Below, piece by piece: positions 1-64,000 of a stretch of DNA of 64,000 bases. Source of the stretch: Malacoraja senta (taxonomy: Eukaryota). Within the stretch, counting starts at the first letter, position 1. Every line of letters begins with the position of its first letter. The notes under the pieces are model-generated. The model was not told where the DNA came from, searched no databases, and worked only from the letters and a program-made list of their open reading frames with translations. The stretch is taken from positions 22,260,001 to 22,324,000 of the forward strand of contig CM075988.1 in NCBI GenBank assembly GCA_038087875.1. Reading direction: 5' to 3'. The position numbers and the translations under genes are program-made.

Positions 1-1490
1 ACCAATGTGCAGGAACCCACATCGGAAACACTGGATGTAGTAAATGAGGTTGGAGCATCTCTGGAGAGAAGGAATGGGTGACGTTTCGGGTCGAGACCCT
101 TCTTCAGCTTTTTCCTGTCTATCTTCGGTTTAAACAGGCTTCTGCAGTTCCTACTTACCCATCAATCACCCGTACACTAGTTCTATCCTACACACCAGGG
201 ACAATTTACAGAAGCCAATTAACCTACAAACCTGCACGTCTTGGGATATGGGAGGAAATCGGAGCACCCGGAAGAAACCATGACGGTCACAGGGAGAAGG
301 TAAACTCCATGCCGACAGCGCCCGAGCTCAGGATTGAACCTGGGTCCCTGATGCTGTGAGGAAGTAGCTCATAAGTTCATAGGTGATAGGAGCAGAATTA
401 GGCCATGCGACCCATCAAGTCTACTCCGCCATTCAATCATAGCTGATCTATCTCTCCCTCCTAACCCCATTCTCCTGCCTACTCCCCATAATCCCTGACA
501 CACGTATTAATCCACCGCTGCACCACTGTACTGCCAGGCAGTTGTTCCACAATTGGTGACCGTCCCTTTAACCTGAGGCCAAAGCTCTGTGGGCGCTGCT
601 CTAAAGCACTTCAGTTCCTTCCTGCTCTCGCAAACCACCCTTTATAAAAGAATCCTACTTCCCTGCTCCAGTTAATCTTCTTACCGAGTCCACACACAAG
701 ATTAGAAGTTGTTCAGCAGAGCTGAACACACTTCTCGGCATCTGCATACAATGGCGTCTGTCTTGTCGCTTCTTGTGCTTGGTAGTGGAAAGATTGGTGA
801 AAGCTCTTTCCTTGATCCCGCTCTTGTTAATGCTTCTGTGGAACGCTGGGTTGTAACAGCAAATTAGGGCGACACAGTGGCACAGCGGTAGAGTTGCTGC
901 CTTACAGCGCCAGAGACCTGGGTTCGATCCTGACTGTGGGTGTTGTGTGCACGTTCTCCCCTTGACTGCGTGGGGTTTCCCCGAGAGCTCCGATTTTCTT
1001 CCACAGACGTGCAGGTTTCTACGTTGGTGGGCTGAAGGCCTGTTTCCATGCTGTATCTCTCTAGCTTATAGCATGAATTGTTTGTAGACCTGTCAGAATG
1101 CGCTCGTTAAAAATAACATGGACCTGCATTTGCTCTTTGAAGTCCCTTGTGTCTCCATTGCAACCTTGGGAGTCCTGTTTTTTGAAGTGCATCACTGTTG
1201 AGAAAATCAGCATCGTCCTAGCAGCAAGTAATCACGCACGACAGCCTGGGTTTTGTGTTGCTGGTGGAAGAATAAATCTTGGTGAGGACAGACGGGAATT
1301 GCAGACGCTGGTTTTCACAGAAGGATGCCACCGGAGACAAAGTGGTGGAGTGACTCAGTGGGTCAGGCAGTGTCGCTGGGGAACATGGATCTGTGCAGTT
1401 TCGTGTCGGGGTCTGTTTGTGTTGGAGATTTGATTGTTGCAGGGAGCAGAATTCAAGACCATAAACTTTTTTTTTAAATTCTACTTGCAG

Positions 1491-1524
1491 AAAACGGTGG
1501 CCATGAAGTCTTCAATATCAATCG
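1491..1524 (+). CDS. dzip3: Exon 1 ([11 protein letters not shown]); possible start ATG at 1503
   Basis: ctacttgcag acceptor, G|gtaagt donor, phase 1 end fits exon 2; gtggccATG context. Confidence 0.6.
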
Positions 1525-4500
1525 GTAAGTGTTATTTTACTTTCAGAGATCTCTTTCAAACATCAGATATTGGACAGTTTTGATGTTGGCCATCATTAGC
1601 TGCTTTTCCTATCATTTGCCATTCCTTGCTATTGAGGGAGTGCAGGGTAGGTTTACAAGGTTAATTCCGGGATGGCGGGAGTGTCCTATGCTGAGAGAAT
1701 GGAGCAGCTGGGCTTGTGCACTCTGGAGTTTAGAAGGATGAGAGGGAATCTCATTGAAACATATAAGATTGTTAAGGACATGGGCACGCTAGAGGCAGGA
1801 AACATGTTCCCGATGTTGGGGGAGTCCAGAACCAGGGGCCACAGTTTAAGAATAAGGAGTAAGCCATTTAGAACGGAGACGAGAAAACACTTTTTCTCAC
1901 AGAGAGTGGTGAGTGTGTGGAATTCCCTGCCTTAGCGGGCGGTGGAGGGAGGTTCTCTGGATGCTTTCAAGAGAGAGCTAGATAGGGCTCTTAAAAATAG
2001 CGGAGTCGGGGGATATGGGGAGAAGGCAGGGACGGGGTACTGATTGGGGATGATCAGCCATGATCACATTGAAGGTCAAATGGCCTACTCCTGCACCTAT
2101 TGTGTATTGTCTATTGTCTATATCAGATATTGTACAGTTTTGATGTTGGCCATCATTAGCTGCTTTTCCTATCATTTGCCATTCCTTGGCCAGGCCCAGA
2201 GTGGCTCATTAAATGCGGTTAAATTGCAAAGTATATGCTCCTATAAATGCCTTTTAGACGTTATAATTGTATTGGCCTCTTCCACCTCTTCTTGTAGCTC
2301 ATTCTACACACTCTTCACCCACTGTGTGAGAAACCTGGGTACATCGGAGCAATCCCTGTTCCAGGCGTACACTGGCCCTATCCCTGAAGTCTATCTCCGC
2401 TACATTGATGACTGCATCGGGGCTATCTCCTGCATCCATGCAGAACTCACGGACTTCATTAACTTCACTACTAATTTCCATCCTGTACCCAAATTCAAAT
2501 TCAAATTCAAATTCACATCTCGACCCGCAATGTCACCCATTCCTTCTCTCCAGAGATGCTGCCTGTCCCGCTGAGTTACACCAGCATTTGGTGTCCATCT
2601 TCGATGTAAACCGGCATCTGCAGTTCCTTCCTACACAACATGCCGGTGAATCTCTTCTGCATTCTTTCTAATCTCACCACATCCTTCCCATTGTGTGGTG
2701 ACGGGGACTGCACACAGTACTCCAAGAGTGGCCTGACCAATGTGTTGTTCAGCTGAAACATGACCTCCCAACTCCTATACTCAATGCCTTGGGCTATTAA
2801 GGCAAACATGCAGAATGCCCTGTATACTATCCTATTTCCAGGGTATCGGGTATCACTATACATAAGCTCTTGGATAAACATCCCAGATACAGTACAAGTG
2901 TACAGCAGTAGTACACTTAGACAGATTTGGTGCCAATTTCAACCCAGTTTGTTATAGAATTGAAGAGTCATACAGTGTGGAAACAGGCCCTTCGGCCCAA
3001 CTTGCCCACACCGACCTACATGTCCCATCTACACTAGTCCTACCTGCCTGCATTTGGCCCATATCCCTCTGAACCTGTCCTTGTATCTGTCTAAACCTAT
3101 CCATGAACCTGTCTGAGATAGTGCCTGCCTCAACTACCTCCTCTGCAGCTCGTTCCATACACCCACCGCCCTCTGTGGTTCCTATTAAATCTTTCCTCCC
3201 TCACCTTAAACCTATGTCCTCGGGTTCATGATTCCCCGACTCTGGGCAAGACACCCTGTGCTTTTACATAATCAATTCCTCTCATGATTTTGTTATTAAT
3301 TGCTCCACCGCTTGGTGGAGTTACAGGCCGCACCCGTCCCATGCGCTCGGCCTTTTCGATCGGGGCCCGATCCAACTATGACTCTGGTGATGAAGATTGA
3401 AGCTGTTGTACTTTGCATCCTGTTAGTGTTTGACGCCTTCCCTTCGCTTTCCCAACCCTTGCAGGCGAGATGGCTTTCGACTGGTGCAAGATGGCCCCCG
3501 AGTGTTATCTGCAACACTGCCACCTCGCCTTTGTCAACGTGTTTGATGAGCTCCTCTTCAGCCAGCAGCACGAGCCGACCAGATACCTCAAGTGGGCCCA
3601 GGATGGGTTGCTGCTCAGTAAGAAAGTGTAAGTTTCTTTAAAAAAAATCGATGACTCTTGGATAGGAAAGGTTCAAGAGTCACGAGTGTTTTATTGCCAT
3701 ATGTCCCAGATAGAACAATGGAATTCTTACTTGCAGCAGCACAACAGAATACGGTGAAGGTTTCGAGGGGTATTGGCCAAATGAGGACAAATAGGACTAG
3801 TGTACTTTGGGCATCTTGGTTGGCATGGACAAGTTGGACTGAAAGTCCTGTTTCCAAGCTCCAAGACCCTTTCATTCGCCCTAGGGCCCCATCGCCGACC
3901 CTGGGGCCCAATCCATGACTAATTTAGAAGGATGAGAGGGGATCTCATTGAAACATATAAGATTGTTAAGGGCTTGGACGTGCTCGAGGCAGGAAACATG
4001 TTCCCGATGTTGGGGGAGTCCAGAACCAGGGGCCACAGTTTAAGAATAAGGAGTAAGCCATTTAGAACGGAGACGAGGAAACACTTTTTCTCACAGAGAG
4101 TGGTGAGTCTGTGGAATTCTCTGCCTCACAGGGCGGTGGAGGCAGTTTCTCTGGATGCTTTCAAGAGAGAGCTAGATAGGGCTCTTAAAAATAGCGGGAT
4201 ATGGGGAGAAGGCAGGAACAGGGTACTGATTGTGGATGATCAGCCATGATCACATTGAATGGTGGTGCTGGCTCGAAGGGCCAAATAGCCTACTCCTGCA
4301 CCTATTGTCTATTGTCTAATTCAACAGACATTACATCAATGAGAACAGCCTGTCCCAGTTAGCTACGTGTGGGTAAAAGGAGATGGAGTCACACCCTGTT
4401 CTCGGTCATTTTGCGCTTGAAGGCACTGGGCCTGTACTCGCTGGTGTTTAGAAGGATGAGGGGGGACCTCTTTGAGACTTGCCGAATAGTGAAAGGTCTG

Positions 4501-7500
4501 GATAGAGTGGATATGGGGAGGATGTTTCCACGAGTGGGAGAGTCTAGAACCATAAGTCTTAGAATAAAAGTACGTACCTTTAGAAAGGAGATGAGAAGGA
4601 ATTTCTTTCATCAGAGGGTGGTGAATCTGTGGAATTCATTGCCACAGAAGGCTGTGGAGGCCAAGTCAATGTATATTTTTAAGGCGGAGATTGACAGATT
4701 CTTGATTAGTGAGGGTGTCAGGAGTTAAGGGGCGAAGGTGGGTGAATGGGGTTGAGAGGAAAAATTAGATCAGCCATGATTGAATGGTGGAGTAGACTTG
4801 ATGGGCCGAATGGCCTAATTCTGCTCCTAGAACTTATTAACTTATTTTCTGAAGAGTTACCGACTCCTTCTGGAGTGTAGTTAAACCAGGACTGATCACA
4901 GTTTGGTATCATCAAGTTATGTTACATGTCTGAGCCTATTCCACCCCTGGAGGCAGCACAGTTGAAGCTAATGCCGTCATATGTACAGGCAAGGCTTGGT
5001 GCTGGGACCGCAGCTATTTACAATATACATCAATGATTTGGATGAAGGGATTCAAAGTAACATTAGCAAATTTGCAGATGACACAAAGCTGGGTGGCAGT
5101 GTGAACTGTGAGGAGGATGCTATGAGAATGCAGGGTGACTTGGACAGGTTGGGGGAGTGGGCAGATGCATGGCAGATGATGTTTAATGCGGATAAATGTG
5201 AGGTTATCCACTTTGGTATCAAAATCAGGAAGGCAGATTACTATCTAAATGGCGTCGTTGGGAAAAGGGGAAGTACAACGGGATCTGGGGGTCCTTGTTC
5301 ATCAGTCTATGAAAGTAAGCATGCAGGTACAGCAGGCAGTGAAGAAAGCGAATGGCATGTTGGACATAAAACAAGAGGAATCGAGTATAGGAGCAAAGAG
5401 ATCTTTCTGCAGTTGTACAGGGCCCTAGTGAGACCACACCTGGAGTATTGTCCCCTAATTTGAGGAAGGACATTCTTGCTATTGAGGGAGTGCAGCGTAG
5501 GTTGACAAGGTTAATTCCCGGGATGGCGGGACTGTCATATGCTGAGAGAATGGAGCGGCTAGGCTTGTACCCTCTGGAGTTTAGCAGGATGAGAGGGCAT
5601 CTTATTGAAACATATAAGATTGTTAAGGGTTTGGACACGCTAGAGGCAGGAAACATGTTCCCGATGTTGGGGGAATCCAGAACCAGGGGCCATAGTTGAA
5701 GAATAAGGGGTAAGCTATTTAGAACGGAGACGAGGAAACACATTTTCTCACAGAGAGTTGTGAGTCTGTGGAATTCTCTGCCTCAGAGGGCGGTGGAGGC
5801 AGGTTCTCTGGATACTTTCAAGAGAGAGCTAGATAGGGCTCTTAAAGATAGCGGAGTCAGGGGATATGGGGAGAAGGCAGGAACGGGGTACTGATTGGGG
5901 ATGATCAGCCATGATCACATTGAATGGCGGTGCTGGCTTGAAGGGCCGAATGGCCTATTCCTGCACCTATTGTCTATTGTCTATTGTAAGGAAATGATAA
6001 TCTCGAATCTGAGCACCCGCAATTACTGTTAAACCCCTCCCAAATTCTGGACCTTATTTTTCCAAACCAGTACGTCTTAGCAGCGTGGGAGGGAACCAGA
6101 ACACCCGGGGAAAACCCACGCAGTCACAGGGAGAACGTATAAACTCCGTAAGAACAGTACCCATGGCCAGGATGGAACCCGGGTCTCCGGTACTCGGGGA
6201 CAAGATTTAATAGGAATATGTTGAATACTTCCACCCTGGGGAAGAAGGTTCTGACTGTCTACTCTATCTATGGCTCTCATCATTTTTTACATAGTCTCCC
6301 CTCAACCTCCGACAGTTCCAGAGAAAACCACGCCGTGATGCATCAGGTAGTGCTGCTGCCTCACCGCACCAGCCACCCAAGTTTGATCCCAACAGTGGAG
6401 TCTTTGTGTGTGTGTGTGTGTGTGTGTTTGTGGAATTTGCACGTTCTCCCTCAATAGACAATAGGTGCAGGAGTAGGCCATTTGGCCCTTCGAGCCAGCG
6501 CCACCATTCAATGTGATCTTGGCTGATCATCCCCAATCAGTACCCCGTTCCTGCCTTCTCCCCATATCCCCTGACTCCGCTATTTTGAAGAGCCCTATCT
6601 AGCTCTCTCTTGAAAGCATCCAGAGAACCTGCCTCCACCGCCCTCCGAGGCAGAGAATTCCACAGACTCACCACTCTCTGTGAGAAAAAGTGTTTCCTCG
6701 TCTCCGTTCTAAATGGCTTACTCCTAATTCTTAAACTGTGGCCCCTGGTTCTGGACTCCCCCAACATCGGGAACATGTTTCCTGCCTCTAGTGTGTCCAA
6801 GCCCTTAACAATCTTATATGTTTCAAGATTGTTAAGGGCTTGGACACACTAGAGGCAGGAAACATGTTCCCGATGTTGGGGGAGTCCAGAACCAGGGCCC
6901 TCTGGCTGTGTGGATCTCCTCCAAGTGCTCCAGTTCCCTCCCACGTCCTAAAGGCACGTGGGCTGTTCGGTTCATTGGCCACTGTGCATGACGTCCAATG
7001 TAGGCGGGCAGTAGATTTGATGGGTTTATGGGGAGAAGTTACCACCCCCCACCCCCACCCTCCTCTCTACTTTCAGTCTGAAGAAGGGTTCCGACCCGAA
7101 ACGTCACCCATCCTTTTTCTCCAGAGATGCTGCCCGACCCGCTGAGTTGCTCCAGCACTTTGTGTCTATCTTCGGCCGAAACCAGCATCTGCAGTTCATT
7201 CCATCACAGGTTGAAGGATGGTTAGGAATGGAACGCAAAAGCCTGTTTTTCAGAAATGCATATACAGTAATCCAAATTAAAAAATAAAAAAACACTCCTT
7301 TTTTGCAAATTGATCTCAAGGTTTGCTGTCTGGCAGTGACTGTCGTTGAACAGCTAGTCTCAGACCTGTGGATTCAGAGGCTGTCTGTATCTTGGCTCTG
7401 GGTCTTTTGCAAGCTGAGCTGGAACCTCGCCTGAGTTTGGTGGGAATGTGTGAATCAGTCAGTCAGTGGCAGCTTTCACAGCCTTTGCTTGATGATAAAA

Positions 7501-10500
7501 TTAAAAAAAACTCCCTGCTTATTGACCTTGGTGATTTTAAAAAGCAAAGCTCCAAAGAAACATCACCTATTTTCTCCAGAGATGCTGCCAAGGCCGCTGA
7601 GTTACGCCAGCACTTGACGGCTATCTTCGCTGTAAACCAGCAATCTGCAGTTCTTTCCTACACATTTTGTGCTGGGCCGTGCCTGGCTGAATTGACCCAA
7701 CACTGAACTTGGGAACTTTTCACACCTGGTGTAAGGTCCATTTTCAATAGTTTGGAACTAAAATTAACGCTAAGCGTAGGTAGACAAAAGTGCTGGAGAA
7801 ACTCAGCGGGTGAGGCAGCATCTATGGAGCAAAGGAAATAGGCAACGTTTCGGCCCGAAACGTTGCCTATTTCCTTCGCTCCATAGATGCTGCCTCACCC
7901 GCTGAGTTTCTCCAGCACTTTTGTCGACCTTCGATTTTCCAGCATCTGCAGTTCCTTCTTAAACTTAATGCTAAGCGAGCTATGTTACGATCATGTGTGT
8001 GTCTCTCTTCTGGTTAAACGTCTACTGGAGACTCTAGTCTTTTAACCTCTCGTGATTCTGCTTCTGAATTTCGCCCTGAATGCTGACGTTCACTTCAGCT
8101 GCCCGGCTTCGCAGGGTCCTATGCTCCCTCCCTCAACTCCATTGCCTCTCCCTGCCCACACCCCTTAAACTTTCCAATTTAGGCAACCAGGAGGCTGAGA
8201 GGTGATCTTATAGAGGTGAACAAGATCATGGATCGGATATAGATCGGGTAAATGCACAGAGTCTTTTACCCAGAGTAAGGAAATCAAGAACCAGAGGTAA
8301 GGGTGAAGTCACCCTCTCCCGGGCGGCACGGTGGCGCAGTGCTAGAGCTGCTGCCTTGCAATGCAAGAGACCCGGGTTCGATCCTGACTAAGGGTGCTGT
8401 CTGTGTGGAGTTTGTACGTTCTCCCCTGTGACCTCGTGGGTTTGCACCGGGTGCTTGGGTTACTTCCCCACACTCCAAAGACGTGCAGGTTTGTAGGTGA
8501 ATTGGCTTCGGTAAAATTGTAAACTGCCCCTAGAGTGTGTAGGGTAGTGCTAGTGATCGCTGTTCTGTGGGCCGAAGGGCCTGTTTCCGCGCTGTATCTC
8601 TAAACTAAGCCCCAGCCTCTTGCCCCGACATCAAAGCAACCGGTTGTTCCACTGACTGTGTGGCAAGCTGGTTTGGAGCCGAGATAAAGGGTGCCTTGCA
8701 ACCTGTGTACGTTTTGCTTCCTCCTCTTCGCAGTCTTGTGAGTTTGGCAGGTTGCCAAGTTGGGAATGAGTGGGCAGATTCTGCCACTGTACAGCGTGGG
8801 AGAATGTTCTAGCACATGGCACCGCGGCAAGAAGGACCTGTAATTTTAATCAGTCGCTTATCCACTTCCCATTGTGTGCTTGAATTTTGTGTTGCCGTTG
8901 TGACAAGTGTGGGATCTGTTGACAGCTGCCGTGAGATACCTGTGAACAACCTCCCATTAGCATTTCAGTTCAAAATGCATCTCGTTCCTTCTGCCGGGGA
9001 CCTGACTCTGATCCCTAACGTTTGCTCCTTTCCCCTCGTATCCGAGTCAGTAGGTCGCGGGTTGAGGTTCTCCCGAGTGCACAGCTCGGGCGGTACTGGC
9101 GGAGCATGGCACTGGCTTATAGTTTTTTAGTTTTAGAGATACGGTGCGGAAACAGGCCTTTCGGCCCACCGAGTCCGCACCGACCAGCGATCCCCGCACA
9201 TTAACGCTACCCTGCACACGCTAGGGGACAATTTACACATACACCAAGCCAATTGACCTACAGACCTGTGCGTCTTTGGAGTGTGGGAGGAAACCGAAGA
9301 TCTCGGAGAAAACCCACGCGGTTGCGGGGAGAACGTACAAACTCCGTACAGACAGCACCCGCAGTCGGGATGGAACCCGGGTCTCCAGAGATCCCATGCC
9401 CATACATTCAAGATGGTCAGTGCTGACTACCAAGTCTCAGAGCAGCTTCTTCCCAACAACCACAACACCACACAACACCAACCCTAACTATGAACTTCTA
9501 TGGTTAGGAAGGAACTGCATATCCTGGTTTTTCCAAAGATGGACACAAAATGCTGGAGTAACTTGGCAGGTCAGGCAGCATCTCTGGAGAAACGGATTAG
9601 GTGATGTGTCAGGCCGGAACCCGTCTGAAGAAGGGTTCCGATTCGAAACGTCACCTATTCCCTTTCTCCAGAGATGCTGCCTGACCCGCCAAGTTACTCC
9701 AGCACTTTGTGTCTATGAACTTTCATGGACTGTCTTTAATTGCACCGAGAACTTTGTTTTTTGTTTGCACGAGTAATAAGGTTATTAACGTATGGAACGA
9801 GCTGCCTGAGAAGGTAGTTGAGGCAAGTTCTATCACAGTGTTTAAGATACATTTAGACAGGTAAGTGGATAGGATGAGTTTGGTGGGATATGGGGCAAAC
9901 GCAGGCATGTGGGACGAGTGTAGATGGGGAATGTTGGTCAGCATGGGCAAGTTGGGCCGAAGGGCCTGTTTCCACGCTGTATGACTATGATTCGTACATT
10001 GGAGACAAGATCTCTGTGCTGCTTCCAGATCATCTTACAGCAGCTGGAAGTATGTCTACGAGGTGACCGGTCGAGGGCATGGCTGGGACTCCAAGCCGGA
10101 TAGTGGTCAGCACCCACCATGTAGGTAGGGAGCTAAACAGACCGCCCTAGGAGCTGACCGGTGGAGTCGACAAACTCCGAGTTTGGAGAAAATGGAAGAG
10201 GGCTTGAAGTAGGGATGACGTATGAATTCTCCCCATCTCCGTGTCAAGGCCTCCAACACATCCAGTCAATGGAGGTGAGACGGCTCATGGGATGAAAGAA
10301 GGAGAATGGGGCCGAGGCAAAGATCAGCCATGATCGAAATGGCGGAGCAGACTCGATGGGTCGAATGGCCTAACCCTGCTCCTATATCTTTTGATCCTCT
10401 GAGGGGGGAAGGCCGAGGGATGGAATGAGACCATGGAGGGACACTTGATCACCCGAGGATTGCTTGGCTTTTGCACAATACCCAGAGGTTTGGTTGAGAC

Positions 10501-13500
10501 TTGGATTGAGCTTGTTTGCTTCTTCTTGGTCCGGCAGGAATTGCAAAGACGCAGCGGTGGATTTGACTGTGATCCAGACGATGGAAATCTTCTGGACGAT
10601 TTATGGTGAGATGAAGAAGAAATGTGTAAGTTGCAACTCCCTGTCTTTGGTCACGTGGAGGGGTGGGGGAGGGGGTGGAATCGCATTAGTGATTAGTACG
10701 GGTGTCGTGGGTTATGGGGAGAAGCCAGGAGAATGGGGTTGAGAGGGGGAGATAGATCAGCCATGATTGAATGGTGGCGTAGACTTGATGTGGCGAATGG
10801 CCTAATTCTGCTCCTAGAACTTAACGTATGTGTGTTGGACTAAGTGTTGTAGGGGATAGAGAAATGTCAATGGTTCAGGTCAAGAACCTGCGTCAGGACA
10901 GAGAGAAGATGGTCAACTATACAAAGGGGAAAGAGAGGGGTGAGGGACGAGGTCTTCAGCCCAACTTGCCCACACTGGCTAACATGCTCCATCTACACCA
11001 GTCCCACCTGCCTGCATTTAGCCCATATCCCTCTAATCCTATCCGATCCATGTAGCTGTTCAAATGTCTCTTCAATGTTGTGATAGTACTTGCCTCAACT
11101 ACCTCCTCCGACAGCTCATTCCATCTACCCACCACCCTTTTGTGCAAGATAAGAGTTGCCCTACTTAGGAGTTGCCATATAGGTTCCTATTAAATCTTTC
11201 CCCCCTCACCTTAAATCTATGTCCCCTGGTTCTGGATTCCCCCACCCTGGGAATCTATTCCTGTCGTGATTTTATACATCTCTATGAGATCACCTTTCAT
11301 CCTCCTGCACTCCAAAAAATAAAGTCCTAAGATGAGAGATGGAAGGCAGGTGAAACCAGATGGGGCAGGGGAACAAACATGGGTAATGGGGAGGGATGTG
11401 GTAAAGGGGACATTTAATGTTCATACTATTGGATTGTAGCCCACCCAGGCAGTGATGATAGCCCCTTCAAAGGAATGTTTGTGTTGGGTGGGGTAGTTAA
11501 ATGGGCTTTGGGCCGAGCGGACATTAACCTGTTCAAAGCCGTGGTGTTTAGCAGTTGAATCCTTGCTCATCTTCGATCCTCATTCTCTTCCCTTCCAATG
11601 TAAAGCACTTTGGTCAATGAGAGTTGTTTTTTAAATATGCTATAGAAATAAAAGTGAATTGACTTGACGACTTCCCTGGTTCTATTTCAGAATCATAACA
11701 GGTTTGTTGCTGCCCTTCTGAAGACCTTCGAACGAACCCAGGTGAGAGACGGAGGTGAATGAGACCCGTCCTGTCAGCGGCGTTTAGCATGTACCTGTCT
11801 GGATGTGTGTTAAACTGGAGGTGGAGAAACTAGTCACGGGTGGCGCAGCGGTAGAGTTGCTGCCTTACAGCGAATGCAGCGCCGGGGACCCGGGTTCGAT
11901 CCCAACTAGGGTGCTGTTCTGCCCGTGACCTGCGTGGGTTTTCTCTGAGATCTTCGGTTTCCTCCCACACTCCAGACGTACAGGTTTGTAGGTTAATTGG
12001 CTTGGTAAATGTAAAAATTGTCCCTAGAGGGTGTAGGATGGTGTTAATGTGCGGGGATCGCTGGTCATGTTCTTTAGCAAATCTTTCATTCATTTGTTCT
12101 ATATCTCTCTACATCACCGTCTATATCCTTTCCCCTGACTCACCTATTCCCTCTCTCCAGAGATGCTGTCTGACCCGCTGAGTTACTCCAGCTTTTTGTG
12201 TCTATCTTCTGTACTGTTCTATATTCTTTGCTGTAACTTTCCAAAGTTCCTGAGGCAAGTGACATGCAGTAGCTTTCCTTTAGTAAACTTTCCGTTGCCC
12301 CGAATGCGATTGTCTGCTGTTAATTATGTCGTATAGTGTAGCAATACATTAATTGTGCAAACATCGCTTGTCATCATCTAATTATTCTATTAATCACGCT
12401 GATTTAAATCTATATTGTTGTCTTTAACAGATGACAAAACCCTGTTTCCATCTCAACGAAGATTTCAGCTGGTTGGCAATGGGAGAGTTTTGCCAGCGTT
12501 GCCATGGTGATCTGTTTGCAGTGGTACTTTCTCCCCCCTACATTGCCATAGTGCCACAGCGTATCATCCATTTAATGTCAAACTGTATTAGGTATTTGGT
12601 GAAACAAGGAACAGCAGATGCTGGCTTACAATGAAGGACACAAAGTGCTGGAGTAACTCAGTGGGTCGGGCAGCATCTGTGGAGAACATGGAGAGGTGAC
12701 GTTTCAGGGCCAGACTCTCGGCCTGGACTTTGAAGATGAGTCCCGACCCGAATCGTCACTTATCCAGAGATGTGTAAGAAGGAACTGCAGAAGCTGGTTT
12801 CATCCGAAGAAAGACACCAAAAGCTGGAGTAAGTCAACGGGACAGGCAGCATCTCTCGAGAGAAGGAATGGGTGGCGTTTCGAGTTGAGACCCTTCTTCA
12901 GACTGGTTAGGGATAAGGGAAATGAGAGATATAGATGGTGATCTGGATAGATAAAGAACAATGAATGAAAGATATGCAGAAAAAGTATCTCAGGATATCC
13001 AGATATGCTGCCTGACCCGCTGAGTTACTCCAGCACTTGTTGTCTCTGTTTGTGTTAGCTATTAAGAAACCTTAATAGCCCTGTCCCACGGTACGAGTTC
13101 ATTCCAAGAACTCTCCCGAGTTAAAAAAAAATCAAATTCGTGGTAAGCACGGAGAATGAACGTAGCGGTACGTCGGAGCTCGGGGACGTCTCTTAGCGCT
13201 AACGGCAGGTACTCGGGAAGACTCGCTAACGGCAGGTAAGCACGGGAAGACTGGTGAAGATTTTTCAACATGTTGAAAAATGTCCACGAGAGCCCCGAGT
13301 ACCGACGAGTGGCCATTACCGTAAATCTCCGAGTTCGAATCGGGGCAAACTCGGGAGAGCTCTTGGAATGAACTCGTACCATGGGACAGGGCTTTAACCC
13401 TTTTTCTTTCTCCGCAGGTGCTTTGTGGCCAGCTCAGTATTTCCAGCGAGCAGTGTTTGTGTAAACATTGACAGTTTCTTTCTGCCGTCCCACTAGGATG

Positions 13501-16500
13501 ACGCTGAGCTGAAGGAGATCATCTGCTGTGCAAAGCCTGTAATAAAGCAGATTGCCATCGACAACATAGCCCCCCACTGGACAGATCTGCAGAAGGACAC
13601 AGCGCTGACAATACTACTTGCTCACTGTAAGTGCGGCTCTGCCACATAAAAAAAGTACAGGAAGGAACTGCAGAGGCTGGTTTAAACTGATGATAGACAC
13701 AAAATGCTGGAGTAACTCAGCGGGACAGACAGCATCTCTGGAGAGAAGGAATGCTGCCTGTCCCTCTGAGTTACTACCTTTAAAAAGTAATTGCCTTTAG
13801 AGATTCCATTGTTTACACCACAGTTCACTTTAATTCTGACTCACGGCAGACTAAGTTTACATTCGCGAAATAGAAATAGAACCGTTCAGTGCATGAAAGA
13901 ACTGCAGAGGCTGGTTTAAACCAAAGATAGACACAAAATGCTGGAGTAACTCGGCGGGACAGGCAGCATCTCTGGAGAGAAGGAAGGGGTGATGTTTCGA
14001 TCTCGACCCGAAACGTCACCCATTCCTTCTCTCCAGAGAAGCTGCCTGTCCCGCTGAGTTACTCCAGCATTTTGTGTCTATAGAACAGTGCAGCGCAGGA
14101 ACAGGCCCTTCGGCCCACCAGGTCTGTGTCTAATATGCTAATATGATACCAAGACCAATTCTTACCAGTAGAAACAAGGATCAAAGAGATGCTGGCTTAC
14201 AGAAAAAGGCACAAGGTGCTGGAGTAACTCAAGGGGTCAGACAGGGGTCTCTGGAGGACGTGGATAGGTGACGTTTCTTATCACCTCTTCCTGCCAGCAT
14301 ATAATCTTTATCTGCATATATATCTGACTCCACCACTACTCCTGGCAGCGCGTTCCATACACCCTCTCCCCTAGAAAGCTACAGTATTTCATATTCTCAT
14401 CCAGGGGAAAAAGGTTCTAGCCGTCTACCCTAAATATGCGTCTCATAATTTTATACACTTCTATCAGGTCTCCCTGCAGCCTACGGCGTTCCAGAGAAAG
14501 TGTGTCCAACCTTTCCTTGTATCTAATACTCTCTGATCCAGGCATCATTCTGTTAAACCTGAAGAAGGGTTTCGGCCCGAAACGTTGCCTATTTCCTTCG
14601 CTCCATAGATGCTGCTGCATTTTTCTCCAGCATTTTTGTGCACATTCTGTTAAACCTTCTCTGCACTCTTTCCAAAGCCTCCACAAACTTCCCGTATTGG
14701 GGCCACCAGAAATCATTTAGACTTTGGAGATACAGCGCCGAAACAGGCCCTTTGGCCCATCTAGTCCGCGCCGACCAGCAATCACTCTGTGCACTGGTAC
14801 TATCCTACATATCGGGGACAATTTTACAAATTACCAAAGCCAATTAACCTCCGAACCTGTACGTCTTTGGAGTGTGGGAGGAAACCGGAGCTCCCGGAGA
14901 AACCCACGCAGGTCACGGGGAGAACTGACAAACTCTGTTCAGACAGTGCCCTTGGTCAGAATTGAACCCGGGTCTCTGGCGCTGTAAGGCAGCAACTCTA
15001 CGGTCACAGTGGCGCAGCGGTAGAGTTGCTGCCTTACAGCGAATACAGCGCCGGAGACCAGGGTTCTCCCACACTCTAAAGACGTACAGGTTTGTAGGTT
15101 AATTGGCTTGGTAAATGTAAAAATTGTCCCTGGTGGGTGTAGGATGGTGTGAATGTGCAGGGATCGCTGGTCGGCGTGGACCCGGTGGGCCGAAGGGCCT
15201 ATTTCCGCGCTGTATCTCTAAACTAAACTACCACTGTGCCGCCCCCTTTGTTTTGGCTTTTGTTGTTGTGCATTATTTTGGTCATAGAATAGAATAGGTG
15301 AAGTCACCCATTCCTTTTCTCCAGAGATGCTGCCTGTCCCGCTGAGTGACTCTAGCATATTGTGTCTATCTTCGGTGTAAACCTGCATCTGCAGTTCCTT
15401 CATACACAATTTACCTGCCCCCCCTTTTTGGCCCCTGGGTACAAAGGCCAGGGTTCAGGTAACCTGTGTTGACTGTTTTTGGAATTAGTGCATGATTTGA
15501 TATTTCCGACGCAACTGTTTCTATATTTTTGCCACTGACCGTGTAATATGAACGGCAGGTCTGTAGTGAATGACCTTGCATTTGCACAGATGGAGTCCCA
15601 TTTGCCACAATTTTACCCGGCTGGAAGCTCTCTGGTCCATATGCTTGCAGTAATCTCGCCTTGATGACTGATCATTGCTTTCACCAACTGAACTGCAGGA
15701 GCTCACATTATTTAAGGCTAAGTGGGCACACAGTTTGCTGCTCAGTATTCGGAGAACATATCGTTCTTTTCCAAGTATACCCTCTTATTCAGAACCACGG
15801 GGCGTCACGTCGATAGATCTAATGCCGTGCTGGTTTCCTCTGTTTAGTTGCAGATTATATAAAGAAATTTGCGGACGAGGGGGATTCTCTGCTCAATGAT
15901 TTTGAACGAAATTGTGAATGCAACAACCAAGTAAGTGCGTCATCGCGCCCTTGTACGTCAGGGAACTGCCGCATCCTTAGATCCGACACAAAAAAGGTCA
16001 TAAGTGATAGGAGTAGAATTAGGCCATTCGGCCCATCAAGTCTACTCCACCATTCAATCATGGCTGATCTATCTCCCTCCTAACCCCATTCTCCTGCCAT
16101 CTCCCCATAACCTCTGACACTCGTATTAATCAAAAATCTATCCCTGCCTTAAAATTATAGACAATAGACAATAAGTGCAGGAGTAGGCCATTCGGCCCTT
16201 CGAGCCAGCACCGCCATTCAATGTGATCATGGCTGATCATCCCCAATCAGTACCCTGTTTCTGCCTTCTCCCCATATCCCCTGACTCCACTATTTTTAAG
16301 AGCCCTATCTAGCTCTCTCTTGAAAGCATCCAGAGAACCGGCCTCCACCGCCCTCTGTGGCAGAGAATTCCACAGACTCGCCACTCTCTGTGAGAAAAAG
16401 TGTTTCCTCGTCTCCGTTCTAAATGGCTTACTCCTTATTCTTAAACTGTGGTCCCTGGCTCTGGACTCCCCCAACATCGGGAACATGTTTCCTGCCTCTA

Positions 16501-19500
16501 GTGTGTCCAATATCTACTGACTTGGCCTCCACAGCCTTCTGTGGCAAAGAATTCCACCCTCTGACTAAAGAAATTTCTCCTCGTCTCCTTCTTAAAAGAA
16601 CGTCCTTTAATTCTAAGGCTATGACCTCTAGTCCTAAAGCGAGAATAACTGAGCGGGTCAGGCAGCATCCCTGGAGAAAAGATAATAGGTGACGGTTTGG
16701 GTCGCGAACCTTCTGAAGAAGTTCACTCCTGCACAGTGCTTCATCCTTGCCATGTACATGTCACATCGGTCACCAGAGAGCCGTTGTTACCCTGTTCTCC
16801 CCACTCGCCATATACAAGAGGGGTGGGGCGGTAGGAGAGGACCCAGGGTCAAGTCAAGTCGCTTTTATTTCTATAGCACATTTAAAAAACAACTCTCGTT
16901 GACCAAAGTGCTTTACATTGGTGGAGGTACTAACGTTATACAACAGTGGTTCATAGATTAAGTACATACATGAATACATACATATGGCCCTCCCTCGGAG
17001 GACGTCAAGAAAGGCTTGAGAGTAAAGATGAGTTTTAAGTCTCGACTTAAAAGAGTCGATGGAGGGGGCAGTTCTGATGGGAAGAGGGATGCTGTTCCAC
17101 AGTCTAGGAGCTGCAACCGCAAAGGCGCGGTCGCCCCTGAGCTTATGCCTAGACCGCGGGATGTTCAGTAACCCCAAGTCGGCCGATCTGAGGGACCTGG
17201 AGGTGGTGTGGTGGGGAAGCAGACTTTTGATGTAGGTGGGGGCAAGCCCGTTAAGGGCTTTGTAAACATAAAGGAGGATCTTGAAATGTATACGGAACCG
17301 CACAGGGAGCCAGTGGAGAGAGGCCAGGATCGGGGTGGTGTGGTCCCTTTTTCGGGTGCCTGAAAACAGGGACCACGGTATTGTGGCCAGCGTCTGCAAG
17401 GTCAGCTGCAGGAGGAGTTTCCCCCGGGACACGGGTTGCGCGGGCGAGCGAGGAGAGGGACGTGGGTTGACGAGCCGGTCGAGGGCGACGGAGGAGATCC
17501 CTGCAGCAGCCTAAGGCTCGCCTGGATCTGGAGCCGCCCCCAACACATTGAGCATGTGGACCTTGGACTTTGTGTAAATGTGTAATCAATGCAAAAAGAA
17601 TTTCACCGTGCAGTGCATATGTGACGATAACGAACTATTGAACGTAGAACGTGGAACAGTACAGCACAGGAACGGGCCCTTCAGCCCACAATGTTTGTTC
17701 CAAACATGATGCCAAGTTAAACTGATCTCATCTGCCTGTACATGATCCATATTGCTTTATTCCCTGCACTTCCATGTGCCTATCTAAAAGCCTCTTGGAC
17801 GCCACTATCGTATCTGCCTCCACCACCACCCATGGCAATGCGTTCCAGTCCCCCGCTATTCTCTGTGTATTAAAGTCTTGCACCACACATCTCCATTAAA
17901 CTTTCCCCTCTCACCGTATAGCTACGCCCTCCAGTGTCCTGGCGAGAAAGGTTTGGACTGTCCACCCTCTCCTTGCCTCTCATCATTATATATACTTGGG
18001 TTTGAGTAGTTTATTGTCACGTGCACAGAAATGCAGTGAAAAGCTTTTGCCACACGCTAAGGCAGGAACGGGGTACTGATTGTGGATGCTCAGCCATGAT
18101 CAATAGACAATAGGGGCAGGAGTAGGCCATTCGGCCCTTCGAGCCAGCACCGCCATTCAATGTGATCATGGCTGATCATCCCCAATCAGTACCCCGTTCC
18201 TGCCTTCTCCCCATATCCCCTGACTCCGCTATTTTTAAGAGCCCTATCTAGCTCCCTCTTGAAAGCATCCAGAGAACCTGCCTCCACCGCCCTCTGAGGC
18301 GGAGAATTCCACAGACTCACCACTCTCTGTGAGAAAAAGTGTTTCCTCGTCTCCGTTCGAAATGGCTTACTCCTTATTTTTAAACTGTGGCCCCTGGTTC
18401 TGGACTCCCGCAACATCGGGAACATGTTTCCTGCCTCTAGCGTGTCCAAGCCCTTAACAATCTTATATGTTTCAATGAGATATCCTCTCATCCTTCTAAA
18501 CTCCAGAGTGTACAAGCCCAGCTGCTCCATTCTCTCAACATATGACAGTCCCGCCATCCCGGGAATTAACCTTGTCACATTGAATGGCGGTGCTGGCTTG
18601 AAGGGCCGAATGGCCTACTCCTGCACCTATTGTCTATTGTCTAACCAGTCAGCGGAAAGACTACACATGATTGCAATCGAGCCATCCACAGTGTACAGAC
18701 ACATTATAATGGAACTAACATGAATAATGTTTAGAGCAAGATAAAGTCTGCTTAAAGGTAGTCCGAGGGTCTCCAATGAAGTGGAGAGTAGTTCAGCACT
18801 GCTCTCCAGTTGTTTTGTAGGATGGTTCAGTTGCCTGATAACAGCTGGGAAGAAACTGTTCCTGAATCTGGAGGTAGACAAAAATGCTAGAGAAACTCAG
18901 CGGGTGCGGCAGCATATATGGAGCGAAGGAATAGGTGACCCTTCAAGGGTCTCGACCCGAAACGTCACCTATTTCCTTCGCTCCATAGATGCTGCCTCAC
19001 CCGCTGAGTTTCTCCAGCATTTTTGTCTACCTTCGATTTTTCCAGCATCTGCAGTTCTTTCTTAAACACCTGAATCTAGAGGTGTGCGTTTTCACACTTT
19101 TATACCTTTTGCCTGAAGGGAGAGGAGTGGAGAGGGGGTGGCCCGGGGATGAAGTCACGTCCTTGGAAAGGCCAGTGTATTGTAGGCTAGGAAACCTGGA
19201 TTGGAGGTATTAAAGGGCCTGTCACACTGTACGAGTTCATTCAAGAGCTCTCCCGAGTTTAAAAAAAAATCAAACTCGTGGTAAGCACGTAGAATGTATG
19301 TTGCGGGTACGTCGGAGCTCGGGACGTCTCTTAGCGGCTCATAATACTAACGGCAGGTACTCGGGAAAAGCGGTAAGCTCGTGAAGACTCGTGAAGATTT
19401 TTCAACACGTTGAAAAATGTCCACGAGAGCCCCGAGTACCTACGAGCGGCCATTACCGTAAATCTCCGAGCGAATCAGGGCAAACTCGGGAGAACTCTTG

Positions 19501-22500
19501 GAATGAACTAGTACAGTGGGACAGGGCTATTAACTTAACGGGGATCTTGTCTGCTTTGTCATTAGAAGATTGAGCATCTCCAGTGGAAAGGCGAGGACTC
19601 GGTGAACATCAGTGAGTTTGCAGCGGCTGTCCTCGCCTACAGCAAGGCAGTGGAGACCAGGTACCTGCACCGCCGCTGTTAGCAATGAACGGCTTTGTTT
19701 TGCGACCAACCCGGTAAATTCATACAGCGGACCTCGCCTAGACTACGCGCAAGAGTCGCCACGTTTCTGGCGCCGACAAAGTTACCAAATGTTCATTGAA
19801 CGTTTTTATCTTCTGCTCGCTGCCGCGCACCAGGCACGTGGCGGCAGGCGGTCAGTCCCCCGCTGGGTCATCCCCCCCCCCGCCCCCCCTCTCGTCTCCG
19901 TGTTACTGGAGACTCAACTTTCTCCGCCCAGCCTCGGGTTCTGGTGGACAATGGATGTTGCCTGGAGATGTTGTCAAGCTGGAAAGGGCACCGGGAAGAT
20001 TTGCGAGGATGTTGCCGGGACCAGAGGGTTTGAGCTATCGGGAGAGGTTGAGCAGGCTGGGACTCTTTTCCTACGAGTGCAGGAGGATAAGGGGCGATCT
20101 TGTTGAGGTGTATAAAATCATGAGAGGAATAGATCGGGCAGAGTCTCTTGTCCAGGCTGGGTGAATCAAAGACCAGAGGACATCGGATTAAGGTGAAGGG
20201 GAAAGATTTAATAGGAATCTGAGGGGTAACGAAGGATGATGGGTGTATGGAACAAGCTGCCAGAGGAGGTAGTTGAGGCTGGGACTATCCCAACGTTTAA
20301 GAAACAGTTGGACAGGTGCATGGATAGGACAGGTTTGTGGCTAAAGGGATCAGGGGGTATGGAGAGAAGGCAGGTCCAGGATACTGAGTTGGATGATCAG
20401 CCATGATCATGTCGAATGGCGGTGCAGGCTCGAAGGGCCGAAAGGCCTACTCCTGCACCTATGTTTCTATGTTTGGAGGGGATATGGGTCAAACGCGGGC
20501 AGGTGGGACTAGTGTAGCTGGGACATTGTTGGCCGGCAGAAGGGCCTGTTTCCACGCTGTATGACTATGTACCAGCAGTAACTGGAGTGCCTCATTTCCC
20601 TCTCTCTCCTCTTGCAGCCCGTATAACCATCACTTGTATTGTCGACGGGCCTATTGCTACCTGCAGCTGAATGATCACCGGTGAGTCATGGTGTGCAACA
20701 CTCTCCTTGTAGTGTGTGGGCGATCTTAATGCTTCCATTTATTAGGACATACTTTGTCAAGGTTATCCCTGTATTGATGGTGTAGACTGATGCAAATGGA
20801 CAAACCACTGAGCATCATTGCCAGCTGTTGGAGTCATGAACTGCCCAGACTCCAATCCAATTTACATCCAATCTCAGAGTCATCTGTTCATACGTTCTAG
20901 GAACAGAATTAGGCCATTCGGCCCATCAAGTCTACTCCGCCATTCAATCATGGCTGATCTATCTTTCCCTCCGAACCCCATTCTCCTGCCTTCTCCCCAT
21001 AACCCCTGACACCCGTACTAATCAGGAATGTGGGTGGGAAGGGACTGCAGGTGCTGGTTTACACCGAAGATAGACACAAAATGCTGGAGCAACTCAGCGG
21101 GACAGGCAGCATCTCTGGATAGAATGAATGGGGACATTTCGAGTCTGAAGAAGGGTCTCGACCTGAAATGCTGAGTTTCTCCAGCATTTTGTGTCTCATT
21201 AATAATCTGTCAATCTGCGCCTTAACCTCCAGAGCCATCTATGGCACTGAATTGCACAGATTCACCACCCTCTGACTAAAGACATTCCTCCTCATCTCCT
21301 TTCTAAAGGTACCTCCTTTTATTCTGAGGCTGTGGCCTCTGGTCCTAGACTCTCCCACTAGTGGAAACATCCTCTCCACGTCCACTCTATTCAGGCTTTG
21401 CACTATTCGGCAAGTTTCAATGAGGTCCCCCCTCATCCTTCTAAACTCCAGCGAGTACAGGCCCAATGCCGTCAAACGCTCATCGTACGTTAACCCATTC
21501 ATTCCCGGGATCATTCTCGTAGCGAAGAAATGCTGTGCTGTTAGAGACGTCTTTGTCATATTTTATGTTAAACTGAGGCTTCATCTGTCTTTCTAGAAGG
21601 TTCCATCACTGTCAGACAAAGATCAGGGAGCTCCCTCCTTGAGTGGCTGAGTGGGCAGGGAGGGGCATGCTGGGAACTTTGGGGTACAGGAACATTTAAG
21701 TGAATGGGTGAAGACATGGAAGATGAAAGTGATCACAGTCTTAAAATAGAGACACAAAATGGTGGAGCAACTCAGCGGGACAGGCAGCATCTCTGGAGAG
21801 AAGGAATGGGTGACGTTTCGGGTCGAGACCCTTCTTCAGACTGGTTAGGGCTAAGGGAAACGAGAGATATGGACGATGATGTCGAGAGATAAAGAACAAT
21901 GAATGAAAGATGTGCAAAAAAGTAATGATGATAAAGGAAACAGGCCGTTGTTAGCTGTTAGGGTAAAATCTTCTGGAATTTTTTGAGGATGTAACAAGTA
22001 AAATGGACAAGGGAGAGCCAGTAGATGTAGTGTACCTGGACTTTCAGTAAGCCTTTGAGAAGGTCCCACACAGGAGATTAGTGGGCAAAATTAGAGCACA
22101 TGGTATTGGGGGTAGAGTGCTGACATGGATAGAAAATTGGTTGGCAGACAGGAAACGAAGAGTAGGGATTAACGGGTCCCTTCAGCATGGCAGGCAGTGA
22201 CTAGTGGGGTACCGCAAGGCTCGGTGCTGGGACCGCAGCTATTTACAATATACATTAATGATTTAGATGAAGGAATTAAAAGTGACATTAGCAAATTTGC
22301 TGATGACACAAAGCTGGGTGGCAGTGTGAACTGTGAGGAGGATGCTATGAGGATGCAGGGTGACTTGGACAGGTTGGGTGAGTGTGCAGATGCATGGCAG
22401 ATGCAGTATAATGTGGATAAATGTGAGGTTATCCACTTTGGTGGCAAGAACGGGAAGGCAGATTATAATCTGAATGGTGTCAGGTTAGGAAAAGGGGAAG

Positions 22501-25500
22501 TACAACGAGGCCTGGGTGTGCTTGTACATCAGTCACTGAAAGTAAGCATGCAGGTACAGCAGGCAGTGAAGAAAGCGAATTACACATTGGCCTTCATAAC
22601 AAGAGGAGTTGAGTATAGCAGCAAAGAGGTCTTTTTGCAGTTTTACAGGGCCCTGGTGAGACCACACCTGGAGTATTGTGTGCAGTTTTGGTCTCCTAAT
22701 TTGGGGAAGGGCATTCTTGCTATTGAGGGAGTGCAGCGTAGGTTCACCAGGTTCATTACCGGGATGGCTGCATCCTTGGTTCCAGAGCCTTGGCGTAATA
22801 TCTGTTTTGCCAGACCGACAGAGGTCACGGCCTTGGGGAGCGGCTGAGATACCGGCCCGCAAAGTCGGCCTCGGAAGTCGGCTATGGGAACGGATCTGCC
22901 GGCTCCAGCCAGGCCGGAGTTCCAGAGCTTCGGCCTCGGGGGGGCAAATTCGACCCGCCGATCGGCCGCGGAAGTCCCGATGAGGTGGAGATTTGCCCCC
23001 TCCCCCGGCCTAGGGGCCACATTTTCCGGGGGACTTCAAGGGGAAGATTTCAAGTGCGCTCTCGTAATTTTATCCGGATTAAAGGAGGTGCCAGGCCGCA
23101 AGTTGCCGGAAAGTCGGTGTTGGTTCCGTAGAGCTGTGATTTCCAGAACCTTCCGCCTTGTTGTAAATGTCACGCCCTGCAACAACGAACGGTACTGCCA
23201 AAGTGCAGCTCTTATCTTCATCAGCAGAAGATAAAGGACATGTACAAATATCTGGCCCTGTAGAGAGTGAGGCTGGGAGCGCTTCAGATCTTCCACTCGG
23301 GACTTTACAGTTTTCCTTTCAGGAATGAAACGTCTCTTCCACCTCCATGACCTTCTTTTCCTCTTCTGCCAGGTTGGCCATCCTCGACAGCATTCGAGCT
23401 GCCGTGCTAAAGCCTGATTACTTTAAGGTCAGTGACTTCTTTATAGTTGATTATTTTTGCTTGGAGTCATAGAGTGACACGGCATGGAAACGAGCCATTC
23501 GGCCCAACTTGCCCACACCGACCGACATGTCCCATCTACACTAGTCCCACCTGCCTGCATTTGGCCCATAGCCCTCCAAACCTATCCTATACATATGCCT
23601 GTCTAGTTCTTTCTTAAACTTTGCGATAATACCTGCCTCAACTACATCTAGTTCCATACACCTACCACCCTTTGTGTAAATAAAGTGATTACCCCTCAGT
23701 TTCCTATTTAATCTTTTCCCCATCACCTTAAACCTATAACCTCTGGTTCTCGATCCCCTGCTCTGGGCAAGAGACTCTGTGCGTTTGCCCAATCTATTCC
23801 TCTCAGGGTTTTATACACTTCTATAAGATCACCCCTCATCCTCCTGCGCTGCAAGGAATAGAATCCTAGCCTGCTCAACCTCTCCCTACAGCTCAGACCC
23901 TCGAGTCCTGGTTACATAAATCTTCTCTGTACCCTATCCAACTTGACAACATTGTTCCCAAGCCGAGCTGTGATGTAACTTGACAGTGCGCTTCCTAGGT
24001 TGCATCTGTTGACGTTTGTAACAGCCACTGGAGACATGCTGAATTGCTTCAGCCACTTCAGGAAGTAGAGGCGTTGGTGTATCTTCTTGGTTGCTGCGTC
24101 AGTGTGGTTGGTCCAGGGCACATCGCTGCCAAGGAACCTGAAGCTCACAACCATTTCCACTCTGGCACCATTGATGCTGATTGGGGCTTGTCCTCCACCA
24201 TGCTTGTCCTCCACCATGCTTCCTGAAGTCAACCACCATCTCTCTCCTTAATAGAAAATGTCAGGTGTTCCCAATGTACCAGCAGTAGTCCATCTAATTA
24301 AAACACTGTCCTGTTGCGAAGTGTAAAACTGCCATTTGGATTTCCTGCCCCCCACCCCCCCGTGCCCTTCCCCCTCCCTTGGCGGCACAGAGGTGCAGCA
24401 GCGCCAGAGACCCGGGTTCCATCCTGACTACATGTGCTTGCCTGTACTGAGTTTGTACGTTCTCCCCGTGACCTGCGTGGCTTTTCTCCGGGATCTCCGG
24501 TTTCCTCCCACACTCCAACGACGTGCAGGTTTGTAGGTTAATTGGCTTGGTATAAATGTAATTTGTCCGTGGTGTGTGTGTGCGGGGATGGCTGGTCATC
24601 GCAGACTCGGTGGGCCAAAGGGCCTGTTTATGCCCTGTCTCTCTGAACTAAACTAAATTAAACCTTCTCAGCTTGATGGCTTCTTTTTTACTCTCTCCAG
24701 GGCCATTACTTCTGTGCTAAAGGGCTCTTGTCCGCAGGTTACCCCAACTATGCCTTGATAGTGAACAGGAGAGGCATTGACCTGTGTCTAGCGGGCGGAA
24801 GTGATATCACCGTGTTGCAGGAACAGCGAATTGAGATTCAAGAGGAAATGAAGAAAAAAGGTAATTAAATTTTCTCCGCAGATAGACACTAAAAGCTGGA
24901 GTAACTCAGCGGGTCAGGCAGCATCTCTGGAGAGAAGGAATAGGTTTGACTTGAGAACAAATGCCTGAACCCTTCTCTGAAGAAGGGTCTCAACCCTATT
25001 CCTTCTCTCCAGAGATGCTGCCTGACCCGCTGAGTTACTCCAGCTTTTTGTGCCTATCTTTGTTTTAAACCCGTATCTGCAGTTCCTTCCTGCACATTAC
25101 ATTCTCTCTGTTTGCCCGAGAGTCTTCTCTATCAGTTCCGTGCGATTGCCAGGGAGTGTGTCGGGGTGGGTAGATACCAAGCATCTGTTCCTTGGTCTTT
25201 GCATTGCTCTCTCTTGGGGGAGGAGTGAATACTGTTGGTGCATTTGCAGTTGTACAGGGCCCTAGTGAGACCACACCTGGAGTATTGTGTGCAGTTTTGG
25301 TCCCCTAATTTGAGGAAGGACATTTTTGCTATTGAGGGAGTGCAGCGTAGGTTTACAAGGTTAATTCCCGGGATGGCGGGGCTGTCATATGCTGAGAGAA
25401 TGGAGCAGCTGGGCTTGTACACTCTGGAGTTTAGATGGATGAGAGCGAATCTCATTGAAACGTATAAGATTGTTAAGGGCTTGGACACACTAGAGGCAGG

Positions 25501-28500
25501 AAACATGTTCCCGATGTTGGGGGAGTCCAGAACCAGGGGCCACAGTTTAAGAATAAGGAGTAAGCCATTTAGAACGGAGACGAGGAAACATTTTTTCTCA
25601 CAGAGAGTGGTGAGTCTGTGGAAATCTCTGCCTCAGAGGGCGGTGGAGGCGGGTTCTTTCGATGCTTTCAAGAGAGCGCTAGATAGGGCTCTTAAAAATA
25701 GCGGAATCAGGGGATATGGGGAGAAGGCAGGAACGGGATACTGATTGGGGATGATCAGCCATGATCACATTGAATGGCGGTGCTGGCTCGAAGGGCCGAA
25801 TGGCCTACTCCTGCACCTTTTGTCTATTGTCTATTGACTGAGTTGCAGGTTCGCAGAGTTAAACTGGACTTCTGTGCAGCCTTCAAAATGTCCCAAAGCC
25901 CCCGATCATTAATGCGCGGAGAGGTGGCCGTTCATGTGAATTGTGGCTCGGCATGCTGGGTGAATGAGGACGTGGCAACGAGCAGGACCCCCACTGACCC
26001 AGTGCAGCCACAAGTCGCATGTACTTAGCAACTTTCATTTGGTAAATCGTCCTCGGGCAGCACGATGGCGCAGCGGTAGAGTTGCCTCCTCACAGCGCCA
26101 GAGACCCAAATTCGACCCTGACTACGGGTGCTGTCCGTTCGGAGTTTGTACATTCGCCTCGTGACCTTGTGGGTTTTCTCCGGGAGCTCCGGTTTCCTCC
26201 CACATTCCAAAGATGCAGGTTAATTGGCTTCGGTTAAAAAAAAAAAAATTGTAAATTGCCCCGAGTGTGGAGGATAGTGTTTGTGTACGGGGTTACCGCT
26301 GGTCGGCGCGGACTCAGCAGGCTGAAGGGCCTGTTTCGTGGGGTATATCTAAAGCCGCTCAAGTCTACCTTGCAAGAGCTCATCATTAACACCAAGGTAA
26401 AGGTGGACTTCAGAACAGGTGCCTGAACACCTCCACCTGGGTGTACGATTTTAAGGGGCATCGCGAGGTGGAGGGAGAGATGGTTTAGCTCAATATTATT
26501 GTCACGTGTGCAGAGGTACAGTAAAAAGCTTTTTTATTGCGTGCTACCCAGTCAGCGTAAAGACTGTACATGATAACAAACGACAGTTATCGATAGTTTA
26601 GTGTGAGGTAGAGGCCAATTAAAGAAACTTCCTTGCTCTCCAATGAGGTGGATGGGAGGTCAGGACCGCTCTCTAGTCAGTGAGAGGATGGATCAGTTGC
26701 CTGATAACAGCTGGGAAGAAACCAAAGATCCTGTAGCGGAGGATCTTTGGAAGAAACGGTCCCTGAATCTGGGGGCATGTGTTTTCTCACTTGTGTTTTC
26801 ACATCTTGCCCGATGGGAGAGGGGAGAAGTTGCAGCAACTCCCAGCTGACTGCCGGTGTTCCATTATTACAGGTGACTGCGAAACGACACACAAGCAACA
26901 CAGCTCCAGGCAAGTGAACCCGAAGCATTCTCCGGTGGTGTATCCTAACAGAGTCGTAGATTGTTACAGCATGGGAACAGACCCTTCAGCACAACGGGAG
27001 CTGGGGGTTAGCTCAACCATGCTAACCTGTGACAATTAGGGGCTGCGCAGTGACAACCTCATCCGTCCACTTCCCTGCTTGACCCGCTGAGTTCCTCCAG
27101 CACTCTGTGTTTTTGTTCTAGGTTCCAGCACCTGCAGTTACTTGTGTCTATGGTCTGAATCATCCCACATTGGAAGAGGCATTGTTGCTGGATTTCTGCC
27201 CAAACTGGTCAGCTGTCTGATGCTGGCAGACCATAAGACATGGGAGCAGAAGTAGGCCAGTCAGTATTGGCGGCATGGTGGCATAGCGGTAGAGTTGCTG
27301 CCTTACAGCACCAGAGATGCAGGTTCGATCCTGGATATGGGTTCTGCCTGTACAGAGTTTGTACGTTCCCCCCGTGACCGCGTGGGTTTTCTCCGGGTGC
27401 TCCTGTTTCCTGACACACTCCAAAGAAGTGCGTGTTTGACGGTTATTTGGCTTTGGTAAAAAATTGTAAATTGTCCCCAGTGAGTAGGATATTGTTAGTG
27501 TGATCGCTGGTCGGCGCGGTGTCGATGGGCCGAAGGGCCTGTTTCCACGCTGTATCTCTAAAGTCTAAAGTAAAATCTAAGCTCGTCTCATTTGCCTGCA
27601 TTTGACACGTATCCCCCTCAACCTTTCCTATCCATGTACCTGTCCAAGTGTCTTTTAAATGTTGTTATTGTACCTGCCTCAACTACCTCCTCTGGCAGCT
27701 CGTTCCATACACCCGCCACCTTTTGCGTGGAAAGAATTTGCCCCTGAGTTTAATGGTAAATCTTTCCCCTCTCACCATAACTCTATACCCTATAGTGCTG
27801 TGATTTCCTCACACATCCCAAAAAGCTGCAGGTTTGTAGGATAATTGGCTTTGGTAAAATTGTAAATTGTCCCCAGTGTGTGTAGGGTAGTGCTAGTGTA
27901 ACGGGGATCGCTGGTCAGTGTGGACCCGGTGGGCCGAAGGGCCTGTGTCCGCGTTGAATCTCTAAAGTCTAAAGGGAGTGATTTTCCGTTTTAATCCGTG
28001 GTCCTCACTGCTGTGTCCTGCCTTCTGTGTCTCGTCGCTGTCTCTCATTTATACATGTCGTGAGCAAAAGAAACATAGAAACATAGAAAATAGGTGCAGG
28101 AGTAGGCCATTCGGCCCTTCGAGCCTGCACCGCCATTCAATATGATCATGGCTGATCATCCAACTCAGTATCCCGTACCTGCCTTCTCTCCATACCCCCT
28201 GATCCCTTTAGCCACAAGGGCCACATCTAACTCCCTCTTAAATATAGCCAATGAACTGGCCTCAAATACTCTCTGTGGCAGAGAATTCCAGAGATTCACC
28301 ACTCTCTGTGTGAAAAATAAAATTCTCATCTTGGTCCTAAAAGACTTCCCCCTTGTCCTTAAACTGTGACCCCTTGTTCTGGACTTCCCCAACATTGGGA
28401 ACAATCTTCCTGCATCTAGCCTGTCCAACCCCTTAAGAATTTTGTAAGTTTCTATAAGATCCCCGCCTCAATCTTCTAAAGCCCAATCTTTGCTTGTGTT

Positions 28501-31500
28501 TTCCCACCTGGCCCCACGCAGTAAGGCAGCGACGGTGGTGAGTGGAGCCGACAGCCCTGTGCCTGAGGTGGTGTCTGATGCCGACATCGAGTCTGTGGAA
28601 GGTGAAGAGCCGGCAGGAGACGGAGGAGTGGAGAATTTTCAGGTAGGCCCTGAACTGCCCAGGTCTGTATGTGAGAGTGGTTTATGCAGCTCGCTGTCCT
28701 TGGTTAACAAAGGGCGGTCACGGTGGCCCAGCGGTAGAGTTGCTGCCTTACAGCGAATGCAGCGCCGGAGACCCGGGTTCGATCCCGACTCCCGGTGCTG
28801 TCTGTACGGAGTTTGAACTGGAATTGTAAATTGCCCCGAGTGTGTAGGATAGGATAGACTCAGCGGGCCGAAGGGCCTGTTTTGTGTGGTACATCTAAAG
28901 AGGGTTTTCTCCGAGATCTTCGGTTTCCTCCCACACTCCAAAGACGCACAGGTATGTAGGTAGATTGGCTTGGTAAATGTAAAAACTGTCCCTAGTGTGT
29001 TTAGGATAGTGTTAATATGCGGGGATCGCTAGCCGGCGTGGACCCGGTGGGCCGAGGGGCCTGTTTCTGCGCTGTATCTCCAAACTAAAGTAAACTAAAA
29101 TCCCAGAATCAAAATAACGACAAATGCATTATTTCGAGAGGAACTAGAATATAAAAACACAATGTAATGTCGAGGCTTTAAAAAGCATTAGCCAGACCGC
29201 ATTTGGAGTATTGTGGGCAGTTTTGGACCTCGTATCTGAGGAAGTATGTGCTGGCGTTGGAGAGGGTCCAGAGCAGGTTTACGAGAATGATCCCAGGAAT
29301 GATTGGGTTAACGCATAATGAGCGTTTGACCGCACTGGGCCTGTACTCGCTGGAGTTTAGAAGAATGAGGGGGGGGGACCTCATTAAAACGTATCGAATA
29401 GTGATAGGCCCAGATAGAGTGGAGATGGAGAGGATATTTCCATTAGTGAGAGAGTCTAGGGCCAGAGGCCATAGCCGAAGAATAAAAGGGCGTACCTTTC
29501 GAAAGGAGACAGGTGTTGAAGGTTATGGGGAGAAGGCAGGAGAATGGGGTTCGGAGGGAGAGATAGATCAACCATGATTGAATGGAGGAGTAGACTTGAT
29601 GGGCCGAATGGCCTAATTCTACTCCTATCCCTTATGACCTCTGAGATGAGGAGGAGCTTCTTCAGTCGGAAGGTGCTGAATCTTAAAGTCATATCTTTAG
29701 TCCTTGACGTTTCCACTCTGGAAATAATGCTCCGACTGTCTACCCTATCTATAATCTTCCATCTTAAATTACAAGTCATTTTATTTTCAGCAGCTAAAGC
29801 GCTACGTGAGGTTATATGCAACTCTTTGGCTTCACTAATGCTTGTGTTTCCCAATATCTCTTCCTTTGGGTTAACGTCAGCTTTGCTTTGCTCGATTCTC
29901 ATGAAAGTTGAGGGGGTGGAACTGAGCTCAGGTCGAGGGAAAGAGGGCAGCATTTTTTGTTGTCGAAAATTAAAAGCTTAAGAACACACATTGTTCGCAG
30001 CAGAAGGTGTTTGGTTTTCAGAGAATTTTGCTGCTCGGAGAAGCAGCATTGAACAGGTGTCAGGGGTTATGGGGAGAAGGCAGGAGAAGGGGGTTAGGAG
30101 TGAGAGGTAGATCAGCCATGATTGAATGGCAGAGTAGACTTGATGAGTCCAATTCTGCTCCTAGAACTTGAACTTATAACTATTCCTGTTTCTTTTTTTG
30201 CAGACAGTTTGGGAGGACCTGATGGATGACTTAGCCAAAAAAAAAGGCAAGAACTTTGGTGAGTGAGAGCAGAGATATCTGTTTCCTTCACTGGACCTGT
30301 TTTTATCCAATTTCTTATCATGTTAGCTGAATTTATCACCTAGAAATGCAAGAATACCTGAAAAAAAATAGCTGATAGAAACCAGGCCCAGCTGGTAGAG
30401 TTGCTGCATCACAGCGCCAAAGATCCATGTTGACCCATGACCACGGGTCCTGTCTGTATGGAGTTTGCACGTTCTCCCTGTGACCACGTGGGTTTTCTCC
30501 GGGTGCTCTGGTTTCCTCCCACATTCCAAAGACGTGCGGGATTGTCGGTTAATTGGCCTCAGTAAATGTCCCGTAGTGTGGACGAGAAAGTGGGATTACA
30601 CGTGTGAACGGGTGATTGATGGTTGGCTTGGGCCATGCCGCCTGTTTCCATGATGGATCTCTAAACCTAACGATAGAATACTTTCTAATGTCAGAAAGAG
30701 GATTGCTCCTCTGGAAACATTGGAGCGATCCTCCTCTCTCCAATGAAACTGAATAATATAAATTATAATAAGAACCCAATTATACATAGCACAATCCGAA
30801 TTTGGAAACAAATAAAACAAAATTTAAAATTAAGAAATTTATCACTTTTATTACCCATAGTTAATAACTCTTCGTTTAATCCCTCTATTATAGATAAAGC
30901 TTTTACACATTGGGATAGACTAGGAATTAAAACGTTCGGTGACTTGTATGAAACTGGAAAATTACTTTCATTTCAACAATTACAAATAAAATATAAACTC
31001 GGAAATAATCAATTTTAAATATTTTCAAATATGCGACTATTTGAAAAAATATACAAAAGATCATTATAATAACCCAGCAGATGTATAGGATGAGGCAATG
31101 CAGATAAAAGCTGAATCAGCAAACTTAATATCATATTTGTATAATATTATCTTAAATGTAGAAATACCATCTACGGAGGGTATCGGAAGAGACTGGGAAC
31201 AAGAGTTAGCTATTAAAATTTCAAAGGAAAGTTGGAATGAACACTTATTAAACGTGCATAAATGTTCGATTAATGCAAGACACACTTTAATACAATTTAA
31301 AATTTTACATAGATTATATTATTCCAAAACTAAAATCCATAAAATTTTCCCAAATGTATCATCCATTTGTGATAAATGTCAATCCCAAGAAGCTACTATA
31401 GCGCACTCATTTGTTTTCTGTACAAAAATTCAAAAATTTTGGAATGAAATTTTCGAAATCTTTACAAAATTATTTAAAATAAAACTGATACCCAAAGCAG

Positions 31501-32902
31501 AATGGATTATCTTCGGAATAACGGAAGATGGTCCAGAACTAAATGTGTTTCAAAAGAAACTAATAGACTATTGGTTAATAACTGGAAAAAAGCTAATCCT
31601 AAAATTTTGGAAGAAGGCTCCAATACCAACTATAAACATGTGGATTTCAAATATGTTCGAAACATTACACCTAGAAGAAATAAGACTCCTCCTAGCAGGT
31701 AAACCAGATCACTTCCACCTGACGTGGTCTGCATTTATAGAATTATTACAAATATAGGGTGCAAAGGTACCTTAAAAAAAATTGAGGTCAGGTAATGGGG
31801 GATGATAGTTGAAGAGTTGGTATGTCCCATTTGCGTAATGCTCATAAAAAATATTTGTTTCTCTCTTTTTCCTTTTTCTCTTTCTCCTTCTTTTCTAGGG
31901 TCTATTTCTTAACTCTTTTTCTTTTGTTTTTAATTTTGTTCTTATAGGGTCTTCGTCCTTTTTTGTTGTCACATTTTCTACACTCTCATTTTTTCCTTCA
32001 CTTTCTTCTTTCTTTCAATCTTATCCTTTCCTTTCACTAGTGTAAAAAACAAATGGAGTACATTAATTGTAAGAAGACATAAGTGACGAGTACTAATGTA
32101 TGTGGTTGTAATGTAATGTACTTCTAATAAATTAAAAAATTAAAAAAAAGAATACTTTCTATAGCACTTCTGAAACAGGCCCTTCGGCCCACCGAGTCCG
32201 TGCCGACCAGCGATCACCCCGTATTGACAGTGCAAAATGCTTAGATGGGGTGGAATTTGTTGCGTCCATCCATGAGTGTTGCATAGATAGGGTGGATATG
32301 TCCAAGATTAGAGGGCATAGCGTTAAGGTGAGAGGGTCAAAGTTAAAAGATGTGCAGGATGGGTATTTTTACACAGAAAGTGATGGGTGCCTGGAACATG
32401 CTGCCCACGGTGCTGGTGGAGGCAGGTATAATTTAAGAGGCTTTTAGATGGGCTTGCGGATTTGCAGGGAATGGAGGGATCTTGTTCATGTGCAGGCAGG
32501 GGAGATGAATTTAACTTGTCACTATGTTCGGCACAGACAACGTGGGCCGAAGGGCCTGTTCATGTGCTGCACTCTTCTGCGTTCTATTCCAGGCATTTTC
32601 CGCTCAATGCTACAACTATTGTTGTGTACAGTCGCATAAACATTGGTTTGTTTGTTCCAGACGAACTCCGGGAAGAATCTGAAACGAGTATTGAAAGCCA
32701 GAAGTCGTCTCCCAGAACTGAAAAGACCAACTCGGTAAACTCCTGCTCCATATTCTGTTGAGGCCCGGCCCTTTCCAAGATTCCAGAGTGTTTTATCGTC
32801 CTGTGCCCCAGATAGAACAATGAAATACTTTCTTGCAGCAGCACAACTGAATATGTAAACATAGGAATCTGTAAACATTATAATAAAGGAGAGAAAAAGG
32901 TT

Positions 32903-32989
<87 letters not shown>

Positions 32990-35900
32990 CATAAATGTGA
33001 TAGACACAAAAAGCTTTAGTAACTCAGCGGGTCAAACAGCATCTCTGGAGAAAAGGAATAGTTGACGTTTCGGGTCGAGACTCTTCTTTGGTCTGAAAAA
33101 GGGTCTCGATCCGAAACATCACCCATTCCTTTTCTCCGGAGATGCTATCTAATATAGAGAACGGTGTGTGTGTATATATAGATATAGATATAGATAAATA
33201 GATATAAATAAATAAATAAATAAATAAATAGATAAATGGATAAATATATATCTTTATCTATCTATCTATCTATATATATATGTATATATATATATATTTA
33301 AAATTGTGTGTGTGTTTCTGCCTGTCTTGTGGGTGCCAGCCTTCCTTTAATTCGTTGCAACGCCAACACCACACGCAGAAACGCCGAGATTTTTTCCATT
33401 TCGGTAGAGATTTCACTTTTCATTCCAAGTATCCACTCCTGGTTAAATTTTGTCGTGTTTATGTAGACATTTTTAATAACATCCTTCTTCCCCCCCCCCC
33501 CACTCCATTTTGTCTCCGCCTGCTGGCCAGCCACCATAGCGGCTGCTGCCGAAAGGCTCTGCTCCAAAAACGACGCCATTTTTTTCTTTCGCTAGCGATT
33601 TTCTCCCTGGGGTCTGAAGCAGGTTTGGGGTCCAGACCCAACGGGTCTGCACTTGGTCTAGTATATATATAAAACCGGTGCCCCCAAGTCGATGTAGTTC
33701 AGAGCTTACTGGAAGTAGTTAATAGCTTGATGGCTGGAGGGAAGAAGTTGTTCCTGAACCTGGACGTTATAGTTTTTGGGCTCCTGTACCTATTTCCCAA
33801 TGGCAGTGATGAAACGAGTGTGTGGGTCTCTGATGATGTTGGCTGCCTTTTTGAGGCAGCAACTCATGCAGATCCCTTCGATGGTGGGGAGGTCAGAACC
33901 CGTGATGGACCAGGAGACGGTGTTCACCACTTTTTGCAGGCTTCTTCGCTCCTGGGCATTCCCCTTTCGCCTTCTCCAGTGTCAGAGTGGGGAGGGTTTG
34001 CGGGGATGTGTGTCATGCCAACATGTTGTCCTGTTAGTGGGAAACGGAAAGTTACGGAGTCAGCCGGGCACTAGATGGCGTGACTGCGTGAGAGAGCAAC
34101 GTGATGAGCTTCCAAGGCGAGTGATCCACAGGATCAATGATGGAAAGACTTCTGCTTCCAATCATCAGATTCCATCATGGCAACGAAGGAATGTAAATTA
34201 TTAATACCTCCAGTTTCAGGGACTGTTTCTTCCCAGCTTTTATCAGGCAACTGAACCATCCTATCCTCAACTAGAGAACGGTCCTGACCTTCCATCTAAC
34301 ACATTGGAGACCCTCGGACTATCTTTAATCAGACTTTACTGGACTTTGTCTTGCACTAAACATTATTCCCTTTATCCTGGATCTGTACACTGTGGATGGC
34401 TCGATTGTAGTCTAGCTGGTGGTGGAACGGTCTTTCTGCTGACCGGTTAGCACGCAACAAAAAGCTTTCCACTGTACCTCGGTACACGTGACAATAAACT
34501 AAATCGAATCGAATCTATGGGGTGGCGCAGCGGTAGAGTTGCTGCCTCACAGCGCCAGAGACCCGGGTTTGATCCTGACTACCGGTGCTGTCTGTACGGA
34601 GTTTGTACGTTCTCCCTGTGACCGCATGGGCTTTCTTCAGGTGCTCCAGTTTCCTCCCACGCTCCAAAGACGTACATGTTTGTAGGTTAATTGTCTTTGG
34701 TAAAAAATTTAAATTGCCCCCAGTGCAGGATAGTGTACGGGGATCGCTGGTTTGTGGCGGAGGCGTCTGTTTCCACGTTGTATCTCTAAACTAAACTATA
34801 CCGAAGATCAGCAGCTATGTTGCAATCTCATTTTAAGTTCAATAATAACTGCTCAACATTGTCTTTCTATTTGATTTTTTTTTGTAGTTGGAAGAACTGC
34901 CTCCAGATCCAAATGAACAGTAAGTAAAAGCGGAGAAAATTCAACGTGTTCATGAATTGCAACTGACTTCTGGCCAGTTTTCACTGTACACTGCGGGTGG
35001 CCGATCGCTGGTCGGCATGGGCCGAGGGGCCTGTATTGTGCTGTATCTCTGAAGTCTAAATTAAATCGCTTCATGCCAAATACTTTTTTTTAAATTATTT
35101 TTATTCGAGGCCATTGTACAAGGATAAAACATTCGGCATGTAAAATTATACAATTATCGTACAGCTTCAATTTTAACCTTTTAGCCTGAAAGTGGGAGAA
35201 AAGAAGAGAGGAAGAACAAGAGAAGGGAAAAAGTGAGAAGTGAAAAGATAGCTCGAAAAAGCATATAGAAAAGACCCCTAAACTACCAAAGTTGTGTGGC
35301 CAAAAAGTGAATAAAGATATAAGAGTCTGTTGGACACCGCACATCTTGAGGAAATGCGATTCCTCCGAATAGATAAATTTGACCAATTCACAACGAGTTG
35401 GTCTCCATTTGTCGTCTTTTTGGAATCATATGGTGCAACACAATTGTAAAAGCTAACTCGTGACTGGACGAGGGATGGTCAAGATTATAAATAAGTTCTC
35501 CTTACTTCTTTTTTCTTTTTCTTCCCTTTTCTTCTTTTCTTCTCTTTTTCCTATTTTCTATTCTTTAACTTTCTTCTTTCACTCTCTATTTTTCTTTTCC
35601 ACACACTATATATCTCACATTTTTCTATATTTCATTATCTAACTTCTTTTTCTTTATCTTCTTTATTATAAAAAAAAATTTAAATAAGAAGCTGTACATA
35701 AAAGGTATTATGAAAATATGATTGTATACAATTGTACTTCTAATAAAATAAAAAGAAAAAAAGAAAAAGAAAAGACCCCTAAACTAACAAAGTTGTGTGG
35801 CCAAAAAGTGAATAAAGATATAAGAGGAAAAAAAAGAGAGAGAAAAAAAAAAAAGTGGATGATATACCTGCCCCTCGTCCACCCCCCCCCTGCCCACCTC

Positions 35901-38615
35901 ACCCAACCCAGAATCGGATTTAAATCTAAATGTGTGTTGCGCCATTCTATCCTTGTAAGAATTCGGTGAAGGGTGTCCATGTCTTGAAAAATGGATCTGT
36001 TTTTTCTGCCAAGACTTCATGCCAATCACTAACCCTCACTCATCTTTATACTTCAGATGTGAAGAGGAAAACCGTTCCACAAAGAAATCTCGAACAGAAC
36101 CAAAAAGTGTAGGTAAGTGGATTCTCAACCTCTGTCTGTTTATTTCTGATGTTCCTGCATTTTTCCGCATCTCCAACCAATAAACTGAAAATCAAGGCAC
36201 ATTTTATATTTCTGATAGTATTTGCTTATGAGTTTCTAATTGATTGAGGAATTTAAAGAAACATCATGGAAACAGGCCCTTTGGCCCACTGAGTCCACTC
36301 CAACCATCGATCACCGGTTCACACTAGTTCTATGTTATCTCACGTTTGCACCCATTCCCTACATACTTGGGGCAGTTTTACAGGCCATTAAACCTTCAAA
36401 CTTTGGGATGTGCAGGGTGTCACACTGCACATCCCACGCTGTCACAGGGAGAACATGCGAACTCCACACAGACAGCTCGCAAGGTCTGGATCGAATTCAG
36501 GTCTCGAGAGCTATGAGGTACCTGCTGTGCCACTCTGCCACCCATGAATTCAATGGTTTGATCAACCCTCTACAATCTCTGTCGAACTAACAGCTGTCGT
36601 AGTTTGGGTGGCACGGTGGCGCAGCGGTAGAGTTTCTATCTTACAGCGCCAGAGACCCCGGTTCGAACCTGACTACGGGTGCTGTCAGTACCGGGTTTGT
36701 ACGGGTTTGTACAGTGACCGCGTGGGTTTTCCCCGGGTGCTCCGGTTTCCTCCCACACTCCAAAGACGTACGTGTTTGTAGGTTAATTGGCTTCGGTACA
36801 AATTGTAAATTGTCCCTAGCGTGGGTAGGGTAGTGCTAGTGTACGAGGTGATCGCTGGTCAGCCCAGATGGGGTGGGCCGAAGGGCCTGTTTCCGTGCTG
36901 TATCTCTAAACTAAAGAATCCCAACCCAAAACATCATCTGCCCATTGACACCCAGAGATGCTGCCTGACCTGCTGAGTTCCACCAGCATTTTTTTTTTTT
37001 TTAATCGCTCGGTTTGGTTTTATTAATTTAATGCATCCTCGGTCAGCGGAGAAAACTGACATTATTTTAAGCTCTGTGACTCCAAGTGTCAAAACTAGCA
37101 CTATCAAAATAGAGTGAAGTGTCAGTCTGTCTGTGTGAGCAGATAGAACACGTGCAGGAAGGAACTGCAGATGCTGGTTTAAACCAAAGATAGACACAAA
37201 AGTCCTTAGATTGTCAAACGCTATTTCCCTTTTATCGTTTTTTGACTCTGCACAATCAGTACCTTTTGCATAATCTATGGAGCGAAGGATTAGGTGACGT
37301 TTTGGGTCGAGACGACCCGAAACGTCACCTATTCCTTCGCTCCATAGATGCTGCCACACCCGCTGAGTTGCTCCAGCATTTTTGTCTACCTTCGATTTTT
37401 CCAGCATCTGCAGTTCCTTCTTAAACCTTCCTCATAATCAGTACCTTTAGCTTCCAGTACTTTAACTAGCTGATCTTTAGTTCACTATTCTCTCTTCCTC
37501 TGAATAATTGGTTTATTTTTGCCACCTTACAATCTCCGAAATTAAAATTAATATTGGTATCTTTGTAGATACTCCTGGTGTTGGGTTTTGGTCCCAATGG
37601 ATATTCTTTCTTTTCATTTATTCATTAGTTCATGGGGATGTGGACACCATTGGCAAGACAGATACCTTGTTAACCACAAAAAGTTGGGGTAACTCAGCGG
37701 GACAGGCAGCATCTCTGGAGAGAAGGAACGTTTGGGTCGAGACCCTTCTTCAGCCTGTAGACGGGTCAAGACCCGAAACATCACCCATTCCTTCTCTCCA
37801 GAGATGTTTGCCTGTCCCGCTGAGTTACTCCAGCACTTTGTGTCTATCCTCCGATAGAACCCATTCAGTCTCGTTGTTTTCCACACCTGGAGGCAGAGGC
37901 TGGAGTTAAAATCTGACAACTCCGCAAGAGGCCATTTACCCACCGCTACTAGTTCCAGCCACTGTCCACTCCCCTGTCCTCCCCCTGTAATTCTGTTCTT
38001 GTGAGTTTCCACCCAATTCACTTCTGAACGTTACCAGCCGAATAGAAATACACTTTTCATCGTCGTCCTTCTAGTTCTGATGATTGGCATCTGAAACCCA
38101 CTTTTACGCTCCCTCTACTGTGGGAATAGTTTCTCTGTATCCATCAGAGACCTTCAGAAATCTAAACACAAAATTTGTTTCAAAATTAGTTCCAATACCC
38201 ATTCTGAAGGAAGGCCATTGAAAAAAGGAGATATCTAGACAAAATTAAACCAAACTAAAATTGGTGAATTGAGGTTGGAATTGTTCTTGAAAAATCCAGT
38301 TTGTGTGTGTGTGCGCATAAGTGTGTCTGCGTGTATGTGTTTGTGTGCATGTGTGTCTCTGAGTCTGTGTGTGTGTGTGTCTCTGTGTTTGTGTGTGTCT
38401 GTCTCTGTGCTTGTGTCTCGGTCTCAGTGTGTGTGTGTGCATGTGTCGCTGTGCGTCTGCCTGTGTGAGACTTTGTTTCTATGAGTGTATATGTGAGAGT
38501 GCGTGCATGTGTATGCCTCTATCTGTGTGTGTGTGTGTCTCAGTCCATGTGTATGTGTGTGTCTCTGTGCCTGCACCCCTGTGCTGCGTGTGTGTTTCTC
38601 TACCTGTATCCCTGA

Positions 38616-38649
<34 letters not shown>

Positions 38650-41600
38650 TGTGCCTGTATCCCTGTGCTGTGTGTGTGTCTCTGCCTGTATCCCTGTGCT
38701 GTGTCACTGTGCCTGTATTCCTGTGTGTGCTGTGTCTCTATGCCTGTATCCCTGTGCTGTGTGTGTGTGTGTCTCTATGCCTGTATCCCTGTGCTGTGTG
38801 TGTGTGTGTGTCTCTGTGCCTGTAACCCTGTGCTGTGTCTCTGTGCCTGTATCCCTGTGCTATGTGTGTGTCTCTCTGCCTGTAACCCTGTGCTGTGTGT
38901 GTGTGTGTGTGTGTGTGTCTCTGTGCCTGTATCCCTGTGCTGTGTGTGTGTGTCTCTGTGCCTGTATCCCTGTGCTGTGTCTCTGTGCCTGTATCCCTGT
39001 GCTATGTGTGTGTCTCTCTGCCTGTAACCCTGTGCTGTGTGTGTGTGTGTCTCTGTGCCTGTATCCCTGTGCTGTGTCTCTGTGCCTGTATCCCTGTGCT
39101 GTGTGTGTGTGTGTGTGTGCTGTGTCTCTGTGCCTGTATCCCTGTGCTGTGTGTGTGTGTGTCTCTGTGCCTGTATCCCTGTGCTGTGTCTCTGTGCCTG
39201 TGTCCCTGTGCTGTGTCTCTGTGCCTGTATCCCTGTGCTGTGTGCTGTGTGTGTGTGTGTGTGTCTCTGTGCCTGTAACCCTGTGCTGTGTGTGTGTGTG
39301 TCTCTGTGCCTGTATCCCTGTGCTGTGTCTCTGTGCCTGTATCCCTGTGCTCGCGCCTGTGTGTGAAAGCCAGGCATCAAACACTGTTGTCCCTGACGTT
39401 TGCCTGTGTTGCCTGCCTCCAGATAAGATTGTCTTTGACCCGTCCAAGTGCCGCCTGTGGCGGGCGGTCCACTTGGAGCAGGAGCTGATCACGCACGGAG
39501 TGGAGGACATCTCCTTCTTGCTGTACCGCCTGAAGCTGAAGAGGTTTCTGTCGGAGGGGGACCAGGAGGAGGTGGAGAAGCAGAGCACTGGGCCGTCCAA
39601 GCTCGACGCACTCCTGCAAATTGTGTTGAAAAAGAACTCCAACCTGGAGATCCGCAAGTTCACGTCCGTGCTGGTTGCCATCGACGGGCTTAAGCCAGAG
39701 CTTTCCAAGTGGGTCCAGAACCTGGAGGAGATGGGTACGTTAGATCTCTGCCTGCTGACTTGTATGCAATAAAAAATAATTTGGTCTTAGAATTATAGAA
39801 CATAGAACACAGAACAGTGCGGGCGGTCACAGTGGCGCAGCGGTAGAGTTGCTGCCTTACAGCGAATGCAGCGCCAGAGACCCGGGTTCGATCCTGACTA
39901 CGGGCGCTGTCTGTACGGAGTTTGTACGTTCTCCCCGTGACCTGCGTGGGTTTTCTCCGAGATCTTCGGTTTCCTCCCACGCTCCAAAGACGTACAGGTT
40001 TATAGGTTAATTAGCTTGGTAAATGTAAAATTTGTCCCTCGTGGGTGTAGGATAGTGTTAATGTGAGGGGATCGCTGGTCGGCGCGGACCAGGTGGGCCG
40101 AAGGGCCTGTTTCTGCTCTGTATCTTTAAATTGAACTAAACTAAAGGGACAAAAAGCTGGAGTAACAGCGGGTCATAGGGTCAAAAAGTGATAGGAGCAG
40201 GATTAGGCCATTCGGCCCATCGAGTCTACTCCACCATTCAATCATGGCCTGATCTATCTCCCCCTCCAAACCCCATTGGACGACAGATGGCGCAATGGGC
40301 TAAGTGTTCGGCTGGCAACCGGAAGGTAGCCGGTTCGAATCCCGCTTGGAGTGCATACTGTCGTTGTGTCCTTGGGCAAGACACTTCACCCACCTTTGCC
40401 TGCGTGTGAATGTTGATATGTTGATATCAACATATGGATATGGATAATTCTCTGTAAAGCACTTTGGTTTCAAGTGATTTGATTGAAAAGTGCTATATAA
40501 ATACAAATATTATTATAATATTATTATTATTCTCCTGCCTTCTCCCCATAACCTCTGATGGATGAAGTATGGGGCCACCCGTCCTTTTTCTCCAGAGATG
40601 CTGCCTGATCAGCTGAGCCACTCCAGCACTTTGCATCTACCCTTGAGTATAAACCATTGTCTGCAGTTCTTTGTTTCTACTTCTCAGTTGAAGTTACAAA
40701 TCCTTTGCTGGTGTCCCCGTGTCCACTTTTTTTAGAAGGTCCACTGCCAGCACGACATGAACTCCATGCAAGGGGGAATACCACGGCTCTACAGTAATGA
40801 ACGAGACCAAAGTATAAATGGGGAAACAGATGTGGCCTGTTGACTTCAATATCGGCCGCATAGTTTTTCAGGTCCCGGGTGACATTTTGCAGGCCAATTA
40901 TGTTTGCATCATCTTCTGGGATGTCTTCGTGTTTGGGGTTGTGGCGGGTTAGGAACTGGGCCAGGAAATTGATGGGGTGAAAGTAAAGCCCCTGTCCCAC
41001 TTAGGAGACCTAAACAGCAACCTCTGGTGACCTTGCCCGCCACCCAAAAAAAAAAAATCAAGGTCGAGGTGACCTGCAACCTCCTACCACCTCCCAGGCA
41101 TATGTTGAAAACCTTCCTCCACTATGAAGAAAACCGGCTTCGACTAGACCTGCGACTAAAAAATAATAGATTTTTTTAAACGGCAACCTATTTTTAATCG
41201 AGGCCGGTTTTAATCACGATGAAAAAAATAGCAGCAACCTAGATGAAGCCTCGACCACGCGGAAACCACTTTCGACCATTAGGGAGAGTGACCAAAACCT
41301 CCGGTGACCTCATGGAAACCTTGGGTGGCGGGCAAGGTCACAAGAGGTTGCTGTTTAGGTCTCCTAAGTGGGACAGGGGCTTAACCCAGCGTAACCCACC
41401 CAGGAGACCCTGTTCCTTTTCTCCAGAGACGCTGCTTGTCCCGCTGAGTTACTCCAGCTTTTTGTGTCTACCTTCGGTTTAAACCAGCATCTGCAGTTCA
41501 AGTCCAGTTTAGTCAAGTCTATTTGTCACATTCGCATACGAGATGTGCAGTGAAATGAAAAGTGCAGTGAAAAAAGTTCCTTCCTACACATAGAACAGCA

Positions 41601-44600
41601 CAGCACAGGCCCTTTGGCTCACATTGTCTATGCCAAACATGACACCAAGTTAAACTAATCTCGTCTGCCTGCATGCATCCTTGTGCCTATCCAAAAGCCT
41701 CTTGCATGCCATTATTGTATCTGCTCTCAACACCACCCCTCGCTGCACGTTCCAGGCACCCACCTGTGTGTGTGAAATGCAATTCACCTGCACATCTCCT
41801 TTAAATTTGTTCCTCTGACCTGTAAAGTACAGTCTTAACGGCCTTAGTGGTGCTGGGTCAGGGTTCAGGGGTCAGCCTGGCCTGGCGATGCTCTTGACCT
41901 CCCCTCTGGTTGGTTGCTGCAACATTATTCTATTAGCATAGAGGGTGTTAGAGGGTCAGCATGGATCTAGTGGGCTGAAGGGCCTGTTTCCGTGCTGCAT
42001 CTCTCTCTACCACTATGCAAACTATAGTTTAGTTTTATTGTCACATGTACTGTGGTGAAAAGGTTTTGTTGCATGCTAACCCCAGTCAGCGGAAAGATTA
42101 CACTGAAGGGTCTCGAGCCGAAACATCACTTATGCCTTCTCTCCAGAGATGCGGCCTTTTGTGTCTATCTCCAGCGGAAAGACTATATACATGATTACAA
42201 TCCAGCCATCCACAGCGTACAGACACATGATAAAGGGAATAACGTTTAGCGTAAGGTATAGTCCGATGAAAGATAGTCTGAGGATCTCCAATAAATGCCA
42301 GGTAGACAAAAATACTGGGGAAACTCAGCGGGTGAGGCAGCATCTATGGAGCGAAGGAATAGGTGACCTTTCGGGTCAGGCTGATGTGGGGTGGGGTGGG
42401 GGGGGGGGGGGCGGGAAGATGAAAGGAAGAGGCGGAGACAGTGGGCTGAGGGAGAGCTGGGAATGGGAGGGGAAGGAGGGAGAAAGCAGGGACTACCTGA
42501 AATTGGAGAAGTGAATGTTCATACCGAAGGTAGACAAAAGTGCTGGAGAAACTCAGCGGGTGCGGCAGCATCTATGGAGCGAAGGAAATAGGCAACGTTT
42601 CGGGCCGAAACCCTTCTTCAGACTGATGTTCATACCGCTGGGGTGTAAACTACCCAAGCGAAATATGAGGTGCTGCTCCTCCAATTTGCGGTGGGACTTC
42701 CGTCTACTCCAATGAATGCTAATACTGTGCAATGTTTTTTTTTCTTGCTGTGAAGGGAACAGCTGTGCGGATAGTTTCTTGTACCTGTACCTGGAGGTGT
42801 TGGCTGAGCCACTGAGTGGCCTCCCATTGAGGGACCTTATTTACAGCCTGCAGACCCGGAACATTCTGACGGACGTGGAGAATGACCTCCTGATGAAGAC
42901 CTCCCCCCTGCACCGAGGGCAGCGGCTGCTGGAGGTCATCGTCTACATGAAGTCGGCCGCCGAGAAGGCAGAGTTTGTCTTCCTGCTGGAGGAAGAGCGG
43001 AGCTCGTTTCCCACGCTGAGGAGATGCCTGGATGAGCTCCAGCAGGAGTTTGAGAAGCTGCGTAAGTGGGGGCTGCCGCAGGGTAACGTCGATCAGCCTC
43101 GCGGTTGAGCTGCCGCCCCGCAGCGCCACAGACCCGGGTTCGATCCCTACCGCGGGTGCTGTCTGTACGGAGTTTGCACGTTCTCCCCGTGACCCGCGTG
43201 GGTTTTCTCCTGGCGCTCCAGTTCCCCTCCCCCCCCCCCCCCCCCCCCACTCCAAAGACGTCCAGGTTTGTAGGTTAATCTTCTTCTTGCATATGGCGTT
43301 CACAGCCTAAAGATGAAAGGAAGAGGCGGAGTCGGGGCTGTGGGAGAGCTGGGGAGGGGAGGGGAAGGAGGGAGAAAGTAGGGACTACCTGAAATTGTAG
43401 ATCAATGGTGGACATCCAGGCCAGGGCAGCATCAGTTACTGGATGGATGGCTGGGAGATTGCAACCTTCACGTGGCTGGGAGATTGCAACCTTCACGTGA
43501 TCCACCCTGTTTCGACTAATGCAATCAACCCAACGTCCACAAACAAATAGATGTAGGTTAATTGGTTTGGTGTTAAATGTACAAATCGTCCCTAGTGTGT
43601 GTGTGTAGGGTAGTGTTAGTGTGCGGGGATCGCTGGTTGATGCGGAGTTGGTGGGCCGAAGGGCCTGTTTCCGCGCTGTATCTCTGAACTAAAAAACTAA
43701 ACTACACATGTTGTAGACTAGAGCATGAACGGGCAGCTGGGGGAGCTCGGCAGGTCGGGCAGCATCTGTGGAGGCAGTGCTGTGGTCAATGCTTTGGGCT
43801 GAGACCCTGCATCAGGACCTCTCCCTGCACTGTTCTGTGCCCTGCATCAATAACTGGAGGCAGTACATGATCTATTACTTTAATTGTGCAAAGTGTAAGG
43901 ATGAACATAGGAAGATATTAATAGAGCCACTATTATCATCGCCCAACCTTACTTCCTGTCTGAAGAAGGGTCCTGACCCGAAACGTCACCTATTCTTTTT
44001 CTCCAGAGATGCCGCCCGACCCGCTGAGATGTGGAGTCATACAACGTGGAATCAGGCCCACACCGACCAACATGCCCCAACTACACGAGTAATCATAGAA
44101 ACATAGAAAATAGGTGCAGGAGGAGGCCATTCGGCCCTTCGAGCCAGCACCGCCATTCATTGTGATCATGGCTGATCGTCCCCTATCAATAACCCGTGCC
44201 TGCCTTCTCCCTATATCCCTTGACTCCACTAGCCCCTAGAGCTCTATCTAACTCTCTCTTAAATCCATCCAGTGATTTGGCCTCCACTGCCCTCTGTGGC
44301 AGGGAATTCCATAAATTCACAACTCTCTGGGTGAAAAAGTTTTTCTCACCTCAGTCTTAAATGACCTCCCCTTTATTCTAAGAGTGTGGCCCCTGGTTCT
44401 GGACTCGCCCAACATTGGGAACATTTTTCCTGCATCTAGCTTGTCCAGTCCTTTTATAATTTTATTTGTTTCTATAAGATTCCCCCTCATCCTTCTAAAC
44501 TCCAGTGAATACAAGCCTAGTCTTTTCAATAGCCTAGTCTAATCGATGCCGAAACTCGTTGATGCTGAATCTACACTAGTCCTACCTGTTTGCATTTGGC

Positions 44601-47600
44601 CGATGTCCCTCTAAACTTATCCTATCCATGTACACGTCTAAATGTTTTTTAAATGTTGTTATAGAACCTGAACTACCTCCTCTGGCAGCTCATTCCATAC
44701 ACCCATCACCCTTTGTGTGAAATATAATGTTTCCCCCTTGGGGTTCTATTAAATCTTCCCCCCCCCCCCCCTCACCTTAAACCCACGACTTCTGGTTCTC
44801 GATTCCCCTACTCTGGGCAAAAGACTGTGCATTTAACCCGATATATTCCTCTCAAGACACACACATCCTCTCATGACTATTCCTCCATCACACACACACA
44901 CACACACACACACAACCACACCAACCTTCCTTCCATTGACTCCATTTATGATCTCACGCTACCTCGGCAAGGCCAGCAGCACAATCAAGGGCCAGTCTCA
45001 CCCCGGTCACTCCCTCTTCTCCCCTCTCCCGTCAGGCCAGAGGAATAGAAGTGTGAAAATGCACACCTCCAGATTCATGGACAGTTTCTCCTCAGCTGTT
45101 ACCAGGCAACTGAACCATCCTATCACAACTGGAGAGTACTCTGAGCTACTATCTACTTCATTGGAGACCCTCAGACTATCTTTGATCGGACTCTCTCTTG
45201 GGAAAACGGTTTTTATGTTAATCCTATATCCTGTATCTGTACACTGTTGGTGGCTCGATTGTAATCATGTATTGTCTTTCCCGCTGACTGGTTAGCACGC
45301 AACAAATGCTTTTCACTGTACCTCGGTACACAGGACAATAAACTAAACTCAACTCCACATCTCCTTTCCTTGGATACTCCATATCCATGAGCTTATCTGA
45401 AAGCCTTTTAAACACTAGTATCACTGCCTCTGGACACTATCAACCTGAAACGTCACCCGTTCCTTCTCTCCCGAGATGATGCCTGACCCGCTCAGTTACT
45501 CCAGCATTTTGTGTCTATCTTCGGTGTGAACTGGCATCTGCAGTTCCTTCCTACAATTTTTTTAATTTAATTTTTTTAATTTTTTATTAGAAGCAATTGT
45601 ACAGAGATAAAACATTCGGTATCTAAAAATAATACAATTATTGTACAGCTTCATTTTTAGCCTTATAACCTAAACTATGAAAATGAAAAAAGAAAAGAAA
45701 ACGATAAACAAGAAAGAAAAAAAATAGAAAGTGAAAAGATAGATTGAAGAAGAACAAAAGAAAGTCCCCTAAACTGCCACAGAAGTGTGGCAGAGAGATA
45801 TAGAAATAAAAAAATTAAAAAAGAAAGGTGGAGATATACCTGCCCCTCGTTCCCCCCCCCACCCCGCCCACCTCACCCAACCCAGCATCGGATTCAAATT
45901 TAAATTTGTGTTTCACCATACTATTGTTGTAAGACATGTAAAGGGTGTCCATATCTTAAGAAATGATCTGTTTTTTCCGCCAAGACAAGCCTAATGCTTT
46001 CCAAATGTAGTGTCTCGAACATGTTTGTGATCCACATCTTCACTGTAGGGACCGTTGTCTGTTTCCAAAATTTAAGTATTAATTTTTCGCCGTTATCAGG
46101 CCATAGTTGAGGAAACGTCTTTGAAATATCGTTAGCTCAGAACAGGCCTCTGACATACCTAGTGTGATCGGTTTTATGTCGGGATCCAATTTAGTTTAGT
46201 TTCCTACATATGATGACTATCTTATTCACGGCGGCTGTCCTTTCACCCGCAGGTTACGGATATATCCCGCGTTTCAAGAGGTACGTCCCGCTGAAGAGGC
46301 TGCGCAAACGCGAGGACCTGCCGGCGGAAGAGCAGAACTCCTACTGCAACTTCTTCCGCCTGATGTACCTCATCATCCTGGAGGGGGACGCGGATGGCTC
46401 AGAAGGTGTTTGCCGAGCGGGTGGCCCCGGCCGACCTGCGGGCGGAGATCGGCAAGCTGAAGAAGGCGGAGCTGCACCGGAGCTTCCGCGAGTTCCAGAC
46501 CACCTTCGCCTCGCACTCGGACTGGGGGCTGCTGTACCCGCCCAGGGCCGCCCGCCTGGACTTCCAGAAGTACGACGTCACCCTCCTGGTCTTCCTGATG
46601 ACGCACGTGCGGGCCTTCCCGCAACCCCGCCGCGGCTGGTGGGCCGAGCCCCCCCCCGACGACCACTCCAAGTCGGCCAGCCTGCTCCGCCTGCTCTACC
46701 TGCGCCGCCGGCTGGTGCTCCGGGACGGTTACCTCGGCGTGCCCGAGGAGGAGTTCCTGGACATCTGGCACAAGGCAAGCAGTGCCTCTGCCACCTCGGC
46801 AAGGACCCGGAGGAGATCGAGGACATCATGTTCACGCCCGGCTACCTGCTGTGGAGGGACCACAAGCAGATCGCAGAACTCATGGGGAAACAATGTGTGG
46901 AGTTGACCGGACAGTACATGATGGCCATGAAAGCCCATCTACGTAAGGACCCATCCCAATCCCGTGGGCCATCCTGCTGCAGATGTGCAGGGCAGGTTTC
47001 TCTCACACAAGAGGGTGGTGGCGGTGGTAGTGGAGGCAGATACAATAGTGGCAGTTGTACAGGGCCCTAGTGAGACCACACCTGGAGTATTGTGTGCAGT
47101 TTTGGTCCCCTAATTTGAGGAAGGACATTCTTGCCATTGAGGGAGCGCAGCGTAGGTTTACAAGGTTAATTCCCGGGATGGCGGGACTGTCATATGCTGA
47201 GAGAATGAAGCAGCTGGGCTTGTATACTCTGGAATTTAGAAGGATGAGAGGGTATCTCATTGAAACATATAAGATTGTTAAGGGTTTGGACACGCTAGAG
47301 GCAGGAAACACGTTCCCGATGTTGGGGGAGTCCAGAACCAGGGACCACAGTTTAAGAATAAGGAGTAAGCCATTTAGAACGGAGACGAGGAAACACTTTT
47401 TCTCACAGAGAGTGGTGAGTCTGTGGAATTCTCTGCCTCAGAGGGCGGTGGAGGCCGGTTCTCTGGATGCTTTCAAGAGAGAGCTAGATAGGGCTCTTAA
47501 AAATAGCGGAGTCAGGGGATATGGGGAGAAGGCAGGAACGGGGTACTGATTGGGGATGATCAGCCATGATCACATTGAATGGCGGTGCTGGCTCGAAGGG

Positions 47601-50600
47601 CCGAATGGCCTACTCCTGCACCTATTGTCTATTGTTTAAGGGTGGTGGGTGCCTGGAAGGTGCTGCCAGGGGCGGTGGTGGTGGTAGTGGAGGCAGGTAC
47701 AATAGTGGTGTTTGGGGCAAGAGTCTTTCAGACTCGGGGCATGTGGATGTGGATCACCTGCAGGCGGTGGAGATAGATGGTGTCAAGTAGGAATTGGTGC
47801 AGCAAAGATTTACCCCGATGTTGCAAGGACTCCAGGGACTGAGCTATATTGGGAGAGGTTGAGCAGCTGCCGACTCTGTTTACCAAAATGCTCAAAATAA
47901 GTTCATAACTCATAGGATCAGAGGTCATTTGGCCCATTGAGTCTACTCTGCCATTCAATCATGGCTGATCAATCTTTCCCTCTCGCCCCCCATTCTCCTG
48001 CCTTCTCCCTATAACCAAAGAACTGGAGTAACTCAGCAGGTCAGGCGACATCTCTGGAGAACACAAGATGGGAGATGTTCTGTGTTGAGACCCTTCTTCG
48101 GACCGTCTTCGAGACCATGTTCTCCCAGAGATGCTGCCTGACCTGCTGAGTTAGTCCTTTTGGGAAGTGTGGGAGGTTGGCAGAGTTGGGAATCATCCTC
48201 TGGCATGGTCTGAAAGACACAAAATGNNNNNNNNNNNNNNNNNNNNNNNNNNNNNNNNNNNNNNNNNNNNNNNNNNNNNNNNNNNNNNNNNNNNNNNNNN
48301 NNNNNNNNNNNNNNNNNNNNNNNNNNNNNNNNNNNNNNNNNNNNNNNNNNNNNNNNNNNNNNNNNNNNNNNNNNNNNNNNNNNNNNNNNNNNNNNNNNNN
48401 NNNNNNNNNNNNNNNNNNNNNNNNNNCAGACTCTAGGATTCGGGGGCTCTCCCCAGGCCCTCATTCTGAAAGGTCTCGAACCCGAAACGTCACCCATTCC
48501 TTTCCTGCATAGATGCTGCCTGTCCTGTCCGAGTTACTCCAGCACTTTGTGTCAATCTTTCGGTAAACCAGCACCTGCAGTTCCTTCCTACTCATCGCTG
48601 TGCTGTAGATTGGTTTCAGCCACTGAGCACTCTTTGGTGGTCATGACTGCCACCCAGTGGTGGATTGAAGATCAACAGTGCTGAATGGCTTGGACATGAT
48701 CAATCCCTTGATGGGCCCTCTTCAGCCTGTTGTTGAATATGGCTGGTAGGGTCGAACATAGGGGCCTAGTTGGGGAATACATCAACTTTATTCCCCGGAA
48801 CGCTGGAGGCTGAGGGGTGATCCTACAGAGGTGTATAAAAATCATGAGAGGAATAGATCGGGTGAATGCTTTTACCCGAAGGTAGACAAAAATGCTGGAG
48901 AAACTCAGCGGGTGCGGCAGCATCCATGGAGCGAAGGAAATAGGCAACGTTTCAAGCCAAAACCCTTCTCCAAAACCCGCTTTTACCCGGAGTAGGGGAA
49001 TCAAGAACCAGAGGACATAGGTTTAAGGGAAGAGGGGAAAGATTTAATGGGAACCTGAGGGACAACTTTTTCCACACACAAGGTGTAAGGAACGAGCTGC
49101 CAGAAGAGGTAGTTGAGGCAGGGACTATCACAGCGTTTAAAAGGCATTTGGACAGGTACATGGATAGGAACATATCGGTGCGGTCTCGGTGGGCCGAAGG
49201 GCCTGTTTCGGCACTGTATCTCTCAACTAAACTAAAACTAAGATGGAGCATCACGGATGAGAGGGGCCGAAGGGCCTGTTTCTGTGACGTTTGCCTGTGA
49301 TACATGCATCGATCTGAGGTGTTATAGTCATAGAGTGGTACAGTGTGGAAACAGGCCCTTCGGCCCAACTTGCCCACACCGGTCAACATGACCCAGCTAC
49401 ACCTCCATATCCCTCCAAACCTGTCCTATCCATGTACCTGTCTAACTGCTTCATAAACATTGGGATAGCCCCAGCCTCAACTACCTCCTCTGGCAGCTGG
49501 TTCCATACACCCACCACCCTCTGTGTTTATGCTCCCTTCTGCAGCAACAAGCAGCGGAGACACTGAAACTGAAGCAGGAGGCGGAGAATGAGCGGAAAGT
49601 GCAGCAAGGCGACAAGCAGCTTCTTCAGAACCAGATCAAAAGCCTGCAGGAGACCCTGCTGGGCACGGAGGAGCTGCTGAAAACGTGAGCTGTGGCTTTA
49701 GCCCGCGTCCATTGACATTTAGACATACATGATACAGCGCGGAAACAGGCCCTTCGGCCCATCGGGTCCGAGCCGACCAGCGGGCCCCGCACATTAACAC
49801 TATACACACACACGCACTAGGGGACAATTTTTACATTTACCAAGCCAATTAACCTACAAACCTGCACGTCTTTGGAGTCTGGGAGGAAACCGAAGATCTC
49901 GGAGAAAACCCACGTAGGTCATGGGGAGAACGTGCAAACTCCGTACAGACAGCACCCGTGGTCACGATCGAACCGGTTCTCCGGCGCTGCATTCGCTGTA
50001 AAGCAGCAACTCTACCGCTGCGCCACCGTGACCGCCCGGAGGTCAAACGTGGCCTTTCTTTATGAGTAGAAACTTCTTTAGTCAGAGGGTGGTGAATCTG
50101 TGGAACTCTTTGCCACAGACGGCTGTGGAGGCCAAGTCAGTGGATATTTTTAAGGCAGAGATAAATAGATTCTTGATTAGTACGGGTGTCAGGGGTTACG
50201 GGGAGAAGGCAGGAGAATGGGGTGAGGAGGGAGAGATAGATCAGTCATGATTGAATGGCGGGGTAGACTTGATGGGCCGAATGGCCTAATTTGACTCCTG
50301 CCACTTATGACATGTAGATCCCGCTCACCGTCAAGAGGCTGATCTCTGCTTCCTAATCCCATTTTCCTGCCTTCCCCCCCATAACCCTTGACACCCGTTC
50401 TAATCAAGAATTTGTCTGTCTCTGCCTTAAAAACATCCACTGACTTGGCCTCAACAGCAATGAGTTCCACAGAATAACTACCCTCTAACTAAAGAAGTTC
50501 CTCCTCACCTCCTTTGTAATAGCGCGCCCTTTAATTCTGAGGCTGTGCCCTCTGGTCCTCAATCTCCCACCAGGGAAAACATCCTGTCCACATCCACTCT

Positions 50601-51360
50601 ATCGATGTAAGTTTCAATGAGGCCCCCCCCTCCACCATTTAAACTTGGCCTCCACAGCCGCCTGTGGCAATGAGTTCCACGGTTGGTTGGCGTAATGATC
50701 CCGGTGTTTGGGTGACGGAGCTCGGCGGGGGGGGGGGGGGGGGGCCGGGCCGGGTAGAGTTGGACAGACTGTAACTGCGATCACTCTGTGCAGGTCGGAG
50801 AAGCAGATCAAGGCTCAAGTGCAAGAACTGGAGGAGCTGAAGAGTCGCACTCAGCAGGACCAGTGAGTAGCAGATGCAAGGTGGCCTCAATGTAACATAG
50901 AGTCACCTAGCCTGGTAACGGGCCCTTCAGCCCAACTTGCCCACACCGACCAACATGCCCCATCTGCACCAGTCCCACCTACCTGCGTTTGGCCCATATC
51001 CCTCTAAACCTGTCCTATCCATGTACCTGTTTAAACGTTGTGATAGTCCCTGCCTCAACTACCTCCTCTGGCAGCTCGTTCCACACACCCACCCACCGCC
51101 CTCTGTGTGAGGGTGTGGACATGCAGCGTTACAAAGTGGGGATCCTTCTTATGACTGACTGGAGCCGTTTGCTCCCCTGTTTCACAGGGAACAGTGGGCG
51201 CAGGAGAAGACCCGGCTGGAGCGGCAGTCGGCAAAGAGCAAGGACGAGTTCATCGAGGCCATGCGGCGGGCCATGTCCGCAGAGGTACCGCGCTAATTCA
51301 GCCACCGCGGGCACCGCACGGCTCGCAGTGTATATTAAACACACACACACACACACACAG

Positions 51361-51391
<31 letters not shown>

Positions 51392-51392
51392 G

Positions 51393-51476
<84 letters not shown>

Positions 51477-51503
51477 ACACACACACACACACAGACACAC
51501 ACA

Positions 51504-51550
<47 letters not shown>

Positions 51551-51605
51551 AGACACACACAGACACACACAGACACACACAGACACACACACACACACAC
51601 AGACA

Positions 51606-51652
<47 letters not shown>

Positions 51653-52417
51653 ACAGACACACACACAGACACAGAGCTGGAGACCCTCCATGGGTCAGGC
51701 AACAGCGGAAGGGAGGGGGGGGGAAAGAGTGAGGGAGAGAGAGTGGGGGAGAGGGGAGGGGAGGGAGAAAGGGAGGGGGGAGAGAGTGGGAAGGAGAGTG
51801 AGGTAGAGAGTGGGATGGGAAGAGGGGAGGGAGTGATCGGGAGGGAGGGAGAGAGGGGGGAGATCAACCTCAGCCTTAAAAATACCCATTGACCCAACTA
51901 TAAATATGTGGATTTCAAATATGTTTGAAACATTACACCTTGAAGAGATAAGACTCCTCCTAGCAGGTAAACCAGATCACTTCCACCTGACGTGGTCTGC
52001 ATTTATAGAATTATTACAAACATAGGGTGCAAAAGTACTTTAAAAAAAAATAAAAAAATTGAGGTCGTGTAAGGGGGATGATAGTTGAAGAGTTGGTATG
52101 TCCTATTTACGTGATGCTCAAAAAAAAAACATTTGTTTCTCTTTTTTTCTCTTTCTCTTTTCTTTTCTTAGGGCCTATTTCTTAACTCTCTTTCTTTTTG
52201 TTTTTAATTTCGCTCTCATAGGGTCCTCGTCCTTTTTTGTTGTTACATTTTCTACACTTTTCTACACTTGCACTTTATCCTTCACTTTCTTCCCTCTTTC
52301 AATCTTTTCTTTCTCTAGTGTAAAAAAATAAATAAAGGGAGTACATTAATTGTAAGAAGATATAAATGACGAGTATTAATGTATGTGGTTGTAATGTAAT
52401 GTACTTCTAATAAATAA

Positions 52418-52449
<32 letters not shown>

Positions 52450-55400
52450 TACCCATTGACATTTGTCCTCCACAGCCGTCTGTGGCAATGAATTCCACCG
52501 CTTCACTCCAGTTTGTGCTCACAGGTGCAGGTGCTGGAATGCAGGCGGGACAAAGGCACGGCGTTCCTGGAGCAGGCGGCCAAGGAGGGGGAGGTCAAGG
52601 TGTCTGGACTGAGGCAGAGCCTAGTGAGGTGAGCAGGGCAGGCAGGCGCTGCTCCAGCCTGAGATAATGGATGGGATTTATACAGCGCCTTTCTAATACT
52701 CAAGGCGCTTTACATCGCATTATTCATTCACTCCTCAGTCACACTCGGTGGTGGTGAGCTACTTCTGTAGCCACAGCTGCCCTGGGGCAGACTGACGGAA
52801 GCGTGGCTGCTAATCTGCGCCTACAGCCCCTCCGACCACCACCAATCACTCACACACATTCACACACATTCACACGCAGGCAAAGGTGGGTGAAGTGTCT
52901 TGCCCAAGGACACAACGACAGTATGCACTCCAAGCGGGATTCGAACCGGCTACCTTCCGGTTGCCAGCCCAACACTTAGCCCATTGCGCCATCTGTCGTC
53001 CTGGGCTTCCTGGGAGATGACACCTTGGGCTTTATACATATGCAGCGCAGGATCCTTGTGCGAAAACCTTTGCCGATCCCTTTCATGAGACCCATTTTAA
53101 TCTATCCAAGAGCAAAAGATACCGTTTATTGAAGTCTTTGAATTTAGACTTTTAGAGATACGTAGCAGAAACCGACCCTTCAGCCCACCGAGTCCGCGCC
53201 GACCAGCGATCCCCACACACTAGCACTATCCCACAACACACCAGGGACCATTTACAATTTTTACTGAAGCCAATTAACCTACAAACCTGTACGTCCTTGG
53301 AGTGTGGGAGAAAACCGGAGCAATCGGAGAAATCCCACGTGGTCACGGGGAGAACGTACAAACTCCGTACGTGTAGTCAGGATCAAACCCGGGTCTCTGG
53401 CGCTGTGACAGCATCTGCCTTAAATGTGTGTTTTTGTGTGTCTGTGTCCGTGTATATGTGCGTGTGTGTACAGTATGTGTGTGAGCGTGTATGTGTGTGT
53501 GCATGTGCAAGTTTGTGGTGTGTGTGTGCACGTGCGTGTCTGTGCATATGCTGGTTTGTGGTGTGTGTGCGCGTGTCTGTGTCCGTGTATGTGTGTGTGT
53601 GTATAGTGTGTGTGCGCGTGTATATGTGTGTGCTTGTGTCCGTGTGTGTGTGAGCGTGTATGTGTGTGTACATATGCTGGTTTCTGGTGTGTGTGCGTGT
53701 GTCTGTGTACTTGTATATGTGCGTGTGTGTACAGTGTGTGTGCGCGTGTATATGTGTGCGTGTGCGTGTTCTTTAGTACGGGCCCCACTGTGGTGAAGGT
53801 GAGGGAGTGAGTTACCACAGACCAGTGTGTTTGCCTTTCCCACAGCGGGCCTGCGCCACAGATAGATGTGAAAGCTGCCGTGCTGGCGTATGAAATGGTG
53901 ATCGCCGACATCCGCTCAAAAATACACCAAACTGTGGTGAGCGTTTCACTAACATTGCTTCACTTCTTAAATCATTGCCTTTTGTAGCTGTCTCCTTCCA
54001 AATACTTGCTTGATTTCTGTTTAATTCTTCTGGTTCTATCAGCTTGGGGAAATGGAATTAAATTCTTATTTGAAATAATGCGTATTTTCGCTGCTCAATG
54101 GACATCAAAGATCCTATAGCGGAGCAAGATAGACCACCCCTGCTAAATGCAATGGGCTGACGTGTAGTACGCAACGGAACGGAACGTGGGCCCTTTTTTC
54201 ATCCATTTCCGTAACCGGACCTGACCCGCAGTGTAATCAACGTTGCGGGGGAACAGTTTGTGTGAATAAATTATAATTCTGAAAATGAGGAGAAGATTTT
54301 TACCAAATAACTTTTATTTTTACGAGGATGTTTCCGTAACCGGCTTCCGTCTCCGCACTAGTTATCTTTGCTCCGCTGTGGTGGGATCTTTGGTGCGGAG
54401 ACGGAAGCCGGTTACGGAAATGGGGCTGAAAATGACCCATGAATCTGCCCATGACCGTACTACGTCTTTTTTGTCGAGTGGACCATCTTGCTCGCTATAG
54501 GATCTTTGATGGACATCGCGTCAAGCGCAGAATTTGTGGGCTTTATGGTTTAGGGTTTATTATTGTCACGTGTACCAAAGTAATTAACTTTATTGTCACG
54601 TGTACCGAGGTACAGTGAAAAGCTTTGGTTTACTTTCAAATCAAATCAGGTAATACTCTCCATTAATACAGTCAAGTCAAGCACCGGTACAAAGGGTAGA
54701 GTGAAGGGAAAGATATCACAGTGAAGGTTATAGTATCTCAGCCTGGTAATATTTTCTCAGCTAGAAATAACGATTTAATCGATAATGTTTCATTATTAGT
54801 AAGTAAGTAAGTAAATTTTATTTATATAGCACGTTTAAATCAACTCGCGTTGAAAATAAAGTGCTTTACATAAAAGAAATAATTAAGTTTCCGCACACCC
54901 ATAGAAAAATTTATAAAAATTAAAATGACACAAAACATTATAGAATTCAACATGAACGTCCCCCCACAACAGAATCAACATTTTCCACGGTGGGGAAAGG
55001 CAACAAAAAGTCAAGTCCTTGTCCTCTGTGATCACCCGAGATCGGGGCCTATTTGAGGCCTCCGCAGCCAGTCCGATGTTTTCAGGCCTTCTTGCCGGGA
55101 AGATGGAACTCCGGCGTCGGGCGAACACTCCATTAATGTTTAATGTTTTATGAGTCATTCCTAACTGTCACTGTATGTCATGTTGTCATTTGTGGGCGGA
55201 GCACCAAGGCAAATTCCTTGTATGTGAATATACTTGGCCAATAAACTTATTAATTAATTCACTCCAAAAAAAAAGATGCAAAGTGCTGGAGTAACTCAGC
55301 GGGTCAGGCAGCATCTCTGGAGAACATGGATAGATGGTGTTTCGGGTCAAGACACTCCTTCAGTCATTTCAGAAGTTATAGGAGCAGAATTAGACCTTTG

Positions 55401-58400
55401 ATATTCTGACTTTTCCTAATCTTTTGTCAATTAAACTCTCATTCCAAACTTCTCCCATTCTGTCAATCCAGAATCCAGCATCTGACACGTAATCTAATCC
55501 TTTATATTTTTAGGCAGAGATCTGTAAAGATCGCCTGCCAACTAAAGTCTTTAAGCTAGCAATCATTTGTGTCGGGCAGCATCTCTGGAGGAAAGGAATA
55601 GCTGATGTTTCCTGTCGAGACCCTTCTTCAGACTGAGTTACTCCAGCATTTTGTGTCTACCTTTGGTGTAAACCAGCATCTGCAGTTCCTTCTTACACAT
55701 CATTCTTGCCAACTCTGTGTCTGCAAGGATCATGTCGCCCCAGTGCTGGGACCTCATGGTTCTTGAAACTTAGCGATTTCCTGAGTGGAGCTCAAAGTGC
55801 TGGAGTAACTCAGCGGGACAGGTAGCATCCGTGGAGGCAACGGCCGGGCAATGTTTCAGATCTGGACCCTTCTTCACACTGACCACCGGTTTCTTTCCTG
55901 CTCTCTGTTTTAAAGAGTGCCTTCAATGAACAGATGGACCTGATACGGAACGGAGCAAAGCTGAGTAACATGCCGCAGGTTCCTGTCCTGCTTCCACCTT
56001 CCCAGTCAGACTTCATGGTAAGGCAGCCAGCACCAAACCTGGATGCACTTCTGTAAACGCTAAACATGCTAAATGTGTCTTCACAAGCGAGGAAACGGAT
56101 GTTTGAAATGCTAATGCTGTTTGTATTTACACACTCACACACACACGCGCAGACACACACACGCAGACACACACACGCAGACACACACACGCAGACACAC
56201 ACACGCAGACACACACACGCAGACACACACACGCAGACACACACACGCAGACACACACACGCAGACACACACACGCAGACACACACACGCAGACACACAC
56301 ACGCAGACACACACAAACAGACACACACACGCAGTCACACATACACACGCAGTCACACATACACACGCAGACACACATACACACGCAGACACACACATAC
56401 AGACACACACACGCAGACACACACACGCAGACACACATGCACACGCAGACACGCACACGCAGACACACACACACGCAGACACACACACACGCAGACACAC
56501 ACACACGCAGACACACACACACGCAGACACACACGCACACACGCACACACACGCAGACACACACGCACACACACACACACACACACAGGCACATGCACGC
56601 ACACACACACAAACACACGTGTGCGCGCGTAGGCACACACACATACATTATTATATTACCACATATATTAGACATACTATAATAAACTAAACTAAATATT
56701 GTGTGTAGTGTGTGTATATATACATATATAATATCTGTATATTATATTTACTAGACATATAAACATAATAAACTAAATTAAATATTGTTTACTGTGTATA
56801 TACATATAATATACAATATATATAATTATTGCTTATACTAGATGTACAATTGTAAACTAAATATTGTGTATAATGCGTGTGTGCTAACATTGTTTATTTG
56901 AAGTGTGTAGTTCACACAATATGTAGTTTGGTTTATGCAGCAGGCAGTGAAGAAAGCCAATGGTATGTTAGCATTCATAGCAAAAGGATTTGAGTATAAG
57001 AGCAGGGAGGTTCTACTGCAGTTGTACAGGGCCTTGGTGAGACCACACCTGGAGTATTGCGTACAGTTTTGGTCTCCAAATCTGAGGAAAGACATTCTTG
57101 CCATAGAGGGAGTACAGAGAAGGTTCACCAGACTGATTCCTGGGATGGCAGGACTTTCATATGAAGAAAGACTGGATAGACTTGGCTTGTATTCGCTAGA
57201 ATTTAGAAGATTGAGGGGGGATCTTATAGAAACTTACAAAATTACAGGCTAGATGCAGGAAGATTATTCCCGATGTTGGGGAAGTCCAGAACAAGGAGTC
57301 ACAGTTTAAGGATAAGGGAGAAATCTTTCTGGACCGAGATGAGAAAAACATTTTTCACACAGAGAGTGATGAATATGTGGAATTCTCTGCCACAGAAGGT
57401 AGTTGAGGCCAGTTCATTGGCTATATTTAAGAGGGAGTTAGATGTGGCCCTTGTGGCTAAAGGGATCAAGGGGTATGGAGAGAAGGCAGGTACAGGATAC
57501 TGAGTTGGATGATCAGCCATGAACATATTGAATGGCGGTGCAGGCTCAAAGGGCCGAATGGCCTACTCCTGCTCCTATTTTGTATGTTTCTATGTTTCTA
57601 TTGTCACGTGTACCGAGAACAGTGAAAAGCTTTTGTCGTGAGCTATCCAGTCAGCAGAGAGACAATACATGATTACAATCAAACACTCCACAGTGTACAG
57701 TTACAGGATAAAGGGAATAACATTTAGTGCAAGGTAAAGTCTGATTAAAGATAGTCCAAGGGTCTCCAATGAGGTAGATGGGAGGTCAGGACCGCTCTCT
57801 AGTTGGTGGTAGGATGGTTCAGTTGCCTGATAACAGCTGGGAAGAAACTGTCCCTGAATCTGGAGGTGTGCGTTTTCACACTTCTGTACCTCTTGCCTGA
57901 TGGGAGAGGGAAGAAGAGGGAGTGACTGGGGTGAGACTGGTCCTTGACTATGCTGCTGGCCTTGCCGAGGCAGCGTGAAGTGTAGATGGAGTCGATGGAA
58001 GGGAGGTTGGTTTGCGTGACGGTCTGGGCTGCGTCCACAACTCTCTGCAATTTCTTGTAGTCTTGGACGGAGTTGATCCCAAACCGTGCCGTGATGCTTA
58101 TCGCTAAAATGCTTTCTGCGGCGCATCTGTAGAAGTTGGTGAGAGTTGTTGGGGGACAAGCTGGACTTCCTAAGTGCCAGGTGCATTGTACCTTTGCCAG
58201 ATGAATGAGGTTTTTTTTTCTCAGGAACATCGTTAACAGCTTATTTCTTCTCCAGCTTATTTACATGTCAAAACAAAAGGAGCTTCTGGCATCCAATGGA
58301 TTCCCAGCGAATAACAACAGCCAGGGAACATCATCCGCTGTGCCGACCTTTACCCTGGGAATGGTTCCATTGAACAATCAAATTGGAATCACACAGGTAG

Positions 58401-61400
58401 GCTACGCCATGGATCGAAGCATCTTGATCTTTTATAGACAGTAGACAATAGGTGCAGGAGTAGGCCCTTGGAGCCAGCACCGCCATTCAATGTGATCATG
58501 GCTGATCATTTAAGGCAGAGATAGACAGATTCTTGATCAGTGCGGGTGTCGGGTTAAGGGAAGAAGGCAGGAGAATGGGGTTAGGAGGGAGAGATAGATC
58601 AGCCACGATTGAATGGCAGAGTAGACTTGATGGGCCGAATGACCTAATTCTGATCCTATGACTAATGAAAGGGTGTTGGCACCCTCCTGCCACAGGCTTG
58701 ACTGGGACATGTTGGAGGGTCAGTAACATGGGGTGTGCGCTTCAATTCCGCAACTGTTTACCATATATATTATTGATTTGGAAGAGGGAATTAGGAGCAA
58801 CACTACCAAGTTTGCAGATGACACAAAGCTGGGTGGCAGTGTGAACTGTGAAGAGGATGTTAGGAGGTTGCAGGGTGACCTGGACAGGTTGAGTGAGTGG
58901 GCAGATGCGTGGCAGATGCAGTATAATATAGATAAATGTGAGGTTATCCACTTTGGCGGCAAAAACAAGGGGGCAGATTATTATCTCAATGGGGTTAGGT
59001 TAGGTAAGGGGGAGGTGCAGCGAGACCTGGGCGTCCTTGTACACCGGTCACTGAAAGTTGGCGTGCAGGTACAGCAGGCAGTGAAGAAAGCTAATGGAAT
59101 GTTGGCCTTCATAACAAGAGGATTTCAGTATAGGAGTAAAGAGGTTCTTCTGCAGTTGTATAGGGCTCTGGTAAGACCACATCTGGAGTATTGTGTACAG
59201 TTTTGGTCTCCTAATTTGAGGAAGGACATCCTTGTGATTGAGGCAGTGCAGCGTAGGTTCACGAGATTGATCCCTGGGATGGCGGGACTGTCATATGAGG
59301 AAAGATTGAAAAGACTAGGCTTGTATTCACTGGAGTTTAGAAGGATGAGGGGGATCTTATAGAAACATATAAAATTATAAAAGGACTGGACAAGCTCGAT
59401 GCAGGAAAAATGTTCCCAATGTTGGGCGAGTCCAGAACCAGGGGCCACAGTCTTAGAATAAAGGGGAGGTCATTTAAGACTGAGGTGAGAAAAAACTATT
59501 TCACCCAGAGAGTTGTGAATTTATGGAATTCCCTGCCACAGAGGGCAGTGGAGGCCAAATCACTGGATGGATTTAAGAGAGAGTTAGATAGAGCTCTAGG
59601 GGCTAGTGGAGTCGAGGGATATGGGGAGAAGGCAGGCACGGGTTATTGATTGGGGACGATCAGCCATGATCACAATGAATGGCGGTGCTGGCTCGAAGGG
59701 CCGAATGGCCTCCTCCTGCACCTATTTTCTATGTTTCTAATTCCATTGCCCAGACCTGCCTCTCCATTCACCACTGCTCTATGTGAACTGTTGCAGAGGT
59801 CGATGTCGCCTGGGTTGTCCCCACAGCCGTCGTCACTCGGTCCGGTAAACCCCGGTCCTGGAGGGGCCGCCAATCAAAACCACCTCGAACGCCTTCTGGA
59901 GAAACTGACTGAGTTGTTCCCACAGCACAACAGGTAACGGCCAGGAGGTCACAAGCACGCTCTTGTCACCAGGGTCACCATCACACTCTTAATAAATGAT
60001 GAAGAAGCCCGATTGTGAGAATCCGTAATCTTGAAATGACAGATTCATCTTTGTAAAACTCCGGGTTAGTTGAGGGAGGGCCAGTTCCTGCGCTGCACCC
60101 GATGTGAGACAATTCTGTGGGCCTCACATTGGCCCGGCGGTAGAGTTGCTGCCTTACAGCGAATGCAGCGCCGGAGACCCGGGTTCGATCCCGACAACGA
60201 GTGCTGTCTGTACGGAGTTTGTACGTTCTCCCCGTGACCTGCGTTGGCTTTTCTCCGAGATCTTCCGTTTCCTCCCACCCTCCAAAGACGTGCAGGTTTG
60301 TAGATTAATTGGCTTGGTGTAATTGCAAATTGTCCCTCGTGTGTGTGCGGAGGAGAGTGTGCGGAGATCGCTGGTCGGCACGGACCCGGTGGGCCGAAGG
60401 GCCTGTTTCCGTGTTGTATCTCTAAACTAAACTAAACTATGGGTGCAGAGGCCATTTGGCATTTATAATATTCAATCGGGTTTCCTCTCGACCCCCGACT
60501 CTCCAGGATGGGGAGGCCATTTAAGACTGAGGTGAGAACAAACTTTTTCACCCAGAGAGTTGTGAATTTGTGGAATTCCCTGCCACAGAGGGCAGTGGAG
60601 GCCAAGTCACTGGATGGATTTAAGAGAGAGTTGGATAGAGCTCTAGGGGCTAGTGGAATCAAGGGATATGGGGAGAAGGCAGGCACGGGTTATTGATTGG
60701 GGACGATCAGCCATGATCGCAATGAATGGCGGTGCTGGCTCGAAGGGCCAAATGGCCTCCTCCTGCATCTATTTTCTATGTTTCTATGATATAAATCCGA
60801 GTTTGTCCAACCTATCATATAGCTAATCCCCTCTAATCCAGTTAGCCTTCTGGCAAACTTCGTCTGCAATCACCAGAGCCTCCACATCCTTCCTGTGGTC
60901 TGATTAAAGTCCTATATAGCTGCAACATGCCTGCAGTTGACTTTATTTACTAGTTTAATTTAAAGATACAGTGCGGAAACAGGCCCTTCGGCCCATCAAG
61001 TCCGTGCCAACCAGCTATCCCCGCACACGACACACACTGGGGACAATTTACAATTTTACCAAGCCAATTAACCTACAAACCCGTACGTCTTTGGAGTGTG
61101 GGGGGAAGCTGAAGATCTCGGATAAAACCCACGCAGGTCACGTGGAGAACGTACAAACTCTGTACAGAGAGCACCCGTAGTCAGGAAATCGAACCCGGGT
61201 CTCTGGCGCTGTGAGGCAGCAACTCTAACGCTGTGCCACCCTAACATTTGTCCTGACTGCCTGACATTTATACTCAGTACCCTGACCTGTGAAGGCAGGC
61301 GTGTACTGTGTGCTTCAATGGCCGTTCTACCGGCTGGTGTTGCTTCTGTTGGTGTTGGAGTTTGCTGGGTTGAACACACACACACGAGTTGTCAGACTGC

Positions 61401-63344
61401 GTTGTCTAACCTCCCGCGCTGCCCCTGCAGGGATATGATGATCGTCTTTCTCCGGCATGTCCGTATGATGAACAACAACTCGCTGTCGGGACTGTCCTTT
61501 GAACAAATCATCAGTCAGGTCTCAGTCCTTATCAAGACCCAACAGCCGCACCTTGTGGTAAGTGTAAGGTCAATATCATTATCAATCAATATCAGTTCTA
61601 TTCGTCACTTGCACATAAAGTGCACGTGAAATGAATTTGCCAGCAGCGGTACAATGAGAAAAGAACACCCAAAAACACAATGAACATTTGACACAAAGAA
61701 CATTCATTACTGTGGCGGAAGGCACAACATTTGGCCAGTCCTCCTCATTCGTCCCGCTCCTCCTCCATGGTCCCTCTCCCTTTCTCAGTCTTGTGACTGG
61801 AGAGAATTAAGTGGGAGGTTGACCAAGTTATTTTAAATTTGTTTTAGTTTTTAGAGATACAGCGCGGAAACAGGCCCTTCAGCCCACCGAGTCCGCGCCG
61901 ACCAGCGATCCCCGCACACTAACACCATCCGACACACACTAGGGACAATTTAAATATTGTTACCAAGCCAATTAACAGCTGTCTATAAATCACTTGTAGA
62001 ATCTGTACTCACCTTTAACATCACAGCCTGGTTCACCCTCACCTCTGTCAAAGACAAATCAAAGCTTTCCCGGATCATCAATCAAGCAAGCAAAATAACT
62101 GGCAAAACTCAAAATCAATTATCAGTACTCCACACCCAGGCAGTTAAAAGGAAAGCCAACCTCATTACACAGGATCCCACCCACCCCCCCCACCCACCCC
62201 CTGCACAAGTCCTTCCAACTTCTGCCATCAGGCCGCTGATATAAAGTCCCCCTATCTAAGAAAAACATCCACAAAAACTCATTCATACCCATTGCCATAA
62301 ACAGCTTAAATAAAAAATGAAGAATGGACAAATTAACCCTGACGCATTGTCACTTTACACGTATCCACAACTTTCATCTTGTCTATTTTTTTACAGTTTT
62401 TAATCCTTATACTTGCTTTTAAGATCTATACACACGGTGTGTGCTCGCAGAAATCTGTGTTGTATGACTGCTTATCAGTACATTGTCCTGTTTGTATTTT
62501 GAGCCACGCCAAAGAAGATTTTCTGTTACGCCAGACAATAAAGTTTTCTGAATCTGAATCTGAATTAACTTACAAGCCTGTACGTCTTTGGGGCGTGGGA
62601 GGAAACCGGAGATCCCAGAGAAAACCCACACGGTCCCATGGAGAACATACAAACCCCATGCCTGACACATCTCCTTTATACGTTCCCCCTCTCACCTTAA
62701 GTTTCTGCTCGCTGGTCTTTAACATTTCCACGCCGGCCGCTCTATCTCAATCCTCCCCAATAACTTCCCCGATACTGATGTCAGGGCTCACTGGCCTATA
62801 ATTTCCTGGATAATCTTTATTTCCCTTCATCAAAGGAACAACATTGGCTACTCCCCAGTCCTCCAGGATCTTGCCTGTCTAGAGAGGAAACAAAGAGAGC
62901 CACGGTCGTGCAGCGGTAGAGTTGCTGCCTTACAGCGCCAGAGACCCGGGTTGGATCCTGACTGAGGGTGCTGTCTGTACGGAGTTTGTAGGTTTTCCCC
63001 GTGACCTGCGTTGGTTTTTCTCCGGGAGCTCCTGTTTCGTCCCACACTCCAAAGACGTACAGGTTTACAGCACCCGTAGCCGGGATCAAACCTGTGCCTT
63101 CGGCGCTGCGAGTCAGCAGCCCTGCCCCTGCGCCACCGGGTTTTGACGCAGAGTTTTGATTCTCAAAATTCCTCCCTCTCGCCCTGACGATGCTCCACCC
63201 TCTGCCGTTCCTCCACGTCCCGCACAGTTAAACGTTGTGTGTTTCTTGTTTTGCCCACAGAATGTAAATCTGGACTTTGCCAACCTGCCAACCAACCCAG
63301 CCACATCGATGGGCACCTGGAGGTCCATCCCACGAGATCCCCAC
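1491..63344 (+). CDS. dzip3: Multi-exon DZIP3/TTC3-family E3 ubiquitin ligase gene (29 exons visible; 3' RING exon and possibly 5' exons outside the window; exon(s) probably lost in the gap)
   Basis: Chain of AG/GT(GC)-bounded exons with matching phases. HEPN exon ([12 protein letters not shown]...WGLLYPP...[10 protein letters not shown]...[26 protein letters not shown]) and C-terminal exons ([65 protein letters not shown]) match recalled DZIP3; N-terminal and TPR exons match recalled TTC3. Confidence 0.8.
1629..2121 (+). mobile_element. 5'-truncated CR1 LINE (young family) flanked by 67-bp direct repeats
   Basis: RT C-terminus ([15 protein letters not shown]...FFSQRVV..WNSLP) and (ctattgt)n tail. 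Confidence 0.9.
2345..2490 (+). mobile_element. Penelope-like element RT fragment
   Basis: [26 protein letters not shown]...[10 protein letters not shown] (YIDD motif). Confidence 0.8.
3465..3627 (+). CDS. dzip3: Exon 2 ([35 protein letters not shown]...[12 protein letters not shown])
   Basis: cccttgcag acceptor, GT|gtaagt donor, phases 1/2; resembles TTC3 N-terminal WC...NIFWPLLF segment. Confidence 0.75.
3922..5985 (+). mobile_element. Cluster of CR1 LINE 3' fragments (about 3922-4318, 4420-4835, 4990-5985)
   Basis: [27 protein letters not shown] motifs, frameshifted, with CR1 3' tails. Confidence 0.9.
6453..6897 (-). mobile_element. CR1 3' fragment with fold-back inversion
   Basis: Antisense CR1 3' end; arms 6743-6815 and 6825-6897 are inverted copies. 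Confidence 0.85.
7078..7105 (+). ncRNA. Minimal hammerhead ribozyme motif in Penelope-derived repeat (one of many copies)
   Basis: CTGAAGA-A-GGGTtccgACCC-GAAA-C-GTC: CUGANGA box, stem II, GAAA box, GUC site. Confidence 0.6.
8321..8606 (+). mobile_element. tRNA-derived V-SINE (HE1-like); representative of about 20 copies (e.g. 9125-9385 -, 14720-15000 -, 27269-27570 +, 34520-34798 +, 36607-36913 +, 39821-40144 +, 49730-50038 -, 60132-60440 +, 60955-61240 -)
   Basis: A box tggcgcag..gtag, B box ggttcgatcc, V domain ggagtttgtacgttctcccc...cccacactccaaagac, tail gggccgaagggcctgtttcc...ctaaa. Confidence 0.85.
10538..10625 (+). CDS. dzip3: Exon 3 ([29 protein letters not shown])
   Basis: Pyrimidine tract plus cag acceptor, gtaagt donor, phases 2/0. 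Confidence 0.75.
11691..11741 (+). CDS. dzip3: Exon 4 ([17 protein letters not shown])
   Basis: tctatttcag acceptor, CAG|gtgaga donor, phases 0/0. Confidence 0.7.
13076..13394. mobile_element. PIF/Harbinger-like MITE
   Basis: Long TIRs agccctgtccca(c/t)ggtacgagttcattccaaga; TAA on both flanks. Confidence 0.8.
13497..13626 (+). CDS. dzip3: Exon 5 ([43 protein letters not shown])
   Basis: cccactag acceptor, gtaagt donor, phases 0/1. Confidence 0.8.
13872..14082. repeat. Penelope-derived palindromic repeat (representative; also about 7778-7963, 24883-25095 and many others)
   Basis: Inverted arms atagacacaaaatgctggagtaactc...ctggagagaagga / tccttctctccagag...gagttactccagcattttgtgtcta. Confidence 0.7.
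15848..15930 (+). CDS. dzip3: Exon 6 ([28 protein letters not shown])
   Basis: tttcctctgtttag acceptor (alternative in-frame acceptor gives start 15854), gtaagt donor, phases 1/0. Confidence 0.8.
16158..16510 (-). mobile_element. CR1 3' fragment
   Basis: Near-identical to other young CR1 copies. Confidence 0.9.
16848..17365 (-). mobile_element. L2 LINE 3' fragment
   Basis: [30 protein letters not shown]...[14 protein letters not shown]...FKSRLKTHL; tail aataaaagcgacttgacttga. Confidence 0.85.
18102..18573 (-). mobile_element. CR1 3' fragment nested in another CR1 tail
   Basis: ORF 18186-18578; the host tail (atcagccatgat..cacattgaatggcgg) is split around it. Confidence 0.85.
19214..19529. 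mobile_element. PIF/Harbinger-like MITE, same family as 13076-13394
   Basis: Same internal sequence and TIRs, TWA flanks; 36 nt upstream of exon 7. Confidence 0.75.
19566..19660 (+). CDS. dzip3: Exon 7, TPR1 ([32 protein letters not shown])
   Basis: TPR consensus G..F..A...Y.KA; tag/aag NAGNAG acceptor; AG|gtacct donor; phases 0/2. Confidence 0.85.
20618..20680 (+). CDS. dzip3: Exon 8, TPR2 ([21 protein letters not shown])
   Basis: TPR pattern P....Y..RA.CY; strong splice sites; phases 2/2. Confidence 0.9.
21962..22768 (+). mobile_element. CR1 RT fragment
   Basis: [33 protein letters not shown]. Confidence 0.9.
23373..23427 (+). CDS. dzip3: Exon 9, TPR2/3 ([18 protein letters not shown])
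   Basis: A..D..RA..L.P...K TPR pattern; phases 2/0. Confidence 0.9.
24701..24860 (+). CDS. dzip3: Exon 10, TPR3 plus capping helix ([29 protein letters not shown]...IQEEMKKK)
   Basis: ctctctccag acceptor, G|gtaatt donor, phases 0/1; similar to TTC3 GHYRYCDAL..G. Confidence 0.9.
25245..25836 (+). mobile_element. CR1 3' fragment
   Basis: ORF 25235-25744. Confidence 0.9.
26723..26749. mobile_element. 27-bp TIR remnant with 8-bp TSD (probable DNA transposon excision footprint)
   Basis: gaagaaac-CAAAGATCCTGTAGCGGAGGATCTTTG-gaagaaac. Confidence 0.8.
26873..26909 (+). CDS. dzip3: Exon 11 ([13 protein letters not shown]), GC donor
   Basis: ttattacag acceptor; CAG|gcaagt donor; supplies the phase 1 to 2 change needed between exons 10 and 12. 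Confidence 0.65.
28070..29640. mobile_element. CR1 fragments (28070-28480 -, 29120-29640 +) and a V-SINE flanking exon 12
   Basis: RT C-terminal peptides in the ORF track. Confidence 0.8.
28522..28642 (+). CDS. dzip3: Exon 12, acidic linker ([40 protein letters not shown])
   Basis: cgcag acceptor, CAG|gtaggc donor, phases 2/0. Confidence 0.75.
30204..30258 (+). CDS. dzip3: Exon 13 ([18 protein letters not shown])
   Basis: tctttttttgcag acceptor, gtgagt donor, phases 0/1. Confidence 0.75.
30688..32148 (+). mobile_element. 5'-truncated L1-clade LINE with poly(A) and 13-bp TSD
   Basis: ORF2 C-terminus [13 protein letters not shown]....H....C zinc knuckle; TSD agaatactttcta at 30675-30687 and 32149-32161. 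Confidence 0.9.
32661..32734 (+). CDS. dzip3: Exon 14 ([25 protein letters not shown])
   Basis: tttgttccag acceptor, gtaaac donor, phases 1/0. Confidence 0.7.
33261..33661 (+). mobile_element. Non-autonomous Helitron-like element
   Basis: TC(TA)n 5' end; 3' hairpin cagaccc-aac-gggtctg (33633-33649) followed by CTAG|T. Confidence 0.6.
34888..34919 (+). CDS. dzip3: Exon 15 ([11 protein letters not shown])
   Basis: T-rich tag acceptor, gtaagt donor, phases 0/2. Confidence 0.7.
35080..36014 (-). mobile_element. Antisense L1 3' end with a sense L1 3' end nested inside
   Basis: TSD cttcatgccaa at 35069-35079 and 36015-36025; inner insert 35326-35767 with A-rich tail. Confidence 0.75.
36057..36112 (+). 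CDS. dzip3: Exon 16 ([18 protein letters not shown])
   Basis: cactaac branch point, cttcag acceptor, G|gtaagt donor, phases 2/1. Confidence 0.75.
38300..39362. repeat. (TG)n-containing minisatellite, unit tgtgtctctgtgcctgtatccctgtgc plus variable TG
   Basis: Directly visible tandem array. Confidence 0.95.
39423..39734 (+). CDS. dzip3: Exon 17, first CARD-like helical domain
   Basis: 312-nt phase 1-1 exon: ...[67 protein letters not shown]... Confidence 0.9.
40278..40510 (+). mobile_element. tRNA-derived SINE with CORE-like body and L2-type tail (second copy 52665-53001, - strand)
   Basis: tggcgcaatgg / ggttcgaatcc boxes; gtgtccttgggcaagacactt; gtaaagcactttgg..(att)n. Confidence 0.7.
40836..40985 (-). 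pseudogene. EFCAB5-like coding fragment, antisense in intron 17
   Basis: [49 protein letters not shown] resembles recalled EFCAB5 FDPINYLGEYLIRNNP...VTEDLKIY.....NR; no GT donor; cut by a MITE. Confidence 0.5.
40987..41381. mobile_element. PIF/Harbinger-like MITE (second family)
   Basis: Long TIRs agcccctgtcccacttaggagacctaaacagcaacctct; TAA TSD at 40984-40986 and 41382-41384. Confidence 0.85.
42300..42700 (-). mobile_element. Penelope-like element 3' end (GIY-YIG C-terminus plus terminal repeat)
   Basis: Minus strand reads [22 protein letters not shown]; adjoining hammerhead-type motif. Confidence 0.7.
42756..43061 (+). CDS. dzip3: Exon 18, second CARD-like helical domain
   Basis: 306-nt phase 1-1 exon: ...[64 protein letters not shown]... 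Confidence 0.9.
44095..44530 (-). mobile_element. CR1 3' fragment
   Basis: ORF 44317-44529. Confidence 0.85.
45556..46195 (-). mobile_element. L1 3' fragment
   Basis: Poly(T) start; related to 35080-36014; ORF2 C-terminus on the minus strand. Confidence 0.75.
46253..46942 (+). CDS. dzip3: Exon 19, DZIP3-type HEPN domain (two compensating 1-nt frameshifts in this assembly)
   Basis: Homologous reading runs in the frame of ORF 46210 to LIILEG, in the frame of ORF 46394 from TRMAQKVF to DIWHKA, then back ([18 protein letters not shown]); phases 1/1. Confidence 0.9.
47052..47633 (+). mobile_element. CR1 3' fragment
   Basis: ORF 47055-47549. Confidence 0.9.
48227..48426. other. Assembly gap (200 N)
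   Basis: Run of N. Confidence 1.
49545..49684 (+). CDS. dzip3: Exon 20, coiled coil ([47 protein letters not shown])
   Basis: cccttctgcag acceptor, gtgagc donor, phases 0/2. Confidence 0.85.
50794..50862 (+). CDS. dzip3: Exon 21, coiled coil ([23 protein letters not shown])
   Basis: tgtgcag acceptor, gtgagt donor, phases 2/2. Confidence 0.85.
51188..51284 (+). CDS. dzip3: Exon 22 ([32 protein letters not shown])
   Basis: Phases 2/0; matches DZIP3 QWEMEK...RALTAE. Confidence 0.9.
51339..51675. repeat. (CA)n compound microsatellite; similar degenerate arrays at 53425-53770 and 56128-56645
   Basis: Directly visible. Confidence 0.95.
51894..52444 (+). mobile_element. L1 3' end, same family as 30688-32148
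   Basis: Near-identical 3' region, long poly(A), TSD aaaatacccattgac. Confidence 0.9.
52525..52628 (+). CDS. dzip3: Exon 23 ([35 protein letters not shown])
   Basis: Phases 0/2; matches DZIP3 VYFLQCRRDFGLLHLEQ. Confidence 0.9.
53846..53936 (+). CDS. dzip3: Exon 24 ([30 protein letters not shown])
   Basis: Phases 2/0; matches DZIP3 LKAAVDSWNAIVADVRNKI. Confidence 0.9.
54106..54508. mobile_element. MITE with CAAAG...CTTTG termini and 8-bp TSD (P-element- or hAT-like)
   Basis: TIR caaagatcctatagc(g)gagcaagat; TSD atggacat at 54098-54105 and 54509-54516. Confidence 0.85.
55916..56017 (+). CDS. dzip3: Exon 25 ([34 protein letters not shown])
   Basis: Phases 0/0; matches DZIP3 YNEQINKVKQGFALSTLP. 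Confidence 0.9.
56935..57600 (+). mobile_element. CR1 3' fragment
   Basis: ORFs 56935-57252 and 57273-57503. Confidence 0.9.
57601..58200 (-). mobile_element. Rex1/Babar LINE 3' fragment (others near 18640-18870, 23950-24230, 34210-34500, 44915-45350, 61980-62560)
   Basis: [16 protein letters not shown]...[10 protein letters not shown]...LPSGKRYRS...[17 protein letters not shown]. Confidence 0.8.
58256..58396 (+). CDS. dzip3: Exon 26, low-complexity linker ([17 protein letters not shown]...IGITQ)
   Basis: tttcttctccag acceptor, CAG|gtaggc donor, phases 0/0. Confidence 0.75.
58745..59740 (+). mobile_element. CR1 RT and 3' fragment (a further 3' end at 60510-60790)
   Basis: ORF 58733-59362 with FADDTK. 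Confidence 0.9.
59797..59933 (+). CDS. dzip3: Exon 27 ([11 protein letters not shown]...[19 protein letters not shown])
   Basis: Phases 0/2; matches DZIP3 NWERITDRLKTAFPQQTR. Confidence 0.9.
61431..61557 (+). CDS. dzip3: Exon 28 ([42 protein letters not shown])
   Basis: Phases 2/0; matches DZIP3/TTC3 FL.....GKSLS.L.FDEIV. Confidence 0.9.
63261..63344 (+). CDS. dzip3: Exon 29, pre-RING linker ([28 protein letters not shown])
   Basis: ttgcccacag acceptor, gtgagt donor, phases 0/0; W-R motif precedes the RING in this family. Confidence 0.75.
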
Positions 63345-64000
63345 GTGAGTCGCTCGGGATCAATAACCGGTTTAATGGGTCGGGGTGGAGTGGGCACTGA
63401 ACCGGGATGTCGGCCATCCTTGCTTGGCCTCCTGTGGGCTCCTGCAACTGAGCAGAAGTGAGAGGATGTGCTGCAGGCCAGAAAGACAAATCCACCTTGA
63501 ACGTCACTTGAACCAGTGACGCCAAGCGCTGACTGAATCAAATGTGGACCAGTTTCAGTTTAGTTTATTGCCCCCCTGTACCGAGATACAGGGAAAAGTG
63601 TTACTTGAGGAGGTTTCACACTGGTGCAGACAAGATGTGTAGGAAGGAACTGCAGGTGCTGGTTTACACTGAAGATAGATACAAAATGCCGGAGTAACTC
63701 AGTGGGTCTATCACTGAGGAATTATCCATGGGAAGGTATTCTAACCTCGTAATCCTTGCTTTCCCACTCTCTCCATCCCTCCCCCATCCTAGTTCTCCAA
63801 CCAGTCTGACTGCCCTACTGATTAAATGTTATCTCTATATGCTTCATTGTCACCTTCCCCTCAGCTAACAATGATCTATTTTCCCTGAGCTTCTTCTCCT
63901 TTGATCTCTCGTTTTCACACCTTACCCTTCCATATCTGTGCCTCCCTCTCCCCGACTCTCAGTCTGAAGGGTCTCGACCCGAAACGTCACCAATTCCTTC

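Follow-up and report, generated by a model that had tools for sequence, protein, structure and literature searches.

Our analysis revealed that the 64,000-nucleotide stretch of Malacoraja senta DNA studied here (the window) very probably carries a separate, intact paralogue of the TTC3/DZIP3/RNF214 family. The locus is a real gene, reasonably likely to be functional, for a RING-H2 E3 ligase, its activity being predicted, of approximately 1465 residues. The domain order is an N-domain, TPR, two CARD-like domains, HEPN, a coiled coil (PF24525), the helical PF24905 domain and RING-H2. The sequences suggest that this paralogue arose before the chimaera/shark split, and it was observed here only in cartilaginous fishes. 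As a whole, we favor, with some confidence, the explanation that it is a cartilaginous-fish paralogue from the DZIP3 side of the family with the history of domain gain and loss proposed below.

Gene structure

With orthologue proteins as guides, 29 coding exons of a plus-strand gene were mapped between an acceptor at 1491, followed by an ATG at 1503, and a donor after 63344. They are bounded by AG acceptors and GT donors, with the single exception of a GC donor after 26909. Exon 1 (1491..1524) encodes residues 1-7, and its acceptor implies a non-coding exon upstream, the location of which was not found. The TTC3-type N-terminal domain is encoded by exons 2 (3465..3627, residues 8-61), 3 (10538..10625, residues 62-91), 4 (11691..11741, residues 92-108), 5 (13497..13626, residues 109-151) and 6 (15848..15930, residues 152-179), and the TPR block by exons 7 (19566..19660, residues 180-210), 8 (20618..20680, residues 211-231), 9 (23373..23427, residues 232-250) and 10 (24701..24860, residues 251-303). 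A linker follows, acidic and serine-rich in exon 11 (26873..26909), downstream of which lies the GC-AG intron (26909-28522). It continues through exons 12 (28522..28642), 13 (30204..30258), 14 (32661..32734), 15 (34888..34919) and 16 (36057..36112), and occupies the place of the second TPR block and PF19179 of TTC3. CARD-like domain 1 (exon 17, 39423..39734), CARD domain 2 (exon 18, 42756..43061) and a DZIP3-type HEPN without the catalytic histidine (exon 19, 46253..46942) are each encoded by one phase 1-1 exon, the pattern expected of shuffled modules. The coiled coil is encoded by exons 20 (49545..49684, PF24525 region), 21 (50794..50862), 22 (51188..51284), 23 (52525..52628) and 24 (53846..53936), and the PF24525 region ends in exon 25 (55916..56017). 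Exon 26 (58256..58396) encodes a linker, exon 27 (59797..59933) a linker and the start of PF24905, and exon 28 (61431..61557) the PF24905 helical domain (41.4 bits). Exon 29 (63261..63344) is the final exon inside the window; the RING is absent from the window, its exon(s) lying beyond 64000. The reading frame continues past the 63344 donor at 63345-63410, where it resembles an extension in the Pristis model P0003, which suggests an alternative donor used by other species.

When spliced, exons 1-18 gave 634 codons with zero stops (606/634 identity to orthologue P0001) and exons 20-29 gave 364 codons, likewise with zero stops (345/360), and the gene was approximately 95% identical to skate RefSeq models labelled “TTC3-like” or “DZIP3-like”. 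The phase-consistent exon chain claimed in the preliminary description was thus confirmed for these two parts; it did not hold between 46942 (phase 1 out) and 49545 (phase 0 in), where a 200-N assembly gap lies (48227..48426), nor in the HEPN exon, which carries two indels. The exon(s) for approximately 182 residues, comprising a linker, the lysine-rich stretch and the start of the coiled coil, are missing at the gap: residues 865-1046 of P0001 map onto it, and tblastn, run against all six frames, found no match for them in the window (best E 0.075).

The indels of exon 19 are a plus-strand G run with one base more than in all orthologues (46383..46387), causing a +1 frameshift, and an A run with one base fewer than in the orthologues (46777..46778), which supplies the compensating -1. 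Read in its entry frame, the exon is open, but its middle 131 codons are garbled; identity to P0001 there was 29/107 in the entry frame and 121/131 in the shifted frame. Because the shifted 131 codons keep this identity, both indels are probably assembly errors. The two one-base indels and the missing exon(s) could also be read as signs that the copy in the window has recently become a pseudogene or that its HEPN is translated out of frame. We regard this as extremely unlikely, since both indels sit in homopolymer runs and cancel each other, the shifted part of the HEPN is still 92% identical to its relatives, neither frame nor splice sites are disturbed in the remaining 28 exons, the missing part coincides with the N gap, and the gene models of relatives are intact.

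The full protein of 1455-1464 residues, from TPR to RING, was found on each of six Logan contigs (4.7-5.1 kb) of close relatives. Because the gene spans more than 62 kb, we infer that these contigs are spliced transcripts; therefore, the TPR part and the HEPN/RING part belong to one gene. The preliminary description was correct in joining TTC3-type N-terminal and TPR exons, two CARD-like domains, a DZIP3-type HEPN and a RING in a single gene. The RING that it expected was found in 14/14 orthologues, though not within the window itself.

Apart from its one 200-N gap, the window is repeat-rich vertebrate DNA, without any Rfam match. LINE-type reverse-transcriptase ORF fragments (for example, 4972-5891, 58727-59646 and, on the minus strand, 16857-17510), which we take from their translations to be CR1/L2, make up approximately 60% of it together with short dispersed repeats. 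Long TG/CA-rich tandem arrays occur at 38302-39409, directly upstream of the CARD1 exon, at 51339-51863 and at 56057-56680. The stretch 30001-36000 is AT-richer and mostly non-repetitive intronic DNA, with a GC content of 0.36-0.43 against approximately 0.48 elsewhere. Residues 63-89 of P0003 (Pristis isoform X2) are an insert that matches the dispersed repeat of the window many times, and it probably reflects either exonisation of a repeat or an error of the gene model.

Orthologues and paralogues

A query with the middle of the HEPN exon yielded 14 full-length orthologues of 1150-1513 residues, with 60-92% identity over the HEPN. They form 14 clusters, from skates to chimaera; the 13 with source names are all from cartilaginous fishes, and their automatic names are “TTC3-like” or “DZIP3-like”. 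No bony-vertebrate orthologue appeared in a word-based search or in an unfiltered phmmer search of 1.84 billion representatives. Because the first search was word-based and the second collapses sequences at 50% identity, this absence is good, not final, evidence of loss. In phmmer with P0010, the next match after its own cluster was skate DZIP3, with 29% identity and PF19179; the same search recovered another paralogue, from sharks and rays (P0019, P0027).

Besides the window gene, cartilaginous fishes possess separate TTC3, RNF214 and DZIP3 genes and a fifth paralogue, a tally pooled over cartilaginous fishes, with no single species seen to hold all five. No lamprey or hagfish member was identified among the sequences recovered. 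The fifth paralogue (P0019, P0027, P0182 and P0183, from Hemitrygon and Carcharodon) has the CARD pair, a HEPN without the histidine, the lysine-rich stretch, the coiled coil and the RING, and neither TPR nor PF19179; it lies on a different chromosome and is automatically named “DZIP3-like”.

The window clade was on the RNF214 chromosome in 4/4 species (Heptranchias, Heterodontus, Pristis and Mustelus), and on a chromosome different from that of TTC3 in 4/4, of DZIP3 in 2/2 and of the fifth paralogue in 2/2 species; chromosome sharing was judged by equal sizes of sequence records, not by gene order, and Pristiophorus had no size. It is in these terms that a possible 2R-ohnologue relation to DZIP3 was assessed. 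RefSeq accession spacing (29, 214 and 179 apart) did not indicate adjacency to RNF214.

Assignment of the window gene as the shark RNF214 orthologue was dropped, since separate shark RNF214 proteins exist. It was also rejected as a DZIP3 orthologue: it belongs to a clade of its own (100/100), DZIP3 exists in skates as another gene on a different chromosome, and PF19179 occurs in 0/14 orthologues, with no remnant in the six frames of the window. Because skates possess that separate gene, the architecture described here is not the standard one of non-mammalian DZIP3. Orthology to TTC3 was likewise rejected, as shark TTC3 joins bony-vertebrate TTC3 at 100/100 to the exclusion of the window gene, and the second TPR block, PF19179 and the winged helix PF24812 were each found in 0/14 orthologues.

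Domain architecture across the family

We derived one set of profiles from 18 TTC3 proteins and another from the 14 window-clade orthologues, and surveyed 456 fetched proteins. TTC3 has the order N-domain, first TPR block, second TPR block, PF19179, two CARD-like domains, winged helix, coiled coil and RING; as the preliminary description had stated for mammals, it lacks the HEPN (0/114). TTC3 profiles matched the window clade in the N-domain (9/14) and the first TPR block (13/14), the misses including N-truncated models, which supports the TTC3-type assignment of the N-terminal and TPR exons. The N-termini of DZIP3 match the second TPR block of TTC3 (5/5), whereas the window gene matches the N-domain and first block. 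Skate DZIP3 has the second TPR block, PF19179, both CARDs and the HEPN. The second block, PF19179 and the winged helix, each absent from the whole window clade, left no remnant in the introns of the window (best E 0.64). RNF214 has no TPR, CARD, HEPN or other N-terminal domain (0/117).

The 28 invertebrate-type homologues, of which four are named (amphioxus, scallop, sponge and sea cucumber), share TPR, PF19179 and the winged helix but carry no CARD and no HEPN. The spacing from PF19179 to the winged helix is 117-263 residues in 25/26 invertebrate-type proteins measured, the other being a fragment with 25, compared with 323-338 in 9/9 TTC3. The first TPR block and the HEPN occur together only in the window clade (26 proteins among the 456). 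None of the 456 combines HEPN with the winged helix, or the first TPR block with both PF19179 and HEPN.

Pfam analysis of the protein detected PF18738, PF24525, PF24905 and RING-H2, and TPR below the cut-off; in P0001, PF24525 scored 88.3 bits and PF24905 54.6 bits. The C-terminal exons, described as DZIP3-type in the preliminary description, proved to be common to TTC3, DZIP3 and RNF214. The C3H2C3 pattern of RING-H2 is complete in 14/14 orthologues. The HEPN of the window scored 63 bits against PF18738 (cut-off 27). In its R-x4-6-H motif, the arginine is present and the histidine is missing in 14/14 orthologues; the histidine was found in 0/9 vertebrate-clade HEPNs versus 29/30 other HEPN hits. 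Passages of PMC3710099 and PMC9646362 treat R-x4-6-H as the RNase site of the HEPN family. The window-clade HEPN is, as predicted from this motif, a non-cutting pseudo-nuclease. The lysine-rich stretch after the HEPN is present in 14/14 orthologues and also in DZIP3.

The CARD pair

CARD2 is clearly a CARD fold in its structural model (pLDDT 89.8), although it had no Pfam hit. Its best VIA-align match reached Z 12.0 with an rmsd of 2.5 over 86 residues, and the first 33 of the 50 matches listed were CARDs, ranked above death and effector domains; Foldseek gave TM values up to 0.75 (best E 0.029). CARD1 is likely to be a CARD fold as well. It scored 22.9 bits with Pfam CARD, just below the 23.9 cut-off, which its homologue in TTC3 exceeds (28.3 and 27.2 bits); coelacanth and bilby TTC3 are above it. 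The CARD1 model has six helices and a pLDDT of 59.7. The structures most similar to it are CARDs, though with no more than Z 5.2, the first ten listed all being CARDs or CARD-derived. With Foldseek by itself, neither domain had a match at E<=0.001. The ESM Atlas returned CARD clusters for residues 430-635 and TTC3 clusters for the whole protein, all hits being below 0.9 and leads only.

The CARDs are the slowest-changing modules after or beside the RING: chimaera and skate are 79% and 70% identical in the two CARDs, compared with 63% in TPR, 60% in HEPN and 56% in the coiled coil. TTC3-built profiles matched both CARDs in 14/14 window-clade orthologues; conversely, the window-clade CARD1 profile matched 112/114 TTC3 proteins and the CARD2 profile 13/114. 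In all 114 listed TTC3 (P0017, P0333-P0446), PF19179 is separated from the winged helix by two CARD-like domains, of which Pfam flags the first alone, and only in some species. Skate DZIP3 (P0164, P0165) has the pair, whereas mammalian DZIP3 (P0050, P0025, P0031) does not (0/3). The tenrec and opossum DZIP3 models also lack a HEPN hit and are possibly isoforms. These sequence comparisons suggest that the CARD pair is a little-noticed general feature of jawed-vertebrate TTC3-family ligases and that it was lost from mammalian DZIP3.

Phylogeny

A first tree of 57 rows, for which the careful search was incomplete, left the five clades unresolved. In a C-terminal tree of 342 columns and 32 chosen rows, from which the HEPN was excluded, each of the five vertebrate clades received 100/99-100, and the HEPN-bearing genes (window gene, DZIP3 and fifth paralogue) grouped together at 89/93. 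AU tests on these columns rejected none of three alternatives (p=0.163, 0.086 and 0.388), the first of which joins TTC3 and DZIP3. In a concatenated tree of 801 columns and 31 rows, with the long-branched P0092 left out, TTC3 branched first, followed by RNF214, the window clade, and then DZIP3 with the fifth paralogue (81/88, 82/67 and 85/76, un-starred deep branches of moderate support). On the concatenated columns, the AU test rejected a basal window clade (p=0.0105) and a TTC3+DZIP3 clade (p=0.0146), and rejected neither window+TTC3 (p=0.070) nor window+RNF214 (p=0.259). The vertebrate-clade HEPNs formed one clade against 30 other HEPNs (98/95, with a bootstrap not fully settled). These alignments make a DZIP3-side origin of the window gene probable.

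The preliminary description had proposed that the window gene retains the ancestral architecture from before the duplication, of which TTC3 and DZIP3 later lost complementary parts. The joining of first-block TPRs and HEPN only in the window clade, the moderate support for invertebrate monophyly and the deep nodes, and the survival of TTC3+DZIP3 in the C-terminal-only test are consistent with it. The basal placement that it calls for was rejected, however; the window clade has neither the winged helix nor the PF19179 common to TTC3, DZIP3 and invertebrate homologues, the invertebrate-type proteins have no CARD pair (0/28) or HEPN, and HEPN and winged helix were never joined among the proteins fetched. 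We therefore consider this proposal very unlikely. From the trees and architectures, the window gene appears to be derived and DZIP3-side. Reciprocal trimming would still apply, not between TTC3 and DZIP3, but between the window gene and DZIP3, with losses predating the shark/bony-fish split.

Discussion

Our results suggest the following history. The invertebrate-type gene would have had the N-domain, TPRs, PF19179, winged helix, coiled coil and RING, and two CARD exons may have been inserted after PF19179 in the vertebrate stem. One duplicate would then have gained the HEPN exon and lost the nuclease histidine and the winged helix. Among its descendants, DZIP3 would have kept the second TPR block and PF19179 and lost the first TPR block, the window gene would have kept the N-domain and first block and lost PF19179, and the shorter shark paralogue would be the third. 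RNF214 may also belong to the DZIP3 side, as another member that was cut short. The complementary losses of the window gene and DZIP3 would have preceded the separation of sharks and bony fishes.

The shared chromosome could instead point to a true mosaic, in which a TTC3-type 5' end (N-domain and TPR) was joined on the RNF214 chromosome to a DZIP3-type CARD-CARD-HEPN-RING part, RNF214 being the 3' remainder of the TTC3-type copy. The lack of all N-terminal domains in RNF214 (0/117), its chromosome common to both genes in 4/4 species, and a poorly conserved linker in place of the second TPR block and PF19179 fit this reading. In contrast, the concatenated tree places RNF214 on the DZIP3 side and not with TTC3 (81/88), the accession spacing shows no adjacency, and a simple internal deletion gives the same architecture. 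We find the mosaic rather improbable and prefer the DZIP3-side history with internal loss.

With regard to function, we lean slightly towards an RNA- or ribosome-tethered, non-nuclease E3 scaffold. The pseudo-HEPN and lysine-rich stretch would bind RNA or a ribonucleoprotein without cutting it, the TPRs would engage chaperones or substrates, the CARD pair together with the coiled coil would govern self-association and oligomer state, and the RING would recruit an E2 and ubiquitylate proteins of the bound ribonucleoprotein. DZIP3 reportedly binds RNA through its lysine-rich stretch, and the CARD in cIAP1 controls oligomer state. The RNA-binding HEPN module of the preliminary description is present as a DZIP3-type HEPN; its nuclease motif is lost, and its RNA binding is argued by analogy with DZIP3. 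DZIP3 is described as an RNA-binding RING ligase in part of PMC4645096, and TTC3 as associating with 40S subunits and initiation factors in part of PMC10041068.

A different function, which we judge unlikely, is that of an innate-immune RNA sensor, in which the pseudo-HEPN binds foreign RNA, the CARD pair nucleates filaments in the manner of RIG-I/MDA5, and the RING provides ubiquitin in cis. The tandem CARD fold is compatible with this, as are the fusions of DZIP3-type HEPNs to CARD, NACHT, TPR and RING in animals (PMC3710099, entries in Table 1) and the expansion of these HEPNs in oysters as candidate immune effectors (PMC9646362, in part). However, the gene is single-copy in the hit lists, the nuclease motif is lost, the CARDs seem too slow-changing for an arms-race receptor, the RIG-I/MDA5 CARDs rank 17-36 and not first among the structural matches of CARD2, and the same CARD pair occurs in TTC3, which has translation-control roles. 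Slow evolution, single copy and the CARD pair common to TTC3 lead us to favor a housekeeping partner over an immune sensor. It is similarly doubtful that the tandem CARD functions as a death-fold platform for signalling, which early vertebrates would have acquired a single time and which the TTC3 of all jawed vertebrates, the human chromosome-21 ligase among them, would have retained, so that the cartilaginous-fish paralogue, by coupling the CARD in cis to the RNA-binding pseudo-HEPN and RING, would be a helicase-free, self-ubiquitylating RNA-to-CARD relay lost by bony vertebrates.

This study also provides insights into the family and its annotation. The family history is corrected to five TTC3-family genes in cartilaginous fishes, as against three found in bony vertebrates, and the mis-named models conceal a distinct orthology group. 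Already known are the gene itself, modelled in RefSeq under misleading names, and each domain pairing with the DZIP3-type HEPN, listed in 2013; TPR, RING and CARD appear among the fusions listed for this HEPN family in sections of PMC3710099 and PMC9646362. One possible, low-confidence CARD in human TTC3 is flagged in part of a 2016 preprint (10.1101/087908). The literature searched held no description of the window orthology group, the five-gene shark family or a family-wide tandem CARD; subscription journals and bioRxiv supplements lay outside its scope, and Supplementary Table 1 of 10.1101/087908 may bear on the TTC3 CARD. Passages of 10.1101/2025.07.21.665930 and PMC13717357 contained nothing on the window gene.

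Comparison with known systems

The closest relatives are RefSeq cartilaginous-fish models (XP_032905449.1 of Amblyraja radiata, XP_055516587.1 of Leucoraja erinacea and XP_067827061.1 of Heptranchias perlo). They are orthologues with the same domain order, the skates being approximately 95% identical, but their automatic names are inconsistent among species and their precomputed Pfam lists have no CARD.

The tandem CARDs of RIG-I/MDA5 share the CARD fold with CARD2 (Z 8.9-10.0) as well as the tandem arrangement, and cIAP1 (Z 9.2) is a CARD beside a RING ligase. Identity is only 9-20%, the window gene has neither helicase nor BIR, and likeness of fold shows no function. Invertebrate DZIP3-type HEPN effectors, in which PF18738 is combined with NACHT and death folds, belong to the same HEPN family; they keep R-x4-6-H (29/30), whereas the window gene does not.

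RNF214 has PF24525, PF24905 and RING in common with the window gene and shares its chromosome in 4/4 species, and a sister relation was not rejected. It differs in having no TPR, CARD or HEPN (117/117), and is a separate gene in sharks. TTC3 shares the N-domain, first TPR block, CARD pair, PF24525, PF24905 and RING-H2, and differs by its second TPR block, PF19179 and winged helix PF24812 and by the absence of HEPN (0/114); shark TTC3 is a separate gene on another chromosome. For TTC3, a ligase investigated in neurons and in ribosome quality control, the CARD pair offers a structural hypothesis that can be tested directly. DZIP3/hRUL138, like the window gene, has a PF18738 HEPN without the histidine, the lysine-rich stretch, PF24525, PF24905 and RING-H2, and skate DZIP3 also has the CARD pair. 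Unlike the window gene, DZIP3 has PF19179 and the second TPR block and has neither the N-domain nor the first TPR block; the two are 29% identical and lie on different chromosomes.

What the first reader, a model, noticed from the sequence alone, without database searches (positions are those of the whole stretch)
39423..43061. Two tandem CARD-like domains, each on one symmetric phase 1-1 exon
Seen: 312-nt and 306-nt exons share the pattern L..LL..L....(F/I)L(S/T)..(D/E)......S....LL.(I/V)......F...L, typical of CARD helices 2-5. Symmetric single-exon encoding fits exon duplication or shuffling. The ends ([34 protein letters not shown]) resemble a mid-region of TTC3 as I recall it (EPKLAAWIQKLNSFG; WLLEEHRDKFPALHSALDE). 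Inference: TTC3-family proteins may hide an unrecognised tandem death fold, clearer in this lineage.
Basis: partly seen in the sequence, partly recalled or inferred. Interest (0 to 1): 0.7.

Follow-up and report, generated by a model that had tools for sequence, protein, structure and literature searches.

The report
Tandem CARDs in skate ubiquitin ligase
Two neighbouring exons encode back-to-back domains predicted to fold as CARDs (cell-death and immune-signalling docking modules) inside a TTC3/DZIP3-family ubiquitin ligase of cartilaginous fishes; a tandem death fold was already listed computationally for human TTC3, but this separate gene keeps a cleaner copy, and mammalian DZIP3 appears to have lost it.

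Summary
Observation confirmed. The exons are 39423-39734 (312 nt) and 42756-43061 (306 nt), both phase 1-1. Each AlphaFold model is a six-helix bundle (pLDDT 91 and 86). CARDs fill the top 30-odd structural matches of each (best Z 12.2), and exon A hits Pfam CARD (E 9e-5, just under the cut-off).

Two corrections. (1) The gene is not TTC3 but a separate paralog found only in cartilaginous fishes here (TPR-CARD-CARD-HEPN-coil-RING); this genome's TTC3 lies on another contig. (2) The fold is not unrecognised. A 2016 preprint proposed a CARD in TTC3, and Table S1 of a 2025 PNAS atlas lists two adjacent death-fold domains in human TTC3.

Not found in print: this paralog and its strongly conserved CARD pair; shark and ray DZIP3 keeping the pair while 3 of 3 mammalian DZIP3 models lack it; six named invertebrate TTC3s lacking it; and CARD1, CARD2 and HEPN each on a phase 1-1 exon. 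The likely role is a CARD-CARD docking module that recruits partners to the RING. Function is untested. New variant of a known kind; interest 0.38.

The parts
39423..39734 (+). Exon A, phase 1-1, CARD-fold domain 1 (kinked helix 1, helices 2-6)
   Evidence: Splice sites. Pfam CARD E 9e-5, 22.9 bits against a cut-off of 23.9. Model pLDDT 91. Best match NOD1 CARD, Z 12.2, rmsd 1.7, 79 aligned.
42756..43061 (+). Exon B, phase 1-1, CARD-fold domain 2; starts within about 3 residues of the last helix of domain 1
   Evidence: Splice sites. No Pfam hit. Model pLDDT 86, six helices. Best match CARD8 CARD (6k9f), Z 12.2, rmsd 2.2, 86 aligned.
46253..46942 (+). Exon with the DZIP3-type HEPN domain, also phase 1-1 (690 nt). 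It lacks the His of the nuclease motif. Two compensating one-base indels relative to orthologs lie near 46385 and 46775 in this assembly.
   Evidence: Pfam PF18738 E 2.5e-17..
19566..24860 (+). Exons of the TPR region (approximate; not all junctions resolved)
   Evidence: tblastn of P0004 residues 180-305. TPR hits below cut-off.
36057..36112 (+). Short exon before exon A; its donor is phase 1
49542..56017 (+). Exons of the coiled-coil and TTC3 helical domain (PF24525)
59788..61557 (+). Exons of the TTC3_9th helical domain (PF24905)
3464..63344 (+). Whole gene as far as the window holds it (P0004 residues 8-1407; about residues 865-1046 not placed). The RING-H2 of the orthologs was not matched in the window and presumably lies beyond its end.

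Best explanation
Exons A and B encode two directly abutting domains predicted to fold as CARDs, which likely act as a CARD-CARD docking module in the middle of a RING-H2 ubiquitin ligase (TPR-CARD-CARD-HEPN-coiled coil-RING), a TTC3/DZIP3 paralog found here only in cartilaginous fishes. Shown: the exons, their phases, the architecture, homology to the TTC3 middle region, and strong conservation. Predicted: the CARD fold. Inferred: the pair packs as one unit, since there is almost no linker. It binds another CARD-bearing protein or copies of itself, and so brings a substrate or partner ligase to the RING. The HEPN domain is likely a non-catalytic RNA-binding module. History (inferred): the pair entered a TTC3-like gene as symmetric exons before TTC3, DZIP3 and the two shark paralogs split. 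The phase 1-1 cassettes let mammalian DZIP3 lose the CARDs in frame, and let TTC3 and the HEPN-bearing paralogs differ by a whole HEPN exon.
For: Fold. Ranks 1-38 (exon A) and 1-32 (exon B) are CARD entries except one de novo design, and all other shown rows are death folds. Foldseek probability is 1.00 and TM about 0.7. Pfam CARD passes its cut-off in coelacanth and manta TTC3 on the homologous stretch (28.3, 29.0 and 27.0 bits). Conservation, skate against chimaera: D1 79%, D2 70%, HEPN 58%, helical domain 59%, RING 69%. Skate against Heptranchias: D1 92%, D2 95%. That is more than a fold alone usually needs (inference). All D1 group apart from all D2 across four paralogs (SH-aLRT 99). The TTC3 D2 exon of this genome has the same phase 1-1 boundaries. 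Annotated shark DZIP3-like isoforms lack just D2 (P0242) or just HEPN (P0243-P0249). That CARDs mediate mostly homotypic contacts is stated in 10.1101/087908.
Against: No partner, assay or solved structure exists for these domains in anything I read. Foldseek E-values stay above 0.001 (best 5.8e-3 and 6.7e-2), and the aligner warns that Z under about 13 in helical bundles can reflect a common arrangement. Exon B has no Pfam hit and no CARD among its 8 PDB sequence hits. In TTC3 and DZIP3 the pair evolves fast (31-64% identity between orthologs), and mammalian DZIP3 does without it. The TTC3 function I read about is ribosome quality control and neuronal development, not CARD signalling (abstract of PMC10041068). 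The trees are quick searches with long branches.
Confidence: 0.55

Rival explanations
1. The CARD pair is an intramolecular brake. It folds back on the coiled coil or RING and holds the ligase inactive, as recalled for the cIAP1 CARD.
For: It is an internal CARD in a RING ligase, and cIAP1 is among the structural matches (Z 9.7 and 9.0). High conservation also fits intramolecular contacts. The cIAP1 mechanism is recalled, not read here.
Against: About 780 residues separate the pair from the RING. Mammalian DZIP3 keeps its RING without the pair (P0028).
Confidence: 0.22
2. The pair has a CARD fold but no death-fold partner. It is a rigid spacer, or a surface for a non-CARD protein or RNA, in an RNA- or ribosome-linked ligase.
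For: The neighbouring domains are HEPN, or a winged helix in TTC3. TTC3 acts in ribosome quality control (abstract). TTC3 D2 is shortened and divergent. Pseudo-CARDs are described in 10.1101/087908.
Against: In this paralog both domains keep full length and are as conserved as the RING.
Confidence: 0.2
3. The domains are generic helical bundles that only resemble CARDs.
For: Sequence signals are weak, and Z is about 12 for small helical models.
Against: Two independent models each return death folds throughout the 50 rows shown, except one designed protein, over most of their length. Pfam CARD passes its cut-off in TTC3 homologs. An independent ECOD-based assignment exists for TTC3.
Confidence: 0.03

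Closest known systems
Vertebrate TTC3 (human P53804: death-fold domains 816-915 plus 1001-1010, and 916-1000, in PMC11874512 Table S1)
   Same: N-terminal TPR, homologous tandem death fold (about 29-30% identity to manta TTC3), helical domains and RING-H2; same phase 1-1 boundaries for the second exon in this genome's TTC3
   Different: This gene lacks PF19179 and the winged helix, has a HEPN, has a full-length second CARD, and forms a separate clade. The human sequence itself was not aligned; the match to the table's ranges is by length and position.
DZIP3 / hRUL138
   Same: HEPN, helical domains and RING; shark and ray DZIP3 also carry the CARD pair before HEPN
   Different: This gene keeps the N-terminal TPR block and lacks PF19179. 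Mammalian DZIP3 models lack the pair (gap from PF19179 to HEPN 82 aa, against about 300 aa in sharks).
Tandem-CARD proteins RIG-I, MDA5 and NOD2
   Same: Two abutting CARDs; structural matches Z 8.7-11.5 to MDA5 and mouse RIG-I chains
   Different: Those pairs are N-terminal on a helicase or NACHT sensor (recalled); here the pair is internal to an E3 ligase, with no sensor ATPase.
cIAP1/cIAP2 (BIR-CARD-RING)
   Same: Internal CARD in a RING E3
   Different: Single CARD next to the RING (recalled), BIR instead of TPR, no HEPN.
Invertebrate DZIP3-type HEPN fusions (PMC3710099 table)
   Same: HEPN listed as fused to TPR, RING, CARD and DEATH in various animals
   Different: Those HEPNs mostly keep the catalytic motif; the passages I read do not describe this gene or a tandem CARD.

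Membership tests
CARD (death-fold superfamily) | Six-helix death-fold bundle | tested here: met
   Predicted models: exon A H10-17, H19-25, H29-38, H44-51, H56-69, H73-85, H91-101; exon B six helices. Structural matches.
CARD (death-fold superfamily) | Closer to CARDs than to DD, DED or PYD | tested here: met
   Best CARD Z 12.2 for both. First non-CARD death fold at Z 7.3 (rank 39) and Z 8.0 (rank 33).
CARD (death-fold superfamily) | Pfam PF00619 at its gathering score | tested here: inconclusive
   Exon A 22.9 bits against 23.9; exon B no hit. TTC3 homologs pass at 27-29 bits.
CARD (death-fold superfamily) | Homotypic CARD-CARD binding or filament | not testable with these tools
   Needs experiment.
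CARD (death-fold superfamily) | 14-position hydrophobic core of 10.1101/087908 | not tested
   The positions are given in figures that are not held.
TTC3 orthologs | PF19179 and wHTH_TTC3 domains; position in the TTC3 clade | tested here: not met
   Neither domain in 5 of 5 orthologs scanned. Separate clade. This genome's TTC3 is on G000:C5084.
DZIP3 orthologs | PF19179 plus HEPN; groups with mammalian DZIP3 | tested here: not met
   HEPN present, PF19179 absent. Another shark gene (P0018 group) joins mammalian DZIP3 at SH-aLRT 97.
TTC3/DZIP3 family (broad) | PF24525, PF24905 and C-terminal RING-H2 | tested here: met
   All pass cut-off in the orthologs. PF24905 also hits in the window; the RING was not matched inside the window.
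Active HEPN RNase | R-x4-6-H motif (recalled) | tested here: not met
   His absent in this gene, in shark DZIP3 and in mammalian DZIP3; present in most invertebrate HEPN rows.

The most novel reading that the evidence does not exclude
Early jawed vertebrates built a family of 2CARD-HEPN-RING ubiquitin ligases by exon capture, and cartilaginous fishes keep at least three of them intact. This slow-evolving one is an RNA-binding E3 that nucleates or ubiquitinates CARD signalling complexes (RIG-I/MAVS, NOD or inflammasome type). Human TTC3 would retain a degenerate but working version, giving it an overlooked link to innate immune or cell-death signalling.
Probability: 0.15. Interest if true: 0.75.

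Novelty: new variant of a known kind. Interest (0 to 1): 0.38.

Why it matters
TTC3 is a studied neuronal E3 ligase, and its middle region has only a table entry and a one-paragraph prediction as a death fold. This paralog gives a clean, highly conserved version of the same module, suitable for structure and partner hunting. The comparative pattern (kept in TTC3 and shark DZIP3, absent from mammalian DZIP3 and invertebrate TTC3, on phase 1-1 exons) dates the module and gives natural with-and-without comparisons. The fold claim itself is not new.

Tried and rejected
Complex prediction of two copies of the tandem (P0004 430-636) gave 'no answer': score 0.00, alignment not used, controls not folded. 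It is no evidence either way.

A profile search with alignment A2 found nothing, but it examined only proteins of 2649-5000 aa, so it is uninformative.

The sequencing-run search listed 24 runs and no RNA holder on record. No reads were laid, so splicing and the two HEPN-exon indels in this assembly are unchecked against reads.

Own-genome searches did not find the DZIP3 ortholog, the P0022-type paralog or the TTC3 D1 exon. The three protein searches used a stricter first look, and the TTC3 contig ends 1.5 kb past its D2 exon, so these blanks do not show absence.

PDB sequence search: CARD8 was top for exon A but only at E 0.083; nothing relevant for exon B.

The careful tree did not finish, so the quick tree is reported; no one-clade test was run.

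A winged-helix or ARM identity was rejected: wHTH_TTC3 lies downstream of the homologous stretch in TTC3. Direct duplication of A into B was considered and is not shown.

Earlier-findings look-ups returned nothing.

Literature searches. None of the listings shown describes this paralog or CARDs in shark DZIP3. The library lacks most subscription papers, and some listings were cut (20 of 27, 12 of 69, 12 of 561).
Full report
Observation. They match consecutive stretches of a 1464-aa protein, P0004 (430-532 at 97%, 534-634 at 99%). P0004 lies on a 4,759-nt contig and so comes from spliced sequence (inferred). Its cluster holds Amblyraja and Leucoraja proteins, so the window is probably from a skate. 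The likeness between the exons is weak but above chance: 16/72 identities, E 0.15; 16 of 2000 shuffles reach the score; profile-profile P 0.0009 with all rows and 0.015 without TTC3 rows. The next exon, which carries HEPN (46253-46942, 690 nt), is also phase 1-1. Of the other 16 resolved introns, 3 are phase 1; 19 of 28 junction slots were resolved.

Fold. Exon A hits Pfam CARD at E 9e-5, 22.9 bits against a cut-off of 23.9; exon B has no hit. AlphaFold2, without templates and with alignments of 35 and 19 rows, gave pLDDT 91.1 and 85.5 and six-helix bundles, exon A with a split first helix. Against 48,161 PDB representatives, exon A matched NOD1 CARD (Z 12.2, rmsd 1.7, 79 aligned) and Apaf-1 (Z 12.0, rmsd 2.1, 90 aligned). 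Ranks 1-38 are CARD entries except one designed protein, and the first death domain is at Z 7.3. Exon B matched CARD8 (Z 12.2, rmsd 2.2, 86 aligned) and NOD1 (Z 11.7, rmsd 1.9, 82 aligned). Ranks 1-32 are CARDs except the same design, and the first death domain is at Z 8.0. Foldseek agrees (probability 1.00, TM about 0.7), but no E-value is below 0.001. The aligner warns that Z under about 13 can be a common arrangement for helical bundles. The uniform family and whole-domain cover are what carry the assignment.

The gene. tblastn lays P0004 residues 8-1407 along the window from 3464 to 63344. Residues about 865-1046 were not placed, and the RING was not matched inside the window. The architecture of the orthologs is TPR, CARD, CARD, HEPN, coil and PF24525, PF24905, RING-H2. 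All 14 close homologs are from cartilaginous fishes (13 by their own or cluster names, the last a Callorhinchus model). A phmmer search of 1.84 billion representatives found no closer non-chondrichthyan relative among the best 150 (only 30 proteins were looked up by name). In a quick tree of the C-terminal region (41 rows) this gene forms its own clade (SH-aLRT 100). It is apart from TTC3 (100) and from mammalian plus shark DZIP3 (97); a fourth paralog, Y, is also separate. One species, Hemitrygon akajei, has all four (P0007, P0194, P0244, P0022). This genome's TTC3 is on contig C5084.

Homology to TTC3. A profile of the pair found coelacanth TTC3 at E 4e-13 in the first round and converged on 50 proteins. 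Coelacanth and manta TTC3 pass the Pfam CARD cut-off on this stretch. The D2 exon of this genome's TTC3 starts and ends in phase 1 at the homologous positions. In a domain tree all D1 separate from all D2 (SH-aLRT 99), so the tandem predates the paralogs; TTC3 D2 is on the longest branch.

Distribution. Of 52 hits with both PF19179-like and winged-helix domains, 26 have both CARDs and 26 have neither. The 7 named among the first set are jawed vertebrates. The 6 named among the second are invertebrates (three molluscs, Lingula, Saccoglossus, Clavelina); 20 are unnamed or were not looked up. The interval between the two domains is 318-340 aa in 25 of 26 with CARDs and at most 212 aa in 22 of 26 without; four without have 242-305 aa. 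The profiles were trained on vertebrates, so a divergent invertebrate version is not excluded. Shark and ray DZIP3-like models carry D1 in 19 of 19 and D2 in 18 of 19 (skate DZIP3 was in the training set). One further short whale-shark model (P0059) has neither. Three of three mammalian DZIP3-type models (muntjac, tenrec, opossum; the last partial) have neither, and DZIP3 does not occur in the atlas supplement. One low-quality frog TTC3 model (P0075) also lacks the pair. No lamprey or hagfish sequence was identified.

Constraint. Between skate and chimaera D1 is 79% and D2 70% identical, against 58% for HEPN, 59% for the helical domain and 69% for the RING. Skate against Heptranchias gives 92% and 95%. 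In shark DZIP3 the pair is 49-64% identical and in TTC3 31-40%. The HEPN lacks the His seen in most invertebrate rows, so it is probably not a nuclease; the motif is recalled.

Mechanism. Most likely (0.55) the pair is a docking module. The two CARDs abut with about three residues between helices, and they bind a CARD partner or copies of themselves, delivering it to the RING. Rivals are an intramolecular brake as recalled for cIAP1 (0.22), a non-signalling scaffold in an RNA- or ribosome-linked ligase (0.20), and not a CARD (0.03). The exons, architecture, homology and conservation are shown; the fold is predicted; binding and role are inferred.

What is known. bioRxiv 10.1101/087908 (parts 1 and 3 of 3 and the TTC3 passage read; supplement not seen) proposes a possible CARD in TTC3. 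PMC11874512 (abstract, section 10, part 1 of 4 of the supplement and term searches) does not name TTC3 in its main text. Its Table S1 lists death-fold domains in human TTC3 (816-915 plus 1001-1010, confidence 0.992; 916-1000, 0.899), mouse (816-1005), rat (836-935) and zebrafish (776-970). I did not align the human sequence; the correspondence rests on length and position. PMC3710099 (two passages) lists DZIP3-type HEPN fused to TPR, RING, CARD and DEATH. PMC10041068 (abstract and outline) places TTC3 in ribosome quality control. The searches named under Tried and rejected showed no paper on this paralog.

Verdict. A real tandem CARD fold, already predicted for TTC3, here in a distinct and strongly conserved cartilaginous-fish paralog, with a clear exon-cassette history. 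New variant of a known kind; interest 0.38.

Noticed in passing
window 46253-46942: Two compensating one-base indels (near 46385 in a G run, near 46775 in an A run) shift about 130 codons of the HEPN exon relative to 5 of 5 orthologs checked; the shifted frame is also open. Probably assembly errors; not checked against reads.
   Followed up: partly
G000:C12:20.12-20.17 Mb (L004-L008): A further TTC3-like gene about 2.1 Mb from the window, with TPR, PF19179 and PF24905 exons at 36-49% identity to ray TTC3; no CARD, HEPN or winged-helix exon was detected in 70 kb. It and the window gene could be the duplicate of a linked TTC3/DZIP3 pair (inference).
   Followed up: partly
proteins P0022, P0030: A fourth shark and ray paralog begins with the CARD pair (residues 45-245), then HEPN (in P0022) and RING, without TPR: an N-terminal 2CARD-HEPN-RING protein. 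In Hemitrygon its contig has the same length as those of TTC3 and DZIP3.
   Followed up: partly
proteins P0242-P0249: Annotated shark and ray DZIP3-like isoforms lack exactly D2 or HEPN, as expected if these symmetric exons are skipped.
   Followed up: partly
window 38240-39350: About 1.1 kb of (GT)n-rich tandem repeat directly upstream of exon A; it gives the spurious 469-aa Cys/Val-rich ORF that runs into exon A.
   Followed up: no
window 48227-48426: A 200-base N gap, inside the region where the unplaced middle of the protein (about residues 865-1046) should lie.
   Followed up: no
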